This document shows, piece after piece, positions 1-64,000 of a DNA stretch of 64,000 bases. The stretch is taken from IMG/VR virus record IMGVR_UViG_3300035698_010959; one strand, given 5' to 3'. A program made the translations under genes and the position numbers. The notes beneath the pieces are model-generated. The model saw only the letters and a list, made by a program, of their open reading frames with translations. It was not told where the DNA came from and did not search any database. The first letter of the stretch is position 1. Each line of letters opens with the position of its first letter. Source of the stretch: a virus.

Positions 1-1290
1 ATCTACCGGTCCAGTTGGATACAGATAGTTTAATTGTCTCCATTCTGGTCCTACAGGACGCTGAAGAGTTACTGCCGATCCATCTGCTATATTGCATGAC
101 ATTATTGGAGAAGGGAGTGTTACAGTAGCTGCTACTATATCTGAAAATACTTCTGTTTCTACTTCATATATTGATGTAATACAGGATAATGAAATTTCTT
201 CATTAGATAGTGTACTTGAAAGATCTCCAGAAAACGCTAGTTCTCTTGATTCTCCGCTTAGCGCTACAAAGTCTAGTCCAGATATACCTTCACCATCTTG
301 CCAATATACTCTTGGAGATACTTGTAGTGTATTGTTTCCTTGTGTTATTGATTTACGAGCAAATGCTCTGGATTCTGTAAAAAAAGGTATATTGCTGAAA
401 GGATCTGCTCCAATGTTATGTAATGTTTCTACAACAGATTGTACTCCTGTTGCTGTAATACTTGCTTTTGTAGTGTTTGCTCCTCCTCCACTAGAAGATG
501 TTGTTGCTGTTGTAGAGCTTAGAGTTGATTGAGCAGAGGTATTTCCTCGTAGTAGTGTTGCTGTTTGTGTATATGCTTGTTTATCATGTGCTGCCGCGTG
601 TATGGTTGTAGATACACTTCCGCCTTGATCATAAATTAGTGGACCGGTACCTAAACTTGATGCAGGTATAGTAACACTATTAGATCCTATTCTTATTTGT
701 ATATTTGATTGTCTTTTAAAAGTATTCCAAAACTCAACATTTAGTTTGTTCAAATCCTCTGTGGCAACTTCTTCTACTTCATATGTTATATCCCATGGAG
801 TTGTTTCATTTATTGTCCACTCATCGTACTCTACACCATTAGGTGAGTCCCAGTATGAGCCAGTATCAAAATATTCGTCTATATCACATGATGTTAATGT
901 AGCTAGCGTTACTTCTAGTGCTGTAGAGAAATATGGATTTAATACTCCGCTTCCTGTAAGTGCTATAGCTTTTACTGTATGTGTGCATTCTGATACCTGT
1001 TTGAGTCTTGTACCTTCATCATACCATAGATTATAAGCACCAGGACCAGTATATTCTATTGTTGTATATAAATATATGGTGGAACCAAATAGTGTTACTT
1101 CACTACTTCCTATGACTGAAATCCCATTAGGTGCAGTTGATCCAGCTACGACTGCTAGTACTTCAAGTGTTTTTCCACTACCAGCACCATCAACATATGA
1201 TTGTGCGTGACGAGCATATGTTGCTTCTAAAGTTCCTGAAAATATTAGAGTTGCTGATCTATTTGTATAATAGTTTGTGTATGTTGCCAT
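1..1290 (-). CDS. Putative virion (baseplate/tail fibre) protein, partial, runs off the left edge
   Basis: Absent from the ORF track. ATG at 1290 lies 6 nt after the stop of 1297..3222 and reads MATYTNYYTNRSATLIFSG. Both ends I translated are open and in the same frame. T/S/Y-rich, downstream of baseplate genes. Confidence 0.65.
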   Translation of the reverse strand, partial: MATYTNYYTNRSATLIFSGTLEATYARHAQSYVDGAGSGKTLEVLAVVAGSTAPNGISVIGSSEVTLFGSTIYLYTTIEYTGPGAYNLWYDEGTRLKQVSECTHTVKAIALTGSGVLNPYFSTALEVTLATLTSCDIDEYFDTGSYWDSPNGVEYDEWTINETTPWDITYEVEEVATEDLNKLNVEFWNTFKRQSNIQIRIGSNSVTIPASSLGTGPLIYDQGGSVSTTIHAAAHDKQAYTQTATLLRGNTSAQSTLSSTTATTSSSGGGANTTKASITATGVQSVVETLHNIGADPFSNIPFFTESRAFARKSITQGNNTLQVSPRVYWQDGEGISGLDFVALSGESRELAFSGDLSSTLSNEEISLSCITSIYEVETEVFSDIVAATVTLPSPIMSCNIADGSAVTLQRPVGPEWRQLNYLYPTGPVD

Positions 1291-1296
1291 ATGTTG

Positions 1297-3222
1297 TTAT
1301 AATAACTTTTCTAATGTATGTTTTTTTGCTGGTGCTGCTGTCCATACAGGGAACATTGCTAAGTATGGTTCTATAAATGGTATCCAATCTGGGTATGGAT
1401 TATCTAATACGTAAGCTGTTCCACTTAAGCAATATTCTTTTAGTAGATCATCTATACCTACAACCACATAATCATACACACCAACAGTTATTAAACTGTT
1501 GTCTAAATATGTATATGCGGTTGTTGTAAGGGTATCTATTAGCGTATAGGCGCTTTCTTGTTGTGTTTTTCTATATATTTTATATGATGATATTGGTATT
1601 CTATATCCAAGTAATCCACTTGTAAATCGAGCCCAGGAATCCCATCTTAATACTATGTCTAAATCCTCACACAATAGTATCTCTAGATTTGGTATGTTAT
1701 ATGGGGTTAAAGTTTGTTCTCCATATGTACCTTCTCCAACTACTGCAGACAGTACTTCGCTTGTTGTTTTGTTTCCTGCAACATCGTGCATGATTATAGA
1801 TCCAGTTAACATTTCTCCAGCTATTCCAGTACATGCACTTGTTACATATACTGTTGTTTGATGTGGAATACCATAATTAACAAGATATGAGCCGTCATTC
1901 ATACGTAACTCATGCGCGCTTAAGGCTCCTTTATCGCTTGTTGCAAATGAAAACAATACATGTCCTGGTCTAGAATACGCATTAGCGGCATATATGTCTG
2001 GGCCTATTGGGTCTGTATATATTTGTTTTCCATAGTTGTATAAATAATAGGTATAATCCTCTAGGCAGGGTTCATATCGTTTTGCGTATAGCCATACCAA
2101 TATATCATAATTTCCGGTGATATCAAATGTATTTTCTAGTGTATATACTGTGTTAATTGAATCTCCAGTCATAGAAGAAGTTGAGATCGTATATACTGTT
2201 GATTGTTTATCGTAGCTTTCTTTCCATATAACTTGTGTTACAAGTAGATCATTTAAACCTGTTGCTACTGCTGCTGATAATACCCAAGCGCTTACAGAAA
2301 CTGTGTTTCCACTATAGGATCCAGTTAACATACCAGATAGCCCTGTTGTAGAGTTCTGTGTTCCTTCCAGATATCCATAGTTTCCATAACTATCATATAT
2401 CTTTAGTGTATCTCCTACAAAAAGTCCACTAGGCATATTGTAGATATAATATATATAATTAGATAATTTATTTGAAATTGGAGAAATATTGTCTTCTGGT
2501 GTTGGAGTCCATCCAGTAAGTTGTAGACTACCCAAACGTACTAAACCTGCTCTATCTCTATATCCAGATGCTCCAGTAGCATCTATTGAATATATAAGCA
2601 TATTGGTATAAGCATATGAAAGAAACATTTCTCCTGTTCCTGATGGGCAAGCAGTTATTGGTTCATAGATATGCCATGCGCTTATTGTTATTGCTGAAGT
2701 TGGTACTGAGTTTCTAAATACTAACCTTAATTCTGTTGCTGTAGATAACTCTTCTGCTACTGGGTGATGAGCATCTAATAGTGTTCCTCCACTTGTTCCA
2801 TCATTTATCCATCCTTCTGTTTGATATAAATCTGGATTATCTATTCCAGATCCAATCCATGTTGCTAGTGCTGGATTGCTATATCCTGTATGTATTGCAT
2901 ATAGCGCTATTTCTCCGCTTCCTCCTGTTGTAGCAAAAGAAGCTTTTACTGAACAACACATTCCATTTGTTGAAGACAGTGGGATACTTGGAGTAAATCC
3001 TATATAACTTATTGGTTCTCCTAAGTCGTTCCAGTTTGATGCTCCATACCAGTAATGTTCTGAGGATGTTCCTTGAGTTAGAGTTAGATAACCATCCCAT
3101 GCTGAACTACTTGTTGTAAAGCTACCAGATGATGTTACGTCTGTACCTAATACTAATGAGTATACTCCTGGAATTTTTACTTTTCCATTTGGTGAATTTA
3201 ATTGTTCTGTAGATAGTCCCAT
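1297..3222 (-). CDS. Virion structural protein with C-terminal FN3-like domain (baseplate/fibre)
   Basis: T/S/G/Y-rich. C-terminal VLRW...YKIYRK...YTYLD...YDYVVVGID fits an FN3 pattern. Located in the baseplate module. Confidence 0.55.
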   Translation of the reverse strand: MGLSTEQLNSPNGKVKIPGVYSLVLGTDVTSSGSFTTSSSAWDGYLTLTQGTSSEHYWYGASNWNDLGEPISYIGFTPSIPLSSTNGMCCSVKASFATTGGSGEIALYAIHTGYSNPALATWIGSGIDNPDLYQTEGWINDGTSGGTLLDAHHPVAEELSTATELRLVFRNSVPTSAITISAWHIYEPITACPSGTGEMFLSYAYTNMLIYSIDATGASGYRDRAGLVRLGSLQLTGWTPTPEDNISPISNKLSNYIYYIYNMPSGLFVGDTLKIYDSYGNYGYLEGTQNSTTGLSGMLTGSYSGNTVSVSAWVLSAAVATGLNDLLVTQVIWKESYDKQSTVYTISTSSMTGDSINTVYTLENTFDITGNYDILVWLYAKRYEPCLEDYTYYLYNYGKQIYTDPIGPDIYAANAYSRPGHVLFSFATSDKGALSAHELRMNDGSYLVNYGIPHQTTVYVTSACTGIAGEMLTGSIIMHDVAGNKTTSEVLSAVVGEGTYGEQTLTPYNIPNLEILLCEDLDIVLRWDSWARFTSGLLGYRIPISSYKIYRKTQQESAYTLIDTLTTTAYTYLDNSLITVGVYDYVVVGIDDLLKEYCLSGTAYVLDNPYPDWIPFIEPYLAMFPVWTAAPAKKHTLEKLL

Positions 3223-3231
3223 ATAGTTTTA

Positions 3232-4701
3232 CTAATCAAATAATATTGGAAGATTTGTTAATTCTGGCTGAGGTTCTGTGTCTGTAAACCAAGGTGTAGT
3301 TTTACCCCAGTTTGCTGTACCTGCTGTTATAGGAACAGTAGAGTGTATAGTATTAACAAGTTCTATAAATTCTGCTGTTGGGTTTCCTGTGGATGATAGT
3401 AGATTTGAATTTTTATACTTTATATCTGTTGGGGTGTTTATATCAATTCCAGTAACATATACAACTGTATATTCTCCTATTTGTGTATTTGATGTTGGAT
3501 ATAAAGAGGCAGATGTTCCTGTTGTTTCTAATGTATAGTTTCTATATCTATAGGTTGCTGCTACTCTGCCCGATGTTGCTTGACCAAATTCAATATGTTC
3601 ATCTTCTATTGTTGGATAAGGCGGCGTACTTGATGTTGCGCGTAATCCATCTACGTATATATACCAATTTCCTTCCCAATGCGCATGCTGGGAATGGTAA
3701 GTTGTATAATCATCAGAGGGTGTAAGTTGCTCTCCCTCTACAAAGCCAAACTCTTCTAAATCTTTTATAACTATTTGTTTAACGTTTGAAATACCAGAAG
3801 CTTCAAAGTCTATTGTAGAGCTTCCATCCCATTGTAAGCTTCCAATTAAACCTACTTCTCTTCCTATTGCAGAAATCAAACCATTTAATTGTGAGTTTGC
3901 TGGAGATAAATAAGCTGTTCGTATTCGGCCTTGTAATGTTTTATTTGATTCCTTTGGTAATCTTTCTATTCCAGCTAATAGTGCTTTCTCATCAAACACA
4001 TTCCATAAATCTATTTGTGTTGGAATTATAGTGGAACCATCTATTGTAAGTATAGCAGAAGAGGATAGTGTTTCTACATATGTTGAAGATGTGTATCTAA
4101 ATTCAATTGAGCCAGTTAGTGGAAGATTTGCTGTTGCGTTTGTTGTATCTAATTCTTGTCCTGGCGATACCTGGTACCATACACTGTCTGAAGATATCCA
4201 TGCCATACCATCTTCTTCTATGTCTTCTGGTATTGTATAGGATGCTGTATTTGAAGATACTGTAGTAGACGTTACTGCTAAGTTTCTAAAGTAACATAAG
4301 TTATTATCATATTTGTATACCCTATCTGCTGTAGTTAGAAAATCAAATATACTTGCTGCTCGTCTTACGGCATTTCCAGAAACTGTTACTGTAAGTGGTT
4401 CTTGTGTTGTTTTGGTTATCCAAGCAAGTCGTGGAGTATCTAAAGCAGTATCTGAGATTGTATTGTGTCCACGAAAAGAGCTTATATATCTATGTAGGGT
4501 ATTGAATTGTGGGAGCGAAGAACCGAACCACTTATATAGTAGTGTTGATTCTGCTAACTGTAGCCCATATTTAAAGCTTCCATATGCTTCTGCTCCATAG
4601 GTTACATTTCTTATAGTTGGAGATTGTATTGCTAACCATTGTGGTAAATATCTAGCAAATACAGATCCATCCCACTTGCCTGGAAATTTGGTTTCTGGCA
4701 T
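3232..4701 (-). CDS. Baseplate wedge-like protein
   Basis: FDEKALLAGIERLPKESNKTLQGRI resembles the LD..G..R...E.D..YR.RI wedge motif. Follows the baseplate J-like gene. Confidence 0.55.
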   Translation of the reverse strand: MPETKFPGKWDGSVFARYLPQWLAIQSPTIRNVTYGAEAYGSFKYGLQLAESTLLYKWFGSSLPQFNTLHRYISSFRGHNTISDTALDTPRLAWITKTTQEPLTVTVSGNAVRRAASIFDFLTTADRVYKYDNNLCYFRNLAVTSTTVSSNTASYTIPEDIEEDGMAWISSDSVWYQVSPGQELDTTNATANLPLTGSIEFRYTSSTYVETLSSSAILTIDGSTIIPTQIDLWNVFDEKALLAGIERLPKESNKTLQGRIRTAYLSPANSQLNGLISAIGREVGLIGSLQWDGSSTIDFEASGISNVKQIVIKDLEEFGFVEGEQLTPSDDYTTYHSQHAHWEGNWYIYVDGLRATSSTPPYPTIEDEHIEFGQATSGRVAATYRYRNYTLETTGTSASLYPTSNTQIGEYTVVYVTGIDINTPTDIKYKNSNLLSSTGNPTAEFIELVNTIHSTVPITAGTANWGKTTPWFTDTEPQPELTNLPILFD

Positions 4702-4706
4702 TTATA

Positions 4707-5015
4707 TTAGCAATCCTCTGATAAATTTTCTTCTGTTGGCTCTTCGTTGTTGTGAGTACGGTCATACCCATACTCTGTTGTAATTTTATCTAGATAGAGA
4801 TATGGTAAAAGTGCAATTAGCAGGACAATCAGGTGTGCGTATACTTCTGATTGTGTTACGGCGGTAAATAAACATATGCCTAGTGTGGCAACAAACGCTA
4901 CTCTAGATATTGATAGCTTTTGCGTATCTGGCTTATAGAGGAGGTCTGTTAGTAGTTTTCGTATCCATGTAAACATTGTTGTTGGGTTTTTCCATATCTT
5001 GTCCTCCCAACACAT
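4707..5015 (-). CDS. Small two-TM membrane protein, holin-like
   Basis: Two hydrophobic segments (VAFVATLGICLFTAV; LIVLLIALLPYLYL) and an acidic tail. Confidence 0.4.
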   Translation of the reverse strand: MCWEDKIWKNPTTMFTWIRKLLTDLLYKPDTQKLSISRVAFVATLGICLFTAVTQSEVYAHLIVLLIALLPYLYLDKITTEYGYDRTHNNEEPTEENLSEDC

Positions 5016-5025
5016 TATTTAGTAA

Positions 5026-6135
5026 TTATGTAACATCTAAACTTCGTGCGTAAAATTTAGAGCCTGCTGTTGCTGTTAGGTCTACATTTAATGCTGTATT
5101 GTTGCTTACTGCCATTCGTATTTGTGTGTTTGTAATATCTGGGTGAGCATCCATTACTCTTGAAACAAGTTCATTATATATCATATTACCAAGTGTAGAT
5201 TTATTATCTCCTACTGGTAGATTATCTATATAAGAACGTGCTGCTACAGATGCTTGTGATCGCGCAAGTGTGGCATTAAGTTGTGTTCCTAATGCTACTT
5301 TTATTGTAAGGTCTATTGGTATTTCAATAGGGGCTTTTGCTGTTGCGGATATTCCATAAGCCACTACTTTATCTAATGTATCTTGTACTTGCTCTAATAG
5401 AGCTGCTGTTACTCTTCTATCTACTGATATAACTACAACATCTAACGTTCCTGTACCTCTTGCCATTGGTTGAAGTATTACATCTTTAACTCCAGGTAAT
5501 TCAAGTAATGATATTCTTATTGATGTTTCATTTGCTCCTTGTACTGTTAGCAAGGAGTTAGATATCCTATATCTGTAGTTATCATCTGATTCTACATCAG
5601 TACCTGTACTAATTGGTAATATGTTTGTTACTGTTATGTTTGTACTACCTATATCATTAGATGTTAGTGCTTGTGGTCCAACATTATATTGTGGCCCTTC
5701 ATATACAGCAGTAACATCTACATAGGATTCTCCTCCGCTTTGAACAGTTATTACATAGTCTGTAGTGTAAGATATTCGTTGATTGCTTGATGACCATACT
5801 CGTGTACTTTTTGGTATTGTAGCAACTTCATCACCTATATTACGAAATAGAACTGCGTTTCCTGCTCCTGCGGTTGTTGCTGCTTTGGCTGGAAGACGTG
5901 TTACTCCAAATAGTTGTCCTATTTTATCAAGATTTGAGCCTGCCGCTGTTGATAGATTGCCTTGTTCATCAAGCTGTGCCAACATATCATATAGGTCTTG
6001 TATGTAGGCAACAAATACTTTTAGCATAGACCCAGCTATAGATGATTCTGAGAAGTTGGTTATGCCTGTTTTTTCTTTTACTGCTTGTATAGCATAGGAT
6101 AGCAGTTCATCATATGTTGGTGTAGCTAATGCCAT
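5026..6135 (-). CDS. Baseplate J-like wedge protein
   Basis: LSTAAGSNLDKIGQLFGVTR, G.QYNV, GTDVESDDNYRYRI and LPGVKDV...RGTGTLDV are typical baseplate J motifs. Confidence 0.9.
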   Translation of the reverse strand: MALATPTYDELLSYAIQAVKEKTGITNFSESSIAGSMLKVFVAYIQDLYDMLAQLDEQGNLSTAAGSNLDKIGQLFGVTRLPAKAATTAGAGNAVLFRNIGDEVATIPKSTRVWSSSNQRISYTTDYVITVQSGGESYVDVTAVYEGPQYNVGPQALTSNDIGSTNITVTNILPISTGTDVESDDNYRYRISNSLLTVQGANETSIRISLLELPGVKDVILQPMARGTGTLDVVVISVDRRVTAALLEQVQDTLDKVVAYGISATAKAPIEIPIDLTIKVALGTQLNATLARSQASVAARSYIDNLPVGDNKSTLGNMIYNELVSRVMDAHPDITNTQIRMAVSNNTALNVDLTATAGSKFYARSLDVT

Positions 6136-6139
6136 GTTG

Positions 6140-6448
6140 TTAGTTTTCTTTCTTCCTCCAGAATGTGTCTTCTGTTAAGTAATCTTCTGTGTCATTTATA
6201 AGTGTGTATGTAGCTTTAGAGGCTTTACTATATGTTCTTGGAAAACTTACTGGAGTTATATGTCTACACTCGTTACAATGTATTAACCAAGTATTATTTG
6301 TATGAGGTTCTGTATTTGGAAAGTAGGAGATGTTACCACAGTACTTACATATAACTTTATAACCATCTGTATATTCTGGAGGAATCCACATTCCTCTTGA
6401 AAAATCAGAGTTATTCCATTGGTTCTTTTTATTTTTGTGTATAGACAT
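6140..6448 (-). CDS. Zn-ribbon protein
   Basis: CKYC ... CNEC pairs. Confidence 0.55.
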   Translation of the reverse strand: MSIHKNKKNQWNNSDFSRGMWIPPEYTDGYKVICKYCGNISYFPNTEPHTNNTWLIHCNECRHITPVSFPRTYSKASKATYTLINDTEDYLTEDTFWRKKEN

Positions 6449-6459
6449 TTTGATATTTT

Positions 6460-6924
6460 TTAGTTAGCTATTACAGATATTTGTGCGTCTATTGATTCTT
6501 GTTCATAGAGAATAATATCAGTAGAATTTAAAATTAGGCTACCTGATTGGTCTAAAACAGTTACCGGTATTCCAGCTATTATTGCTGAATCTTGTATATA
6601 TGAGCAATTGGCTGGTAATAAAAATAATATCTTACTAATTCGGTTAGGTATAACAACAGGTAAAGTTGTTTCTGCTGTTACTTCTTTAAGGTTGTCATAT
6701 TCATCTGTCCATGTTATTGAAGTAGTTATCTCTATTGGTGGTCTTGGAACTGAATTATTTTTTGTGGTAGATGTAATAGTTACTTGCTCTCCTGGTTTTA
6801 TAACTGGTTTTGAGCTTTTTACATCTACAGTTAATTCAGCACAAGCACAAAGTGGAGTACCTAACTGTAGTATAAATAATGGTATAGAGCAGCCCATTAT
6901 TATGCTCTTTATAAGCTTTTTCAT
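6460..6924 (-). CDS. Secreted DUF11/Ig-like protein
   Basis: Signal peptide (MKKLIKSII...). ELTVDVKSSKPVIKPGEQVTITSTTKN and LPANCSYIQDS fit a DUF11-like pattern. Confidence 0.5.
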   Translation of the reverse strand: MKKLIKSIIMGCSIPLFILQLGTPLCACAELTVDVKSSKPVIKPGEQVTITSTTKNNSVPRPPIEITTSITWTDEYDNLKEVTAETTLPVVIPNRISKILFLLPANCSYIQDSAIIAGIPVTVLDQSGSLILNSTDIILYEQESIDAQISVIAN

Positions 6925-6945
6925 TTGTGTTTCCTTTAATAATAG

Positions 6946-7275
6946 TTAGTTGTTTATTTCATCTTCTTCATAAGTATCTATGTCTTGAGAATTAACAGTT
7001 GTTTTCTCTATGGAAACTTTGGTTTCTATGTTTGGTTGATTACTTTCTGTAATAGATACTATTTTGTTTAATTCTTTTTTATTGTAGATTCTACTATCTA
7101 CTCTTCTTAATATTGTTAAGAGATCTGTTGGATTTGAATGTATGAGTTGTATTTTTTCTATTACTGTTTCTTTGGTTGTTGTTGTATCTGCTATAAGTAT
7201 TGTCTCATTACATCTAGCAGCAGGAGCTAATACTATTATGAATACAACTAAAAGCTTTAATAGTTTTGAGAGCAT
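6946..7275 (-). CDS. Small secreted protein
   Basis: Signal peptide MLSKLLKLLVVFIIVLAPAA; AAGGAG upstream. Confidence 0.55.
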   Translation of the reverse strand: MLSKLLKLLVVFIIVLAPAARCNETILIADTTTTKETVIEKIQLIHSNPTDLLTILRRVDSRIYNKKELNKIVSITESNQPNIETKVSIEKTTVNSQDIDTYEEDEINN

Positions 7276-7492
7276 ATAAGATTATTTCTCCTTGTTGTTT
7301 AAGTAATCATCGTGAAACTGTATTATATCTTTATTATGTTGTTTTATCCATGTCTGCTAAGATGTTTACGTCTCCATTCGTCAGTCAATTCTACGTTATC
7401 TGGAATGTTAAGGCGTTTTTTTTATCTTTGCTTGTATTTTTTTTACTATGGAATCTGTAATTTTTGTATGTGTATTTGTTGTCATAATAATA

Positions 7493-8653
7493 TTAGCTCC
7501 AGGCGGGGTAACAACACTGTTTGTACTTTTTACCACTGCCACAAGGACAAGGAGAGTTACGACCAATTTCGGTATTTACTACTGGGCCTGGGCCTACATC
7601 TCCTATTGAAGCATTATATCGTATTGCTTCCCAAGTATCTGCCCACTTACCTATATTCTTTGCGTAGTCGTGGTGTTCTCTTACTTTGGTTTGTGCTGCT
7701 TCTCCCATTTCTCTACGCTTTGTTTCGTCTTCAATAAGTATAGATAGTTTCTCTATCCATTCTGGTGTTGTGTTTGCTGTGTATCCATCTACTCCTTGGT
7801 CTATATAGCGCTGATAAGGAGCAACTTTACTTGCTACATAAGGTATACCCCAGCTACCCATCTCCATTAATTTAAGTGGACTTTTTGCTCTATTAAATGT
7901 AGTGTTTGCTATTGGCGCTACACCTATATCGAAGTGGCTTAATACTTGTGGGTATACATCTATTGGAGCATCTTTTATAAGTATTATACGGTCTACTATT
8001 TCTGAAGGAACATTCCAAGATTCTATTGCTTGCTCTGCCAACATCTTGTTAGTACAAATTCCAAACTTTATATGCTTGTATTTTGTTAGAATTCCTTTAA
8101 CAATTTCTCCAAGAATAGGCATATCTCGCTGGTGTGTCGTTCCCCCAGACCATCCTACTGTAAGGTCTGGATCTCTATTTGTTACTCTCGTAGTCCAATC
8201 TCTTATATCAAAATCTATTGCGTTTGGTACTACGAATGTATTTCTATTAAGATGTAGATATTCAGCAGCCAGCTCTGGTGTAGATACTGTTAGCCCATGA
8301 GATTCTGCTATCATTTCATGTGCTTTTTTTAGTTCTTTTGTTCCTTGATGATATACTCTATATGCTGGTGAGTCTATGTGTACTGCGTTTAGTGCGTCAT
8401 CAACTTCATATATTATTGTTATACCGGTATCTTTTAAATGTTTTAAAGAGTCTACTACATTTTCGTTATATTGCCGCTGTGCTATTATATAATCTGCCCA
8501 TTGTAGTTCAGCAAAATTTACTTTTGTTACTACCTGTGTTGTTGCTCCAAGTTTTGCTAAATAATCAAGTGGATATTGAATTCGTAATAAACCACATGCT
8601 GTTTCATCAGCTCTAAATCCTACTACTTTTAGTCCCGAAAAGTTCTTTCTCAA
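7493..8653 (-). CDS. GT-B (GT4-like) glycosyltransferase with C-terminal SEC-C motif
   Basis: YEVDD, VGWSGGTTHQRD, FDIGVAPI..TTFNRAKSPLKLME, IPYVAS. Ends IGRNSPCPCGSGKKYKQCC. TTG start with GGGAGG upstream. Confidence 0.9.
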   Translation of the reverse strand: MRKNFSGLKVVGFRADETACGLLRIQYPLDYLAKLGATTQVVTKVNFAELQWADYIIAQRQYNENVVDSLKHLKDTGITIIYEVDDALNAVHIDSPAYRVYHQGTKELKKAHEMIAESHGLTVSTPELAAEYLHLNRNTFVVPNAIDFDIRDWTTRVTNRDPDLTVGWSGGTTHQRDMPILGEIVKGILTKYKHIKFGICTNKMLAEQAIESWNVPSEIVDRIILIKDAPIDVYPQVLSHFDIGVAPIANTTFNRAKSPLKLMEMGSWGIPYVASKVAPYQRYIDQGVDGYTANTTPEWIEKLSILIEDETKRREMGEAAQTKVREHHDYAKNIGKWADTWEAIRYNASIGDVGPGPVVNTEIGRNSPCPCGSGKKYKQCCYPAWS

Positions 8654-8672
8654 TTGCTCTAATCCTCCCAGA

Positions 8673-9074
8673 TTATGTGGTTACATTAATATATCCAGTT
8701 CGTAAATCAAGAGAAGCAGTAATTGTATAGTTTCCTGTTTCTCCTTTTAGAACTATTGCTATCATTATTTCTACAGTATTGATTGGTACAACTCTTAGAG
8801 AAAAATCATCTACAGTTAAAAAATTATCATGAGTCAATGCATTAGTTATTTGTTCTGCTAATGCGTTTCCTATTTCTCTTGTATTTGGTTCTCCAATAAA
8901 GTCCTCTAAACTTGCTCCGCAGTAAGGTTCTAATGTATAGTCTCCAATATATGTCTTTAGTCTAAAAATTACATTTTCTACTAATACATCATCACCAAGA
9001 GAGTATTTTATATCTCCATCATATCCGATTTCTATATCCCCATCTGAGTTTAAATGTACATCTTTTCTTGGCAT
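8673..9074 (-). CDS. gp25/gpW-like baseplate wedge (sheath initiator)
   Basis: RLKTYIGDY..EPYCGASLEDFIGEPN...ITNALTHD pattern; size and position fit. Confidence 0.8.
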   Translation of the reverse strand: MPRKDVHLNSDGDIEIGYDGDIKYSLGDDVLVENVIFRLKTYIGDYTLEPYCGASLEDFIGEPNTREIGNALAEQITNALTHDNFLTVDDFSLRVVPINTVEIMIAIVLKGETGNYTITASLDLRTGYINVTT

Positions 9075-9617
9075 TTACTTAATGTGTTCCTCTAATATTT
9101 TTTGTACGATGGATGCTGTGTTAATACTTTGTAAGGAGTTTATAAATAATGGGGTAGGAGTAAATAAAGATAAAAACGGCATTGGGATATCTGGCCCACC
9201 ACCAAGAGGTTTAGTTACTATACTTAATGGAATTGCTGCCGGTGTAGGTGTTAGAGCACTTCTATTTAGAAGAGAAGTTATTCCTGAATTCCATATTGGG
9301 TTTAATGCTTTGCCTCCAATATTTACTTCTCCTGGATTTGTGTTTAAATGTAACGAAGATACGTTAGTTGCTATTGTTTCTCCATTTATAGTTATTTGCC
9401 CAGATTCTCCATCTATTAGTATGTAACTGCTTCCTGCTCTTATCTCTATACAATTATCGTCCCTTACCCATATACCATCTCCGGTAAGGGCGTTTTTCAT
9501 TCCAACTTCTGTGGGACTTTGATACTCTTGGTTTTTTGCTAATTGTTCTGGAGTTTTATCTTCAGTTAGTTCTTTTATTTTATTTGCTATTACTTTTTGT
9601 TGTAAGGCGGTATCCAT
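9075..9617 (-). CDS. Putative spike-associated beta-rich protein
   Basis: Beta-strand repeats (GIWVRDDNCIEIRAGSSYILIDGESGQITING); translationally coupled to the OB-fold gene. Confidence 0.5.
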   Translation of the reverse strand: MDTALQQKVIANKIKELTEDKTPEQLAKNQEYQSPTEVGMKNALTGDGIWVRDDNCIEIRAGSSYILIDGESGQITINGETIATNVSSLHLNTNPGEVNIGGKALNPIWNSGITSLLNRSALTPTPAAIPLSIVTKPLGGGPDIPMPFLSLFTPTPLFINSLQSINTASIVQKILEEHIK

Positions 9618-9991
9618 TAAAATAAACCTTTTTGTGTTAAACTATCTTTATCTATGCGTGTTACTCTATCTGGAGTACTATTTTCTTCTCTTGTTACAGA
9701 TTCATAATATGGATCAAAACTCATTAGTAACATTGGCTGTGATCTATCTCCATTTACAAAACATATTATTACGTTTGTATCTGGTTCTGGGTCTTGTACT
9801 CTGTATCCTTTAGATGATTGTGGCCAATGTAATTGTATTGTTTCTTCTCCACTACCCTTATCCTGTAGAAGTCTAACATGGGCTACTGCTGTTTTACTAT
9901 CAAACGATTTAACTACACCGTATATAGGCATATGTACTGTTGATATATTTTCTTTTATAAGTTGTTGGAGTGTTTCTTTAAACTTTGGCAT
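9617..9991 (-). CDS. gpV/gp5-like OB-fold spike protein
   Basis: GVVKSFD...AHVRL...PEPDTNVIICFVNGDRSQP; directly after the hub gene. Confidence 0.65.
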   Translation of the reverse strand: MPKFKETLQQLIKENISTVHMPIYGVVKSFDSKTAVAHVRLLQDKGSGEETIQLHWPQSSKGYRVQDPEPDTNVIICFVNGDRSQPMLLMSFDPYYESVTREENSTPDRVTRIDKDSLTQKGLF

Positions 9992-10019
9992 ATGCTATGT
10001 GTGTACCTTACTATACTAT

Positions 10020-10048
10020 ATTATACCACATTTTGTTAAAAAAGTGAA
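10020..10048 (-). promoter_or_regulatory. sigma70-type promoter with extended -10
   Basis: Minus strand TTCACT-N17-TATAAT, with TG one base before the -10 (TGGTATAAT), upstream of the spike gene. Confidence 0.7.
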
Positions 10049-10076
10049 GTAAATTTTGCATAATTTATAAAATATT

Positions 10077-13000
10077 TTAATTATATTTTGGAGATGCTAT
10101 CCAAGAAACCCTATTGAATACGCTGCTAAGATTTCTGCTTGTACTTACACGTCCTTCAGATAATTCATTTAATTTCCATTGTCCTTGTTGATTTTTATAA
10201 ATCATAGCAAAGTGTTGATCTGATTGGCCTTTGTTAAGACAAATAATCATTCCTGATTCTAGTGCTCTATCGAAGCCTTTTACTGAAGATGGTTTGTTAA
10301 CTTTAGTTCCGTATGTAGAATCATTCCATGGTGTACTTACATGAGATGTATTTTGTCCAAGTGGTTTATTATCGTATGGGCCTTTCCATCCGTATAAGTG
10401 CATTAGATCTGTAACATATCTACCACACCATCGTTCTCCTCCTGTATAAGGCTCTTGTGGTAAAGGATTTCCAAATGATGCTGGAGAGTCTACTATTGTT
10501 CCTACTCTTTCTGATCCTAAGAATGATGCTGGAGTTTGTATTGGGCCGAGGTCTGTTGTTTCAAGTGCTTGTGACGTATCGTAATGTAGTGGTTTTACTC
10601 CTATTACGTTATTGATTAGTGCCCCAAGTCCATAAATATAATCTGAAAAGGATCCTCCACTACCTCCAATGAATGCTGCATAGTCGTTGCCTGCTTTGCC
10701 CATGAATCCTAGATTGTGTTTAGCTTGGTAATCCCAATTTGTAAGTGCTGAAAGAATACCGTCCCATACTCCAATCTCATCTCCCAGTACTGAACCCGCG
10801 TGTCCATTTATACCAGCTGTAAATGGCTTTCCATTTATAAGAAGTGGTCTTAGAATTAATGCTTGTCTTGCTGCGTGCCCTCTATTAAGCCATTCAACAA
10901 TTCCACCTGCCAGTATAATCCATACTCCATTTTTTATTGCTTTTACTATACTTGCGGATGCTGTTGGTAGCTTTATTCGTTTTCCTGCTGTTGCAAATGC
11001 TTTTGGATTTGCTTTAATTTTTGTGAAAGCTGCTTTTATTCCTGACGCTTTTGCTTCTTTTCCTACGCTTTTACATGTTTCTATAAATCCTACAGAGTCA
11101 TGCCATGTTTTAAATTTTGTCCACGATGTTCCCAGATAGGCTTTTGCTTTTATTATGTGTTTATTTGTTGCAAGATCTTTTATTCGTCGTGGTCCATATT
11201 TTTCTAAGCCTTTATCTACTGCTTTTATTATTTCTGAGTCTCCAGCAGTCATTCGTTTTATCATTTCTTCATAGCCAATTCCTTTCCACTCTTTTAAAGT
11301 TTTTATTGGAGATAGTAATGTATCTAATAATATGTTTCTTGCTGATATTGCTACTGGATTTGAGGATTGTCTTCCTAATTTTAGTATTGCTGAAAGAAGT
11401 ATATTACCTACAAATCTTAGTGTTCCTGTTTTTATTAGTATAGAAGCAACTTGTTGCATTGCTATAGCACTTACATATCTTGATCCCATCATTTGTATCC
11501 ATGCCCATGATGTTTGATCTGCTTGATCAATTGCTGATAGTACTAAATCAGGGGATACTGTTGTAATAAATCCAGATTCATAACTGAAGTGTTGTGTTAC
11601 TTCTTTTACGTCTATGAGGCCATACATATCTATTTGATCATCTGCTAAATATGCTCTATCATAGGGCTTTATACTTGGATCTCCTAATATAACTAAATGC
11701 CCTTGATACATATCTTTTACAGAATCCATTAGTATGCTTACTGCTGCGTTGTTAGTAGATTTTCTTGTATAGTACCCAGTTAGTAAATGGAAGTTAAGTG
11801 GAAGTATATCTTGAGCGTTTTGTGCTGTTGTAGCATATAGTCCTGATGATGTGTATAATATTTTCTGATGTTCTGGATAGATATCTGTGTCTAAGTACAT
11901 CATATTAGACCAACTCGGTGAGTTATCTTTAGCTATTGTACCATTGAATTTTGACATTGCTTGGCAGATGGTATGTATTTTATCTGAACTTTTTATTTTG
12001 TTATCTATTAGATTACAGATAGATGAAATTACACGTACTTGTCTAAATGGTTTTTGTAAAGTTACATCATCAGGTTTCCAGTTTTCAGGATAAGCCACTT
12101 CTCCTTTTCCATATTGTACTTCTTCTCGTTTTGCTTTTGCTAGATATTCTGCTGTGTATTCATAGTGTAGAACCCAGTGCGGTTTTCCATAAAATAATGT
12201 ACTTCTTAGTTCAAATGGATATACGGCACATATGTATTCTGGAGCTATGTCTGTACATGTTTTTATAACTTTCCATGGAGTTGCGTCTGTTATAGATAAT
12301 CCTATTTTTGTATCACTTCCATCAATACCGTCAAGCAATCCAAGTATGTTATAATAAGATTCACCAGCAGATGATTCTGCGTACATCCTATCTTCCAGTA
12401 ATCCTTTTTTGTCTGCTCTATATGTATTCATTCCAACCTCTGCTTCTGACTTAAATAATGTAGAACGTGTTGGTGACCCAAAGTGTGCTATACCATATGG
12501 ATTATCTTGTTTAAATTTAAAGCTTTCTTTTAACCAATCATAAGGTCTGGTTGGAGTCATTACTTTCATAATTAATTCACGAGGTTGTACTCCTTGGCCA
12601 AGCCAAGTATATGATTTGTATTCTATACCTCCTTCTTCTTTTACTAGGTTTGGGTCTTTTTGTATTAGTTGTTTATCTAACTCTATACCATCTGATAGCG
12701 CTACGACTGTAACAGCTTCATCTCCTGGAGGTACTTCTGATATTACCCCATTAAATACAACAGGAAGCTTGTTCGCATTTCCTCCCGAACCCATACGAAT
12801 ATGAACCCGTGTTCCAGCCTTTAGTAACATTGAATTTACGTGTTTAGACCATTCTAAAAATACGTCATCTCCTGTATTATGTAGTAATGAGTCCACTGTG
12901 CCTTGTGTTATACTTTGTATTCCCCATTTTACAGTTGGTATTACAGGATCTTCTGTACTTAGCTTTGTTAAATGATGGAACATATTTGAGAATGTTATTA

Positions 13001-16000
13001 GTGCTGTATCTACTGGGCCTTTTCTTGTTTTGTGTATTTCTATTGATTGTATTGCTGTCATTCCATACCAGTGATCATATAATCTATGGAATCGAAGCCA
13101 ACGTCCTCCATCTACTAACAATACACAATATGTTGGAAAGGCAGTTAGTAATCTATTAGCCGGAGTATAGTTTCTCATATCATAGAACATGTCTTGTTTA
13201 TCTTCTCGTATAAAAGAGTCCATGAATGTTCTAATATTCTGAGGTGTTGATTTATCCACATAAAGTTCAGTTACTAATTCTTTATTAAGGTTTTGTAATC
13301 TTTCACGTAATGGTGTTTTCTCTACTTCAGCTCTTACTCCCTCTTCCCAACTACGATATTCTTCTCTACTTTCTTTTGCGTTACCTATCCATCTTTGAAG
13401 CCAGGTTAGTTTGCTATTATCTTTAGATTCTACTGTTGTTGTTTTCTTTACTGGTTCTTTAGATGGATCGTATGCTGCCATACCCGCTATTGTATTTTTA
13501 TATTGTTGAGATACACCTGCTAGTTTACTTATTGTTACTGGCTTTGTGTTACCGTCATTAACTAGTTTTCTTATCTTTCCTGGCCCTGCGTTGTAGGCTG
13601 ATAGAGCTATTAGCCATTTGCTATAATCATTTTTAGCGATTTGTAGTTTTCCTATATTAGGTATTTGATTATAACAGTGTTCTAAATAAAGCATACTAGC
13701 TCGTATTGCGAATTCATGATCTATTGCTCTTATATCTGTAGAGGAGCCATTACATTTGGTATACTCTTCTTTAGTTATGAGTTTTTTATTATATAGTTCT
13801 TGTATGGCTGTACTTTTTCTTAGCTGTCCTAACCCTATTGAATCATGGTCTTTTGTGTAGCTACTATAACCCTCTAGTGTAAACATATTTATAGCAATTA
13901 TTTCAGGTACACTTGTTATTCCAGTTTCTTCTTTAGAATACTTTTGTATAAGTTGTAATATTCTAAGTCCTGTTGAATTTGAATATTCTGCTAATGGATC
14001 ATAGGTTGGAGTTAGTCCTGGTATTGGTGACGATTGGCTGTTAGAGTTAGCAATACCTGGCTTTACAGTTTTTACTTTGTTTAATAGTTTTGTGCGCGCT
14101 TTATATAACTCTGAATCGCTAGTTAGTATAGATGGGCCTGCGCTTGATGTTGTGTCTTGGTTCATGCTGTTCATGATACCAGCATATGCTTTGAATGTTG
14201 CTAATGTAGCTGGATCGTTGCTTACATCTATTTTGCCATTAAATGGTATTGTTGCTTTATCATTGTAGTTACTTCTTACACCACAGGTTGCTACTTTTGA
14301 ATTTACTGATGGATCTTGTACTATTCCTAATAAACTATCTAGTACTGGGTCTACTAAAGGATTGACTATTCCTGGTGGACAAGAAGGACGTACATAAAAG
14401 TCTGGGTCTACATAGGCAGATATATTTGTTGGAGTTTCTAATACACTACATATTTCTGGTGTCCAAGGGAAATCTTCATCTGATATTGCCCATCTATATT
14501 TGCTACTTTCTACTAGTGATCCGGCCTTACAGTCTGTAACCCATTTTTGTAGTTTAGAATATGTTGGCAAATTCATATCAGGATATAGCTGTAATGATCT
14601 TAGCTTTGAATGAAAATGTTCTGCTCTAATCATATGCTCTTTGTATGAGTCTGTAGGTGTTTCTAGTTTAGATTTTTCTACGTTTCTAATATCTTTTATA
14701 TACCAGTTTGGGTCATCTAGCGCTTCAAGATCTTCTCGTGATTGTGACATTGGATCAAAATCTATACAAGAAAACTCTATTTTAAATGTTCCTGGAAATC
14801 CCTGGTCTGTTATGATATTAAGATTTACTGGAAGTACTGTTGTAACACCAGCAAGGGCTAATAACTCATTTGCTATATATAGATATCCTTCATAGGAGTC
14901 TCCTATGTCATCTCCCCTACATGTTTTTACTAAATAGTCTACTCGTTCTGTTAATTCTTTTAATGATTTAATATCTGCTTCATTTGTTATTGTTCCGGCT
15001 ATTGTTATGTAGGTATCACTAGCTCCCATAAACTGTTGAACAGGGGCATTTTTTGGAGAGGCTTGTAATTGTGCGTTTGTTACAATATTTTCCATACCTA
15101 TAGTAACGTTCTCTACTATAAGACTATCTAACTCTATGCGTTCCCATTTCTTTTCAAGTACTTCTGGTATTACTTTTTTCTGTTTAGTACTTCGTCCAGC
15201 AGCATTTGATAGTGATCTTCTTAATGGATGTGTGTCTTTTGGTGAGCTTGCGTTTAGTCCAGACTTTGTATATAAGAAATAGCAGTTATCTAAATCATTA
15301 AGAACTGCCTGCCCTTTTGCCCGTGCTGTGGCGTTTCCTACTGTACTTCTAGCTTCTCTAAGGCTATCTCTTCTTTTATCTCTTCCTTCTCCATCTGTAA
15401 TATCTTCTGAGGTTATTTCTGTAAGATAATTACCGTTGCTATCTGTATTAGGTAATGTATGTAGGCGTAATCCACCAGGAGCATAGTATACTTTTTCTGC
15501 TGTTTGAAATGCTTTTATGGCAGTATCTGGATGTGTAAATTTTAGTATTATAGCATTCTCTGTTCCTGTGCTATTTGCTCTAACTGTGTTTGTACTATCA
15601 GATGAAGACGATCTCCATTCGGCGGATGCTTTGTTATTTGATGGATTAGATTCTACTTTTACTGTTCCTGGCGCTAGTTTTATAAATAACAATGAGCCTG
15701 TAAATTTACCATTACAATTTAATAGATCCTCTGCTTGATATGACCATTTTTTCTGTAACCCATCTCCTTTATATATTCCAAAGGTATCATATAGTTCTGG
15801 CTTTATATTGTCTATCCAGTCTATTGCGTTAGCTACTATTTGTGTATCTTTTTCTAACGTGGTAACCATTAAATCTTCTGACATTAGTTGTCTATTGGAT
15901 GCCATTGCTATAAGATAATCTTCATTTGGTATGTTAAATGCCATATTTCCATTTAATACTGGTCCAAGTGGTTGTGTTTTTGTAGATGTCTCACACCAAA

Positions 16001-17180
16001 TTTTATAAATTGGATAACATATTGTAGAATCAAAATCAGATTCTAAAGGAAGATAAGCAGACCAGTTAAATTCTGATGCTTGTATTACAACATCAAATGC
16101 TCCTGGAAATCCAGGTACTGTACTTATTTGTAATGCCTCTAGTGATAGAGCATCTATATCTAGTGTATCATTAAGATATGAGTTTATAACTGGTACAAAA
16201 GGAGTATGCTCAAATTGACGTATAAGAGGTAACAGTACATTGTTTGTTGCCGTTATATCTGGAATATGTATATGTATTTGTAATTCTTTTTGGGCTTTTC
16301 CTGTACCTCTTTTTAGACTACCTCTACTACGTAGTAAAGGCATTAACTCTATGTGTTGGTTTCTATTAAGAAGTATTTTTTCTGGAGGCAAGTGAAACGC
16401 AGTATAACCTATTCTAAAGTATCCTGTTTCACTGAGGTAACTGTACTCTAGATTTGATGGTATATATGGTATAGGAACTGGAACCCAATCAGGTTCTTTT
16501 TCAAAAATTGTAGGATCATATGGTTTTGCTTTAGTTAATGTTTTTTCTAACTTAGAAGCTCCCTCTTTTGAGTCTTTAAGCGTCTCCAACATATCCATTT
16601 CCCATGAGTAAGGTCCGTATTTATCTGGCATATCTTCTATTTTTTCTTTGAGACTATCTATTATTTTCTGTTGGCTTTTGTATGCATTTGGGTATCCAAA
16701 AGAAGACGGATTTAGCGGTTCTTTTTTTACTATAGCAATAATCTCACTTGCATTTGTTTTTGCGTTGTCATACTTTTTAATATTTTTTGAGGTATTGGAA
16801 TATGTTGTAAGACTTTCTTTTAATCCATCATTTGAGGACATTAAATACTGTAAAGAGTCTTTGTCTACTGTGTTAATAGAAAGTATTCTTACTCCATTAT
16901 ATGTATTTGTATATGAATAGTTGCCAGAAACTAGACGTGCGTTATCGTGTATACTTATTACTGCTGTATCATAATCGTTAATAGTTATTAATGGATCCGA
17001 TCCAATATCAATAAGTAATGAATCTTCAGTATTTATATTTAGGGTAGAGTCTTGTGTTGGAACCATTGGATAGATATGAACACGTCCATGAATGTTATCT
17101 TTTGATACCTTAGCAAGGAATACACTTGTATCTCCAACTCGCGTTGCTCCAAATAATTCTTTTAGTCTTTCTTTTGTCAT
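10077..17180 (-). CDS. Giant baseplate hub / tail lysin with SLT-like transglycosylase and C-terminal CHAP/NlpC-like domain
   Basis: Hub motifs GTRVHIRMG.G....LPVVFNGVISEV and YQGHLVILGDPSIKPYD. SLT motifs FTLEG...SIGLGQL...ALSAYNAGPG (about 13500-13970). C-terminal WCGRYV...HFAMI...LNE. Confidence 0.8.
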   Translation of the reverse strand: MTKERLKELFGATRVGDTSVFLAKVSKDNIHGRVHIYPMVPTQDSTLNINTEDSLLIDIGSDPLITINDYDTAVISIHDNARLVSGNYSYTNTYNGVRILSINTVDKDSLQYLMSSNDGLKESLTTYSNTSKNIKKYDNAKTNASEIIAIVKKEPLNPSSFGYPNAYKSQQKIIDSLKEKIEDMPDKYGPYSWEMDMLETLKDSKEGASKLEKTLTKAKPYDPTIFEKEPDWVPVPIPYIPSNLEYSYLSETGYFRIGYTAFHLPPEKILLNRNQHIELMPLLRSRGSLKRGTGKAQKELQIHIHIPDITATNNVLLPLIRQFEHTPFVPVINSYLNDTLDIDALSLEALQISTVPGFPGAFDVVIQASEFNWSAYLPLESDFDSTICYPIYKIWCETSTKTQPLGPVLNGNMAFNIPNEDYLIAMASNRQLMSEDLMVTTLEKDTQIVANAIDWIDNIKPELYDTFGIYKGDGLQKKWSYQAEDLLNCNGKFTGSLLFIKLAPGTVKVESNPSNNKASAEWRSSSSDSTNTVRANSTGTENAIILKFTHPDTAIKAFQTAEKVYYAPGGLRLHTLPNTDSNGNYLTEITSEDITDGEGRDKRRDSLREARSTVGNATARAKGQAVLNDLDNCYFLYTKSGLNASSPKDTHPLRRSLSNAAGRSTKQKKVIPEVLEKKWERIELDSLIVENVTIGMENIVTNAQLQASPKNAPVQQFMGASDTYITIAGTITNEADIKSLKELTERVDYLVKTCRGDDIGDSYEGYLYIANELLALAGVTTVLPVNLNIITDQGFPGTFKIEFSCIDFDPMSQSREDLEALDDPNWYIKDIRNVEKSKLETPTDSYKEHMIRAEHFHSKLRSLQLYPDMNLPTYSKLQKWVTDCKAGSLVESSKYRWAISDEDFPWTPEICSVLETPTNISAYVDPDFYVRPSCPPGIVNPLVDPVLDSLLGIVQDPSVNSKVATCGVRSNYNDKATIPFNGKIDVSNDPATLATFKAYAGIMNSMNQDTTSSAGPSILTSDSELYKARTKLLNKVKTVKPGIANSNSQSSPIPGLTPTYDPLAEYSNSTGLRILQLIQKYSKEETGITSVPEIIAINMFTLEGYSSYTKDHDSIGLGQLRKSTAIQELYNKKLITKEEYTKCNGSSTDIRAIDHEFAIRASMLYLEHCYNQIPNIGKLQIAKNDYSKWLIALSAYNAGPGKIRKLVNDGNTKPVTISKLAGVSQQYKNTIAGMAAYDPSKEPVKKTTTVESKDNSKLTWLQRWIGNAKESREEYRSWEEGVRAEVEKTPLRERLQNLNKELVTELYVDKSTPQNIRTFMDSFIREDKQDMFYDMRNYTPANRLLTAFPTYCVLLVDGGRWLRFHRLYDHWYGMTAIQSIEIHKTRKGPVDTALITFSNMFHHLTKLSTEDPVIPTVKWGIQSITQGTVDSLLHNTGDDVFLEWSKHVNSMLLKAGTRVHIRMGSGGNANKLPVVFNGVISEVPPGDEAVTVVALSDGIELDKQLIQKDPNLVKEEGGIEYKSYTWLGQGVQPRELIMKVMTPTRPYDWLKESFKFKQDNPYGIAHFGSPTRSTLFKSEAEVGMNTYRADKKGLLEDRMYAESSAGESYYNILGLLDGIDGSDTKIGLSITDATPWKVIKTCTDIAPEYICAVYPFELRSTLFYGKPHWVLHYEYTAEYLAKAKREEVQYGKGEVAYPENWKPDDVTLQKPFRQVRVISSICNLIDNKIKSSDKIHTICQAMSKFNGTIAKDNSPSWSNMMYLDTDIYPEHQKILYTSSGLYATTAQNAQDILPLNFHLLTGYYTRKSTNNAAVSILMDSVKDMYQGHLVILGDPSIKPYDRAYLADDQIDMYGLIDVKEVTQHFSYESGFITTVSPDLVLSAIDQADQTSWAWIQMMGSRYVSAIAMQQVASILIKTGTLRFVGNILLSAILKLGRQSSNPVAISARNILLDTLLSPIKTLKEWKGIGYEEMIKRMTAGDSEIIKAVDKGLEKYGPRRIKDLATNKHIIKAKAYLGTSWTKFKTWHDSVGFIETCKSVGKEAKASGIKAAFTKIKANPKAFATAGKRIKLPTASASIVKAIKNGVWIILAGGIVEWLNRGHAARQALILRPLLINGKPFTAGINGHAGSVLGDEIGVWDGILSALTNWDYQAKHNLGFMGKAGNDYAAFIGGSGGSFSDYIYGLGALINNVIGVKPLHYDTSQALETTDLGPIQTPASFLGSERVGTIVDSPASFGNPLPQEPYTGGERWCGRYVTDLMHLYGWKGPYDNKPLGQNTSHVSTPWNDSTYGTKVNKPSSVKGFDRALESGMIICLNKGQSDQHFAMIYKNQQGQWKLNELSEGRVSTSRNLSSVFNRVSWIASPKYN

Positions 17181-17184
17181 ACAC

Positions 17185-17940
17185 TTATGCCGCCGTTCCT
17201 CTTGTTATATAATTAGAATACATTTCATCTACTCTATTCATATCTATTGGATTATCTTTATAATTTAATATTGCTGTTGCTATTGGGTTAGATATTGGTG
17301 GGGATTCATCTGTGCTAAGTTCGTTTCTTGATTCTGTACTTTTAAAGGAGGATATTAAGTTACTGTGGTTGTCTATTGACTTACCTACTGTTTTAAGTCC
17401 AGCATTTAATAGCACCCATAATGGTATTGCCAAGAGAGGAGATGCTATTGTTCTTCCTGTGAGTCTTACTCTTGACATTACATCTTTCTGTATTTTTTCA
17501 CTTGAGTTAAGTAAACTACCTATTGACTTCCATTCTTTTCCTTTGGATGCCATTGTTGTTGTATCAGATGCTTTATCACCAAGATATTCATATATCTTAC
17601 CCATTAGCGGTCTGAGCTTTCCTTGCTCTGTTATTGCTCTTGTAACAATGCGTGCTGCTGTTAGGTCTGCTATTGGGTCTGCTAGAGCAAAAGCTACTCC
17701 ACCTAGTTTATTTTCCCAGTTATCTTCTAGTAGTAATGAGGCAGCACCAGCTGTTCCTGCTGCTAAATATCTAGCACCAAGTAAACTTCCTGCTCCTCTT
17801 GAGTATAGTCCTTTTAAACCAGGCATGTGACTAGTTGCTACTGTACCTTCTAAGGCTCCAGCAGCAAGTGTAGCCATACCTACTCCAAAATATACTTTTG
17901 GGGCTATATTATTATCTTCTGTGGGTCTTGTGTTTTCCAT
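17185..17940 (-). CDS. Hypothetical protein with Gly/Ala-rich hydrophobic helices (tape-measure-like fragment)
   Basis: GVGMATLAAGAL, LAAGTAGAASLL and LLAIPLWVLL segments; coupled to the hub gene (4 nt gap). Confidence 0.45.
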   Translation of the reverse strand: MENTRPTEDNNIAPKVYFGVGMATLAAGALEGTVATSHMPGLKGLYSRGAGSLLGARYLAAGTAGAASLLLEDNWENKLGGVAFALADPIADLTAARIVTRAITEQGKLRPLMGKIYEYLGDKASDTTTMASKGKEWKSIGSLLNSSEKIQKDVMSRVRLTGRTIASPLLAIPLWVLLNAGLKTVGKSIDNHSNLISSFKSTESRNELSTDESPPISNPIATAILNYKDNPIDMNRVDEMYSNYITRGTAA

Positions 17941-17968
17941 TGTGGGAATTGTTGTGGAGTGCTTGCTA

Positions 17969-20900
17969 TTATTTCTTCCAGGTGTCTGCTATTTCTTTAC
18001 TAACAGAACAAGGAACATCTTCTAAATATACGTGGGCTGCTTCAAGTAGTCGTGCTTCGCTAGCATCTACTACTGCTTGTATTTTATTTGCTGGGGCAGT
18101 TGTTACTATTTCATCGTGAACCCATAATATTATTCTACATTCATATGGATAGTCTGACATTTGTACTAAATCTTTATGTAAGTTTATTGTTGCTAACTTT
18201 ATTGTGTCGGCATTTGTACCTTGAATTGGTGCGTTGACGGCTGCTCGTTCTATAATACTTATTCGTTTAGAATATTCTTTTGGATTTTGTGTAATGTCTC
18301 CTTGTTTTGGCACATCATAATATCGTCTTCGTCCAGCCAATGTTGTTGTATACTTTAATTCTTTTGCTTGATTTTTACATCCATCAAGATAATCTTTTAT
18401 TTTTGGGTATGTTTTAAAGTAAGTAATTATAAGGTTTTGTGCGTCTTTTACTGGCATACCAGAACGTCTTGCTACTGTATCTGCTCCTGCTCCATAAGGT
18501 ATTCCAAAGGTAACAGACTTACTTGCGTTTCGTTGGTCTTTAGTTACTTTTTTTGGGTCTACTCCAAATAGAGAAGCAGCAGTAACTCTATGAAAGTCAT
18601 TTGTATATACTTGGTCTATATACTTTTTTATATCTGGATAATCAATTATGAATTTAGCAAATGCGTCTGCGTTTTCTTCTTGGTCTGGTACCTCTGTAAT
18701 GTTGTAAGATTTTAGTGCTTCTTTTAATAGTTGCTCTGCTTCATATCCATCTTTTAATATTTTGATTATTGTCTCGTCGTTAGAAGCTTTTGCTAAAACT
18801 CTTACCTCATACTGAGAAAGGTCACAATTGTGGCTAACGAAACCATTACTTATGTATGTTAGTGGTCCTGGAATATATAGATCATATACTCTATTTTGAC
18901 CAACATTTTCTATAGAAGCTATGGTATCGTAAATTTGGTTATATTCTAGTAATCTATATAGTTCCAACTCTTTATATACATTAGGATATGTAGTTTTTAG
19001 GTCTTTAGCTAGTTGTATATTTATTGGTCTTTCTAGACATATAATATTATCTAATAGTTTGTAAAGATCTCCTTTTGGATTAAGCTTCTTTAACTTTTGA
19101 GATCTACTAGGCATACTTCTTTTTTGGTGCTTTTCACCAGATCTGGAAGACAATTTTTCTAGTTCGGTTTTCTTTCGTATAGATATAAAACCAATTTTAT
19201 TTTTGTAGTCTTTTACATATGCTGCTGGAATAGATATAGACCAATAATTCTTATGTATTTTTACTGTTTGTAATCTTCGTTTTGAAACTATACCTATAGA
19301 TAGAAGAAGTAATTGCACATCTATAGCTAGTTGTTCATTTACTGTAGAAAAGCGTAATCTGCCACAAGGATGATTGGATACGGATCCATCTGATTCAAAT
19401 AATCCTCTTAGATAAGCCGCAATAGTTTCTGTGTCTGATGTCCATAGATAGTTAGGGGCATGTGTTTTTGCTCCACCAATACTTTTTAACCAAGCAACTA
19501 ATTTTGTACTGTAAAACTGTGCATCAAATACTCCTCTATAATGTAATATTTGTTTAGGTGTTTGTCCAAATAGAGATTTACATAGTTGCTGTAGGTAGGT
19601 ATTAAGGTCTGGGTCTTTATCACATACTACCCAATATGGGCCAGATTTAGAAAAATGTCCATCTCCTGTCATATATCCCATAAATTCTGCTAAATCTTTT
19701 GTTGGTTTGTTTGGTGTAGTTACGCTCTTTTCAAAAGAGTGGGTATAGATAATTTCTGGTAAGGTTTCATTGTTTGCTTGTTTTGTATCAACCAAGTTAT
19801 TTGGTTGTATTACTATTTTATCTTCTTTTGTTATATGTTGTAGTTCTTTCCAGCTATAATTTCCTTTATTGTCAAGTATCCGTATTCTATGTTGCGGAGT
19901 AGCTATCAATTCATATCCAAGCTTTGTTGTTAGTTTTAATGTGTCCTGTATTCCATTATCTATTACTGTATTTACTTTAGCAACTGTTTTAGTATCAGTT
20001 AATGTTGTGTCCCCTTTACATATCTGTTCTATAGGTATGCTTCCTCTATTTGTAGTTACCTTTGTACCTTCTTTTACGCAGATGCCTACTTTATGTCCTT
20101 GTGGAGGTACAATCATCTTACGGAATCTGTTATCTTGTGGAAGGTTTTGTGAGTTTGGACTGTTACTAGAAAATCTTCCTGTATCTGTAGCTGCTTGTTT
20201 AACGTTTGAGTGTACTCGTTTGGTTTTTCTATTGTACATAGTGTCTCCCCATTGCACTATGTAATCATATAGTTTGTTTACTTCTCTATAGTCTAGTAAT
20301 AGCTCTATACACTTATGTTCTTCTTTATAGTATGTTAATACCTTTTCATCTGTGCTATCTGCTGGAATTCCTTTATCTCTAAGTGCTGATAATAATTGTT
20401 TTGGGGAATCAACATTTAATTGAGAGCGTGTACAGTTCATCTCTTTTAGAAAATTTGTTTCTCTTGCTCTCATCTCTTGTTCAAGCTCTTCTTTTAACTT
20501 GGCAATGTGATCCAGGTCTACGTGTATTCCTAGATACTTGTGTTCACCCAATATTGGAATTAACGGTTTTTCTAATGTTTCCCATATATGCCATAGGTTT
20601 TCTGTCTCTAATTGTTTTGTAAGCAGTTCTTGTAATAGTAATAAACTACAAGTATCTCCAGCCGCATATGCTATTTGTTTGTTTAACATTGGAGATTTTT
20701 TATGTAGAGTTTGAAACAGTGTTTGGCACTCTTTATCTAAGTGTAGTCCTAGTAACTCAAGAGTAGTTGCTTCTAATGAGGCTCTTGCCTTTAATAGTCC
20801 TGCTGTAAGGAGCTGTCTTGCTAACATTGTATCAAATTCTATGTTTGTATTTATTTTGTAGTGTGTTTTAAACCAAGGCCATTCGAAGTTAGCTCCGTGT

Positions 20901-21280
20901 GTAACTATAGAGCACTTTTCTAATACGCTTGTAAAGAGTTTGGGATCTAAAACTCTTGGATCAAATACATAACTTTTTCCTATTTTACATGAAAAGGATA
21001 TAAGAAAGATAATATCATTATGCGGCTCAAGGCCAGAGGTTTCTATATCTACAGCCAGTAGTTGCTTTTTACCTAACTTTAGTAAAGCCCTACATCCTTT
21101 ATCTAATACAGATTGACTTGAGATATATTCATATTTTCCTCCTGGACAGTTTCCTGAATCAACAAGAGGTTCAGCTACCTGCATTATTTTTGGAGTTACT
21201 TTACCTTTTGGTGTATCTATAGCAAAATCAAATTGCTGTGCTATGTATGGTAAAAATACTGATTGTTTCTTTCCAAGCAT
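17969..21280 (-). CDS. polA: Family A DNA polymerase (3'-5' exonuclease plus polymerase), intein-containing
   Basis: Exo motifs VDIETSG, HGANFE, YAAGD. TGRFSS..PNSQNLP; motif A CDLSQYEVRVLA; motif B RNASKSVTFGIPYG; NAPIQG; motif C VHDE. No 5'-3' exo domain. Spliced length 685 aa. Confidence 0.95.
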   Translation of the reverse strand: MLGKKQSVFLPYIAQQFDFAIDTPKGKVTPKIMQVAEPLVDSGNCPGGKYEYISSQSVLDKGCRALLKLGKKQLLAVDIETSGLEPHNDIIFLISFSCKIGKSYVFDPRVLDPKLFTSVLEKCSIVTHGANFEWPWFKTHYKINTNIEFDTMLARQLLTAGLLKARASLEATTLELLGLHLDKECQTLFQTLHKKSPMLNKQIAYAAGDTCSLLLLQELLTKQLETENLWHIWETLEKPLIPILGEHKYLGIHVDLDHIAKLKEELEQEMRARETNFLKEMNCTRSQLNVDSPKQLLSALRDKGIPADSTDEKVLTYYKEEHKCIELLLDYREVNKLYDYIVQWGDTMYNRKTKRVHSNVKQAATDTGRFSSNSPNSQNLPQDNRFRKMIVPPQGHKVGICVKEGTKVTTNRGSIPIEQICKGDTTLTDTKTVAKVNTVIDNGIQDTLKLTTKLGYELIATPQHRIRILDNKGNYSWKELQHITKEDKIVIQPNNLVDTKQANNETLPEIIYTHSFEKSVTTPNKPTKDLAEFMGYMTGDGHFSKSGPYWVVCDKDPDLNTYLQQLCKSLFGQTPKQILHYRGVFDAQFYSTKLVAWLKSIGGAKTHAPNYLWTSDTETIAAYLRGLFESDGSVSNHPCGRLRFSTVNEQLAIDVQLLLLSIGIVSKRRLQTVKIHKNYWSISIPAAYVKDYKNKIGFISIRKKTELEKLSSRSGEKHQKRSMPSRSQKLKKLNPKGDLYKLLDNIICLERPINIQLAKDLKTTYPNVYKELELYRLLEYNQIYDTIASIENVGQNRVYDLYIPGPLTYISNGFVSHNCDLSQYEVRVLAKASNDETIIKILKDGYEAEQLLKEALKSYNITEVPDQEENADAFAKFIIDYPDIKKYIDQVYTNDFHRVTAASLFGVDPKKVTKDQRNASKSVTFGIPYGAGADTVARRSGMPVKDAQNLIITYFKTYPKIKDYLDGCKNQAKELKYTTTLAGRRRYYDVPKQGDITQNPKEYSKRISIIERAAVNAPIQGTNADTIKLATINLHKDLVQMSDYPYECRIILWVHDEIVTTAPANKIQAVVDASEARLLEAAHVYLEDVPCSVSKEIADTWKK
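18827..20080 (-). mobile_element. Intein (418 aa) with LAGLIDADG homing endonuclease in polA
   Basis: Starts CVKEGTKV; block B LIATPQHRI; LAEFMGYMTGDG and YLRGLFESDG; ends VYDL...ISNGFVSHN followed by Cys+1. Confidence 0.95.
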
Positions 21281-21312
21281 ATGTATATTATGTCCTCTTT
21301 CCTACAGTTACT

Positions 21313-21341
21313 ATTATACAGTAAATAAAGGAAAAAGTAAA
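21313..21341 (-). promoter_or_regulatory. sigma70-type promoter for polA
   Basis: TTTACT-N17-TATAAT followed by an AGAGGA RBS. Confidence 0.75.
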
Positions 21342-21342
21342 G

Positions 21343-24300
21343 CTAATTTTGCATAGTTAGTAGTGTTTCTGCTAAATTATTTATGTATCCTTGGTTCATT
21401 GTTTGTCTTTGATCGTTTATGTGTGTTGATTGAAATCCCTCTATTGGGCTTACTATATGTGAGTTTATTGCTTCTTGTAATGATGTAAGTATGTTAGTAG
21501 TATCTGTTGGGCCTTCAGTATTTCCTTCTATAAGTATATCTATTTTGTGATATACTGGTTTTTGTATTGATGCTGTTGTTGTATTTTTTACAGTTTCTAT
21601 GGGTTCAGATTTATTACTAATCTCTTGAAGATCTGGTCTTCGTCCTAAAACCATTAACGAGCCAGCCATCATTGCTCCTAATATAAGTGCATACTTTCCT
21701 TTAGTTAGTCTACCTGCATCTAATAATTCAGAAATACCTTCTAGTTTATTTCCTATTCGTGTAAATTTAGTAGTTGCTTGAGAGGTTACTAACTCTTGTG
21801 CTTCTGGCTTTATTATTTTATCTAGTATAGTTCTAAGTGGAGTAGATAGCTCTCTGCTTTGTGCAAGGTCTTCTAGAGCTGATCTCCCAATGTGTCCCAT
21901 CTCTTCTCCAGCGTACTTTCCTTGAGTGATTCGTGCTTTAGTAAAATCTTCTAGTGTACTTCCTTCATCAATATTAGTCCATCCTAACATATCCATAAGA
22001 GTGGATTGTTGTGGTTCTGTAAGTTTTGCAAATTTTTCTTCGCTTGTTGCTAGTCCTCCAAGGAATTTATAAGCTTTTGCTTTGCCTGCTCGTTGCGCTC
22101 TATATGGAGAAAGTGATGGATCCTGTAGTGCTTCACTTATAAATACATTTTCTGTATGAGCTATAGATTTACCCCACATAAGTCTATCTATTTGATTATC
22201 TCCTCTTGCAAACATTAGGTCTTCTGCTTCCATTGCTTTTGCAAGAATAAGTTGTGCTTCATTTTGTGTTTTTGTTTGTATATTTTTTAAGGCATTTTGT
22301 CTAATCTGTCTGCTTTGTAAATACTCATTAAAGCTTGCTGTTGTTTCTAGTGATTGTTGCTCGCTTGCATTAAGGTTTCCTTTGCTAAATCGTTGTAATC
22401 TTTCTACAAACTTTCTTCCTGTTAGATTGGAATAGTTTTCTGGATCTATCGCTTTTGCGGCCTTGGTCCTATTTGATTGATAGGCTTCCAGTATTTCATT
22501 ATCTAGCATGCTTTCTATTAAACGTTCTTCTGCGTCATTAGATAATATATCAACTTTTCTAGTTGTTAGAAATGTTTTTAGATCATCTACATCTAGCCCT
22601 CCAGGAATGCCTACCATTTCTGCAAGTATTTCATTTAGTCTTGAGGAGTCTGCTTTGTTTACAAGTTGAAGAGCTATACGTCTAATGTCAGATTGTATCA
22701 TTAGATCAGAAGCAATTCTTATTGATTGTGGATTATCTCCTAAAGCTTTTATTGTAAACGCTAATCGTCTGTCATGTGCTGGTATATTTACATCTGTAAG
22801 TTGAGCCCATGGCGCTACGCTTTCTATATCTTCATAATACTTCCGTAATACAAGATTCTTTTGCCAAGGTGCAAGTGTTTCATTTGCCACTAATTGATCA
22901 TGTATATTTGAATGTTTTGGTATCCATTCATTTTCTAGCCAGTTTTTTTCTAATCGTATTTGATCTGCTAGTCTTGGATCATTTAGTGCTGCATCTGTAA
23001 ACTTCATAGCATCTCTAACTGCCAGTGTATCTTCCGTTAGACCAGCAATATCATCTTCCATTCCTCCAAAGTAATCCATTGGATTAGGAAGTCCAGAGGC
23101 TTCTTCTAATACTCTTAATCGTTCTAATTCTTTGTAAGGAAGGTCTACTTCATACATCATCTTACGTATACGATTTCGTGCTAGATCTTCTACAGCTCCT
23201 TGTCTTAGTTGTAGTCCTTCTTCAATGTTAACTGGTTTAAATTCTCCTAATAACCTGTCTGGTAATGCATGTACTGGGCTATCAATTGGAGCCATAATTC
23301 TATTAGCTATTGGTTCTCCAGCTTCATTTAATTCTTGCATTACAACACGAACAGATCCACCTAAATCTTCAGCATCCCAACCATAAAGTTTAAATAGCCT
23401 TCTCTCTCTTATTCCCCATAAATACTGCATGTTGGATCCAGCACTTAGTTTTTTTGGAGATCCTCCTTTTGTTGTTTTAAATATATTAAAATTACCTGCT
23501 TGATCTAATACTGTGGGTTTATCTATAGATAGTTTATTAAATAAATCCATAGTTGTTCGTGCATCAAATAAGCCTATGTGTTCTTCTGTCCAAGCTGCCG
23601 ATCTTATCCCTAATTTTCTTGATAGATTCTGTAGACTGTATCCACCTGGCATTCCGCTTTTCATTATCTTGGATAGCATTAGTGTATCTACACTGCGATC
23701 AGACATTGTTTGTAAGCTTTTTATTACATTCTTTCCAAGGCCAAGATCTTTTGCTCTTTGTGTTAGCATACCTATATCAAAGCCTTTGTTATGTAATAAG
23801 AATAGAGTATCATCAGATTGTGTTACTATTTTGCTAGCCAGTTCTTCTATTAGAGCTGCTTCGTTTTGCATCAGCCTTGGAGTATATTTTTTTCCATATA
23901 ATAAAGATTCTTGTGTACCAATATCTAATACATCTTCTGTTTGTAGCATTCCTCCTACAGTTGTTCGTCGTCTTCTAACTGCACCTATGTTGTATATTTT
24001 ATTTGAAGTGTCTGTTTCTATGTCAAAAGCAAATAAATCTGCCTCTCCTAATAATGCTTTTTCAATATTAGTTAAGTGCTGTTTAAATGCTGCTGGAGAT
24101 TCTAATGAACCTATACCTCCTCCTTGTTTTAGTGCAAAAATAGGAAGAGTTTTACTTTTCTTAGATCGTGCAAGAGCGTTTGCTATAACTTGTGCTGCTG
24201 CAGGTGACCCAGGATCCATTGTTTTAACTATGTTATCTAATGATGTAAGAGGTATTTCTGTACTTAGATCTGTTAGGGATTTAATTATTCCTGTCTCTAT

Positions 24301-26703
24301 ATCAAGTAACTTAGTGTTTGACATAACTTGATACTGCCGTATTGATCCATTTGCTTCAGTAACATCTATAATTAAACCTTGAATAGCCTTACCTTCTGCT
24401 GTTCGTGTTCCTAAATTAAATATATTACTCATCTCTGGATGTAGTCCAAAGAATCTTACAACATCAGCATTAGCAACAAATTCATCTAATGGCCTTTGTG
24501 TTATAATATGTTGAAATCCGCCAGGACCTTCTTTAAGCTTTATTCCAAGATTATCTAATACGGTTTCTATTTGTATGTCTATGGTTGGTATATCTGTAAT
24601 ACCTACAGCCTTTAAGTCTCTTTCTAATAAATCCATAGCTGCTGCATTTTTGGATAAAAGATCCAAGCCTTCATCAGCAGATCCTACTGTAGGTATTTGT
24701 ATTGATGGATCATTTAGACTAATAGCATTGTTGAACGCGTCGTTTGGATCTATTGGTTTTGGATTTCTTACTGCTCTATTTATTGCGTCATTTACAATCT
24801 CTATTGGCTTTGTTGATTCTGTTGTTCCTTCTTGTAGGATATCATAGAATCTTACAACTGCATCTCCAACTGTATCTTCATCTGCCCCAACTGCTCTTGT
24901 TATTTGTGCAAGTAAGGGTTTTCCTGGGTCACTTGCAGTAGGATAAACTTGTCTAAGAATATTAGTTATATCTTCTGGAGTTCTTACTACTTGTTGTGCC
25001 TTTGCTTGTATTGTGTCACTTGCTGCTTGTATGTTTCTAAACTCTTCTTGATATTGTGGTAACACTTTTAAAGCATCTACTAGATCTTCTCTTGATGTAA
25101 ACTTAGTAGGTATTGAGTAAGGACTTGGTTGTATTATATTGGCAGGTTTTGCTATTAGTTTTTCTTTGCTTGTATTAATCCCTTCTAGATCAAATACTAC
25201 TCCGCCATGTCTTACTCTTATTGGTTTTCCAATACCATGTCCTCTTGCTATTTCTTCTTGCATATTGGTAGCAGCAAACATTCCTTTGTCTCTTGTTGTT
25301 GAGTGCTTACCCATTCGTTCTCTTGCTTTTAGAGATCTATAAAACCCTGTTTCTTCTCGTAGACTTTTACTCCAAATATCTTCTCCAAGATCTTCTTGTA
25401 TTTCATCTGCTAAAGTTTTATATCTACCATCACGTGTTTTTCCACCAGATTGTAGCTCATCTCCCCAATCCTCTAAATTATAACCACCACTTTTACTTCC
25501 ACCTATACCAGGCTTATCTGCTCCTATTGCTTCTGCTTTTAAAGTTGCCAGATTTTCTGAAATAATATCATGGTGTTTTGTGTATGTCCCTATTTCACTT
25601 TGAATTTTTGAAACTCTGCTGCCAGTTATCGTTCCGTATTTCTTAGGTATGCCTAATCGCCTTCCATCTGTAAAGGCTTCTGCTAAACTTTTAACTGCTC
25701 GTGTAACATCATCAACATTACCTATTCGCGCTAACTGAGTTAGTCTTGTTACCGCTTTAGAGTCATATTCATTTACTCGTAGTAGTGCATACTTTAATTC
25801 AGGATCCAGTAAATCTACATTGTTATGTCTTATTAACTGTAGTGCTGTATACTTTGCTCTATTTGTTAGTATACTTCCTGCTTGTTTTACTGAAGATAAT
25901 TCATTTCTAAGAGTAGATAGTCGTTTAGATACTGAACTTTTTGCTATGTTAAGTCTATCTAATTGTGTATCTACGCTTCCAAGTTTTGGTTTACTTGTTG
26001 CTGGATGTACCCAATCATCTGCTGCTGGTATTATATTAGCTGTTGTTGGTCCAAAGAATTCTGTTTTAGGAATTGTAGCTGTTTGTGAAATAGCACCTTT
26101 TGTTAGTAGGTCTGGATGTTCTTCTATTATTACTGCAAGAGTTTTAACTAACTCATCACTGTAAGAATCAGAGGCGTCTTGTAATATAACTTTTCGTATT
26201 GCTGCTTCTGGAGATGGTGATTTTGATCCTTCTATTAGTGGATTACTATTAATTAGTCCTCTAAATACACCTAATTTATGAGGTGTCATAGTTTCTAATA
26301 GTGCAGTTATTCGAGACATTTCTGCTCTATCAATTAATCCTATTTTTGTTTCATATGCTTGATCAATATATAGTCTTAGTTTGTTCCAGCCTGGTTTTAC
26401 AGATGTATCATTCCATTTAACTATTTGCTCAAGATCGGCGCTTGCATCTACTATAATCTTCTCACCAGATGCAAGTATTTGTTGTCCGCTTTCTGCTACC
26501 CCTCTTGATAGTGGAGTAAGTGTTCCAGAGACATGGTTCTTTAATACTTGGTATGTTTTTTTAATACCACTTCGTGATAGAATTACTGTTATAACAAGTA
26601 ACCATTCGCCAAGCGTACGTAAGTCTGTGACCTTACCTTCTTCAAGTGTAAGGTTGTCTCTTACTTTATCTCCTACATATATTCTATCTCTGTTTTGATC
26701 CAT
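21343..26703 (-). CDS. Giant (1786 aa) putative virion protein with internal DEDDh 3'-5' exonuclease domain
   Basis: AFDIET, HNKGFD, VDTLMLS, YSLQNL and EHIGLFDARTT at about 23530-24045. Hydrophobic ALILGAMMAGSLMVLG near the C-terminus. Helical, tape-measure-like composition. Confidence 0.75.
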   Translation of the reverse strand: MDQNRDRIYVGDKVRDNLTLEEGKVTDLRTLGEWLLVITVILSRSGIKKTYQVLKNHVSGTLTPLSRGVAESGQQILASGEKIIVDASADLEQIVKWNDTSVKPGWNKLRLYIDQAYETKIGLIDRAEMSRITALLETMTPHKLGVFRGLINSNPLIEGSKSPSPEAAIRKVILQDASDSYSDELVKTLAVIIEEHPDLLTKGAISQTATIPKTEFFGPTTANIIPAADDWVHPATSKPKLGSVDTQLDRLNIAKSSVSKRLSTLRNELSSVKQAGSILTNRAKYTALQLIRHNNVDLLDPELKYALLRVNEYDSKAVTRLTQLARIGNVDDVTRAVKSLAEAFTDGRRLGIPKKYGTITGSRVSKIQSEIGTYTKHHDIISENLATLKAEAIGADKPGIGGSKSGGYNLEDWGDELQSGGKTRDGRYKTLADEIQEDLGEDIWSKSLREETGFYRSLKARERMGKHSTTRDKGMFAATNMQEEIARGHGIGKPIRVRHGGVVFDLEGINTSKEKLIAKPANIIQPSPYSIPTKFTSREDLVDALKVLPQYQEEFRNIQAASDTIQAKAQQVVRTPEDITNILRQVYPTASDPGKPLLAQITRAVGADEDTVGDAVVRFYDILQEGTTESTKPIEIVNDAINRAVRNPKPIDPNDAFNNAISLNDPSIQIPTVGSADEGLDLLSKNAAAMDLLERDLKAVGITDIPTIDIQIETVLDNLGIKLKEGPGGFQHIITQRPLDEFVANADVVRFFGLHPEMSNIFNLGTRTAEGKAIQGLIIDVTEANGSIRQYQVMSNTKLLDIETGIIKSLTDLSTEIPLTSLDNIVKTMDPGSPAAAQVIANALARSKKSKTLPIFALKQGGGIGSLESPAAFKQHLTNIEKALLGEADLFAFDIETDTSNKIYNIGAVRRRRTTVGGMLQTEDVLDIGTQESLLYGKKYTPRLMQNEAALIEELASKIVTQSDDTLFLLHNKGFDIGMLTQRAKDLGLGKNVIKSLQTMSDRSVDTLMLSKIMKSGMPGGYSLQNLSRKLGIRSAAWTEEHIGLFDARTTMDLFNKLSIDKPTVLDQAGNFNIFKTTKGGSPKKLSAGSNMQYLWGIRERRLFKLYGWDAEDLGGSVRVVMQELNEAGEPIANRIMAPIDSPVHALPDRLLGEFKPVNIEEGLQLRQGAVEDLARNRIRKMMYEVDLPYKELERLRVLEEASGLPNPMDYFGGMEDDIAGLTEDTLAVRDAMKFTDAALNDPRLADQIRLEKNWLENEWIPKHSNIHDQLVANETLAPWQKNLVLRKYYEDIESVAPWAQLTDVNIPAHDRRLAFTIKALGDNPQSIRIASDLMIQSDIRRIALQLVNKADSSRLNEILAEMVGIPGGLDVDDLKTFLTTRKVDILSNDAEERLIESMLDNEILEAYQSNRTKAAKAIDPENYSNLTGRKFVERLQRFSKGNLNASEQQSLETTASFNEYLQSRQIRQNALKNIQTKTQNEAQLILAKAMEAEDLMFARGDNQIDRLMWGKSIAHTENVFISEALQDPSLSPYRAQRAGKAKAYKFLGGLATSEEKFAKLTEPQQSTLMDMLGWTNIDEGSTLEDFTKARITQGKYAGEEMGHIGRSALEDLAQSRELSTPLRTILDKIIKPEAQELVTSQATTKFTRIGNKLEGISELLDAGRLTKGKYALILGAMMAGSLMVLGRRPDLQEISNKSEPIETVKNTTTASIQKPVYHKIDILIEGNTEGPTDTTNILTSLQEAINSHIVSPIEGFQSTHINDQRQTMNQGYINNLAETLLTMQN

Positions 26704-26717
26704 AATTATAAATATAA

Positions 26718-26751
26718 CCGTCTGGAAGAAAAGGCTATTCCTCCCAGACGG
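26718..26751 (-). terminator. Terminator-like hairpin immediately upstream of the 1786-aa gene
   Basis: Minus strand CCGTCTGGGAGGAA-TAGCCT-TTTCTTCCAGACGG (14 bp including G-U) then TTATATTT. A T-rich tail also follows on the plus strand. Confidence 0.65.
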
Positions 26752-26780
26752 CCTTTGTTTTTATATTTTACTATTTAATT

Positions 26781-26936
26781 CTATCCAGCACAGGGTGACC
26801 ATGCACAATTGCTACAATACATGCATCCGCTTTCTGGTTTCATTATTCCTTTAGAGCATATTGGACAAATATTCTCTGCTTTTGTTTTTGCTGTTGCTGT
26901 TGGTTGTTGTGGTTTTGTTTCCGTTGTTTTTGGCAC
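26781..26936 (-). CDS. 51-aa Zn-ribbon mini-protein resembling the C-terminal Cys domain of class II RNR (NrdJ)
   Basis: Not in the ORF track. GTG start with AAGGA upstream; ends ICPICSKGIMKPESGCMYCSNCAWSPCAG. Confidence 0.65.
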   Translation of the reverse strand: MPKTTETKPQQPTATAKTKAENICPICSKGIMKPESGCMYCSNCAWSPCAG

Positions 26937-27028
26937 AGTAGGTTGGTCCTTTCATATAGTTGACTCCATTCTATCTGTACTACATGTGTAATGTTTGTTA
27001 TGTTATATAAGAGAGTGTATTATCTTCC

Positions 27029-27274
27029 TCAGGCAAATGGAAGATTAAGCTGTACTATTGGTTGTTTGTTGTTGTTGTGTGTTTTAGATGAACAAGCTGG
27101 ACACACATAAATGTCAAAGTTTGATTGTGCTTTAGTAGTGTAATCATCTGTATACTTTTGCATTTCTTTATAGCATCTTGGACAATACATATACTCTGGC
27201 TCAACTGGAGGTATATTTTGGTTACTGTCCTCTTTTTCTTTTTTTGAATAGAAGTACCAGTAGTTGTCATACAA
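27029..27274 (-). CDS. Zn-ribbon protein
   Basis: CPRC ... CPAC pairs. Confidence 0.55.
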   Translation of the reverse strand: MYDNYWYFYSKKEKEDSNQNIPPVEPEYMYCPRCYKEMQKYTDDYTTKAQSNFDIYVCPACSSKTHNNNKQPIVQLNLPFA

Positions 27275-27287
27275 TATAGTATGTATT

Positions 27288-27929
27288 TTAATATCCTCTT
27301 GCTTTTATGTAATCTATCATATAAGGTAATTGATATAAATCTCCTATAGGGATACATCTTGCAGGATATTTTAGAGAAGTATTTACTGGATTATTTAGTA
27401 TTTTATCATAGGTTGTCCAACCAAGTATATAACCTTCTCTTGATGTAACTCTATAGCCACAACACACATATATGTGTTGGTCTTTTGTAATTTCAGTTTC
27501 TGATATCATCATCGGAAACTTGTTTAGATGTATTGTTCTGTCGTATAAGTTAAACTTATGTTCTGGTGTTTTTAGAGAGCGTGTCTTTACTACAATATTT
27601 ATATTGTTTATTGTAAAGTCATATGAAGAAATTGGTATTTCTTTGGTTGGTTTATAATGAGAAGTCCAAGGCAAGTCATAAGATTCTTGTAAGAACTTAT
27701 GTAGTATAAGTGTTCCTACTTTACCAACTGCTCCGAATCTATATGTACATACATTTTTTGATAGTTCAGTAGCTCTTGCTGCTAATATTTTTGCATATCT
27801 CCATTGTTTACGTGATAGGTATGTAAAGTAGCATGTTTCTAATGGGTCTATTCTTAATTGACTTGAATGTACAAGTTCTCGTTGATATGGTATTTCTTTT
27901 AAGATAGAGTTTTCTTCATTGTTTAGCAT
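27288..27929 (-). CDS. PD-(D/E)XK restriction-endonuclease-fold protein, probably degenerate
   Basis: GKVGTL...YDFTINNINIVVKTRS...YILGW follows the G..GE...DF...IDVKT...I.GW pattern, with the acidic residues replaced. Confidence 0.45.
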   Translation of the reverse strand: MLNNEENSILKEIPYQRELVHSSQLRIDPLETCYFTYLSRKQWRYAKILAARATELSKNVCTYRFGAVGKVGTLILHKFLQESYDLPWTSHYKPTKEIPISSYDFTINNINIVVKTRSLKTPEHKFNLYDRTIHLNKFPMMISETEITKDQHIYVCCGYRVTSREGYILGWTTYDKILNNPVNTSLKYPARCIPIGDLYQLPYMIDYIKARGY

Positions 27930-27987
27930 AATATCTCGCTGTAATTTAAAGTTAGTAGCGTTAGACTATAACGCCAATTATGTCTCT

Positions 27988-28278
27988 CTATTTGGTATTT
28001 GATTCGTCGTCTTTATTCTCTTTTGACTTTTCTAATAATTCTTCTATTTTATCTTTTGGCAATCGTTTGTCTAAGGTTACACGAAGTAAATTTTCTGAAG
28101 TAAAGATTGTATCCAATGAAAGACCAACTATTTCCTTTTCTGTTTTCTTTATTGGGTTTTCTTTTCTACGTAACATCTTTTGTGATCTTTTTTCTGTTTG
28201 CTTTAAACGTGGCAATGTTCCTCCGTTATTACCGTGTTTAGGTGATAAGTTACTACGTTGTTTATGTTTTATACTCAA
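27988..28278 (-). CDS. Basic hypothetical protein
   Basis: The ORF track gives 28314. The in-frame TTG at 28278 with AGGAGG 6 nt upstream is a better start. Confidence 0.55.
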   Translation of the reverse strand: MSIKHKQRSNLSPKHGNNGGTLPRLKQTEKRSQKMLRRKENPIKKTEKEIVGLSLDTIFTSENLLRVTLDKRLPKDKIEELLEKSKENKDDESNTK

Positions 28279-28585
28279 TGATGTCCTCCTCAACTGTTTC
28301 AATACGTTCAACATTTGTTATTAATTCTTGTTTAAATTGTGATAAACCATATTCATCTTTTCCAATTTCTTTTACTGCTATATATCCTTCTTTTTCAGGA
28401 ATAAACCCTAAGCCCGCAAAGCCTATGTTATCTTGTATTGATTGAGAGAATCCAGTAATAACAATATCTCCTTCATATGGATCTGTATCTATGTTTGTTA
28501 ATTTAAAAAGAGCATATAGTATAGAACCATGTCCGGTTGTTAGTTTATATTTAACGGTATCACCTATATTTTTTGGAGGTTTTAT
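28262..28585 (-). CDS. Hypothetical protein (107 aa) with probable ATA start
   Basis: Open frame fills the gap below the amidase and has no ATG/GTG/TTG. AGGAG-N8-ATA overlaps the amidase stop. Confidence 0.6.
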   Translation of the reverse strand: MKPPKNIGDTVKYKLTTGHGSILYALFKLTNIDTDPYEGDIVITGFSQSIQDNIGFAGLGFIPEKEGYIAVKEIGKDEYGLSQFKQELITNVERIETVEEDIIEYKT

Positions 28586-29157
28586 TGTAAATACTCCTGT
28601 ATATATTTGTGTACTCCATTACATATTGCTTTAGCAATCAGGTTTCTTTTTTTAGTAGTAGTTAAAACTTCTCTATCATTTATGTTTGAGATAAAACCTA
28701 CTTCTGTTAGTATACATGATTTACATCTGTTGGCTAAAGCATTACGTAACATATAAAATCCCCAAATAGGATATCTAGACTTGTCTCCTTTGACTCCTCT
28801 TTTGGTAAAGAAATCTAAAGCATCTACTGATCTACAAACATATTGTGATAATACTTTACTAGCTTCAACTCCAGACCTATACCAGATTTCTGAACCATTG
28901 GCTGATTTGTTTACTGATCCATTAGAGTGTAATGATATTAGTATATCTCCATGTTTTGCAATGGAGCTTCTATAGGAATTAGATAGTGTTTTATCTGTAT
29001 CTCGTGTGAATACTGTTGTATATCCTAATTCTCTAAAAAAATGTCCTAACATTTTAGCACAAGCTAAAACTATATCTTTTTCTTTTGATCCTCCAGCACA
29101 TGCTCCTGGATTGCTATTTCCTCCGTGACCAGGATCAATTACAATTCTTGGTTTCAT
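28582..29157 (-). CDS. N-acetylmuramoyl-L-alanine amidase (Amidase_3), candidate endolysin
   Basis: IVIDPGHGG, KEKD, ISLHSN and LTEVGFISN Zn/catalytic motifs; no cell-wall-binding domain. Confidence 0.92.
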   Translation of the reverse strand: MKPRIVIDPGHGGNSNPGACAGGSKEKDIVLACAKMLGHFFRELGYTTVFTRDTDKTLSNSYRSSIAKHGDILISLHSNGSVNKSANGSEIWYRSGVEASKVLSQYVCRSVDALDFFTKRGVKGDKSRYPIWGFYMLRNALANRCKSCILTEVGFISNINDREVLTTTKKRNLIAKAICNGVHKYIQEYLQ

Positions 29158-29178
29158 TTGTTGTAGTTACTCCAGTAA

Positions 29179-29733
29179 TTAATCTTTCTTTTCTGTAATT
29201 GGCATAAACCCAGTTTCTTTTTGTTTTGGTAAGCATTTTCCAGTCCATAATTCATGCGCTATTCCATATGATATTATCTTTTCTGAAGATAAAAAGCTTT
29301 CTTCTTTTAGCAAAGAGTTCCATTTTTTTCTTTCTAAGTTAGTACGACTTACATAAAAATCTACAATAGAGGATGTTACTCTTTTATGGTCTATTTTTTC
29401 TTTATCTACTTCTATTAGGTTTAATGTATCTCCTCCATAATACCAACTTATACCGTGTAATAACATGTATGCATGTTTTGATATATATCTCTTATTTGCG
29501 GCCATATATATAGTAGTAGCAGCACTTGATACCTGTCCAAGACCAATAGAGGTTGTATTATCATAACATGAAATTACATCTGTAAGAGCTAAAGCGGGAT
29601 ATAGCTGTCCTCCTTCACTATTTATAAATATAGTAACTGGAGCATTTTTTGGATGGCGTATAAGTGTATCTATTATAGGAGATATTTTTTCTAAAGTTAT
29701 TTCTCCAAATATTGTAAGTACTAAGTTGTCCAC
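29179..29733 (-). CDS. clpP: ClpP-family protease
   Basis: INSEGG, GLGQVSSAA (catalytic Ser), KRYISKHAYMLLH (His), FLSSEKIISYGIA. Confidence 0.85.
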   Translation of the reverse strand: MDNLVLTIFGEITLEKISPIIDTLIRHPKNAPVTIFINSEGGQLYPALALTDVISCYDNTTSIGLGQVSSAATTIYMAANKRYISKHAYMLLHGISWYYGGDTLNLIEVDKEKIDHKRVTSSIVDFYVSRTNLERKKWNSLLKEESFLSSEKIISYGIAHELWTGKCLPKQKETGFMPITEKKD

Positions 29734-30641
29734 GTGATACTATACTCCTTCTCTATAGTTTTGTGTAATATATCATTAAACTTATCTATAAAGTTAGGGG
29801 CTGCTGATGTTAGGTTTGTACAATTTGAACCTCTACAAATATTCCAACCAGATTCTGATTTGTTGTTGGATACAGATATAGAAAGTATACGTAATGCCCA
29901 AGCAATATATGTGGCTCCATTTATTGAGCCAAGTACAAACTTACACCTACTATTAGATATAAGTGCGGCTGTATGTATTAAGGATACTTCATTTTTTGTT
30001 AAATCTATACAACCCCAGGTTGGTGGAATATCTAAATATTTTACTGTATCAGTAAAGCTTTCCATATCCTCTACTACTATGTAAGGTATTCCAGTTTTTA
30101 TTATAGCTTTAGATGTATGTAGAAACTTGTTTCCAATATCCTTTTTTGGTTTATATATCCATGGATAGGCATTATCTTTTATATCTACTTTCCATCCTCC
30201 ATGTGTTTCTAAGTTACAGGCGTATCCATTTATTACATTCCAGGTTGGAGGTATTTCTGGGTTTAGCCTATCATATCCTTCTGGTTTTGCTATTTCTTCA
30301 GGCTTTATCTCTCTCTTTTCTGATATTTCTTTTATTTGCTCATCTATATGTGCTTTCTTAGTAGACCTTCTATTGAGTTCTTCTTTATATGTTGTATCAG
30401 AATCACTTTCTAGTGTATGTACAAAATCATAAGTTAGCAGCGCATCTGTAACCACATTGTCTTCATATACGTTGTTTATAAACCATGCACCATTTCTTAC
30501 ATACTCTGCTTGATTAGTATTCTTGATAACAAGGTCTATAGTAATATAGTGGTGTTGTTTCTTTAGCTCCTCTACTGCAGCCATTGCTGCAAGCAGTTCC
30601 CAATCATGCCCTTCAAAGCGTAATAGAATTGATTTTTTCAA
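29721..30641 (-). CDS. Divergent GT9 (heptosyltransferase-like) protein
   Basis: N-terminal ILLRFEGHDWELLAAMAAVEELKKQH..ITIDLV and TAALISNSRCKFVLGSINGATYIAWAL echo GT9 motifs (GD and DSG..H are altered). Confidence 0.5.
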   Translation of the reverse strand: MKKSILLRFEGHDWELLAAMAAVEELKKQHHYITIDLVIKNTNQAEYVRNGAWFINNVYEDNVVTDALLTYDFVHTLESDSDTTYKEELNRRSTKKAHIDEQIKEISEKREIKPEEIAKPEGYDRLNPEIPPTWNVINGYACNLETHGGWKVDIKDNAYPWIYKPKKDIGNKFLHTSKAIIKTGIPYIVVEDMESFTDTVKYLDIPPTWGCIDLTKNEVSLIHTAALISNSRCKFVLGSINGATYIAWALRILSISVSNNKSESGWNICRGSNCTNLTSAAPNFIDKFNDILHKTIEKEYSITWTT

Positions 30642-30655
30642 GTATAGTTATCTCC

Positions 30656-30937
30656 TTATTTTGGTGGTCTACCCCTTGGTTTGATTATGTTTTTTAATAT
30701 GTATGGAGTAGGTATGTAGGCATGTATAGTGTCCCCTGGCTGTAGTTGTGTATCTACAAATCCTCTAGATAAACTATAAGTTATATTAACAGATGTTTCA
30801 TCTATTTTTTCATAGTGTTCTGGTGTAATAATTGCGCCTGTAGTTGTTATTAGTAGAATGTCTTCTAAGTTATAATCTGATTCTGGTAGTGTAATTCTAC
30901 AAGTGTATTTGTTTGGTCTTAATGTTTTTATATACAT
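30656..30937 (-). CDS. Hypothetical protein with C-terminal AT-hook
   Basis: Ends KPRGRPPK. Confidence 0.5.
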   Translation of the reverse strand: MYIKTLRPNKYTCRITLPESDYNLEDILLITTTGAIITPEHYEKIDETSVNITYSLSRGFVDTQLQPGDTIHAYIPTPYILKNIIKPRGRPPK

Positions 30938-30939
30938 AG

Positions 30940-32136
30940 TTAGCCCTCCTGATACATCTTATATGTCCACAGTTCATCTGTGTTTGGTATATCATAGAAT
31001 GGGAAGAATGATGTATCTAATCTTAGTATGCTTCCATCCTCTCCTTGCTTTATTGTAACTATCCAACCACCTAGATGTGCTGGAAGTCGTTTCTTTCTCA
31101 TGAATGGTGTTTGCATTTCTGTACATCCTGCTAAAAGTATGTGACAATTTCTGTAGAAAAAGTATCCTGCTTTATGATAGTGCCCCATTATTAACATGTG
31201 TGGTTTATCTCCACCCATATAAGATGATACTTCTTTCTGAGGGGCATGGCTAATCGACTCGGCACTTCCTCCACCAGGATGGTTTATACGTATTCGAGTA
31301 GGTGCTATACCGTCTGGATGTGTTATTTCTACATCGTGCTCCATGTATCCAAGATAATGTAAGTCTGTGCGTCCTGCGCGTTTTGCAACATCTTCAGCAT
31401 ATTGTCCAATATCAACTCCTGTTGATTGTACCCACCAGCCCTCATGGTCATCTCCTGCTATATAGTATGTATCTATATTTGGTCTACTTGGATAGTTCTT
31501 TACAAAATAGTTTACTTGATTACCAAGTCCATGTATATTTAAATCTTGTTTGTTGAAGTTCTTTTCCCCATCTACCCAGTTACCGGCATTATATACCGTT
31601 GTAACTCCTTCTTCTTCAAATATGTCATATAAATCATGTAGTACATCTTCTCTTGCGTATTTAGAGCATAAATGGTTATCGGATACAACTCCAAACTTAA
31701 AGGTGTTTCCGTTTGAATAGTTTACCATGTGTTGTGATTTTTTTCCAATTGGTGGAGGAGAAAACTGTATGAATGGTTTATTAGAAGAGTCTACTAGATA
31801 GCGTTTTGCGGATAGTCTTTCTGCGGCTTCTTCTATTCTTTTTGGTGAGATATCTAAAGCATTAGCGGCTTCATCTATAGTGAGTGCAGTTTGTGATCTC
31901 TTTAAAAGTTTTAATAATTTTAAATCTCTGTCATCTTCTGGTATATCTTCTTCTGGCATATCTGTTATAGGATCAAAATCCTTTCGTGCAGGAAGTTCTC
32001 CTATTGTTTTGCATACCCTTAAAAACTTTCCTACTTTATCAGGAGTTGATTCAAACATATTACTTAGTTGTAAATCTGATGCTCCTGCTCGATATGCTGT
32101 TTTAAATCTTTCTAAGTCATTAGGTTCCCAGGCCAT
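30940..32136 (-). CDS. Calcineurin-like metallophosphoesterase with N-terminal HTH regions
   Basis: VVSDNH, AGNWVDG, AGDDHE, NHPGGG, MGHYH; wHTH-like LTIDEAANALDISPKRIEE; AAGGAG RBS. Confidence 0.85.
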   Translation of the reverse strand: MAWEPNDLERFKTAYRAGASDLQLSNMFESTPDKVGKFLRVCKTIGELPARKDFDPITDMPEEDIPEDDRDLKLLKLLKRSQTALTIDEAANALDISPKRIEEAAERLSAKRYLVDSSNKPFIQFSPPPIGKKSQHMVNYSNGNTFKFGVVSDNHLCSKYAREDVLHDLYDIFEEEGVTTVYNAGNWVDGEKNFNKQDLNIHGLGNQVNYFVKNYPSRPNIDTYYIAGDDHEGWWVQSTGVDIGQYAEDVAKRAGRTDLHYLGYMEHDVEITHPDGIAPTRIRINHPGGGSAESISHAPQKEVSSYMGGDKPHMLIMGHYHKAGYFFYRNCHILLAGCTEMQTPFMRKKRLPAHLGGWIVTIKQGEDGSILRLDTSFFPFYDIPNTDELWTYKMYQEG

Positions 32137-32176
32137 GTTGATCTCCTTTATAATTAGAGTTGGCTTTTACAATTAT

Positions 32177-32205
32177 ATTATAGCATACTTTTACTAATTT
32201 ATCTA
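32177..32205 (-). promoter_or_regulatory. sigma70-type promoter with extended -10 for the accessory cassette
   Basis: TAGATA-N17-TATAAT with TGC before the -10, immediately after the stop of the 2936-aa gene. Confidence 0.7.
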
Positions 32206-32209
32206 GTAT

Positions 32210-35200
32210 TTATCCATATAAATTTAAAGTTTCTGCGATTTCTTTCATTCTATTTTGTCTTACATTCATTGCTATATTTATGTTGTCTGATGAGGCATTG
32301 GCATCTGGAACTGAGTTTACCCTAATTCGTAGATTTTTTATACCATTTCCTGATAGTAAATTGTTTAAAGTTTTTTGAATATGTGAAGATGAACCATGTA
32401 CTGTTGGTAGTTGTACTTCATTTGTATTATGTTCTGCTTCAACTACAACCTGTGGATAGAAACCATAGTCAAGAGGGTCTGTATGTTCTTGTACTGTAGT
32501 TCTTGCTTTAAGTTGTTCTAAGTCTACTTCTGGTGACCATCCTTTCCAGGATTCACCTGGAAGTGTGTGTACTTTAAAGTAATCACCGAGTAGTTTTCTT
32601 TTTGGTATATCTTCTTCTTCAATACCAAGGTGTATTCCAAGTAGCCTTTGTTCGTAATCTGGGAGAAGTCTATAGGCTTTTTTTCTTTCTTCTGGTGTTG
32701 ATCCTGTTATCAATCCATTTATTATTTCTCGTTCATACTTTGGGAGTGCTCTAAATATATTCATGTATGGTCCGCCAGGATCGGCTCCATACATTGTTGA
32801 TCTATATTTTTGTTGATATAATACTGCTTGTGTTGCTAGTGGTCCAAGTGCTACTGTCTCGGATCTACTTTGTAGTTCTTGTATTTCTGCTCTGATAGCC
32901 AACTCTTCTTTTGATCCACGTTCATTAGCTAATAGGTGTTTTCTTCTTTTATCCTCTAGCTCTCTAATCTTTTCTTTTCTCCACTGTCCAAGATTACGAG
33001 CCCGATCATCTATTTCTTCTACGTCTGTTCCTTCTTCATCATTAGCTAGTTTAGCAGTTGCTTCATATAGTCTTCTATATTTTATATACTCTAAGGTATC
33101 ATAATATTCTTCTACATCTCTTCTCTTTTGTGTTCTATTTGGTATCCAAGGCTCTCCTGTTAGTGCTTCTTGTCCTTGTCGAAGTATTGAAAGTCCAGCT
33201 CCTATTGCTGCTCCAGCAAGCGCTGCTTTGCCTCTCATCTTTTTTGTTCTCATAAATAGAGAGGAAAATACTCCCGCTCCTACTGCTGCGCCTATTGCTC
33301 CTTTAGCTACATATGACTGTATTGTTGGTTCAATGTAAGAACTATAAGCAGACTCCCAGCGTCCATATTTTTTTCCATAAACTTGACTTCTTACATATTC
33401 TTCATAAGGAGATCTGATTTTAAGAAATTTTGAATTGAGCATTGTATCAGCATGAGATATTGTCTCATAGCGTGCTCCAGCAGTTATTTCTTTTTCAGTA
33501 AATCGAGCATATATACCAGCAGCAGACCATTCTTCTTTTTCTATTCCAACTCCAGTTTGTATTAGATCAGCATTAATGTTTCTATTGTGTGCCATGACAA
33601 CAGCATGCTGTGTTCCAAGTACATCGTCAGCATATCTATCTTCTGGATCTTTATTTACTAAAGCTGTTACTTTTGTACCTTTGCGAATACCGTACTGACG
33701 ATATAATACTTCAGCTGGAGATAGGTTTTCATTTTCTCCATACTCATCTGTAATTCTTTGATTAGAAGCCCTTACTCCAGCAAGACGCAGTGGATGTTCA
33801 GATTCTCTAACCTGTAGTGTATTGGCATCCATTATGTTACTGACTGTATATGTCTGTTCTTCTACATTTGCGTTTTTAAATCTATATGGAAATAAATCAA
33901 GCCGTTTCTTTTGTGCTCCAGCTCTTTTCTTAGCAGCCTGAAATCTATCTCTTTGATCTTCTGTTAGTTGGTCATCATGTGGTAGATATCCCTTTAGTTG
34001 TTTATATTCCTGTGAATATGGCGAATTATGTGTTGCATACCCTAATACACAAAAAGAATTATCGTCCTCTATTGTCCAGTTATATACCTCTCCAGAGTAG
34101 GGCTGCTTTTCTGTTTTTATTACTTTACTTACTAAATAGTTACCATCTATCCATGCTTGTCGCCTTCTATTTTCAGGCCGTACATAGCTTGGAGCTTTTC
34201 CAGTTACCCATGTAACAAAGTCATATGCTACAGTACCAAACATCCTAACTCTATAAATTTGTCGTCTATCTTGTTTAGGAAAGTATGACTTTCTTGTGGT
34301 AAATTGGACACTTGCTACAAATCCGTTTTGTAGAAGCATATCTCTAATGCCTAAAGCAAGTTTAAGGCTAATAGTAGTCATTTCGGCTTGTAGTTGATGC
34401 CCAGTTTTACAATCATTGTGTTTGGATGCACATAAACAACCATCACCTGCAAAGTAACTAGATAGTAATTGACGTTGGAGTTCCGAATCTAGATTAAAAG
34501 CCCATTGTGGTAATTGTTTTGTTGCGGAACGTTGTCCAAATATATTACAAAATAATTTTCCTATTGTTTGATTAGTTACACATACATACCTTGAATTACT
34601 TTCTGGTTTTGTAAATATTTTTGGAGTAGTTTCACAAATATCTGCAAAGTAATCTTTTAGAAAATTTGCTGTTTCTATCTCATTTATGTTAAGGCTAAAT
34701 ATTAAACCTTTTGGTTGATGAGTTTTAGTTGATCTACCATTAGATGAGCCTTCTGCAAGATATACGCCAGCTGCTTTAGCAAATCTAGCATCTACTAGAA
34801 GTTGGGATATACAAAATGTATTACATCCTTGTCGTTTGGGATGTAGCCAAGTATCTTCACGTAGTGTATAACTATCTGGTAATATATCTTTAATATTTAA
34901 GAAATTAGGTGGTGTTTCTTTTTTAGGAATTGGATACAATACTACATCATTGGACCTAATATCTCCTAATGCAACCCAGTCTGCTGTATCTATAGGATAG
35001 CAATATCTATTAAATTCGTTTTCATCAGATATAATATTATCATTGTTGGCGTTATATTGTGGTATATTTTTAGCATTGCTTGGGGCTTTAATTGTGTAAA
35101 TCGGATGTTCTGGAGTTGCTAATAATGGGTGTGCTGGTATGAATGCAACATTTAGTTTTATGAGATGTGGACTATAGTGGCGTATAGCACAACGAGTGAC

Positions 35201-38200
35201 AGCTTTAGAATCTCCTTTATGGGAAATAACTCTATCACCAACTTTAACATCTTTTGCTAGTTTTACTGAGCCATCTGATGTGCGTATATACGTAAGTGGA
35301 TGTACACACGTATCTGCCAGGATCTCAAATCTTGTTGTCATATCATATAGATCTGCTCTTGATACCTCGCCGGAGTCAATCATTTCTCTAACTTTTGATC
35401 GTGCTTCTTCTACTTTCTGGAATAGATTAGATACTCTTCTTTTTGAATATCCTACATGTTCTATTCTTGTTTGTTCTGGATTGTCTCTATTCATATAGAA
35501 TAGCAATCCTCTGTGTATTCCAGATTCATTCATGTAGAAGTTTAACTGATCTAAGTGACTTGCGAATATTTCTCCAGAATTAAATCTTTTATCTGACATA
35601 GATTTAATTTCTGTTACATATTTTTTACCATCTAAGTTTAATAACGCATCCATATGTCCAGAGATACCTAACTCTGGATTATAAAGTTCTACTTCTTCAT
35701 CTTCTAATATACCAAGTTTTTTCCATTTGTTTTGGTATTTTTTGTGTATTTGAGTTCCTTCATCCATTATGTTTTCCATATAAGCAGAGTTGGCTTCTTT
35801 TATGTTTACCATTTCTGCTACTAACTCATTTACACTTTTACCAAGAGAGGATGCTCGTGTTCTCATTAAAGGCATATTATGTATGCGTTCATATGCACTT
35901 CCAGGTAGTCTTACTTCCCCCGCCGCTCGTAATTTTGTATACATGTCTCCTGTTTGGAAATTCGTGAAATAATTAGACCCAGGTAGCCATGTTTCTTCAA
36001 AAGCGTTTGGTACTGTATTGTATTCCTCTACCTGTCTAAATCTGTGAGGCATAAATCTTCTACCTATCTCGGAGTTATGTACAATCATACCAATTGTACA
36101 GAAACTTGGATCTCCATCCATAGTAAAGTCATATACTAATCCTTCATAAGCTGTTGGATAGTTTTCTTTTACTTTGAAATAGATAAAATTAGCGTCTCTC
36201 CAGGAAAGCCCTTCATTGTTTGAGTTATCTGGTTGATAATTACCAAAATGTAATAAGCCTAATTGATCTCTTAAATTTCTTGCGTCATTTCCATTTAAAG
36301 TTACACAAAATTGTGGCTTTGTTTTATATCTTTTTTTTGTAATGTCATTAATAAAGAATCTTCGTTTTCTATTTTTTATAGATAAACTTGGAGTATATCC
36401 TAACATTATTAAGATATTAAATATTTGTAACGCCAGTTTATATGCTACAATAGATATTCGTAGATCTGTTTTATTTGTTCTATCAGACCTACAATGCCCA
36501 TCTCCACGAAATAGTCCTTCTAATATTCCTAATAAAAATTCTTTTGGTGTATTTAATAGTTCTGAAGGAATACGTTTATCATTCTTTGCTCCAAAGGCAG
36601 CAAATATGAATTCGGCAAGAACTCTATTACATACCCTTGTATACCAGTATCCTTCTTTTGTTGTTGCTGCTGTAGTATTTAATCCTAAAGAGTTTGCAAA
36701 ATCTTTACAGAATGTGGCATAAGATTCTTCATCTCTATCATAGGCAAAATGAATTTCATAAAGTCTTCCTTTATCTCTATTACCAAAACTTCCCTCTGCT
36801 AACCATAGTCCTAAAAACTTTCCTAAGTCTTTTGTTAATAGTAGTTCTTTTGGAAAGGATACTGCTGCGTTTTTACAATTATCAAAGGCAAATCTGTTAT
36901 CAAAATCTGTTATAGAAGATAGTCCTATAGTAGTTACTATATTTAATTTAGTTAGTATATTACTTTGTTTGGGTATTGGATATGCTATATAATCTCCTTT
37001 CTTTATGTATTTTGCTGCTATCCATTCTGGAGTATAGTGTTGATGATAGTTAAATTCACAGGATTGGAATTTATTACAGTGTGGAATACAAGATGAATTC
37101 TTTTTTCTTCCATCTTTATGTTCACAATATTCTGTACTTATTGCGAATACTGGATGTTCACTTGTGGCACTAAGAGGAAATCCACCACAGTATGTTTCTA
37201 TACAGCGTATGTCTTCATTAATATGTCGGCTATGTACTGCTAATACTTCTTGTGGTATTCCATATCTGGATAGTAGTGTGGTTCCAGTTGTAATATCTTT
37301 TACTTCTATTGGTGTACCAAAGTCTTGTTGTAGTAACATATTTGGAGTAAGACAAAGAAAACCTCCTAATCCTCCAAGCTCCGCTTCCCAGTATTTACGT
37401 TCATAACTGTATGCTCTTGAAGCATCAGCCATTACTGTTCCAGTTCTATCTCCAAGAGGAATACCTGCCATCCATCCATAGAGTCCCATCATTTCTCGCG
37501 TTAGATAACTACCTAATTCTGCGTTACCTATGTAATCAACATCTTCTAGTTGTTCTGCTGTAAATGCTTTTTCTTGTCCATAGATATCTTGTAGGCGTGC
37601 TGGTATATTAGATGAACCTTGTGATTTAAGTTCTCTATTTATTTTTTCAAGTTGTTTACGTATTACACGCCTTGCTCCACCTATTGTTCTTTTACTCCAT
37701 GGATCTGACATACCTGGTGGAAGTTCAGATAGTGCTACTTGTCCTGCTGAGGTTAGAGTAGCAAGAGAACCTTCAGTCAATATCATTGGACTAGCAGAGT
37801 AGTCTGCTAGGGTTTCACTTCCTTTTCCACCTCTAATTGGTTGGTTCCATTTTCCTCCACCTGCTTTTGCTTCATGCTTAGTAGCTTCATTTAGTGCTCT
37901 TAATTGTTTTTTAGATTGTGTTTCTTCTAAGTTTTCTGGCAGATAATCTGGGTGTAATACTCTTCTCGGTTTTATTATCTTTCCTATTGTTGCGTTTAGT
38001 ATTGGACCCCATAGTGTTTCACGAGTAAAAGGCTCACCCGAAAAAATGTATGGCCGATCTGGATTTGGGCCTACAGAATGTTTGTGCTCAAAAGCGTACG
38101 GATCTAATAGCCTATTGATAGTACTGAGTGGGTATCGAGGTGTAGGGATAGCAGATCGACTCCAATAATCTTTATTGTTATAATCTACATTCTCAGCGCC

Positions 38201-41020
38201 TTGCCATTCGGAGTTTGCCAGTTGGTAAGGATCTGGCATAAAGTAAGATACTCTATCTCCATAAAATGCCGATCTTGAGCCAAATAACCAGAACCTTCCT
38301 TTTCGTATAGGAACATAGCCACTATCTAATTGCTTTGCCATGTCTGCTTTGTTTAATCCAGACATGTAGTATTTAGATCCTGGATGTAGTTCTGCGAATT
38401 TTTCCCAATCGTTAAGACCAGCCCACTGTAGTTTAAGGTTGGCTCTTATGTTTGCTATGCCCTCTTCTGGCCGTGCTCCTATTAAGTTTTCACTTTCATA
38501 GTTTATATATTTCCATGCTTCAACTGCTGCTACACCAGGTAGTATTCGTTGAACAACTAATCCACGTATTATGTCTGCTCCACTTCCAAGGTTCTCTGGA
38601 TTTAATCCTAATCCAAATGGAGTTAGTGCTTCATTTAATCGTGTAGCAAAGAAGTAAGGTTTTAGACTGGTTCGTGTTATACTTCCAGAATCTGCACCTT
38701 GTACAAATGTACTTGCGTATTGTTTTGTAAAATCTGATCCAGCAAATTGCTTTATCATGTCCTGGAATGATCCACCAGATTTGGTAATATCATTAAGTGT
38801 TTTAATTAGTCCAGCATGTTGTTTTACTAATAGGCGTTGTGGGCCTTCATATACTTGAGGAGGAGTATGTATATCAAGAAGACCTAAGAAGTTATTCATT
38901 ACATATTCTGAGGTTTCTTTTATTGAGGATGACTCTACTTTTTTAGTTAATAGATCTCTGGCTGCCTCTGCTCCTTGTACTTCTAATACGCTTCTTATTT
39001 GAGAACCATAGACTGCTGCTTTTGCTAATTCTAATTCTTGTTCTTCTAAGCCAAATCTTGCTTGTGTAAGTTTTGTTATAAGAGGCGTAGTTATACCTAA
39101 CTCTGTTGGATTTGCATATCGTATGGCATATTCATCTATGAGAGCTTCTCTCATCAGGTCTATGCCGTGTTTAGATTCTGGAGCACCAAGAAGCCTATCC
39201 ATAAGCGGTGATTTGCTTGTTACTCTTTGTGTTCTATCAAGAACTTCATTTGGACTTACACTAAAGTCCTCTAATAATATTGATAGTTTTTTAGAAGAAG
39301 CCTTTAGGCCATATGACCTATTCTGTTGGAAGAATTTTACTATATCAGCATCATTCTCTATGTTCTGTAAAACACTCGCAACCTCTGGAGCATTAGGAAA
39401 CATTCCTGTTTGAAGTGTTTTTCTTACATTCTGTGGAGATATTTTTCCTACTTTTTGTAAGAGAGTAGCTACTGTTCTTATGTCTTTTTCCATTGTAGCA
39501 GCAGGCGCTGTTGGATTCTTATATATTCGTTCTAGTGCTCCTGCTGGATAGCTTTTAGCTATTCTTGCTAGTTCTGAGTTTTCTGGAAACTTAGAAGGAT
39601 CCGCAAACTTAGTAAAGATAGATCTTGCTTGTCTAAATACAGAGTCTGTTGGTTGTCTTCCTGTAGAAAAGAAATTTTGTAACTTCTCTATAATTGTATT
39701 TCCACCTGTACCAAATCCAGCTAGATCTAATAATTTTCCTGATCCACTTCGAGTAATTCTATCTTTTTTTGCTGCTTTACTGGCTAATAGGTTACGCATT
39801 AAATGCTCACCAAGGCCATAGTCAGCATGTAGTGCGGTTATATTGTCTACAGCATCTGATATTACATTATCTATAGCTAGTGAGTCACCAAAGCGCATTC
39901 CAACAGCAGTATTACCTACTAAAGATATGTCTTGGTTTCCTGAGAATAGTCCTTTTATTAGTGCTTGTTTACCAAGAGTGTTACTTTTTATAAGAGTATG
40001 TCCAAGTTTAACTTCACCTGTTAACCAAGGAAATAATCTAAATGGGCTGAATCCTCCAACAAAAGGTATAAGTGGTATTTCTACGTTTTCATTTAACCAA
40101 CTTATACCTTTTCCTATTAACTTAGATGCTCCTCTAAGATCTGTTACTTGTTTTCCATTAACTGTCCATAGTTCTCCAAGAACTGCTTTGTTTATTACAT
40201 CTGTATCAGCTTGTTTTCCTAGAGTGTGTGCTAAGGTTTTACTTGTTTTTTCTGCTTGCTCTATAACTTCGGCTGTAAAATTAGCTCTATTAGTTAAAAC
40301 ATTACCTACTGTAACGCGCTTAGCACCAAATACTTTTTCTGCTATTGCGTCTGTCCAACTACTATGTTGCCCTAAAGCAATGTTTGTATATTTTTCTGAA
40401 GATGCTGTTCTTTTTGTTAGAGCACGTGCTAGTAGTCTTTGATGTTCTTCTTTTGCTCTTGCTACTTGAGCTTGTAATGAAGATGCTCTTGGATCAGTTG
40501 GAAGTCCAAATGAGTTGTCAAATAGATGATCATTTGAAAGTCTTTTTCTAGCCGCTAGAAGATCTGCGGATATTTCATCTACACCTTTTCCTGTGCCTTC
40601 AAATGATGATCTAAGCCCAGAATAGGTATCATCCATCAGGTTTTTTGGAAGAGGATCACCAGGAGATATCCATGTTTTTATTCTACTATATGGAGCAACT
40701 CCACCCTCATATCCAAATAGATTATCTACTTGTGGGTTAACCCAACCAGCATCTCCAAGATATCCTCGTAATCGTTGTTCTCCTACTTGCATTCGTGCTC
40801 TACTTGGTATTGTTTCATTTATAGCACGACCTACATCATCTGCAAAACGTGTTAGAGCAAACCTTGCTTCTGTTCTTTCTGCTGTTGCTAGACGAGCAGC
40901 TATAGTCTCTGCACCACGTAGTGCAAAGGCTGCTATTTTCTTTCTACCAAGTATTGCAGCAGTAGCTGCACCTACTCCAAGTATTTTCCATCTTGTATTT
41001 TGGTTTTCGTATGTATTCAT
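32210..41020 (-). CDS. Tape-measure-like giant protein with two inteins, a PD-(D/E)XK nuclease domain and an SNase-like domain
   Basis: Follows the tube and chaperone genes; helical with Gly/Ala hydrophobic segments. Nuclease motifs GTQIH, SGHMD, TEIKS, QLNFY. SNase-like VSNIMDANTL...LRLAGV. Spliced length 2081 aa. Confidence 0.8.
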   Translation of the reverse strand: MNTYENQNTRWKILGVGAATAAILGRKKIAAFALRGAETIAARLATAERTEARFALTRFADDVGRAINETIPSRARMQVGEQRLRGYLGDAGWVNPQVDNLFGYEGGVAPYSRIKTWISPGDPLPKNLMDDTYSGLRSSFEGTGKGVDEISADLLAARKRLSNDHLFDNSFGLPTDPRASSLQAQVARAKEEHQRLLARALTKRTASSEKYTNIALGQHSSWTDAIAEKVFGAKRVTVGNVLTNRANFTAEVIEQAEKTSKTLAHTLGKQADTDVINKAVLGELWTVNGKQVTDLRGASKLIGKGISWLNENVEIPLIPFVGGFSPFRLFPWLTGEVKLGHTLIKSNTLGKQALIKGLFSGNQDISLVGNTAVGMRFGDSLAIDNVISDAVDNITALHADYGLGEHLMRNLLASKAAKKDRITRSGSGKLLDLAGFGTGGNTIIEKLQNFFSTGRQPTDSVFRQARSIFTKFADPSKFPENSELARIAKSYPAGALERIYKNPTAPAATMEKDIRTVATLLQKVGKISPQNVRKTLQTGMFPNAPEVASVLQNIENDADIVKFFQQNRSYGLKASSKKLSILLEDFSVSPNEVLDRTQRVTSKSPLMDRLLGAPESKHGIDLMREALIDEYAIRYANPTELGITTPLITKLTQARFGLEEQELELAKAAVYGSQIRSVLEVQGAEAARDLLTKKVESSSIKETSEYVMNNFLGLLDIHTPPQVYEGPQRLLVKQHAGLIKTLNDITKSGGSFQDMIKQFAGSDFTKQYASTFVQGADSGSITRTSLKPYFFATRLNEALTPFGLGLNPENLGSGADIIRGLVVQRILPGVAAVEAWKYINYESENLIGARPEEGIANIRANLKLQWAGLNDWEKFAELHPGSKYYMSGLNKADMAKQLDSGYVPIRKGRFWLFGSRSAFYGDRVSYFMPDPYQLANSEWQGAENVDYNNKDYWSRSAIPTPRYPLSTINRLLDPYAFEHKHSVGPNPDRPYIFSGEPFTRETLWGPILNATIGKIIKPRRVLHPDYLPENLEETQSKKQLRALNEATKHEAKAGGGKWNQPIRGGKGSETLADYSASPMILTEGSLATLTSAGQVALSELPPGMSDPWSKRTIGGARRVIRKQLEKINRELKSQGSSNIPARLQDIYGQEKAFTAEQLEDVDYIGNAELGSYLTREMMGLYGWMAGIPLGDRTGTVMADASRAYSYERKYWEAELGGLGGFLCLTPNMLLQQDFGTPIEVKDITTGTTLLSRYGIPQEVLAVHSRHINEDIRCIETYCGGFPLSATSEHPVFAISTEYCEHKDGRKKNSSCIPHCNKFQSCEFNYHQHYTPEWIAAKYIKKGDYIAYPIPKQSNILTKLNIVTTIGLSSITDFDNRFAFDNCKNAAVSFPKELLLTKDLGKFLGLWLAEGSFGNRDKGRLYEIHFAYDRDEESYATFCKDFANSLGLNTTAATTKEGYWYTRVCNRVLAEFIFAAFGAKNDKRIPSELLNTPKEFLLGILEGLFRGDGHCRSDRTNKTDLRISIVAYKLALQIFNILIMLGYTPSLSIKNRKRRFFINDITKKRYKTKPQFCVTLNGNDARNLRDQLGLLHFGNYQPDNSNNEGLSWRDANFIYFKVKENYPTAYEGLVYDFTMDGDPSFCTIGMIVHNSEIGRRFMPHRFRQVEEYNTVPNAFEETWLPGSNYFTNFQTGDMYTKLRAAGEVRLPGSAYERIHNMPLMRTRASSLGKSVNELVAEMVNIKEANSAYMENIMDEGTQIHKKYQNKWKKLGILEDEEVELYNPELGISGHMDALLNLDGKKYVTEIKSMSDKRFNSGEIFASHLDQLNFYMNESGIHRGLLFYMNRDNPEQTRIEHVGYSKRRVSNLFQKVEEARSKVREMIDSGEVSRADLYDMTTRFEILADTCVHPLTYIRTSDGSVKLAKDVKVGDRVISHKGDSKAVTRCAIRHYSPHLIKLNVAFIPAHPLLATPEHPIYTIKAPSNAKNIPQYNANNDNIISDENEFNRYCYPIDTADWVALGDIRSNDVVLYPIPKKETPPNFLNIKDILPDSYTLREDTWLHPKRQGCNTFCISQLLVDARFAKAAGVYLAEGSSNGRSTKTHQPKGLIFSLNINEIETANFLKDYFADICETTPKIFTKPESNSRYVCVTNQTIGKLFCNIFGQRSATKQLPQWAFNLDSELQRQLLSSYFAGDGCLCASKHNDCKTGHQLQAEMTTISLKLALGIRDMLLQNGFVASVQFTTRKSYFPKQDRRQIYRVRMFGTVAYDFVTWVTGKAPSYVRPENRRRQAWIDGNYLVSKVIKTEKQPYSGEVYNWTIEDDNSFCVLGYATHNSPYSQEYKQLKGYLPHDDQLTEDQRDRFQAAKKRAGAQKKRLDLFPYRFKNANVEEQTYTVSNIMDANTLQVRESEHPLRLAGVRASNQRITDEYGENENLSPAEVLYRQYGIRKGTKVTALVNKDPEDRYADDVLGTQHAVVMAHNRNINADLIQTGVGIEKEEWSAAGIYARFTEKEITAGARYETISHADTMLNSKFLKIRSPYEEYVRSQVYGKKYGRWESAYSSYIEPTIQSYVAKGAIGAAVGAGVFSSLFMRTKKMRGKAALAGAAIGAGLSILRQGQEALTGEPWIPNRTQKRRDVEEYYDTLEYIKYRRLYEATAKLANDEEGTDVEEIDDRARNLGQWRKEKIRELEDKRRKHLLANERGSKEELAIRAEIQELQSRSETVALGPLATQAVLYQQKYRSTMYGADPGGPYMNIFRALPKYEREIINGLITGSTPEERKKAYRLLPDYEQRLLGIHLGIEEEDIPKRKLLGDYFKVHTLPGESWKGWSPEVDLEQLKARTTVQEHTDPLDYGFYPQVVVEAEHNTNEVQLPTVHGSSSHIQKTLNNLLSGNGIKNLRIRVNSVPDANASSDNINIAMNVRQNRMKEIAETLNLYG
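34025..35308 (-). mobile_element. Intein 2 (428 aa) with LAGLIDADG endonuclease in the tape-measure-like gene
   Basis: ILADT/CVHPLTYI; LLATPEHP; AGVYLAEG; LSSYFAGDG; VYNWTIEDDNSF....ATHN/SPYS. Confidence 0.93.
36074..37354 (-). mobile_element. Intein 1 (427 aa) with LAGLIDADG endonuclease in the tape-measure-like gene
   Basis: GGLGGFL/CLTPNMLL; LSATSEHP; LGLWLAEG; LEGLFRGDG; VYDFTM....SF....IVHN/SEIGRR. Confidence 0.93.
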
Positions 41021-41035
41021 ATAAGGTGTAGAAGT

Positions 41036-41075
41036 AAAAAAGGAACCCTCTATCTTTTAAAGCTGAAGGTTCCTT
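41036..41075 (-). terminator. Intrinsic terminator-like hairpin before the tape-measure-like gene
   Basis: Minus strand AAGGAACCTTC-N14-GAGGGTTCCTT followed by TTTT; overlaps the chaperone stop codon. Confidence 0.7.
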
Positions 41076-41673
41076 CTGTTTCAATGTGAGATGCTGCCTT
41101 GTTAATACCGTGTTCTTGAGGCTGCAGTGAGGATGGATTATTTATATTTGTTTGCTGTTGTGGTATTTGTGGCTTTTCAGTTTGTACTTTTGTATCTTCT
41201 GATGTATCTAAAAACCCAGACGTATCTATGCCATAAAGTCCTGCTGCTATTAATTGCGATTTTGCAGCTAATTTGTGCCATCGTTTTGGAGACATATTAT
41301 CTAACTCAATATCTGTAATAGTTGGATGACAGAATGTTATAAGAGCATCAAATCGGGAGTCTTGTGTTTTTACCCAATTTGCTGCTTCTTGCTCTAGTGC
41401 TCTTACAGAATCTTCTGATAAGAAACCACTAGCATTTAGTATAGCTTGTGCTAACATAGAGGGTATACCAGCAAGACATTCATCCCATCCAGCAAATGTA
41501 TCTGGTATGGATATGGTACATTGTTTACATATTAGATCTTCGAACTCAACAGAATTACCAGCTGCTTGGTTTTGAGCCCGTCGTAGTTCTCCTCTACTGA
41601 TTAATCTATATGAGAAGACTTCATCCAATATAGTTATTGTATAGATATCTTCATATTCATTTAGATCTAACAT
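41050..41673 (-). CDS. Tail assembly chaperone-like protein 2
   Basis: FSYRLISRGE...AGIPSMLAQAILNASGF matches the repeat unit of the upstream gene; lies between tube and tape-measure genes. Confidence 0.65.
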   Translation of the reverse strand: MLDLNEYEDIYTITILDEVFSYRLISRGELRRAQNQAAGNSVEFEDLICKQCTISIPDTFAGWDECLAGIPSMLAQAILNASGFLSEDSVRALEQEAANWVKTQDSRFDALITFCHPTITDIELDNMSPKRWHKLAAKSQLIAAGLYGIDTSGFLDTSEDTKVQTEKPQIPQQQTNINNPSSLQPQEHGINKAASHIETEGTFSFKR

Positions 41674-41682
41674 GACTATGTT

Positions 41683-42375
41683 TTACAGTTTTTCTACATC
41701 TGGTTGGGCTGTATATCCAGATATGCTAAGAACAAATTCTGTAATTGTTTCACATAGTCCGGCTGGTTCTTTATTCCAATCTATTTTTTTAGGCCATATT
41801 ACGGCTCTGTCTGCTACTAATAAGTTTCTAAGTTCTTGGTCATTACTTTCTTGAGATTTTGTAACAGCAGCTCTCCATTCTTGTCGTGTTATTGGTCTTA
41901 CCATAAAAGTAAAACTATCTAATTTTAGTGACCATAAATCTAAAGGACATTCTTTTTTTAATTTTTCTATTTCTTCTGGAGTTGGGTCTGGTCTTGGTGC
42001 TGCTTTAGCAACTGAATCTATTTGTACAGACATTGCATCTGGAAGTTCTGGTACAACAAATCCACTTTTACCACGTATATACATAGATAGAGTAGATGGA
42101 ATTCCTGCAGGTAGTACTGACCATCCACCTTTACCAAAGTCTGGTCTTGGACCAATAAGCCCACAGTCTACTACCTTATCATCAAAGTCTGCTTGTGATA
42201 GATTTGGATTATCATTTACTAAACGTACAACTGTATCCCAGTCATCTTTATATAGAGGCCGTATAATAAAGTCTGTATCTGCTACACCTACTTTATATAT
42301 ATCTCCATATTGTTTTTTTAGTTCATCTATGTTTGGCTGACTGTAATCGAATTCTGATAATGCTTCGTGATTCAT
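41683..42375 (-). CDS. Tail assembly chaperone-like protein 1 (two-repeat)
   Basis: ELKKQYGDIY...FIIRPL...AGIPSTL...KSGF and KLKKECPLDL...FMVRPI...AGLCETI...ISGY. Confidence 0.65.
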   Translation of the reverse strand: MNHEALSEFDYSQPNIDELKKQYGDIYKVGVADTDFIIRPLYKDDWDTVVRLVNDNPNLSQADFDDKVVDCGLIGPRPDFGKGGWSVLPAGIPSTLSMYIRGKSGFVVPELPDAMSVQIDSVAKAAPRPDPTPEEIEKLKKECPLDLWSLKLDSFTFMVRPITRQEWRAAVTKSQESNDQELRNLLVADRAVIWPKKIDWNKEPAGLCETITEFVLSISGYTAQPDVEKL

Positions 42376-42388
42376 GTTGAGTTCCTCC

Positions 42389-43234
42389 CTAAGCGACTGT
42401 AGAAGCTATAAAACTATAAACTTCTAATATATTTTTTCCTGAATCGTCTATTGATTTTGCCACACTTGTTATGTGACAATTTTGTAAAGTTTCTAATGTT
42501 CCCCATCTTGGAAATCTACTTCCTTGGGCGTATGAGTCATTATCTACATTTTCTTCTGGTTGTCCATACTTTACTACTATTTCAAATCCATCTTCTGTTG
42601 TGTAAAATTTTGGTCTGGTTTTAAATGAAGCTGATCGAGCTTGAGATGCTCCAGACTTTATTTTATATGCGTTTGATAACTCAGTATCTTCCCCCCAGAA
42701 CGCACTGTCAAGCGCATCCATAAGTTCACTCCATAGTCCACCTTCTTCTCTATTCTTTGTAGAAGAATTCACAAAGTCCTCCATACTAAAGTCTCCTTTA
42801 AGAGCGAGTCTTTTCATTTCTAATACAGAAGCATCAGTTTCTTCTTTTGCTTCTTTTGTTAGTGCTTCTAGTTTTTTATCTATTGTTTCTGGACTTGCTA
42901 AATAATCTAATAACTTTGGTATATAGTAAGCTTCTTTAAAGTTTATAGTAAAAGACCCTTGTACAATTCGTGCTCCGTGCGTTACAGACCTATATGTGTA
43001 ATCAGCATATCCCATATTTGGTCGTGTTTGTTCAGCTTCTTGGAATGTAAGTTGTATTATTTCATCCATATAAATGTTACTAAAGTAACAGCTCATATCT
43101 AATCCTGAATAGTAATTAGAGTTAAAAGAGCGCTGTAATATCCAGTCAGGTGTATCCTTACGAGTTTCTCCAGTTCTATAGGTAACTCCAGGCATTGTTC
43201 TATTACTATTAGATGGTAATTTAAATAATCTCAT
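42389..43234 (-). CDS. Tail tube paralog (tube initiator-like)
   Basis: YYSGLDM...GARIVQGSFTINF...YSFIA matches the tube pattern. Confidence 0.65.
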   Translation of the reverse strand: MRLFKLPSNSNRTMPGVTYRTGETRKDTPDWILQRSFNSNYYSGLDMSCYFSNIYMDEIIQLTFQEAEQTRPNMGYADYTYRSVTHGARIVQGSFTINFKEAYYIPKLLDYLASPETIDKKLEALTKEAKEETDASVLEMKRLALKGDFSMEDFVNSSTKNREEGGLWSELMDALDSAFWGEDTELSNAYKIKSGASQARSASFKTRPKFYTTEDGFEIVVKYGQPEENVDNDSYAQGSRFPRWGTLETLQNCHITSVAKSIDDSGKNILEVYSFIASTVA

Positions 43235-43243
43235 ATTTTCCTA

Positions 43244-43921
43244 CTAGAATGTTGGTCCAACTATATGTATTCCGGTTTGATTTATGTGCAGTAGCGTGTC
43301 ATCAAACACAGTAGAAGTATCATATTGTGTTTTTGAAAATGCGTTATCATCCTCTGTATAGTTGCTTTCTCTACTAACATATTCAGAACCATCATTGCTA
43401 TTTTTGCTTGTTATATATGCTGGTTGTAATGGAGTTCGTGATATAGCCATGTATGAATAACTTTCCATTAGGGCTATGTTGTCTAAACTATAGGTTATAC
43501 CTTCATCTAGTATTGTTATGCCTTCTATTGTTGAGTAACTTGCGTTTCCAATTTCATTTACAAATGTTATAATTACGTCAAATCCTGGAAACTCATCTGC
43601 TAATACAACATCTGGAGTCTTCCACATTTTTCTTGCATTATCTGTTATTTTGGTAAAGGCTTCTCTGTCAATTGTATTAAATGCAAGTGTACCACCAATC
43701 AAACGGTGACCAGCGGTAAATCCTTTTGGCCCTATTCGTGAACAAGATGTGACAGGAAATTTATCTCTGTGTGAACTTACTGACAACATTGCTAATGTTC
43801 CAAGAAGCATTGGTTTTAATATGCCATATGCTGGTTGTGGTTGTATTGTTGCAATAATATCACAAGCAGAAAAAGCACGAGTTGTATCGTATATAGGATT
43901 AGTAGTTGGTTGTTGTGACAT
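43244..43921 (-). CDS. Tail tube paralog
   Basis: RAFSACDI...GTL...GHRLIGGTLAFNTIDR...DEFPGFDV...NEIG...IEGITILDEG, clearly similar to 44079..44813. Confidence 0.7.
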   Translation of the reverse strand: MSQQPTTNPIYDTTRAFSACDIIATIQPQPAYGILKPMLLGTLAMLSVSSHRDKFPVTSCSRIGPKGFTAGHRLIGGTLAFNTIDREAFTKITDNARKMWKTPDVVLADEFPGFDVIITFVNEIGNASYSTIEGITILDEGITYSLDNIALMESYSYMAISRTPLQPAYITSKNSNDGSEYVSRESNYTEDDNAFSKTQYDTSTVFDDTLLHINQTGIHIVGPTF

Positions 43922-44000
43922 GATGATGTGTTTTAGCTTATGTGCTCTTTCCTATTATACATTATAGTAAATATCTATAAATTTTTATAGTTTATAGAGG

Positions 44001-44036
44001 AAAAAAGAAGAGGCCGGTGTGTTATGCCGACCTCTT
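44001..44036 (-). terminator. Intrinsic terminator after the tail tube gene
   Basis: AAGAGGTCGG-N9-CCGGCCTCTT followed by CTTTTTT. Confidence 0.85.
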
Positions 44037-44078
44037 ATAAATATGTCTACTAGAGAGAGGTCGTTGTAGTGAGTTCCT

Positions 44079-44813
44079 TTAAGTTGTACCGTACTTAGAG
44101 TTAAACTGTACAGGAGACTCAATAGCAGTTAGAGGTATAACCGTTCGTGCTATAAAGGTATATGCAATTTCTGAACTTAAATCATCCATAGTATATCCAC
44201 TTCCTTCATTTAGAAGAGTAATACCATTGATGGTTGCCCATGCTGCATCTCCATTTTCGTTTACCATTGTAAGACAGATATCAAACTCAGGTATTTCATC
44301 AGAGTATCTTACTACTCTATTTCTTACCATATTATAGACTTCTGCAACTTCTCTTTGCACATTAGTAAGAGTTACATCATTACCATTTGCTCCAGGAAGA
44401 AGGTCTACTGTTGGGTTTCCATTTATTGCAAAGCGGTTATTTATATCGCTTATAGCATTTACTGAAGAGAATTGTGAATACTCAGTTTCACTTATGAGTC
44501 TTTCCATTTGCTCAATCTCTCCAAACCTTGTACCATACAGTGTTTTTCCTGTATCATCTGCAAAATGATCTCTTAACAGAGCATGTCTATCGAAGTTAGT
44601 AAATACTAACGTTCCAGCTATTCCGCGTTTTCCACGTACAACAGCACGTAAGTCACAGTTTCCCATTGTATATATAGGTAAAGCTTCTCTTGTAATGCTG
44701 ACAGTAACAGCCTGTAGTGTTCCACACTGCTTACCATTTATGTATGCAGTCATGTCACATCCAGAGAATGCTCTCATATTGAGTTTATTGTTTGCTAATA
44801 TTCGGTCTGCCAT
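44079..44813 (-). CDS. Major tail tube protein
   Basis: Directly after the sheath, strong AAGGAG RBS, followed by a terminator. RAFSGCDM...GKRGIAGTLVF...NEG.GYTMDD. Confidence 0.8.
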   Translation of the reverse strand: MADRILANNKLNMRAFSGCDMTAYINGKQCGTLQAVTVSITREALPIYTMGNCDLRAVVRGKRGIAGTLVFTNFDRHALLRDHFADDTGKTLYGTRFGEIEQMERLISETEYSQFSSVNAISDINNRFAINGNPTVDLLPGANGNDVTLTNVQREVAEVYNMVRNRVVRYSDEIPEFDICLTMVNENGDAAWATINGITLLNEGSGYTMDDLSSEIAYTFIARTVIPLTAIESPVQFNSKYGTT

Positions 44814-44825
44814 TTAATTAACTCC

Positions 44826-46547
44826 TTAAGCACCCGTTGGTGGAGCAAGTTCGACTGTTACGTTAATGCTCCGTATTTGTAGGGCTGGCCGTATAACTAG
44901 CTCTACTCTTACTCGACCTAGAACTGTATCTACAGCATTAGCAGTTACTGAGAAGCTGTATCCAATGTTTTCTCCACCAGCTATAGCTCTGCTTTCTGCT
45001 ATTGCATCTAACTCTATTCGTATTGCATTTCGGAACGCTTGTCTTGTTCCAAAGTGGTTTGGTTCTCCTATGAATCCTAAACCTATGTTTCTTATTCTTT
45101 CAATTACAGCATCAACTATTCGCATAATCTGAGCATGCTTATAGTCACTTCTACGTACTGCTGCTGTGTTATCAAGGTTTACAACTAATCGTCCATCACT
45201 GGCTCTTCGTAGTGCAACATATGCTCCACCATAACCATTTAGATCGTCAGTTGTATTGTAGGCTTGTCCACCGGCTAGTTGGTTTACTTGCTTATTTGTA
45301 AACTCATAAGTAACTCCTTCAAGTCCAGGTAGTGATTTGTTTGTTGTTGCACTTTGAGGCTGTAGTGTGCTCATGTATCCAGCAAAAACTCCAGCTGGGC
45401 TATCTATGTATGCTCCTAGTTGTTTTTGTGATAGTATAACATCAGGTCCAGCTATTACTTGCATATATCTTCCTGTGTCTACAGTTACTCCGGTACGAGG
45501 ATCACTTGCTGTAAACTGGGAAGCACCTTGTTGTGCTGCATTCATTATATATCCCATTTTTAGGATATTTCTATTTGCATCTGCCATAGCTGCTGTACTT
45601 GTTATACAGTTAGTTACATGAGTTGCTATATCTGATCTTGCTACGTTAAGTAATGGATTTAATCCAATAACTCCTATTTTTGGGAATCCATTTATTGCTG
45701 CTAAGAATAAAGCACTTGCTAATTGTGTAGCAATTGATGAGTTACCAGAATCATCTCCAGATAGGTCATCATCTGCATAGATACCTGAGAGATATACTAT
45801 ATCTGCTGCTGTATCTTCTAATTCGCTAAATGCTCCACTTGTTGGATTAGCTATTGCAGTTGCATAATCTGTTACTGCAGTTAGCCCATCTCCAACACAA
45901 GCGTTTGTTCCTCCTGATAGGAAGAATGTGGAATTTAATGTAGCAGTTGGAGGATTTTCTGTATATGAACTTGTAGAGTTTGCTAATACCCTTATTGTTC
46001 TATTTCTTAGGTCATTATTTACTTCTGTCATTAACTGTGCAATAGTTTTTCCAGTAAGAGTATATGTAAGTGAATCTCCCTTTGCAAGTAAAGTTTGATC
46101 TATTATCATTGTGCCATTAGCTGAAGTAAAAGCTGCACTTATTCCATTATATATACGACCTGGATAAATAGATCGTAATGTCATAGTTGTTCCATCTAAT
46201 ATAGAGTCTGCAGAATTTGCACATTCTCCACCAACCCTCATTAGTAGAATGTCAGCACACCCTCCTAGAGCTACTTCATACATTCCTTTTATTAGTGTGT
46301 TGTTGTTGTAGTCTCCGCTTGTAGCGGTAGAAGTTGATGGTACTGAATAGTATTGATTGTATACAAGTGGCCCAAAAAGCGTTTCAGCATTACTAGCATT
46401 TACACGTACAGCTTGCCCAACTGGGCCGTCTAATGCAGTACCGATAACTAGTATAGTGTCGGTTAATGGGCCTCCCTCAACAATAGGAACCAGAAGACCA
46501 TTATCTTTGTAGTGAATAGACAGTCCTGGTATATTTGCATTTGGCAT
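44826..46547 (-). CDS. Tail sheath protein
   Basis: IPGLSI..KD, VIGTALDGP, LMRVGG; C-terminal IMRIVD...FIGEPN...VRVELVIRP...IRSINVTV; AAGGAG RBS. Confidence 0.88.
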   Translation of the reverse strand: MPNANIPGLSIHYKDNGLLVPIVEGGPLTDTILVIGTALDGPVGQAVRVNASNAETLFGPLVYNQYYSVPSTSTATSGDYNNNTLIKGMYEVALGGCADILLMRVGGECANSADSILDGTTMTLRSIYPGRIYNGISAAFTSANGTMIIDQTLLAKGDSLTYTLTGKTIAQLMTEVNNDLRNRTIRVLANSTSSYTENPPTATLNSTFFLSGGTNACVGDGLTAVTDYATAIANPTSGAFSELEDTAADIVYLSGIYADDDLSGDDSGNSSIATQLASALFLAAINGFPKIGVIGLNPLLNVARSDIATHVTNCITSTAAMADANRNILKMGYIMNAAQQGASQFTASDPRTGVTVDTGRYMQVIAGPDVILSQKQLGAYIDSPAGVFAGYMSTLQPQSATTNKSLPGLEGVTYEFTNKQVNQLAGGQAYNTTDDLNGYGGAYVALRRASDGRLVVNLDNTAAVRRSDYKHAQIMRIVDAVIERIRNIGLGFIGEPNHFGTRQAFRNAIRIELDAIAESRAIAGGENIGYSFSVTANAVDTVLGRVRVELVIRPALQIRSINVTVELAPPTGA

Positions 46548-46575
46548 TGATTTGTCTCCTTCGATGAAGATTAAT

Positions 46576-47427
46576 TTAAAGAGTCCTTAGAGTATCTATT
46601 TCTAAATATTCATCGACTTTCTCGTAGTATATATAGTAAGTAGCACCTGTTTCTGGAGACTTCCCCCCAGTAATCCAAACAACAGATAACTGCCCAGAAA
46701 CGTCGTCTTTGGTTATATAGTAGTCTATACTAAGTATATAGTCTGGTATTGTTCCAGAAGTTATTTGATTATCTCCTACTTGGTATATCTCTACTATACG
46801 TAAATCTTGCACTATGTTGTCTACTGTTTCCTGTAATGGGATGTTATCAATAGTTAGTGCACTTCTTGTTATTGCAAGAGTTTCTAATTTTGCATCCATA
46901 TCTATTATCAACTTTATATTTCGTATATTTTCCAGATATACTGGATATATCGCTGTAAACACTGTTAGATATCTAAGAGATCTAATAGCAGTTCTAGATG
47001 GTACAGGTGGTAATGTGTAGTCTTTTACCTGTTCATTAAAAATGAATGTCTCAACTCCAGCTCTTACTAGAGCAGGAGTAGACTCCATTAGAAATTGCTC
47101 AAATCGCATCATCAAGTTATTTACTTCATGGTCTGAAGAATGATATAAATCAAATTGATATATTACCGTTGTCCATTGTCCAAAGTATAGAACACTTTTA
47201 TTATTACTTGATGTTTCTTTTTTTCGTATTCTTTGTTTTCTTGTTTCTTTTCCGTCTTTACCAGGTATACGTCTATGAATACTCCATACTATTGTTGGAA
47301 TAGTAACAGCTTCATCTGGATATTTTTCTGTAAAGAGTGTATCACTTATTACAGAGTGTTGCATACTAGCATGTAAGAGTTCTGGTATGTTAGTTGGATT
47401 GAGGTAACGCGGCATTTGTTGACACAC
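46576..47427 (-). CDS. Tail terminator/completion-like protein
   Basis: YPDE...PTIVW...YQFDLY...MMRFEQFL; directly upstream of the sheath. The true start may be the second Met (MPRY). Confidence 0.55.
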   Translation of the reverse strand: MCQQMPRYLNPTNIPELLHASMQHSVISDTLFTEKYPDEAVTIPTIVWSIHRRIPGKDGKETRKQRIRKKETSSNNKSVLYFGQWTTVIYQFDLYHSSDHEVNNLMMRFEQFLMESTPALVRAGVETFIFNEQVKDYTLPPVPSRTAIRSLRYLTVFTAIYPVYLENIRNIKLIIDMDAKLETLAITRSALTIDNIPLQETVDNIVQDLRIVEIYQVGDNQITSGTIPDYILSIDYYITKDDVSGQLSVVWITGGKSPETGATYYIYYEKVDEYLEIDTLRTL

Positions 47428-48865
47428 CTATCTTAAAGGACATTGTTTGGATTTCTCCAATAACTTGTAGCTTTACTAGTATATTTATAGACGTTGGTAA
47501 AAATTCTATTACGTAGTTTACATCTTTTGCACTTGGTATATTTTGTAGTGCGTTTGTTACGTTTGAGTTTACTTCAGTTTTAGAATAGTTTGTTACTCCT
47601 ATGTAGTTACTTAATGCATCATACAGTCTTGAACATACTGTTTGATAAGCTATAAAGCAAGTAGAGTTCCATTTACTATTTGAAGTTGTTCCTCTATAAA
47701 CTGTAACTCCTTTTGATATTGTTCTATTTAAGAATATAAAACCTGCATTAACAAGTTCATCAATTGAGGTTGCAGAATATACAGGTGTAAAATCTGGTAC
47801 ATCTATCTTTTTCCAAGATGTAGTAATTGGTTCTTTTGCTAGTAGTGTTGCATAAGGAGCTGCTGCTCCATTCCAATATGATATACCATTGTATGGGGTG
47901 AACCATCCAGAAGCAGCTACTAACGATAAGAAGTATAGTTTTGGAGTCTTTGGAAGCAAGCTAGTAGCATAAGCAGCAGAACTTGCTGAGCTTTCTTTGC
48001 TCTTCATATTCTGTACAAACATAGTAGGTATAGACATATCTTCAAATAATGCTGTGTTTACTGAGCCAGATATATCTTCATAGTCTAATCCTAGAAGTGA
48101 AACTATCCTAATTCTTGATAAATCAATCCTAGTTAAAAGTGAAGTAACTGCGCTTGATTCAAATGTACCATTCAAGCCACCAGTTAGATGTATGGAACTA
48201 ATGCCTTCTATTGTTCCACTACCAACTACAGCTGTAGCTTTTAACATTCCATACCCTTTAGCATAGTCTGTGTTTATTTCTTTTGTTAATTCTGCTGCGG
48301 TTAACGGCCAATCGCTATACCATCTAGTTGGATATAATCCGTTTTGAGTTACTTTTAAGAACCCTCCAGTTGCTGTAAATGTTACAGAGTTATAGGTAGT
48401 TCCTCCATAACGTGATTCTACAGAAACATAACTACTTCCTGTTCCTAATGTAGTTGATGCTTTTGTTCCACCAACTCGCATTAGATATATTGTTTCTGGG
48501 TCTGCTGTTTGTGCTTCTGCTAAACCTCTAGTTAGATTTGTAGGTCCAGCCTCTCTTAAAAACCTTACTATAATATTTTTGTGTTCTCCTACTTTGTTAA
48601 AGGCTATAGTTGTTCCTGTTAGTGTAAGATTATGTAAGTAGTAAGGTTCATGTGTTCCTGTATTGGTAGCATATAAAACATCAATAGAGTTATTCCAAGG
48701 AGTAACCATAAGAGTAATACCTGTACTTGAGGGTGTAAGGGTAAACGCTTCATACCTATATGCGCCAAATAGTTCATGTGCTTCACTATAATCTGTTATT
48801 AGTGTAGGCTCTTCTAGTGGCCCATCAAACGCTGATCCTATAAGTAGTAGTGGTATAGATGACAT
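47390..48865 (-). CDS. Second sheath-like protein
   Basis: LIGSAFDGP...LFG...IYLMRVGG...LTGG parallels the sheath; sheath-like C-terminus. Confidence 0.7.
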   Translation of the reverse strand: MSSIPLLLIGSAFDGPLEEPTLITDYSEAHELFGAYRYEAFTLTPSSTGITLMVTPWNNSIDVLYATNTGTHEPYYLHNLTLTGTTIAFNKVGEHKNIIVRFLREAGPTNLTRGLAEAQTADPETIYLMRVGGTKASTTLGTGSSYVSVESRYGGTTYNSVTFTATGGFLKVTQNGLYPTRWYSDWPLTAAELTKEINTDYAKGYGMLKATAVVGSGTIEGISSIHLTGGLNGTFESSAVTSLLTRIDLSRIRIVSLLGLDYEDISGSVNTALFEDMSIPTMFVQNMKSKESSASSAAYATSLLPKTPKLYFLSLVAASGWFTPYNGISYWNGAAAPYATLLAKEPITTSWKKIDVPDFTPVYSATSIDELVNAGFIFLNRTISKGVTVYRGTTSNSKWNSTCFIAYQTVCSRLYDALSNYIGVTNYSKTEVNSNVTNALQNIPSAKDVNYVIEFLPTSINILVKLQVIGEIQTMSFKIGVSTNAALPQSN

Positions 48866-48871
48866 TTATTA

Positions 48872-49366
48872 TTATATCCCAGTAGATAGTATTGTTTTTT
48901 GTAAAAATTCTTTTGTTGAATCTTCTATAGAGCATCCACCGACAAAAAAGCTAAGTTCTTCTTCTCTATATGCTTCTAACTCTTTTAGTCTATATACATG
49001 TATTATGCTTGTTGGTTGTCCTTGTGATTCTATTGAAGATATTGGAACATTCCATTCCACTTCTAGTACAAGGTCAGTTTGTTTTGGATAAGCAGTTTGT
49101 TTGAAGTATACCAACATATCAAAATCAGACATTATACCTTGTGCTAAACCAGCATCGTGTGTAAGACTAAATCTTCTAAATCTTACTGGTATGCGTTCTA
49201 ATGTTATTACATGTCCTGTTCCATAACATGTAGGGCATAGCCCAGAACCTTCATTAGATATTTCAGAATAGCAATCTGGACATGGAAATTCTAGATTTTG
49301 TCTTATATAAATTATCCAGTGTGCATAATTATTTATAAAATTTTCAAACTCTTTTTTTATTCGCAT
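48872..49366 (-). CDS. Neck/head-closure-like protein with Zn finger
   Basis: CPDC...CPTCYGTG; located between head and tail genes. Confidence 0.55.
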   Translation of the reverse strand: MRIKKEFENFINNYAHWIIYIRQNLEFPCPDCYSEISNEGSGLCPTCYGTGHVITLERIPVRFRRFSLTHDAGLAQGIMSDFDMLVYFKQTAYPKQTDLVLEVEWNVPISSIESQGQPTSIIHVYRLKELEAYREEELSFFVGGCSIEDSTKEFLQKTILSTGI

Positions 49367-49623
49367 ATGCTATAACTAATACTATATTTTCTTTTATAAA
49401 ATCAAAGAGTTCAAGTCTATTGATTTCATGTTATCTAGTTCAATTTTCTCAACGAGAGGGTTGAATACGACCCGCTTCACAGGAGAATATATTTATATCC
49501 TCTCCACTAGCAATAATATATTTTCTATACTATCTTTAGAATTTATCTATAAGTATATTTTGAAAATTCAGTAGATGAATTCATATGTGTATTAAATTGT
49601 GCTAATGTTGCTAAGGCCATTAC

Positions 49624-50418
49624 TTATATTTCCTTTAGACCATATCTATGTGCGTGTTTATTATGTAATTCTTTGATTTTATGAGCGCCTATGTGCTTAT
49701 CAAATATCATTATTTGACCCATTGATCCACCAAAAAGTCTAACACCATTACGATGTCCTAAGCGGCAAATTGTACTTGGTTGGTACTCTGGTATCTGTAT
49801 TCCAATTGCTGCACCATTTAGACCTCCTAATTGTACACCATTTACATAGTAGTATTTTCTAGGACCTTCTGGTATAATGTTGTATGCTGTTGCATAGAAC
49901 ATCCATATATTATTAACAATTCCTGGTACAGCTTCTGTTGAGAAAGTATTACCTCCGTGTATAGCAAGACCTAGTAGGTGTGTGCCTCCATCTCCAGTAC
50001 CAGAAAAAGTAAAGTATGTACCATTCCATACACCACCTGCTTCATCTTGGTTAAAGAATGTTTGGCTAAACTCGGCATTAATGTTTTCTATTTTAGCCCA
50101 CACACATATTGTCATTCCAGATGCACCATAGAGGTGTTCGATTCCACTTGTAGTATTAGCAAATATCTCTACAGAATCATTAACTCCATCAAAATATAGA
50201 CTTCCACCTGCTTCTGGTTTCCACGTAGGCCCATCTAGGCTACCATTGTATCCAATACCCATAATGTCACCATGGGCTGGATTTCCATGTGGAGTCATAC
50301 TGTGATCTACTATTCTATCATTTGTTTCAAGAGTTGAGTCTGCAAAGTCATAATATAGAATACAGTCTTCTGGTATTTCTAATGGATAGCTATCTGGAAG
50401 TATATTAGTAGTCGTCAT
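49624..50418 (-). CDS. LamG/ConA-like lectin-domain virion protein
   Basis: LYFDGVND, TICVWAK, WMFYA, YYVNG, LG...FGGSMGQIMIFDK. Confidence 0.8.
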   Translation of the reverse strand: MTTTNILPDSYPLEIPEDCILYYDFADSTLETNDRIVDHSMTPHGNPAHGDIMGIGYNGSLDGPTWKPEAGGSLYFDGVNDSVEIFANTTSGIEHLYGASGMTICVWAKIENINAEFSQTFFNQDEAGGVWNGTYFTFSGTGDGGTHLLGLAIHGGNTFSTEAVPGIVNNIWMFYATAYNIIPEGPRKYYYVNGVQLGGLNGAAIGIQIPEYQPSTICRLGHRNGVRLFGGSMGQIMIFDKHIGAHKIKELHNKHAHRYGLKEI

Positions 50419-50424
50419 ATGATT

Positions 50425-50730
50425 TTACCTTTCTACTTCAGAAATAATCTCACAAGGAGAACTTTCATCATGACGATAAAGTATTTGTTTTACACTACCA
50501 CTAGTTAACTTAGTTACTAGATAGGTATTAATTGTAGTTTGGTCTGATTGCTTTTCTACACATAAACTACATGTTATTGTATATGTTCCATCAAGATTAT
50601 TTTTAAGTGTAAGGCTGTCTCCTCGTTCACTCATAGCAATAGGTAGTTTAGTTACTAAATAGTTAAAGATCTCATCTCTTTCGTTAGTGTTAGGTGTTGT
50701 TAGTATAGACTTGATTTGAAATTTAGCCAT
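50425..50730 (-). CDS. Hypothetical protein
   Basis: Tightly packed ORF in the operon. Confidence 0.55.
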   Translation of the reverse strand: MAKFQIKSILTTPNTNERDEIFNYLVTKLPIAMSERGDSLTLKNNLDGTYTITCSLCVEKQSDQTTINTYLVTKLTSGSVKQILYRHDESSPCEIISEVER

Positions 50731-50734
50731 GTTG

Positions 50735-51235
50735 TTATATTTCCCTAACTATATAATCAATTGTTTCATCAAATAAGCCAGAAGCAGCATTTACAAATGT
50801 AAGTGCTAGTCCGCTTCCTAGATATGCTCCATCAATTAATTTAGTTACTGCTGTGTGACCTGTTCCACTTGGATCAAATGAGTCACCAGAAGTTGCTACT
50901 GTGAATGAAGTTAATCTACTGTATACGTTATCGTAAGGAATACCTAGTTCTGCATGGTATACATAGCAATCTATGCTTCCTAATGTAAATCCATTTCTTA
51001 CTGTTAGAGAATATCGTTCTTTTAGTGGACTAGGTACAGTTAAACCTGTTACTCCGTAGTGAGTAGATAGAGCACCATTGTCTGCATCTATTGTTATTTG
51101 TCCACTTGCTACAAATGTATTTGGTAATATGTATCCTGCTCCCAGTAGAGTAGCATTAGAAGATACTGTTCCTGATACTGCTATTGGTGATTCATTGACT
51201 AACGTTGTGTTAAGTGTGTTAGAAAGTATTGCCAT
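50735..51235 (-). CDS. Putative virion protein (beta-rich)
   Basis: T/S/G-rich; tightly coupled in the structural operon. Confidence 0.5.
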   Translation of the reverse strand: MAILSNTLNTTLVNESPIAVSGTVSSNATLLGAGYILPNTFVASGQITIDADNGALSTHYGVTGLTVPSPLKERYSLTVRNGFTLGSIDCYVYHAELGIPYDNVYSRLTSFTVATSGDSFDPSGTGHTAVTKLIDGAYLGSGLALTFVNAASGLFDETIDYIVREI

Positions 51236-51236
51236 T

Positions 51237-52106
51237 CTATTGAACCATTCCTATTCTAAGTTCATTAGAACCTATTTCGCTATCAAATTCTACTTGAACA
51301 TAAGTTGCTGCTCGTGGATGGTCATCAAGATACTGGTCTACAGATAGCTTAGATTGATCCATTGCTTCTAACGATGCATTGTAGTATGTAATCTCAGTAA
51401 CAACTGCCGCTTTATTTGAAGATATTAATTGAGCAGGTGAAGTCCATGCTGCTGGTATTTTAAATATTTTACCTTCAAGAGTAGAACTCTCTGGTATAAC
51501 TATATCTTCATTACCTATAAATGAATTTGTTTCTATTCGTATATCATCTAAGAATAGAACTCCAGTCCATGTAGCAGATGTTGCTATCGTTCCTTGGTCC
51601 ATATAAAGAACTAATGAAGATACACTGTCTAGAGTTGCTAAATTAGCAGCAGTTAAATCAGCACTAATTAGAGGTAACTGTAGTTTATACCATGTTTCTT
51701 TAGTCGCTATTGCTGGTAAATCAACGTAGTATTGAGTTCCTGCTGCTAGTGCTGTATTATCAAATCCTACTTTAAGTTCTCCAGTAGGTAATGCAGATGT
51801 TACTTTAGCATAACAACTAAGATGAGTTCGTGATGTTATATCTGTATCGGCAGTAGCAGGAGCTACATGTGCTTTTATTCCAGTACAAGCAGATGAATCT
51901 AATTCAAATGTTGCTGAATATGTTCCTACTTTATTTACTGTTGATGTGTCTAATGTTATACCAGATGTTCCTGTTGTCCATGCGCTTTCACATGTGCTTA
52001 AAATTGCTTCACTATTTATTAGTGTTACACCAGTAGCATGCGTTATAAGCTCATTTGTTGCTATATTTACATCTACTGGTTTTGTTTGATTCCATCCTAC
52101 TGTCAT
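51237..52106 (-). CDS. Putative virion protein with jelly-roll/CBM-like domain
   Basis: DITSRTHLSCYAK...WYKLQLPL...VLFLDDIRIE resembles a carbohydrate-binding beta-sandwich. Confidence 0.5.
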   Translation of the reverse strand: MTVGWNQTKPVDVNIATNELITHATGVTLINSEAILSTCESAWTTGTSGITLDTSTVNKVGTYSATFELDSSACTGIKAHVAPATADTDITSRTHLSCYAKVTSALPTGELKVGFDNTALAAGTQYYVDLPAIATKETWYKLQLPLISADLTAANLATLDSVSSLVLYMDQGTIATSATWTGVLFLDDIRIETNSFIGNEDIVIPESSTLEGKIFKIPAAWTSPAQLISSNKAAVVTEITYYNASLEAMDQSKLSVDQYLDDHPRAATYVQVEFDSEIGSNELRIGMVQ

Positions 52107-52121
52107 ATCTGTATTATCCTT

Positions 52122-52691
52122 TTATCTTTTTCTTACTAGAGGTTGTGTATCTCTAGCTTTAAATGAATTTAATGAAGTAAAATCAGATGTTACTACAGAT
52201 CCTATTGATACAACATGTGCATTTGTAGTTTGATTTACTATACCACTTGCTGCTCTACTAGAAATTGCTACATCTAGATATGGATGTTGTGAATCTACAT
52301 TTCCATATGTGTCTATCAGTATTGTTTCATCTTCCCAGAGTTTTGGAGATGATTGGTCTATAAATTTTAGTATTAAACTCTGGCATGTTAATTCTAAAGC
52401 ACTAAGCTCTGCTTCAACTAATCCTCCGGTACCAGTAGTTGGTAGTGTTCCAATGTTAGTAAAGTCAGCAGCATCTTTTTTAATTGTCACATCTCCGACT
52501 TCGAAGTGTGTTGGTATTGCAATATCTGCACTTCCACGTTCAGTAAGAACAATTCCACGTAATGTTGTTGTAGTAGCGTATAGTCGTTGTAGTATTTGCA
52601 TACGATGCTTTCCTCGTTTGCCGCCTAAACCATCATATTGTATATGGTCATTGTAGCATACGTTTGGTTGTTCATAAGTTGCATTCCACAT
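52122..52691 (-). CDS. Putative virion/fibre-associated protein
   Basis: GDVTIKKDAADFTNIGTLP...ELSALEL...LDVAISSRA; inside the fibre cassette. Confidence 0.45.
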   Translation of the reverse strand: MWNATYEQPNVCYNDHIQYDGLGGKRGKHRMQILQRLYATTTTLRGIVLTERGSADIAIPTHFEVGDVTIKKDAADFTNIGTLPTTGTGGLVEAELSALELTCQSLILKFIDQSSPKLWEDETILIDTYGNVDSQHPYLDVAISSRAASGIVNQTTNAHVVSIGSVVTSDFTSLNSFKARDTQPLVRKR

Positions 52692-52698
52692 ATCTCTT

Positions 52699-52881
52699 CT
52701 ATTTGTTGTCTATGGCGGCTACTTTGGCTGCTAGTTTCAAATTTATTGTTGCAATTCTTGCTTGAAGTCTTGTTATCTCTGCCTGTAGTGAAGTCTTTTG
52801 CTCTTCTAGTAAATCTGTGGCTTCTATTCGCTCTGTTGTTGTTTTAATTCCGCCAGTTACTTTTTCATATATATCAGACAT
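52699..52881 (-). CDS. Small coiled-coil protein (possible fibre chaperone)
   Basis: Heptad pattern LLEEQKTSLQAEITRLQARIATINLKL; coupled to the fibre gene. Confidence 0.5.
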   Translation of the reverse strand: MSDIYEKVTGGIKTTTERIEATDLLEEQKTSLQAEITRLQARIATINLKLAAKVAAIDNK

Positions 52882-54410
52882 TAAGATGGTTCTCCGAGTT
52901 TATTACTCAAATATTCTAAGTGATAGTTCTTTATCCATACATCAGCATCATAAGTGTCTTCATCTGCTGTAGCATCTCTATAAAATCTAAATAGTATCTT
53001 GTCATGTGGTTGCCAATTCGTAGTATCACAAACTCCATCTATTGTAATATGCATCTCAAAGGCTGTTTCATCGTCTTCTATGGTTTCATCTATGTAACCA
53101 GTAGATGTGTCTGTAGCAAAAGTAAACACATCACCTTTAGTTATTCCTTTATATTCAAATCCCATACGGACATTGAGATCACCTGTTCCATCTGGAGGGC
53201 TTTCTACCACAAAAGCATAGTGTCCTCTTAGACTTCCTGTTCCTTCTGCGAAATCTAAAGGCACAACCCACGTGTAGTAAACACTTTCTTCTGTCCCGGC
53301 ATCATATCTATGGAAACCAAAGTTATCTATATTATCATTAGCTGGATAGTTAGCAGCAGGTATTTTTACTGCTTGAACAGGAAGGTCATCTGATACCCAT
53401 ACTCTTGCGTTACCATTAAGGCTAACAACTCCAGATGAATCTACAGATAGGAAGTGGGTTGTCCCTCCATCTCCTAATACAACACTACCAGTAGATACTG
53501 GAGTTATATTTATATCTCCAGTTCCAGTGTTGATGTTGGCATCTGTTTTATCGTGATGTAATGACATCCACTGAGTATTATTAGTATCTGGACTTGTATC
53601 TGAGTGTATAAACAATGTTGGATCTGTTTGCAGTCCGTGATCAAAATTGGACCACGTACCCGAACTGTTAGCGATTATTATATCGTTACCAACATCGTCA
53701 TACAGTATGAACACAAGTTGATCCCAGCTTATAGTTCCAGCCAGTGTTAAAAGATTTGTACCACCACGCTTCATATAGATGCTTGGGTAACCAGCTCCAT
53801 TAATTGTAGCTGTTGTAGCAGCGTCTAAGGTTATATTATCTGCTATTAGATTCATATCATCGCCAGCAGTTACAACATTAGCAACTATTTCAAGAGAGTT
53901 ACCATCAAAAGTTAGTGAGGCATCACCAGCAGTACCTAATTTTAAACTTTTACTATCTGCTGTAATTTCTATGTCTTCTGGTGTCGTTATTCCACCACTA
54001 GCAGTTACTTCATTAGCAGAAAGTAAAGTTGATGCATATATATTAGGTGCATTTATGTTTCCACTGGCATCTATTACATTAGCAGATAGTAGAACTGGAA
54101 TATTTATAGTTGGGGCAGATAGTATACCGCTTGCTGTTAGTGTATTAGCAAGTAATAAAACAGGTACACTTAGATTAGGAATTGTAGCGCTTGTAAAGAA
54201 TGTATGTGTATGTCCTGGGTCCGTAGATACTTTTGTTAAATAATCTAATGAAGAGGTTACTACAGATCCTGTTACTCCAACTTTTCCTTCTATAGCTTCT
54301 ATTGCATCATTGGAATCTGAGTGTTGAGTTGCGTGTGGAACAACTGATTGCTTATCTGTTGCAACAGGATTGGTTAGTGTATCTAAATCTGTTGGAAAGT
54401 TTGTTGACAT
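52881..54410 (-). CDS. Fibre protein (head/neck fibre)
   Basis: N-terminal anchor-like TNFPTDLD...H...NDAIEAIEGKVG, repetitive beta shaft, globular C-terminus. Confidence 0.65.
   Translation of the reverse strand: MSTNFPTDLDTLTNPVATDKQSVVPHATQHSDSNDAIEAIEGKVGVTGSVVTSSLDYLTKVSTDPGHTHTFFTSATIPNLSVPVLLLANTLTASGILSAPTINIPVLLSANVIDASGNINAPNIYASTLLSANEVTASGGITTPEDIEITADSKSLKLGTAGDASLTFDGNSLEIVANVVTAGDDMNLIADNITLDAATTATINGAGYPSIYMKRGGTNLLTLAGTISWDQLVFILYDDVGNDIIIANSSGTWSNFDHGLQTDPTLFIHSDTSPDTNNTQWMSLHHDKTDANINTGTGDINITPVSTGSVVLGDGGTTHFLSVDSSGVVSLNGNARVWVSDDLPVQAVKIPAANYPANDNIDNFGFHRYDAGTEESVYYTWVVPLDFAEGTGSLRGHYAFVVESPPDGTGDLNVRMGFEYKGITKGDVFTFATDTSTGYIDETIEDDETAFEMHITIDGVCDTTNWQPHDKILFRFYRDATADEDTYDADVWIKNYHLEYLSNKLGEPS
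53967..54164 (-). repeat. Three tandem 22-aa (66-nt) repeats in the fibre shaft
   Basis: PVLLLANTLTASGILSAPTINI / PVLLSANVIDASGNINAPNIYA / STLLSANEVTASGGITTPEDIE. Confidence 0.8.
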
Positions 54411-54422
54411 ACTGTTATTACT

Positions 54423-55940
54423 TTAGAATGTTTTCTTAAACATACCAGGTACATTTAGTGACTGGTCATTGCGTCTTTCACTTGGATTCCATCTACTGGA
54501 GCGTACTCCCACTTTAGGAATAGTTTGTGCTCCAAACATGACTTCTATTTCTTCTACTTCATCTTCTAAATCTTTTAATATTTTTCCAAGTTCTGTAAGT
54601 ACAGTACTTCCTACGTCTACTGTGAAGTCTCCAAGTTGTTTTCGTCTATCTGCTTCTTCAAGAAGTTCATATCTTTTTAATCGAAGTAAAGCATGTGCGG
54701 AGTGTACTGTTACAAATTTAGCCATATCATATGTAGTATCACGTAGATATGTTTTTAGCGCAGAAACAGATGGAGTAGATGAATTATATGCTGCCCATAG
54801 ATATTTATTACACTCTATAGATGATAGAAATATCTGCCTATTAATAAAGTCTATAGTGTAGTCTGATAGAAACTCCCCAAATTTTGCTCTTAGTGTAGCG
54901 TATCCTATGTAGTATGGGACATAGTTACTTGTAAAGTAGTAAGATAAACTTGCCGCTGTATTTCCAGAAATACTTTGTATGTTGGCTACTGTCATTGTAT
55001 ACTTAGTATTTGGAATCATAGAATCTGTTGGAGTAAAGACTACAGAGGATCCAACTGTAGTTAGTGTGCCCGCTAGGGTTCCGGTGCTTCCACTTGGATC
55101 ATCATCTACTGGAGCATATGTGATATCAAAATTTGTAGAGTTAACTGTACCAGATGCTACTGTATCTGAAAATGTTATAGAGATTGTTGGCCAAGATTGT
55201 TGATTACTTGATTCTGATGTTGGATATAAAGTTGTAGCACCAAAATCGCTTGCCCGTGGATATTTTATCTTACTATCTATTGCTGCGCTTACAAATGTTC
55301 CATAGAAGAAGGATCTATAATCACTCCATGGTCCATCTGTTGTTCCTGATGTTGCTCTTACTTTCCAGTAGTATGTTTTTGTGTCTGTAAATAAACTTGT
55401 ATCTGGAGTTAAATATACACTTGAGGTTGGGTCTGAGTATATTAATGCTTCTGTATTAAACTGTGGAGATGTAGCAATATATACATCATAATTTAGAGCA
55501 CTAGCTACTGCCGACCATACAAGTGTTGGTATTGTTGTATGTGAAGTATTTGTTGCTGGAGCAATTAGTGTTGTTTGTAGTAGTGAATCAGCATCTACTT
55601 GAAATACCCAAGTAACATCATTAGCCATTTGCCTACCGGCTTCTGATACGACATCATTAAGTACTGTTACTTGATAGTATTGTCCATTCGTTAAAGACGC
55701 TGAAGGAACTACAGTTAGCTTATCTATACTTGAATTATAAGAGGAGTATACTAGATCTACAGATTCCCCAGTATTTTGATTTACCAACAACATATATTGA
55801 TTTATAGTACTAGAAAATTGTGTTTGCTCTACAGGCATAGAGAACTCTACTGTAATATTAGGTAGTGTTCCTACTCCTGTTGTAGCAGTTGTTGGAGAAT
55901 ATGCAATTACTGCTGGATAATATCGTGTAGTTAGATCCAT
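54423..55940 (-). CDS. Head-tail adaptor-like protein with Ig (Big_5)/FN3 domains
   Basis: Two Big_5-like units (ITVEFS.PV...P...L..G.YY.V; ISITFSD.V...FTP....PNTKY), FN3-like YYWKVRA, helical C-terminus with LGDFTV; directly after the MCP. Confidence 0.7.
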   Translation of the reverse strand: MDLTTRYYPAVIAYSPTTATTGVGTLPNITVEFSMPVEQTQFSSTINQYMLLVNQNTGESVDLVYSSYNSSIDKLTVVPSASLTNGQYYQVTVLNDVVSEAGRQMANDVTWVFQVDADSLLQTTLIAPATNTSHTTIPTLVWSAVASALNYDVYIATSPQFNTEALIYSDPTSSVYLTPDTSLFTDTKTYYWKVRATSGTTDGPWSDYRSFFYGTFVSAAIDSKIKYPRASDFGATTLYPTSESSNQQSWPTISITFSDTVASGTVNSTNFDITYAPVDDDPSGSTGTLAGTLTTVGSSVVFTPTDSMIPNTKYTMTVANIQSISGNTAASLSYYFTSNYVPYYIGYATLRAKFGEFLSDYTIDFINRQIFLSSIECNKYLWAAYNSSTPSVSALKTYLRDTTYDMAKFVTVHSAHALLRLKRYELLEEADRRKQLGDFTVDVGSTVLTELGKILKDLEDEVEEIEVMFGAQTIPKVGVRSSRWNPSERRNDQSLNVPGMFKKTF

Positions 55941-55977
55941 TACTGCCTTCTTATGTTAGATAGATAAGTATTAAGAT

Positions 55978-56010
55978 ACTGTGGAGTCATGGTTTATCTG
56001 ACTCCACAGT
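55978..56010 (-). terminator. Stem-loop after the major capsid gene
   Basis: Perfect 12-bp inverted repeat ACTGTGGAGTCA/TGACTCCACAGT; weak U tail. Confidence 0.7.
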
Positions 56011-56026
56011 GTTCTTATAGTTGAGG

Positions 56027-57205
56027 TTACATACTCTTTGTTCTTACTGAGTAGAGTGGTTCATAGTTAGGTGTAATATGGATATTCTTTAGTGCAACTG
56101 CACTCTTTCCACCATTTAATAGACCTAATCCATAGCGTTCTTTGAATTTCATAGACAAGATATCTCGTCTTGGATCATCGAAGCTATCTATCATCATTGG
56201 ATCACGTTCTAGAATCACTATACCGTTGTTTCTATCAACGATATATATATCAGAAACGGGGCCTGTTCGGTTAGATCCAACGCTATCTAATGTTAGCGCA
56301 GTACTTGTAGAATATGGACAGAATGGAGTTATCATTACATTAAGATTCCAAGGTAAGTTGGAAGCTATATTATCTTGACCCATTGTTCCATAAGTTGTTC
56401 CAATTGAACCATGTGTTAGTAACTGGAACTGGAGTCTTGGATCCTTCATAAAGATAGTCCAAGCAAGTGGGTGCATTATAATATCAGTTGGAGCATATTC
56501 ATGAGCAATCAAGCAACCTATTGAATCAATAAGGTCGTTGAAAGATAGAGATCCGTTGATATTACCAGAGGCATCTACACCTTTTGTCCATCCGTTTTCG
56601 TCTGTGGTATTAGAGTTATCTATTGCTACATATGCTTTTGATTGGAACTCTCTGAAGATTTTTTCTTCTTTGTGTCGAAGCATAGCATATCCTGCTGCCT
56701 CTATGTAGAGTGCGAGTACATCCCACATAGAGTCTCGGATAACATCTTCTGATACCGCTATTAAAAGACCTACTTTTCCGACCTTGATCTCAGTCATCGC
56801 TTCGCCGAACGGAGGCTGAACTTCAGGAAATTCTTGGCCTTCTGCTAGGTCTTTAGCACGAACAGCACCTATAGTAGGAAATTCTACTGATCGTGTATTA
56901 TCTATAGTAATAGTCTTAGCTAGAACTGTTTGACCAAACATTACGGGTTCTTTTGGTCGCATTAGAACGTCACTAATTACTTTTGGGAATAAGACTGAGG
57001 CATCTGGTGAGAACAAAGCTTCTTTTAGAGGGATGTGAACCTCTGGTCGAGCTGAGCTATCAGTACTCATTAACTTATTCAATAAGGCACGTTGTGTTTC
57101 TATGTATTGAAGATCTATTCCACCTTCGATTCCTGGAATCTCAATCTTTGATGCTTTTGCAACATGCTCTTTAACTAAATCGCCAAATAGCTTTTTATTA
57201 GGCAT
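56027..57205 (-). CDS. Major capsid protein (HK97 fold)
   Basis: LFPKVIS...AEGQEFPE...KVGKVGL.I.VSEDVIRDS.WDV...IIMHP...KFKERYG; AAGGAG RBS; LKE/A is a candidate maturation site. Confidence 0.9.
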   Translation of the reverse strand: MPNKKLFGDLVKEHVAKASKIEIPGIEGGIDLQYIETQRALLNKLMSTDSSARPEVHIPLKEALFSPDASVLFPKVISDVLMRPKEPVMFGQTVLAKTITIDNTRSVEFPTIGAVRAKDLAEGQEFPEVQPPFGEAMTEIKVGKVGLLIAVSEDVIRDSMWDVLALYIEAAGYAMLRHKEEKIFREFQSKAYVAIDNSNTTDENGWTKGVDASGNINGSLSFNDLIDSIGCLIAHEYAPTDIIMHPLAWTIFMKDPRLQFQLLTHGSIGTTYGTMGQDNIASNLPWNLNVMITPFCPYSTSTALTLDSVGSNRTGPVSDIYIVDRNNGIVILERDPMMIDSFDDPRRDILSMKFKERYGLGLLNGGKSAVALKNIHITPNYEPLYSVRTKSM

Positions 57206-57270
57206 TTTTGTGAAGTCTCCTTACGTTATGTATAATATTTATACGTTTTTTTTAGTAATGAATTTAAAGT

Positions 57271-57309
57271 TGGGGTAGGATGATAGATAGTGCTTTACCT
57301 CCTACCCCA
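57271..57309 (-). terminator. Stem-loop between the decoration and capsid genes
   Basis: Perfect 10-bp inverted repeat TGGGGTAGGA/TCCTACCCCA with a 19-nt loop; short U tail. Confidence 0.5.
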
Positions 57310-57315
57310 TACGAT

Positions 57316-58680
57316 TTATCTAATCATTACCCTTAATATACCTAGAGATGCTGCTACATCATAGACTGCTGGAACACCAGCGTAGCCATATGTGTTTGCT
57401 CCATCTGTTAGATTCATTTGTCCTGTCGCGAAATCTCTTCCGTGGTTAGATGTATATGCGTCATCCTCTGAGTAGTACGTAACACGTATGTCAGTAGCTT
57501 GCTCTATTATAGTACTATCTTGTTCAGTTACTCCCCACATTCTTAGAATACCAGTCAGTGGATCAATAGAGTAGTTTTTACCCATTGTCTGATCATTATT
57601 CCATGAAGATTTAGGAAGCTCATTCCAAGCAGCTGTACCAGTAGTCCATACGCCATCAGTATCTACATACCTTGCGTTTTGTATAACTTGTACAGATATA
57701 GTCTTATATCCTGCTAATGGGTAGTAAGGCAGTCTCCACTCAGATCCCGCTGTAAGCGTTGTCATAGAAGAGGAGTCTACACTTCTTGCTGTAGTATTCG
57801 CAGGTATTTGGATTCGTGGAAGATCCCAAGCACCATAGTTATCTATTACCCATTTTAGCCAACCACGCATGTCAGAGGTGAGATGCTCTAGGGCTAGAAT
57901 TTCTCCAGCAATCATTTCTGGTCCCTGTCCATACTCATAAAGAAGGACGTGAGCGCTTGTTCCAGGTGCTCCGCTAACTGCCCAGTTTGTGCCATCCCAA
58001 TAAGGATCAACAAGAGCTGCATCAGTAATTGGAAGCCCACTACCATCTAGTGCTAGTAATAGTGTTGGAGTAAAACATTTATATGTAGCACTGGAAAGAG
58101 TAGGAACAAGTTCAGGCGTTGCGGCTTGAGTAACGTAAGCTCTTCGTTCATTCCACTTAACTACTCTACCAATATATCGGTAATCTTCTGTTCCAGTTGA
58201 GTAACCAGCATATGGTGCAATTTTATCACCAGTAGTTAAATCACCAAGAATAGCATTAGAGAAATCTCCAGATGCAAGTGCCTTGATATAAGGAAGTCGT
58301 ATATATCTATTCTTAAATAGTGCTGGTTGCCACTGTGCTTTATTAGCATGTGCTTGCATATACATATTGTATCCAGCAAAACCTAGAGGAGCAATCTGAG
58401 TATTGTCAGACTGTACTTTTCCTGCTAAGGTTAGTGTTGTTGCGTAATCTTCAGCTCCAGTATTTCGTGTTGTTCCTGATCCAGATGTAATATCATATTG
58501 ATGTACACCTACAAGTCTACCTTTTGGAATCACTACGTGATCTGAAGGAAACTTTGGATCTTGTCCTACTGGAGTTAGTGTTGTATCTATTGTAAAAGTC
58601 TCAGCCGGTGCGTCAAGCCCAGATATCTCTAATTCTGTTGCCCAACGACTGTCGGTTGGAACATAGCCAAGATAAGCCAT
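57316..58680 (-). CDS. Capsid decoration/cement-like protein
   Basis: Between scaffold and MCP with strong RBS; VVIPKGRLV...PLG...IRLPY; T/S-rich inserts. Confidence 0.6.
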   Translation of the reverse strand: MAYLGYVPTDSRWATELEISGLDAPAETFTIDTTLTPVGQDPKFPSDHVVIPKGRLVGVHQYDITSGSGTTRNTGAEDYATTLTLAGKVQSDNTQIAPLGFAGYNMYMQAHANKAQWQPALFKNRYIRLPYIKALASGDFSNAILGDLTTGDKIAPYAGYSTGTEDYRYIGRVVKWNERRAYVTQAATPELVPTLSSATYKCFTPTLLLALDGSGLPITDAALVDPYWDGTNWAVSGAPGTSAHVLLYEYGQGPEMIAGEILALEHLTSDMRGWLKWVIDNYGAWDLPRIQIPANTTARSVDSSSMTTLTAGSEWRLPYYPLAGYKTISVQVIQNARYVDTDGVWTTGTAAWNELPKSSWNNDQTMGKNYSIDPLTGILRMWGVTEQDSTIIEQATDIRVTYYSEDDAYTSNHGRDFATGQMNLTDGANTYGYAGVPAVYDVAASLGILRVMIR

Positions 58681-58713
58681 TATTTGTTAATTCTCCTTAA
58701 CGTTTTTAAAACT

Positions 58714-60048
58714 TTAGTCTACGCTAGTAATTTTTGCTATGCGTGCTTGAAGTTCTTTCTGATTTTCGTTAGTAACATTGAAGACCAGGAATGTGTCTTC
58801 ATTTTCGTCTGTGAGGTTGCTAATCGTAGTTTGCTGGACGTTTGTTGTAACAGGTGTTCCATCTTCATTTAGTTCTGGTACAATTGGAATAACACCATCA
58901 TCGTTTCCAACTGTAGGATCAGTTACGTCCTCAACAGTAATTACCTGCTCTTCAGTGTTAGTATCTGACTTAAGCAAGTCACCTATAAGGTCATTTAGAG
59001 ATTCTTCTGTGCGTGCCGCAAACGCTTCACAAAGTTCATCAAAAGATTTACCTTTTGCAGCTGGATAGCTAGATTTTTGAGCTAGGTGTGATGCTTCTCT
59101 TGCAAGCATAGTGTGAGATTCAGCACTAAGCTTGGAAACTATAGTTTCTAAAGAAGCTATTTTAGCCTTTAGTTCTTCTTCTGGTTTAGAGTTTTCTTTT
59201 AACTGCTCTAATTCAGTTTGAAGTTCTTCAACTTTACCTACTAGTACTTCTGGATCCTCTTTGGATTCTTTGTTCCAAGGTGTTTCCTTATCTAACTTTT
59301 TGTAGTACTTAGTTATGTGTGATCGTATTCCGCTTTTATCTTCATCAGATATTTTGGCTTTGTTAATCGCACTAGCTGCTGCGTATATACCTTTTGGCAC
59401 AGCCGTTAATCGCCCATCTATAATTGTAGCGATTGGGAATTTATGAGCGCTTGCTTTGTCTGAGTCTTCAGAGTCATACCAAAGAAAGCCTTTTCTATAT
59501 TTTTTCCAATCTACTTCTTCTTCTGAGTTACTAGCCCAGGATTTAAGCGCTTGCTTCGAAGCACTTCCATCCCAATCTGTATCCTCTTCTGTAAAAGGCA
59601 GATTTTGGAAAGGAACTACAGATTCATCATAAATTTGTAGTCTTTCTAGTTCTTCTACTAACCCACCTACAATAGCTTCATTAGCTTCCTCTTGTTTAGA
59701 AGGTATAGTATTGTTATCTGTAGTTGTACATTCTGTTAGTACATTATAGAGTAGTGGGTAGGTATCCTTGTCTACTTCTATGTCATATGCTTCTAAGGAT
59801 TCAGAGGGCTTTACTCCCTGAAATATAGTATTCTGATCTTCTTCAGTGAGCAGCTCTTTTGTATTGGCTAGAACTACACCCAGAATACCGGTAATCTGCT
59901 CTGGAGTATGACTGCCCTTCTTTATTTCCTTTACAGCTTCTATAATAGACTCTCTATTTTCAGCATCTATTTTATTACAAAATATGTGCATTTTATAGTC
60001 GTTATCTACTAAGCGTGCCGCATAGAAGGTTCTAGTAGTTTTACTCAT
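58714..60048 (-). CDS. Scaffold-like protein with an internal globular domain
   Basis: Acidic, coiled-coil segments; lies between protease and capsid genes. Confidence 0.6.
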   Translation of the reverse strand: MSKTTRTFYAARLVDNDYKMHIFCNKIDAENRESIIEAVKEIKKGSHTPEQITGILGVVLANTKELLTEEDQNTIFQGVKPSESLEAYDIEVDKDTYPLLYNVLTECTTTDNNTIPSKQEEANEAIVGGLVEELERLQIYDESVVPFQNLPFTEEDTDWDGSASKQALKSWASNSEEEVDWKKYRKGFLWYDSEDSDKASAHKFPIATIIDGRLTAVPKGIYAAASAINKAKISDEDKSGIRSHITKYYKKLDKETPWNKESKEDPEVLVGKVEELQTELEQLKENSKPEEELKAKIASLETIVSKLSAESHTMLAREASHLAQKSSYPAAKGKSFDELCEAFAARTEESLNDLIGDLLKSDTNTEEQVITVEDVTDPTVGNDDGVIPIVPELNEDGTPVTTNVQQTTISNLTDENEDTFLVFNVTNENQKELQARIAKITSVD

Positions 60049-60066
60049 ACTAAAGGTCCTTTCGCG

Positions 60067-60924
60067 TTATGCCGCTATTTTCGAGCGTTGTTTAGTATCT
60101 ATAAAGATTTGTTTAAACCCATTGCTGGGAATATCTTTTTCTTTGTAGATTGCTCGGAACTCTTTAGCAGATTCTAATATCTTGCTGTAATTTTGTTTAG
60201 AAATTCCGAGTGTATGTTCTCTTGATACATTGGTACCAGTTGCCAAATCAAATAAAGAGTCAGCTCCTGAGTTGGTTAATAATAATCTTGCTTCTCCAGC
60301 ATCTATAGATGTATTTGTAACACAAGCATTAACATCACTTGGTACATTTACAAAACTAAGTTCACGTCCTTTAATTGGTCCCATAATCCAGTAGCATACC
60401 ATGTCATTGTATACTTCTCCTTTATTATGTTCGCATAGTCCTTCTTCTGCTAGATTAGTATTACATATGCTACAACGTACTTCTTCTACGTCTGCTCCTA
60501 TACTTACCGTCAAGAATCTACCAGTAAGTACTGATTCAATAGCATAGGGATCTGTAATGGCTGCTATTGTTTTTAACCATCCACCATCAGATCTTGGATC
60601 ATTTTGAAAACTTGCATTATAAATTCGTCCATAAGGAAGCATTGCTGGTATGGAACCATATACATCTGGTGAAGATATGTGATCTCTTAATAGTGGTACC
60701 GGATATGGATATATAAATGATATTGCTCCGGTACCATTATTTGGTACGCCAATAAGACTTTCTGATGGGTAATAGGTTTTATTACGTGTAAGCCAGTTAG
60801 CAGTTATTGCTCGTATTTCTGTAAAGAGTACTTCTGGTAAGCCTTCTTCTATTACAGACTCTATTGCTTGTGTTAGCTTAACACTAGGTAATGTGTATTG
60901 AACGTGTTCTACTATCCGTTTCAT
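60067..60924 (-). CDS. Prohead (HK97-type) maturation protease
   Basis: PLLRDH (His), GRI, FLTVSIG (Ser), ELSFVNVPSD; Cys/His insert CSIC...CEH...C. Confidence 0.85.
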   Translation of the reverse strand: MKRIVEHVQYTLPSVKLTQAIESVIEEGLPEVLFTEIRAITANWLTRNKTYYPSESLIGVPNNGTGAISFIYPYPVPLLRDHISSPDVYGSIPAMLPYGRIYNASFQNDPRSDGGWLKTIAAITDPYAIESVLTGRFLTVSIGADVEEVRCSICNTNLAEEGLCEHNKGEVYNDMVCYWIMGPIKGRELSFVNVPSDVNACVTNTSIDAGEARLLLTNSGADSLFDLATGTNVSREHTLGISKQNYSKILESAKEFRAIYKEKDIPSNGFKQIFIDTKQRSKIAA

Positions 60925-60940
60925 ATGTTTATTATAGCCT

Positions 60941-61195
60941 TTAATGTACTGCTACTTTTGTAATAACTAGAACACCTAGCGATAGGGTTGCTGTACCAAG
61001 TGATCCAAGTATCCAATACCATAATGTATTTACTCGTGTTTCTAGTTTATCCTGAGAAATTTTTAAATTGTTTACTTCTATTTTGTCTGCTTTTTCAATT
61101 TGGGTTACTAACAACAGGTCTACCTTAGTATCAACACGTATTAGTAAGTCATGGTCATTAGGATATACTTTGCTGTTGTCGTCTTTATCTACCAT
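60941..61195 (-). CDS. Small coiled-coil protein with C-terminal TM (XhlA/holin-like)
   Basis: DHDLLIRVDTKVD...LETRV then LWYWILGSLGTATLSLGVLVI. Confidence 0.5.
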   Translation of the reverse strand: MVDKDDNSKVYPNDHDLLIRVDTKVDLLLVTQIEKADKIEVNNLKISQDKLETRVNTLWYWILGSLGTATLSLGVLVITKVAVH

Positions 61196-61210
61196 TATAG
61201 AGTATGTTCC

Positions 61211-62947
61211 TTACAAGATATTGTGCTTAAGTCCCGCAAACACTCCATGTATCTTTGATAGTTCTTGAACTATAGGCATGTCAGTAGTAGTATCTAAATC
61301 ATTTACTATAGTTAACGTTGCGCGTTTAAATGTATCTATTATATCTTTGGATGTTATATAAGAGGCATTTAAAGCACTACTACATAAATCATGTATATAT
61401 TGTGGCTGCGGTTTACATTGAATTAAGTTTTGTTCCCTTACGTAATTAGCAATACAAGAAGCTAAATTATTATAAGCTGTCAGTATTCTTGAATTATGTT
61501 GATTCTTTGGAGCAGTTTTGTTTTTTAATGTAGGTTTTGCTGGCATAGCTGCTGTTGGTCCTTTTTGTCCACTATCATTATCATCTGAGCTTCCTTGTTG
61601 TGCGGATTTAGTTGTTGCCAGTGGTATCTGTATTCTATTTATATAAAGGTCTTGAGCTTCTTCATCTGTTAGTTTATTTTTTCCAAGAATCTCTCTAAGT
61701 TCACTAAGTGTTATTGCATTTCCTGCATATTGTAGAAGAGCATGTTCTTCTAACTTAACAAATCTGTCTCTGTCTACATCGCTAAATGATAAGCAAACAT
61801 TACTATCTGGATCTGTAAGTGGATCAAATCCTCCTTCTAATAATAGTTCTCTTATTATAAAGAAGTTTATATAGAACTCTAATTCTCTTTGATACAGTCG
61901 TATCTGATCAAACATTACTCCAGAGAATGAGTCACTTGTTCCTACAGAAGTCTTAGCGGATTCTCCCATCACAACATCAGATAATCCAAGTCCAGCAAAT
62001 ACGCGGGTCTTAAGGGCTTTTAAATATCCTTCTGCCCGCAGTGCCTTGCTTTCTACTCCAAGTATAGTTAGTTTATGTCCTGGAGGTGTTACTATATAAC
62101 CATTCACAGCAGAGATATCATGTGCTTGGGCAGCTGCTGTAACGTCTTCTTGTCTGCCTGTTCCGGTGTTAGTTGTGTCTGGAACCTCATGATGTATAAG
62201 TGGGTGTAAAGATTTGAAGATAAGTTGTACTATCATTTCTTCACAGTGTCTTAATGCCCTTACATCGTCTAGCACAGGAAGCATTTTTGATACGCCCCAT
62301 ATACGTCCAGATTGTCTATTATGTTTTATATGTATTACGTCTTCTGCTTTAAAAATCTTTGATTGTTTAGTTGATACTTTTTGTTCCCAACCTGTTACTC
62401 TTCCATTATCATCTACTTGTGGACTCATAGTTAGTGGACTTGCAACAAAATATCCACCTATTGGTTTCTTTCCATGAAGGCTTTTTAGTTTCATTCCTGG
62501 AACAGGACTAGTGCTAATCCATCTACTTTTTATAAGAAATGCATTTCCAAATTTAATATAATCATGTATAAATTCCCAGAAGTGTAGTTGCCAAACATCG
62601 CCCATGGCAACTGTCATTATTTCGAAACGTTGTTCTATGTATGCTTTTGCTTTTTTATTTTTTGATTCGAACCTATAGCCTTCTTTTAGAATCTTATTAA
62701 AGAACTCATTAACACCTCTGTGTATATAGCTGTCTGCCATGTAGCCATTATATAGTGCCTGTAAATCGTATTCTACTTTTGGCACAGACATTGCATTTGC
62801 GCGGGATCCAGATCCTATAGCAAAAGGTACAGTTGGATCATCAGATCGTGGTAGAGAGGAAGCTTTACGTATACCTTTATTGTTTCTATCTACATAGGCA
62901 AAGCCAGTTCTCGGTAATTCAATTTTTTCTCTGTGTAGTATTGCCAT
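61211..62947 (-). CDS. Portal protein
   Basis: DYIKFGNAFL, DVIHIKH...WGVS, RVFAGLGLS, ITLSELREILG; upstream of the protease. Confidence 0.88.
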   Translation of the reverse strand: MAILHREKIELPRTGFAYVDRNNKGIRKASSLPRSDDPTVPFAIGSGSRANAMSVPKVEYDLQALYNGYMADSYIHRGVNEFFNKILKEGYRFESKNKKAKAYIEQRFEIMTVAMGDVWQLHFWEFIHDYIKFGNAFLIKSRWISTSPVPGMKLKSLHGKKPIGGYFVASPLTMSPQVDDNGRVTGWEQKVSTKQSKIFKAEDVIHIKHNRQSGRIWGVSKMLPVLDDVRALRHCEEMIVQLIFKSLHPLIHHEVPDTTNTGTGRQEDVTAAAQAHDISAVNGYIVTPPGHKLTILGVESKALRAEGYLKALKTRVFAGLGLSDVVMGESAKTSVGTSDSFSGVMFDQIRLYQRELEFYINFFIIRELLLEGGFDPLTDPDSNVCLSFSDVDRDRFVKLEEHALLQYAGNAITLSELREILGKNKLTDEEAQDLYINRIQIPLATTKSAQQGSSDDNDSGQKGPTAAMPAKPTLKNKTAPKNQHNSRILTAYNNLASCIANYVREQNLIQCKPQPQYIHDLCSSALNASYITSKDIIDTFKRATLTIVNDLDTTTDMPIVQELSKIHGVFAGLKHNIL

Positions 62948-62953
62948 AAATTG

Positions 62954-63388
62954 TTATTTCTGCTCTATCAATTTGCCTATTCTAATAGAAAGTGAATAGA
63001 CATCTATAGGATCTTCTGAGGTAATTAGTAGTAAAGGAAATCTTGATAACTCACATGCATATATTGCTTGTGATGTGGTTTTCATATAGGCTTCCCATGT
63101 ATCTCTTTGTATGTTTGTATATGCATATGTTCCATAATATTTCTCTGTTACTATGATTGCAATAGGTACTTCATGAAATACTAAATCTAAATCTATTGGA
63201 TAGTTAAGTCCATTCCAGTTATATGTTCCATGTTTAATGTAAGGATAGCCTTGTAAAGGAGCACCAGAGGATGTTAGTGTAGTTGTTACGCTTGTAAGTC
63301 TATCTTGTTTCCATGCTTTATGTTGTCTTTGTTTAAGAAGATAGTAAGGTTTAAGAGCTATCCTCAATAACAGGTTTACTACTTTCAT
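62954..63388 (-). CDS. Hypothetical protein, possible degenerate Vsr/DUF559-like fold
   Basis: DLDLVFHEVPIAIIV...ACELSRFPLLLI pattern; no catalytic Glu seen. Confidence 0.35.
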   Translation of the reverse strand: MKVVNLLLRIALKPYYLLKQRQHKAWKQDRLTSVTTTLTSSGAPLQGYPYIKHGTYNWNGLNYPIDLDLVFHEVPIAIIVTEKYYGTYAYTNIQRDTWEAYMKTTSQAIYACELSRFPLLLITSEDPIDVYSLSIRIGKLIEQK

Positions 63389-63998
63389 TTAGATCCTCCC
63401 CGAAGCTTTCTGAAAGTCGTTTTAATCCAAATACTCTTCTCGCAATATCAGCATCATCTAAATTAGATAGAGGTTCTGGATTAAGGTCTTCAATGTCTGG
63501 GTCTATTGCAAAGTCTATTCCTAATTCTTTTGCTTGTTCAGTAAATACTCCAACCAACCCAGGATGATTTATATCATTTACTTTTTTTGTGTTTGCTACA
63601 TTGAGTATTTTTTGTATCATGTCTTTATCTACTTCACCTGTGTTTATTACAGACTCTATAGATATGATAACTGCGTCTAATAGTGGAAGCCATTTCTTTG
63701 AAACAAGTAATGCTTTTGGAGCCCGATTTGCTCTATCAAGTTGTACTTTGTTATTAGTTTTTTTAAACCTATAGATATCTGCAACTACGTCTGAATATTT
63801 GCGATTAAGATTTAGTGTGCCTCGTAGTATGCTATCAATAAAAGAATCCCATGCAGGGCAATATTCAAGCGGGTTTAAATCATATAAAAAATCTCTTACT
63901 GGATCAAGTAAAGCTTGTTTTGCTTTTCTATAGGTTAAGAATGCATTTGCTGCTATGTTTGAGGATAGCCTATATGCTAGTTTGGTTCTAAGATAAGA
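63351..63998 (-). CDS. Hypothetical protein, partial (enters from the right edge)
   Basis: The 63351..63620 frame has no stop up to the window end, so the listed 89-aa ORF is only the C-terminus. Confidence 0.65.
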   Translation of the reverse strand, partial: SYLRTKLAYRLSSNIAANAFLTYRKAKQALLDPVRDFLYDLNPLEYCPAWDSFIDSILRGTLNLNRKYSDVVADIYRFKKTNNKVQLDRANRAPKALLVSKKWLPLLDAVIISIESVINTGEVDKDMIQKILNVANTKKVNDINHPGLVGVFTEQAKELGIDFAIDPDIEDLNPEPLSNLDDADIARRVFGLKRLSESFGEDLNESSKPVIEDSS

Positions 63999-64000
63999 GG

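Follow-up and report, generated by a model that had tools for sequence, protein, structure and literature searches.

Genomic context and gene order

The window analysed here, a stretch of 64,000 nucleotides, comes from a jumbo myophage of metagenomic origin with kinship to Bacillus phage 0305phi8-36, and its genes follow the order known from that phage: portal, capsid, two sheath paralogues, two tube paralogues, a chaperone pair, a gp145-type protein, a gp146-type protein and the hub (Table 1). Orthologous proteins in the same order were found in 0305phi8-36 itself (gp145 and gp146), WH1 (vB_BceM_WH1), vB_BauM_KLEB27-3, Edson and the Moorella phage MTATph1. The window shares with the 0305phi8-36 group the core motif, the SNase-fold domain, the glycine zipper and the C-terminal modules described below, but differs from it by two inteins in the gp145-type gene and by belonging to a clade in which six small genes and a DNA polymerase gene are intercalated in the block. 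Kinship with 0305phi8-36 was visible only through the hub, which matched ORF147 of 0305phi8-36 and its relatives by tblastn and gave a weak SLT match, and through an intein-free homologue of the gp145-type protein (tblastn). Among 50,697 phage records, no close relatives were found by megablast with 23 kb of the window or by tblastn with the gp146-type protein. The "Moraphages" (PMC12619734) are T4-like and belong to a different lineage.

The initial annotation of this locus described two giant open reading frames, of 2936 aa (hereafter P0001) and 1786 aa (P0002), and both were recovered exactly as described. It had assigned P0001 to the tape-measure slot, which agrees with the gene order, as P0001 lies directly after the two-gene tail-chaperone pair and before the hub. 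P0002 is located further downstream, yet upstream of the hub, and its orthologue gp146 is the protein assigned as tape measure in 0305phi8-36 (PMC2147016). The two chaperone open reading frames matched each other by BLASTP (1e-7 and 2e-5), and the same arrangement has been described for gp143/gp144 of 0305phi8-36 (PMC2147016). The six small genes between the giants include those for a ClpP-like protease and an amidase endolysin, and P0002 is followed by the DNA polymerase gene; the block is therefore not purely structural. The polymerase was recognized by Pfam (DNA_pol_A 1.5e-78, DNA_pol_A_exo1 6e-18, Intein_splicing and LAGLIDADG_3), and an intein-free orthologue occupies the same position in a related genome (G001).

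Table 1. Features of the locus, in order of position along the window
Feature	Positions	Strand	Details
Baseplate_J	5026-6135		further downstream of the hub
Baseplate hub, 2367 aa	10077..17180	-	orthologue of 0305phi8-36 gp147; end of the three-giant-gene block; phrog_20474 5e-159
Family A DNA polymerase	17969..21280	-	own 3'-5' exonuclease domain and intein; between P0002 and hub
P0002, 1786 aa	21343..26703	-	orthologue of 0305phi8-36 gp146 ("hypothetical tape measure"); ORF list, translation
gp146-family C-terminal module	21346..21753	-	TM helix (residues ~1669-1687), linker, beta-alpha unit, terminal (D/N)xRxxxxxxY(I/L)D
DEDDh (DnaQ/RNase T/ExoI-like) 3'-5' exonuclease domain	23494..24051	-	residues ~885-1070 of P0002
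P0001, 2936 aa	32210..41020	-	orthologue of 0305phi8-36 gp145; ORF list, translation
Two Gly/Ala-rich hydrophobic helices (2-TM glycine zipper)	33173..33301	-	sequence
SNase-fold (OB) domain, degenerate active site	33485..33886	-	residues ~2379-2512 of P0001
Intein 2, 428 aa, LAGLIDADG	34025..35308	-	inserted between RFEILADT and SP; Pfam Hint_2 and LAGLIDADG_3
Middle extein, 255 aa	35309..36073	-	residues 1650-1904; core motif with nuclease inserted; family alignment
PD-(D/E)XK nuclease, lambda-Exo/Cas4/RecB type	35360..35869	-	residues ~1718-1887 (unspliced); in core-motif loop
Intein 1, 427 aa, LAGLIDADG	36074..37354	-	inserted between GGLGGxL and SEIGRRF; Pfam Intein_splicing and LAGLIDADG_3
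N-extein	37355..41020	-	residues 1-1222; N-terminal hydrophobic helix and conserved region
Tail-assembly chaperone pair (230 aa and 207 aa)	41050..42375	-	repeated domain common to both; directly upstream of P0001

Architecture of the gp145-type protein

P0001 is interrupted by two LAGLIDADG inteins, and its spliced length is 2081 aa; gp145-type homologues (n=40) are of ~1930-2180 aa. Both inteins display the features of their class, namely Cys1, a terminal His-Asn, a +1 nucleophile and a homing-endonuclease domain, and each has a clean junction in a homologue that lacks inteins. Intein 1 opens with Cys1 and ends in His-Asn before Ser+1 (boundaries C1223...N1649, then S), intein 2 is delimited by C1905...N2332, then S, and the two are paralogues (25% identity over the full length, E 3e-31). 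In the intein-free homologue P0005, which matched ORF145 of 0305phi8-36 by tblastn at 1e-117, both junctions are contiguous.

After splicing, the protein consists of a hydrophobic helix, the core motif with the PD-(D/E)XK domain, the SNase-fold OB domain, the glycine zipper and a helical C-terminus. The N-extein is 39% identical to the intein-free homologue of G001 (residues 3-1221) and matched no Pfam or PHROG family; a search of the ESM Atlas with residues 700-1240 of P0005 gave no usable match. The core motif (SEIGRRF...GDPY...RLPGxAYE ... RFEILAD), whose fold was modelled by AF2 with a pLDDT of only 35-66, was matched by its HMM in 80 of 80 IMG/VR loci, and the gp145-type core is present in at least 166 IMG/VR contigs. 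As for the zipper, one homologue bears the NCBI name "glycine zipper 2TM domain-containing protein", and a weak match to Pfam Gly-zipper_Omp was obtained. Gly/Ala hydrophobic helices near the C-terminus, noted earlier for both giants, are indeed present in the two sequences. The two ends, which had been called similar, gave no sign of homology, as the HMM of the gp146-type C-terminus matched no gp145-type protein and hhalign gave a probability of 0.2%.

A PD-(D/E)XK nuclease domain within the core motif

The PD-(D/E)XK domain that the initial annotation had located in P0001 was supported by profile and structural comparisons alike. PHROG profiles identified it (phrog_1706, Cas4-like, 2e-21; also phrog_2506 and phrog_1990), and the AF2 model of the intein-free homologue (pLDDT >90) displays the restriction-endonuclease-like alpha/beta core fold. 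Foldseek matched it to LHK-Exo (1.5e-6), Cas4 SSO0001 and lambda exonuclease, and VIA aligned the domain with Cas4 4ic1 (Z 14.7, rmsd 2.7 Å, 148 residues), LHK-Exo (Z 14.2) and lambda exonuclease (Z 14.1). The catalytic Asp (motif II), (D/E)xK (motif III) and QxxxY (motif IV) are all found in the window domain, whose motifs read GTxxH, GHMD, EIK and QLNFY. Of the 20 proteins in the set that carry the domain, 19 keep these motifs, as do most of the matches from IMG/VR (23 in all), and gp145 of 0305phi8-36 retains GTKIH, GGFFD, DIK and QQLNFY.

Lambda exonuclease, LHK-Exo, Cas4 and MGME1 share this fold (Z 13-15) and the motifs D, (D/E)xK and QxxxY. However, these enzymes are free-standing, whereas the window domain lies inside a 2000-aa structural protein. 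The middle extein (residues 1650-1904) contains zero cysteines, and none was found in the aligned family columns; thus, without the four Fe-S cysteines, the domain is not Cas4 sensu stricto. The distribution of the insert is patchy, since it is present in gp145 of 0305phi8-36 and absent from WH1, KLEB27-3, Moorella MTATph1 and 11 database proteins, which indicates that it is dispensable for the basic role of the gp145-type protein.

A DEDDh exonuclease domain in the gp146-type protein

A word-index protein search returned one homologue of P0002, and an exhaustive profile search was needed to recover 26 representatives. HMMs of the exonuclease domain and of the C-terminal module matched the gp146-type proteins of Moorella MTATph1, WH1, KLEB27-3 and 0305phi8-36, with the C-terminal module located at the extreme C-termini of WH1 gp095 (29 bits), KLEB27-3 gp034 (28 bits) and 0305phi8-36 gp146 (14-16 bits). 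The best BFVD matches of P0002, A0A7R7G2L5 and A7KUS0, which we take to be WH1 gp095 and 0305phi8-36 gp146, aligned over 886-1016 columns; whole-protein hhalign of P0002 and P0004 against gp146-type proteins was uninformative (probability 7%).

An intact DEDDh domain had been reported in P0002, and the family alignment bears this out. Besides this domain, the protein has a helical region that is folded, one TM helix and the C-terminal module. The residues D894/E896 (ExoI), D976 (ExoII) and H1042/D1047 (ExoIII, H-x4-D) are invariant in 23 sequences with a mean identity of ~20%, and again in IMG/VR loci. The AF2 model (pLDDT ~90) displays the RNase H-like exonuclease fold according to both VIA (Z 16.1 to the DnaQ domain 8h18, rmsd 3.3 Å, 153 residues) and Foldseek (ExoI/RNase T at 3-5e-4; ExoI, RNase T and TREX in the range of 3e-4 to 2e-3). 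Pfam RNase_T (PF00929) reached 24.0 bits, at a cut-off of 24, with the isolated domain, and gave no match in a whole-protein scan. The fold is that of DnaQ, RNase T, Exonuclease I and TREX (Z 14-16), and the window domain has their set of five catalytic residues complete; it differs from these enzymes in being embedded in a 1786-aa membrane-anchored protein and in carrying an extra invariant Asp, D1006. A family B polymerase was considered because polymerase chains ranked high among the matches, and was rejected: the exonuclease domain alone aligns (overall TM ~0.15), ExoIII is of the h and not the y type, and the polymerase motifs are unconserved.

The gp146-type proteins of WH1, KLEB27-3 and Moorella carry the DEDDh domain as in the window, although its position is N-terminal in WH1 and KLEB27-3 and central in P0002. 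Exactly one DEDDh match was found in 21 of 26 near-complete genomes, always inside an open reading frame of 1836-3588 aa. In 0305phi8-36, the DEDDh HMM had no match in the genome at E<=0.001; against gp146 the exonuclease HMM scored weakly (19 bits), and the ExoIII motif was not clear.

An SNase-fold domain with a degenerate active site

The third reported domain adopts the SNase-type OB fold (Foldseek ~1e-4, TM ~0.6; VIA Z 10-11, rmsd 2.8 Å over 108/129 residues), with no match to Pfam SNase (PF00565). The Ca2+ and catalytic positions are replaced in the window (D21 by N, D40 by R and E43 by N) and variable across the family, and from the set D21, D40, E43 and R35/R87 only R35 is retained, according to a motif-anchored alignment (IDGDT to MDANT; RLLLVDTPE to RLAGVRASN). 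Conservation within the family is limited to RLAG, one Asp and N..L..G. The fold is shared by staphylococcal nuclease and by the SN domains of Tudor-SN that are non-catalytic; the window domain keeps the Arg35 equivalent and the N..L..G helix, and resembles the non-catalytic SN domains in the replacement of the Ca2+ ligands and general base. Its probable role, now that the catalytic residues of SNase are gone, is that of a binding module.

Queried by sequence against the PDB, the three domains yielded no significant match, and fold comparison alone was successful. All three modelled as nuclease folds by AF2 and Foldseek, as the initial annotation had anticipated, but only the PD-(D/E)XK and DEDDh domains look active, with catalytic residues kept across divergent homologues, a conservation that does not extend to the SNase-like domain. 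The loss of its catalytic residues leaves two candidate enzymes instead of three. An endonuclease activity had also been proposed, and this part found no support: both intact folds belong to exonuclease families (5'-3' lambda-Exo/Cas4 and 3'-5' DnaQ), with no sign of an endonuclease.

These observations bear on the idea of an extracellular role, in which contraction would expose the domains at the tail tip and their cutting of extracellular DNA, or of wall polymers with phosphodiester linkages, would aid penetration. The hub of BtI1, a relative of 0305phi8-36, has an SNase domain in the tail-lysozyme position that was left unexplained by its authors (PMC2147016), and SNase is typically an extracellular enzyme. 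Nevertheless, we regard this role as extremely improbable here, given that the SNase-fold domain is devoid of catalytic residues, that the PD-(D/E)XK and DEDDh families act on DNA ends in the cytoplasm, and that the domains occupy a central position, not a tip, in proteins bearing membrane helices.

Probable virion association of the two giants

GenBank notes on both gp145 and gp146 of 0305phi8-36 read "identified as virion protein by mass spectrometry", a source that speaks for presence in the virion and not for location or ejection. Orthology to these proteins, at 25-35% identity, suggests that P0001 and P0002 are likewise virion proteins, in agreement with the initial annotation. The window itself offers some arguments for the opposite view, that in this clade P0002, and perhaps the PD-(D/E)XK domain too, acts inside the infected cell in replication, recombination or packaging, any virion presence being incidental or specific to Bacillus phages. 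P0002 lies immediately upstream of the family A polymerase, in the window as in G001, non-structural genes separate it from the gp145-type gene, and nucleases of the DEDDh and lambda-Exo types are classic enzymes of replication and recombination. However, the polymerase has its own proofreading domain, the Bacillus phages have no polymerase nearby, P0002 has the membrane helix and C-terminal module in common with the virion protein gp146, and the exonuclease always occurs within an 1800-3600 aa open reading frame beside tail genes, never free-standing in this set. An exclusively intracellular role is, in our assessment, highly unlikely.

Proposed delivery with the phage genome

Since intact DNA-end enzymes are found in orthologues of virion proteins, this lineage probably delivers nucleases along with its DNA. 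As the leading explanation, to which we would give even odds, we propose that both giants are housed in the tail lumen or the ejection apparatus and depart with the DNA, so that two exonucleases would be present where the genome enters. The gp145-type and gp146-type proteins would exit the virion together with the DNA, placing predicted 5'-3' and 3'-5' exonucleases at the entry site prior to phage gene expression. Residues 841-1786 of P0002 were modelled by AF2 as a compact multidomain fold, unlike an extended tape measure, and passage through the tube would thus require unfolding. The most probable substrates would be DNA ends, the favoured candidates being the phage's own non-permuted, terminally repeated genome ends, whose resection or trimming may allow the terminal repeats to anneal or hide the ends from host RecBCD/AddAB. 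The genome of 0305phi8-36 is non-permuted, with a 6.479-kb terminal repeat (PMC3357382).

Destruction of host or competitor nucleic acids at entry, in place of action on the phage genome, would represent a counter-defence or host-takeover function of the same ejected exonucleases, with targets such as linear or nicked host DNA, resident plasmids or prophages, or the DNA or RNA parts of defence systems. Injected multi-domain "polyvalent" proteins have been proposed to bear effector enzymes, including DNases, with this very function (PMC5512222; PMC7824862), and the patchy, clade-specific PD-(D/E)XK insert resembles an accessory arms-race trait. Even so, both folds are end-dependent, ends are lacking in an intact circular chromosome, and no partner endonuclease was observed; moreover, the DEDDh domain occurs almost throughout the lineage (21/26 genomes), closer to what is expected of a core function, and Pfam detected no signature domain of polyvalent proteins. 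We consider this function unlikely.

The nuclease folds might instead hold on to both the 5' and the 3' terminus at the leading end of the packaged genome in the tail or neck, so that the expelled giants would drag the DNA in and shield its end from host exonucleases, with catalysis being secondary or serving a one-time release. T4 gp2 and Mu N are examples of virion proteins that protect ends; exonuclease active sites are suited to binding one terminus, the neighbouring non-catalytic SNase-fold OB domain would fit a binding module, and the glycine-zipper and TM helices are compatible with entry into, or lining of, the membrane channel. Nevertheless, the full catalytic sets are strictly kept, down to the DEDDh general-base His and the (D/E)xK Lys, which argues for chemistry and not mere binding, and the PD-(D/E)XK domain is missing in many family members. 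Such an end-holding role appears distinctly unlikely to us.

In its full form, the delivery proposal is of a virion-delivered exonuclease system of two polarities that would act on DNA ends at the very start of infection, ahead of any phage transcription, and would either resect and trim the phage's own terminal repeats, for closure or concatenation and escape from RecBCD/AddAB, or destroy host or defence nucleic acids, and that would be lineage-wide and constitute a new class of tape-measure/ejection cargo; we advance it tentatively, as plausible though on balance somewhat doubtful. Altogether, what the initial annotation had observed is confirmed, and its interpretation is partly supported.

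Comparison with known systems and significance

Enzyme-bearing tape-measure and ejection proteins are a known principle, for which exonuclease would be a new type of cargo. The cargos known from virions are cell-wall hydrolases and RNA polymerases, along with a small number of anti-restriction or ADP-ribosylating proteins. T5 pb2 and T7 gp16 are tape-measure/ejection proteins with peptidoglycan-hydrolase domains, and such a domain is likewise attributed to the tape measure of mycobacteriophage TM4 in a citation within PMC12619734. The TM4, T5 and T7 proteins resemble the giants described here in having enzymatic domains in tail-lumen or ejection proteins and hydrophobic helices near the C-terminus, but their enzymes cut the cell wall on entry, whereas the folds in the window are of the nucleic-acid type. 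A functional likeness is offered by gp96 of Thermus phage P23-45, a tape measure with an N-terminal virion RNA polymerase that is delivered through the tail into the host (10.1101/2022.12.01.518664), being also a nucleic-acid enzyme within a giant tape measure that acts before phage gene expression. The cargo of gp96 is an RNA polymerase, experimentally active and virion-borne, whereas exonucleases are predicted here, in a contractile-tailed jumbo phage and with no sequence relationship.

Polyvalent proteins (Iyer et al. 2017, PMC5512222) are also giant and multi-domain, carry nucleic-acid enzymes and are predicted to be co-delivered with the invading DNA. That survey reports ParB-like DNases only, unaccompanied by other DNase domains; tape measure, SNase and 0305phi8-36 are unmentioned, and "exonuclease" appears in its reference list only. 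None of the polyvalent signature domains (MPTase, LPD families, MuF and others) was detected by Pfam in the window proteins, and the Moorella homologue gave a trace of LPD30 (E 0.13). We found no prior description of nucleases in gp145/gp146-type giants in the literature, and no nuclease is annotated in the GenBank records and literature retrieved for them: gp145-type proteins bear no label beyond "structural protein" or "hypothetical protein", gp146 is named "tape measure", and an enzymatic domain is mentioned for neither.

Virion-borne enzymes determine events in the first seconds of infection. If the proposal is true, exonucleases of both polarities in giant tail-region proteins would represent a new cargo class in a widespread jumbo-phage lineage, whose cultivable members include Bacillus and Moorella phages; as 0305phi8-36 and its Bacillus relatives can be grown, the prediction is testable at the bench now. 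Its confirmation would make testable both how the ends of a large linear phage genome are handled or hidden on entry and what role is played by the unexplained giant virion proteins of jumbo phages.

Genome context and relatives of the phage

No close relative of the window was found by nucleotide searches. Protein searches with the hub and the gp145-type protein led to Bacillus phage 0305phi8-36, whose genome measures 219 kb, and to the related phages Edson, vB_BceM_WH1, vB_BauM_KLEB27-3 and Moorella phage MTATph1. The nearest metagenomic relative, IMG/VR UViG_3300029288_004596 (217 kb; hereafter G001), displays an identical gene order, and a 226-kb contig is the source of the 2936-aa protein in the protein database. 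In 0305phi8-36, the sheath gene is followed by the genes for the tube, a tube paralogue, gp142, chaperonins gp143 and gp144, gp145 (1930 aa), gp146 (2537 aa, annotated as "hypothetical tape measure protein") and hub gp147; the notes of its record list gp145 and gp146 as virion proteins by mass spectrometry, and its two-gene chaperonin has been described (PMC2147016).

Every gene of the 64-kb window is on the minus strand; the G+C content is about 35%, and no tRNA genes were found. The gp145-type protein (P0001) and the gp146-type protein (P0002) are split here by a ClpP-like protease gene (184 aa; PF00574, 1e-16) and an Amidase_3 endolysin gene (191 aa; 1e-38), among others, whereas the structural block is contiguous in the Bacillus relatives. 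The tail module also encodes a family A DNA polymerase that has a 3'-5' exonuclease domain of its own; the order is gp146-type gene, polymerase and hub, and the polymerase occupies the same position in G001 (L001:15432-17399). The window copy contains a LAGLIDADG intein adjoining a polymerase motif (DMSQIEVR in the copy that lacks the intein), one of three inteins in the window, the other two being located in P0001. An intracellular role of the exonucleases described below, exerted beside this DNA polymerase, appears improbable.

Features of the 64-kb window, listed from the portal down to the baseplate genes
Feature	Coordinates or position	Strand	Remarks
Portal	61211-62947	-	
Major capsid protein	56027-57205	-	
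Sheath paralogue	47390-48865	-	
Sheath	44826-46547	-	
Two tube-like paralogues	44079-44813 and 43244-43921	-	
230-aa and 207-aa ORFs	between tube-like paralogues and P0001	-	repeated domain common to both
P0001 (gp145-type)	32210-41020	-	2936-aa ORF
Six small genes	between P0001 and P0002	-	include ClpP-like protease and Amidase_3 endolysin (28582-29733)
P0002 (gp146-type)	21343-26703	-	1786-aa ORF
Family A DNA polymerase	17969-21280	-	with intein
251-aa ORF	between DNA polymerase and hub	-	
Hub	10077-17180	-	2367 aa; phrog_20474, 5e-159
Baseplate_J protein	downstream of hub	-	
Group-1 glycosyltransferase	7493-8653	-	386 aa; C-terminal SEC-C zinc motif; among baseplate genes

Inteins and core motif of the gp145-type protein

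P0005, the 2031-aa intein-free homologue encoded by G001, is contiguous across both junctions (GGLGGxL/SEIGRRF and RFEILADT/SP, the slash marking the junction), which places the inteins of P0001 at residues 1223-1649 and 1905-2332. Both display Cys1, a terminal His-Asn, Ser at +1 and LAGLIDADG domains, and are paralogous to each other (25% identity, E 3e-31); the spliced protein comprises 2081 aa. The most conserved part of the gp145-type protein is a core motif (SEIGRRF...RLPGEAYE...FEILADVAP), matched in all of the best 80 IMG/VR loci and modelled by AF2 with low confidence (pLDDT 35-66). Inteins or large insertions were found in this family at a minimum of five sites (at least P0005 positions ~930-950, 1175, ~1225, 1440 and ~1630-1650), and since several of these fall within or beside the core motif, their location suggests that the motif is functionally critical. 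The KLEB27-3 homologue (L010 13619-20772) is annotated as gp031 and gp033 with a small gp032 between them; the break falls within the core motif, and an intron or a homing endonuclease has possibly inserted into this same hot spot.

Two nuclease folds in the gp145-type protein

The middle extein (255 aa) matches PHROG families of Cas4-like/RecB-like exonucleases (2e-21). P0005 residues 1180-1720 were modelled with AF2 on 32 aligned sequences, which gave a mean pLDDT of 79.5, with values above 90 in both globular domains. The first domain, which corresponds to residues 1718-1887 of P0001, resembles LHK-Exo, Cas4 SSO0001, lambda exonuclease and MGME1 (Foldseek 1.5e-6 at best; VIA Z 14.7, 14.2 and 14.1), confirming the PD-(D/E)XK domain proposed in the initial annotation. 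Its motifs G(T/N)xxH, GxSGHxDA, (E/D)xK and QxNxY are kept in 19 members of the window clade and degenerate in one; a domain HMM also located it in gp145 of 0305phi8-36 (residues ~1050-1290; GTKIH, GGFFD, DIK and QQLNFY, with a 67-aa insert), so that conservation of the catalytic motifs extends across homologues. The domain has no cysteines, so it does not count as a Cas4 sensu stricto. It is missing from 11 Firmicute-type members, in which RLPGEAYE almost abuts FKILADVAPWS, indicating that the nuclease is an insertion in a loop of the core motif, and it was not found in the WH1, KLEB27-3 and Moorella homologues. This patchy distribution shows that the insert is accessory to the basic role of the gp145-type protein.

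The second domain of the model is similar to staphylococcal nuclease (Z 10-11; 108 residues aligned at an rmsd of 2.8 A); thus, the SNase-like fold proposed for this protein was borne out, but its catalytic residues were not. The equivalents of SNase D21, D40 and E43 are replaced in the window by N, R and N, respectively, and vary across the family, only RLAG, one Asp and an N..L..G helix are conserved, and no Pfam SNase match was obtained for the domain, which we read, from its sequence, as a probably non-catalytic OB module.

A DEDDh exonuclease in the gp146-type protein

A word-index search with P0002 recovered one relative, P0004 of G001 (25% identity), and an exhaustive profile search recovered 26 representatives, mostly of 1750-2430 aa. 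In iterated HMM searches, and in two alignments built independently of each other, D894, E896, D976, H1042 and D1047 proved invariant in 23 of 23 sequences, at an average identity of ~20%, as did D1006. The isolated domain (residues 885-1070) scored 24.0 bits against Pfam RNase_T, exactly at the cut-off of 24. In the AF2 model of P0002 residues 841-1786 (mean pLDDT 75.4, about 90 in the DEDDh domain), Foldseek relates the domain to Exonuclease I, RNase T and TREX, and VIA gives Z 16.1 against a DnaQ domain and Z of about 15 against the exonuclease domains of B-family polymerases, the alignment with the latter being confined to the exonuclease domain of P0002. The intact DEDDh exonuclease domain first recognized from the sequence is confirmed by its five invariant catalytic residues and its fold. 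It is followed by a small beta domain, a packed helical region, a low-confidence stretch with one TM helix, and a terminal module. The family also displays a short N-terminal motif, GDxVRDxxTxxxGRV (P0002 residues 1-45), and, past the exonuclease domain, an invariant DLAxxRxR motif.

P0002 is tied to gp146 by three kinds of evidence. Firstly, the two top BFVD structural matches of P0002 cover 886 and 1016 aligned columns (6e-11 and 3e-8), and are presumably WH1 gp095 and 0305phi8-36 gp146. Secondly, the exonuclease HMM matched Moorella CDS0027 (118 bits, residues 825-1081), WH1 gp095 (residues 83-390), KLEB27-3 gp034 (24-26 bits) and, weakly, 0305phi8-36 gp146 (19 bits, residues 1206-1474), the position of the domain differing strongly between gp146 and WH1 gp095. 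ExoI and ExoII motifs are visible in gp146 and ExoIII is unclear; given the large insertions and the lack of an obvious ExoIII motif, the exonuclease-like domain may be inactive in 0305phi8-36. Thirdly, an HMM covering the C-terminal ~135 residues of P0002 matched the extreme C-termini of WH1 gp095 (29 bits), KLEB27-3 gp034 (28 bits) and 0305phi8-36 gp146 (14-16 bits), in agreement with the published remark that the alignment of orf146 with its BtI1 counterpart is limited to the last 60 residues (PMC2147016). The similar ends that had been noticed in the two giants did not hold, as no relationship was detectable between the C-termini of the gp145 and gp146 families.

Distribution in the lineage

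A pattern scan identified the gp145-type core on 166 IMG/VR contigs. Among the best 80 loci, the SNase-fold domain is present in 55, the PD-(D/E)XK insert in 21, and the DEDDh domain, inside 10-kb flanks, in 16. The exonuclease-domain alignment matched 21 of 26 near-complete records, with a single match in 20 and two adjacent pieces of the same ORF in the other. All DEDDh matches lie inside open frames of 1836-3588 aa, and the domain seems to occur almost throughout the lineage.

Discussion

The two giant proteins, located between the chaperones and the hub, carry two exonuclease domains with complete catalytic sets and opposite expected polarities, 5'->3' for the PD-(D/E)XK domain and 3'->5' for the DEDDh domain, and both domains are under strong purifying selection. 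By analogy with the 0305phi8-36 record, both proteins would reside in the virion, probably in the tail lumen or the ejection apparatus; a rough volume estimate suggests that a 486-nm tube, with a lumen of ~4 nm, would have room for trimers of both if elongated. Both would be expelled along with the DNA, and a "pilot" role, in which they hold the genome ends, seems unlikely. We favour that the exonucleases act on DNA ends during entry, where they would process the terminally repeated ends of the phage itself; the 0305phi8-36 genome is non-permuted, with a 6.479-kb terminal repeat (PMC3357382). A counter-defence role is somewhat less remote than the other alternatives, although still doubtful.

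That tape measures and ejection proteins can carry enzymes is established, and cell-wall hydrolase domains are known in both. The tape measure of Thermus phage P23-45 carries an active virion RNA polymerase (10.1101/2022.12.01.518664). Delivery of effector domains has been predicted for polyvalent proteins, with ParB-like DNases as the only DNases reported (PMC5512222); tape measures, SNase and 0305phi8-36 are unmentioned in that work, and "exonuclease" appears in its reference list only. Hardies et al. noted only an SNase domain in the BtI1 hub, and left it unexplained (PMC2147016). Searches of the full-text literature, on tape measures with nucleases as well as on the related phages, gave no prior description of these nuclease domains; the principle is known, and the domains appear to be a new type of cargo. 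The prediction is directly testable in cultivable Bacillus phages.

What the first reader, a model, noticed from the sequence alone, without database searches (positions are those of the whole stretch)
34025..37354. Two full homing-endonuclease inteins inside a tape-measure-like protein, bracketing its nuclease domain
Seen: inteins of 427 and 428 aa (C1...HN/S, both LAGLIDADG motifs present) separated by only 255 aa of extein, which holds the PD-(D/E)XK domain. Established: inteins concentrate in conserved motifs of replication and nucleotide enzymes and in terminases; tape measures are usually too variable for homing. Inference: the sites GGLGGFL/SEIGRR and ILADT/SPYS mark a conserved functional core, so this protein is more than a ruler. 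Splicing could gate assembly or nuclease activation. More speculatively, cross-splicing between the two similar inteins would skip the nuclease segment and give two isoforms.
Basis: partly seen in the sequence, partly recalled or inferred. Interest (0 to 1): 0.8.

Follow-up and report, generated by a model that had tools for sequence, protein, structure and literature searches.

The report
Two inteins in phage virion nuclease protein
A giant virion protein of an uncultured jumbo phage is interrupted by two genuine self-splicing inteins that flank its built-in DNA-nuclease domain; the inteins are ordinary selfish elements, but the protein family is a previously unlisted hotspot for them and is probably not the tail ruler itself.

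Summary
ORF 32210-41020 (-) encodes 2936 aa with inteins at aa 1223-1649 (427 aa) and 1905-2332 (428 aa), 255 aa apart. Both have Cys1, block B TxxH, terminal HN, +1 Ser and two LAGLIDADG motifs.

Intein-free homologs of about 1900-2100 aa align straight across both sites. Both junctions rank in the top 1% of conserved 12-aa windows in the family. The 255-aa extein is a RecB/Cas4/lambda-Exo-type PD-(D/E)XK nuclease with conserved catalytic motifs, and a staphylococcal-nuclease-like fold follows it.

The "tape measure" label is doubtful. The host is the ortholog of Bacillus phage 0305phi8-36 gp145, a virion protein encoded between the tail chaperonins and the assigned tape measure gp146. A separate 1786-aa ORF downstream fills the gp146 position.

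The two inteins share only 25% identity and no DNA similarity, so they are independent elements. Cross-splicing and splicing-gated activation have no support.

New here: 31 of 163 family representatives carry inteins at 9 or more distinct sites. The window's second site is occupied only in this phage, and most alleles have a splicing-incompatible Ala at its +1 position.

Verdict: real, new members of a known kind, moderate interest.

The parts
32210..41020 (-). Precursor ORF of 2936 aa. The predicted mature protein after both splicing events is 2081 aa. Ortholog of Bacillus phage 0305phi8-36 gp145, a virion structural protein.
   Evidence: ORF and translation; tblastn/blastp to gp145, with N-extein E 4e-40, middle extein 2e-22 and C-extein 3e-97; the identical protein is found on 7 contigs, of which the three shown come from three different samples.
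37355..41020 (-). N-extein, aa 1-1222. The N-terminal 740 aa are variable. A conserved, mostly helical domain spans about aa 760-1040. This domain holds the positions equivalent to intein sites A, B and B2 of relatives (about nt 38270, 38125 and 38083), all empty in the window.
   Evidence: Conservation profile. Census of insertion sites. The AF2 model of this domain has no clear PDB fold match.
36074..37354 (-). Intein 1: 427 aa, class-1 splicing residues plus a LAGLIDADG homing endonuclease domain. It is inserted at family site C (GGLGGFL|SEIGRR).
   Evidence: Cys1, block B SATSEHPV (nt 37148-37171), LAGLIDADG motifs at nt 36785-36826 and 36491-36538, and block F/G ending HN (nt 36074-36136), all. 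Pfam LAGLIDADG_3 33 bits and Intein_splicing 26.8 bits. An allelic intein with 57% identity sits at the same site in P0002.
35309..36073 (-). Middle extein, 255 aa: a RecB/Cas4/lambda-Exo-type PD-(D/E)XK nuclease domain. Motifs are GTQIH (nt 35744-35758), GHMD (35645-35659), EIK (35600-35614) and QLNFY (35534-35551). It has no Cys and therefore no Cas4 Fe-S cluster.
   Evidence: phrog_1706 3.9e-23. TIGR00372 cas4 1.6e-10, below cutoff. Motifs are conserved in 24 of 25 homologs. Foldseek matches 4ic1, 3syy, 5zyv and 3slp at E 1e-6 to 4e-5.
34025..35308 (-). Intein 2: 428 aa, class-1 splicing residues plus a LAGLIDADG domain. It is inserted at family site E (RFEILADT|SPYS), a site occupied only in this phage among 163 family representatives.
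   Evidence: Cys1, block B LLATPEHPIY (nt 35096-35125), LAGLIDADG motifs at nt 34742-34780 and 34433-34468, and block F/G ending HN (nt 34025-34087). PI-PkoII match at E 4.2e-10. Census. The +1 residue is Ala in 149 of 159 aligned family members.
32213..34024 (-). C-extein, 604 aa. It contains a helical linker, a staphylococcal-nuclease-like beta-barrel (about nt 33539-33865), the empty equivalent of intein site F (about nt 33445), a Gly/Ala-rich hydrophobic pair of segments (nt 33182-33301), and a charged helical tail.
   Evidence: AF2 model and Foldseek hits to staphylococcal nuclease at E about 7e-5. Coordinate mapping. 34% identity to the gp145 C-terminus over 644 aa.

Best explanation
The gene encodes a giant virion protein of an uncultured 0305phi8-36-like jumbo myophage. 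Its conserved core contains a RecB/Cas4/lambda-Exo-type nuclease domain followed by a staphylococcal-nuclease-like domain.

Two unrelated-by-descent-within-the-gene, full-length class-1 inteins have invaded two of the most conserved motifs of this core, one on each side of the first nuclease domain. Each intein carries a LAGLIDADG homing endonuclease.

Inferred mechanism: after translation, each intein excises itself independently. The steps are an N-S acyl shift at Cys1, transesterification to the +1 Ser, and Asn cyclisation. This joins GGLGGFL-SEIGRR and ILADT-SPYS and yields a 2081-aa mature protein collinear with the intein-free homologs.

The inteins persist as selfish homing elements. 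Their endonucleases target the intein-less allele during co-infection, and the conserved motifs make good, hard-to-mutate targets.

Shown here: the anatomy, the precise insertion, the conservation of the sites, and the patchy distribution of the inteins.

Inferred, not shown: splicing and homing activity, delivery of the nuclease with the virion, and any biological role of that nuclease.
For: - Exact boundaries and all canonical splicing residues.
- Hint and LAGLIDADG profile hits and PI-PkoII similarity.
- 20 or more intein-free homologs align gap-free across both junctions.
- The junctions sit at the 99.2 and 99.7 percentile of family conservation.
- Intein 1 has an allelic partner in P0002 (57% identity, with the endonuclease domain as conserved as the exteins). 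The equally related P0003 lacks it, with the same synteny (L002).
- 31 of 163 family representatives carry inteins at 9 or more sites in different combinations.
- The identical two-intein protein occurs on 7 contigs; the three shown are from three different samples. It is therefore a circulating, intact allele.
- Nuclease motifs are conserved, and the fold matches Cas4, LHK-Exo, lambda Exo and SNase.
- gp145 is a virion protein by mass spectrometry according to the record annotation.
Against: - No experimental evidence of splicing or homing for these alleles.
- Taken alone, each intein scores below Pfam's gathering cutoff for Intein_splicing (26.8 and 19.6 bits against 35.8). Intein 2 scores 20.2 against 22.5 for LAGLIDADG_3.
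- No near-identical intein-less allele of this same phage was found: the spliced-junction 30-mers are absent from viral contigs. Recent mobility is therefore not shown.
- Virion location is transferred from a 27-34% identical ortholog.
Confidence: 0.88

Rival explanations
1. Conditional splicing acts as a regulatory gate. The two inteins keep the nuclease domain disconnected or misfolded until a cue such as assembly, redox state or entry into the next host triggers splicing. The phage is thereby protected from its own virion nuclease.
For: The inteins bracket the nuclease domain exactly. Both interrupt invariant motifs, so the precursor is likely to be inactive. Conditional protein splicing is documented for some inteins (general knowledge, not tested here).
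Against: Most family members (132 of 163 representatives) have no intein at all. The others hold them at different sites, including sites far from the nuclease (A, B, B2, F). Gating therefore cannot be a property of the family. Neither intein shows a redox-trap feature, such as a Cys at -1 or +1 of the junctions. Site choice is explained by conservation alone.
Confidence: 0.06
2. Cross-splicing between the N-terminal junction of intein 1 and the C-terminal junction of intein 2 skips the 255-aa nuclease segment. This would give a second isoform joined GFL-SPYS.
For: Both inteins are class 1 with Cys1, HN and +1 Ser, so the chemistry is formally compatible. They are detectably homologous (E 3e-31).
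Against: The inteins are only 25% identical over 453 aligned columns with 11% gaps, and share no DNA similarity. A Hint fold must assemble from matching N and C halves, and inteins this divergent are generally orthogonal (general knowledge from split-intein engineering). The skipped product would lack a domain conserved in 24 of 25 homologs. No homolog lacking this segment appeared among the hits.
Confidence: 0.02
3. One or both inteins are decaying. Splicing is retained but the homing endonuclease is dead, so they are now vertically inherited passengers and no longer mobile.
For: Intein 2 scores below the LAGLIDADG_3 cutoff. No closely related intein-less allele, and no second occupant of site E, was found. 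149 of 159 alleles have Ala at +1 of site E, which would block productive invasion.
Against: Both LAGLIDADG motifs in both inteins keep their acidic catalytic residue: LAEGS, and GDGHC or GDGCL. Both inteins are full length (427 and 428 aa), not minimised. The endonuclease domain of intein 1 is as conserved as its splicing domain against its allele in P0002 (58% against 62-69%).
Confidence: 0.25

Closest known systems
Canonical class-1 LAGLIDADG inteins such as PI-PkoII (Thermococcus kodakarensis PolB, PDB 2cw7) and PI-SceI
   Same: Hint splicing domain with Cys1, TxxH, HN and a +1 nucleophile. A nested two-motif LAGLIDADG endonuclease. Size about 430 aa. Insertion in a conserved motif of a nucleic-acid enzyme. 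Direct sequence similarity to PI-PkoII (E 8.6e-4 and 4.2e-10).
   Different: The host protein is a phage virion protein, not a polymerase or ATPase. Sequence identity to any deposited phage intein is 26% or less. Intein 1 carries a Cys-rich insert after block B.
Actinobacteriophage inteins in Cas4 exonuclease and in tape measure protein (preprint 10.1101/2025.01.02.630785)
   Same: Phage inteins residing in a RecB/Cas4-type nuclease and in a tail-lumen structural protein. LAGLIDADG endonucleases. Patchy distribution. Ala at +1 noted as a barrier to invasion.
   Different: The reported Cas4 inteins are class 3, sit inside motif III (EFKT) of stand-alone Cas4 genes, and come from Actinobacteria phages. 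Here the inteins are class-1-like and flank the nuclease domain rather than interrupting it. The host is a 2000-aa multidomain virion protein of 0305phi8-36-like jumbo phages.
Bacillus phage 0305phi8-36 gp145 (ABS83703.1), virion structural protein
   Same: Orthologous host protein: 27-34% identity over the conserved core and the whole C-terminus. Same gene order: sheath paralog, sheath, tube, tube paralog, gp142 homolog, chaperonin homolog, then this gene.
   Different: gp145 is 1930 aa, has no inteins, and has a roughly 60-aa insertion between nuclease motifs II and III.
Multi-intein host proteins, such as archaeal PolB with 2-3 inteins and ribonucleotide reductases with many insertion sites (general knowledge)
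   Same: Several independent inteins in one polypeptide, each at its own conserved motif. Many alternative sites across the family.
   Different: Those hosts are replication or nucleotide-metabolism enzymes. Here a virion protein family has 9 or more sites within about 750 aa.

Membership tests
Intein (Hint domain, class 1) | N-terminal nucleophile (Cys/Ser1) and block B TxxH | tested here: met
   C1223 with TSEH (SATSEHPV), and C1905 with TPEH (LLATPEHPIY), read. Coordinates.
Intein (Hint domain, class 1) | C-terminal His-Asn followed by a Ser/Thr/Cys +1 extein residue | tested here: met
   IVHN|S1650 and ATHN|S2333.
Intein (Hint domain, class 1) | Precise in-frame insertion relative to intein-free homologs | tested here: met
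   MAFFT alignment of 25 homologs: 23 have zero residues in the intein 1 columns and 24 have zero in the intein 2 columns. The flanks align without gaps.
Intein (Hint domain, class 1) | Match to curated Hint/intein profile above threshold | tested here: inconclusive
   The whole protein passes PF14890 (39.9 bits against 35.8). Each intein alone is below the cutoff (26.8 and 19.6 bits). A family-specific intein HMM gives E 1e-142 or better, but it was built from these sequences.
Intein (Hint domain, class 1) | Protein splicing activity | not testable with these tools
   Needs expression followed by MS or SDS-PAGE.
LAGLIDADG homing endonuclease (two-motif, intein-borne) | Two LAGLIDADG motifs, each with a catalytic acidic residue | tested here: met
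   Intein 1 has LGLWLAEGSF and ILEGLFRGDGHC. Intein 2 has GVYLAEGSS and SYFAGDGCL. PF14528 scores 33 bits for intein 1 (passes) and 20.2 bits for intein 2 (just under 22.5). PI-PkoII endonuclease region matched.
LAGLIDADG homing endonuclease (two-motif, intein-borne) | Site-specific cleavage of the intein-less allele (homing) | not testable with these tools
   Only indirect evidence: patchy distribution among close relatives. P0001 and P0002 have the site C intein, while P0003 does not.
Tail tape measure protein | Gene lies directly after the tail assembly chaperone genes and before the baseplate hub | tested here: inconclusive
   It does follow the gp143/144-like gene (w207). However, a second giant ORF (21343-26703, 1786 aa) lies between it and the hub (10077-17180), as gp146 does in 0305phi8-36.
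Tail tape measure protein | Extended, mostly helical or coiled-coil polypeptide without large globular enzymatic domains in its middle | tested here: not met
   The core folds confidently (pLDDT about 90) as a PD-(D/E)XK domain plus an SNase-like barrel.
Tail tape measure protein | Profile match to a known TMP family, or orthology to an assigned TMP | tested here: not met
   No TMP family found in Pfam or PHROGs. The ortholog gp145 is annotated only as a virion structural protein, and the TMP role is assigned to gp146.
Cas4 (CRISPR-associated RecB-like nuclease) | RecB motifs I-III and QxxxY | tested here: met
   GTxxH, GhxD, (D/E)IK and QLNFY are conserved in 24 of 25 homologs. Fold match to 4ic1 at E 1.2e-6.
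Cas4 (CRISPR-associated RecB-like nuclease) | Four-Cys Fe-S cluster and a score above the TIGR00372 cutoff | tested here: not met
   No cysteine in the 255-aa extein. 41.1 bits against a cutoff of 65. It is a RecB/lambda-Exo-type PD-(D/E)XK domain, not a Cas4 proper.
0305phi8-36 gp145-like virion protein family | Sequence homology over the core and C-terminus, plus conserved synteny | tested here: met
   E 3.6e-40 (N-extein), 2e-22 (middle extein) and 3e-97 (C-extein). Neighbours match gp142 and gp143/144. The family has at least 500 representative clusters at E 1e-30 or better.

The most novel reading that the evidence does not exclude
The gp145-like family is a virion-delivered, tail-lumen dual-nuclease effector. 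In this phage its activity depends on two separate protein-splicing events, and these act as a safety catch: the nuclease becomes whole only after or during assembly, or in the next host. If so, these inteins have been domesticated as a maturation switch and are not purely selfish.
Probability: 0.06. Interest if true: 0.8.

Novelty: new member of a known kind. Interest (0 to 1): 0.42.

Why it matters
Inteins are used as markers of functionally constrained sites. Here they point to a conserved enzymatic core of about 750 aa in a widespread but uncharacterised giant virion protein of 0305phi8-36-like jumbo phages. The core holds a PD-(D/E)XK nuclease and an SNase-like fold, and the family has at least 500 clusters at 50% identity.

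The family adds a structural, virion-associated host with 9 or more insertion sites to the intein catalogue. It also offers natural cases for studying site choice. One is the +1 Ala barrier at site E. Another is a site-D-type intein sitting at the look-alike RGDLY motif in a relative.

In practical terms, the two orthogonal LAGLIDADG inteins and their endonucleases are new reagents. The nuclease core is a candidate for a virion-delivered enzyme acting on host or phage DNA at the start of infection. None of this changes how inteins are understood to work.

Tried and rejected
- Tape measure identity: considered and down-weighted on orthology, synteny and globular folds.
- Cross-splicing and recombination between the inteins: rejected as unsupported. 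They share 25% aa identity and have no nucleotide match better than 17 nt.
- Intein-less allele of the same phage: exact 30-mers spanning each spliced junction found nothing in viral contigs. The nearest intein-free allele is only 56% identical (P0003).
- Whole-genome intein count: no genome is held for this window. Within the window there are exactly three inteins.
- Fold of the N-terminal conserved domain (family sites A, B, B2): the AF2 model has pLDDT 70. Foldseek found no match at E 0.001 or better, and VIA-align wide gave a best Z of 3.6 on a short helical stretch. No assignment was made.
- A 76-sequence alignment failed in the tool; 31 sequences were used instead.
- The middle extein alone had no significant sequence hit to PDB. 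Cas4 4ic1 reached only E 0.18, so a fold comparison was needed.
- Literature checks found no report of inteins in gp145-like proteins: phiCbK, the MarsHill-like phages, MIJ3, and the 0305phi8-36 comparative paper. The 0305phi8-36 paper mentions only a terminase intein in BtI1.


Full report
**Observation**

The minus strand of the window carries one open frame from 41020 to 32210, encoding 2936 aa. Two segments have the full anatomy of class-1 inteins.
- Intein 1 is aa 1223-1649 (nt 36074-37354, 427 aa).
- Intein 2 is aa 1905-2332 (nt 34025-35308, 428 aa).
- They are separated by 255 aa.

Each begins with Cys, has a block B TxxH (TSEH, TPEH), and has two LAGLIDADG motifs that keep their acidic residue. 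Each ends in His-Asn and is followed by Ser.

Pfam finds Intein_splicing and LAGLIDADG_3 in the protein and in each segment. Both segments match the solved intein PI-PkoII.

**Are they insertions?**

A search with the middle extein returned 23 homologs, most of 1900-2100 aa. The spliced window protein would be 2081 aa.

In a MAFFT alignment that also includes 0305phi8-36 gp145, the intein-free proteins run without a gap across both junctions.
- Site 1 reads lGGlGGxl|SEIGRRF.
- Site 2 reads RFeILADv|(A/S)PYSxEy.

These junctions rank at the 99.2 and 99.7 percentile of all 12-aa windows for conservation.

The nearest intein-free relative is P0003, at 56% identity. It lies on a 216,913-bp contig with the same gene order (L002).

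The identical two-intein protein is on 7 contigs; the three shown come from three different samples. It is therefore a circulating allele and not an assembly artefact.

**What is the host protein?**

The surroundings are a myophage structural module:
- portal (61211-62947)
- major capsid protein (56027-57205)
- sheath paralog and sheath (47390-48865, 44826-46547)
- tube and tube paralog (44079-44813, 43244-43921)
- baseplate hub with SLT domain (10077-17180)
- baseplate wedge (5026-6135)

Among deposited phages the exteins match only 0305phi8-36-like Bacillus jumbo phages and a Moorella phage. The best match is 0305phi8-36 ORF145, "virion structural protein, identified by mass spectrometry".

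Local BLASTP gave the following matches:
- the C-extein matches gp145 at E 3e-97;
- the upstream 281-aa gene matches gp142;
- the 207-aa gene matches the tail chaperonins gp143/144.

In that phage the tape measure role was assigned to the next gene, orf146. The chaperonins were described as "one gene removed" from it (PMC2147016).

In the window a 1786-aa ORF with no family match (21343-26703) sits in the gp146 position, ahead of the hub. The host is therefore the gp145-type protein of the tape-measure region. It is not demonstrably the ruler.

**The conserved core**

The middle extein hits PHROG families annotated as Cas4-like or exonuclease and TIGR00372 cas4 below its cutoff. RecB motifs GTxxH, GhxD, (D/E)IK and QLNFY are conserved in 24 of 25 homologs. 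The segment has no cysteine, so there is no Cas4 Fe-S cluster.

An AlphaFold2 model was made of the intein-free core (P0003 aa 1100-1660, 31-sequence alignment). It has mean pLDDT 80, about 90 over the domains. Foldseek matches two folds:
- Cas4 SSO0001, LHK-Exo, MGME1 and lambda exonuclease (E 1e-6 to 1e-4);
- staphylococcal nuclease as a second domain (E about 7e-5).

Site 2 falls at the C-cap of a confidently modelled helix. This helix lies in the linker between the two nuclease folds. Site 1 falls in a highly conserved but low-confidence segment just before the PD-(D/E)XK domain.

The N-terminal conserved domain (aa ~760-1040) has no recognisable fold.

The C-extein also has a Gly/Ala-rich hydrophobic pair of segments (nt 33182-33301) and a charged helical tail. 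These features recall tail-lumen or ejection proteins, but that is inference.

**The family is an intein hotspot**

A full HMMER scan with the 930-aa core found 1507 representative proteins at E 1e-3 or better and 500 at E 1e-30 or better. Using an HMM built from ten family inteins, 31 of 163 retrieved members carry inteins. Boundaries are clean (C...HN|S/T) and fall at nine or more distinct sites:

| Site | Junction | Occupants |
|---|---|---|
| A | GRWWxlGN\|TPFxGG | several relatives |
| B | PTPRxPL\|SxlRHF | several relatives |
| B2 | DPYxWER\|(S/T)H | several relatives |
| C | GGlGGxl\|SEIGRR | the window, P0002, P0084 and fragments |
| C2 | NPIRNxMA\|TWLPGS | P0074, P0093 |
| D | RGDPY\|TKI | 12 members, the commonest |
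| E' | SRGDLY\|TSLDRF | P0087 |
| E | ILADT\|SPYS | the window only |
| F | LDTPlH\|TKFL | several relatives |
| further | one more site | the P0036 fragment |

Combinations differ between proteins: A+F, A+B2, B+C, C+D, E'+F, and C+E in the window.

At site E the +1 residue is Ala in 149 of 159 members and Ser in 7. Ala cannot serve as the splicing nucleophile. This plausibly explains why the site is almost never occupied. At site C the +1 residue is Ser in 91 of 153.

**Relationship of the two inteins**

- They align end to end at 25% identity (E 3e-31) and have no significant nucleotide similarity.
- Intein 1 is 57% identical to the site C intein of P0002, the same divergence as the exteins. 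Its endonuclease domain is conserved as well as its splicing domain.
- All family inteins are 20-28% identical to each other across sites. They are more distant from the third intein of the window, in PolA (nt 18827-20080).
- No deposited phage has an intein more than 26% identical to either.

**Mechanism and rival readings**

The best-supported reading is two independent selfish inteins. Each splices on its own to restore a conserved motif, and each is maintained by homing.

Splicing as a regulatory gate is possible in principle. It is not suggested by the family pattern, because most members have no intein and others carry them elsewhere.

Cross-splicing that skips the nuclease is unlikely. 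The inteins are too divergent to form a hybrid Hint fold, and the skipped domain is conserved throughout the family.

Loss of endonuclease activity in one or both inteins cannot be excluded.

**Comparison with what is known**

LAGLIDADG inteins, multi-intein proteins, and phage inteins in Cas4 exonucleases and in a tape measure protein are all on record (preprint 10.1101/2025.01.02.630785).

Three things appear to be new:
- the host family (gp145-like virion proteins);
- the number of insertion sites in it;
- site E.

The finding is therefore a set of new members of a known kind, with moderate interest. It is useful mainly as a pointer to an uncharacterised, probably virion-delivered nuclease core.

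Earlier notes of this scan on the same window had already listed the nuclease, the SNase-like fold and the PolA intein. These were re-tested here.

Noticed in passing
window 17969-21280 (-); intein nt 18827-20080: A family-A DNA polymerase gene sits inside the tail module. It carries a third LAGLIDADG intein (aa 401-818, KVGI|C...SHN|CDLSQY). This intein is only marginally similar to the two gp145-type inteins.
   Followed up: partly
window 21343-26703 (-): A 1786-aa ORF with no Pfam or PHROG family occupies the position of 0305phi8-36 gp146, the assigned tape measure. Pfam at E 0.01 or better did not report one.
   Followed up: partly
P0087 (homolog), aa 1508-2031: An intein of the site D type (CISPDTLVEV...VAGVATHN|T) sits at SRGDLY|TSLDRF instead of the usual RGDPY|TK site, about 200 aa further downstream. 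This looks like an intragenic jump to a look-alike motif.
   Followed up: no
window 37058-37126 (-), intein 1 aa 77-99: A Cys-rich insert (CEHKDGRKKNSSCIPHCNKFQSC) lies between block B and the endonuclease domain of intein 1. It is conserved in the allelic intein of P0002 and could be a small zinc-binding module.
   Followed up: no
window 28582-29733 (-): An endolysin-like gene (28582-29157) and a ClpP/head-maturation-protease-like gene (29179-29733) lie between the gp145-like gene and the tape measure candidate. A ClpP-family gene is at the same place in the intein-free relative L002.
   Followed up: no
P0130 (homolog), aa 1495-1630: A mini-intein of about 136 aa without an endonuclease domain sits at a site B-like position (DRPYPL|C...IVHN|SGELF), next to a full-length intein at site A. 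This would be a degraded stage of the intein life cycle within the same family.
   Followed up: no
window 7493-8653 (-): A glycosyltransferase-like gene (phrog_7162, 6e-50) is embedded among the baseplate genes.
   Followed up: no
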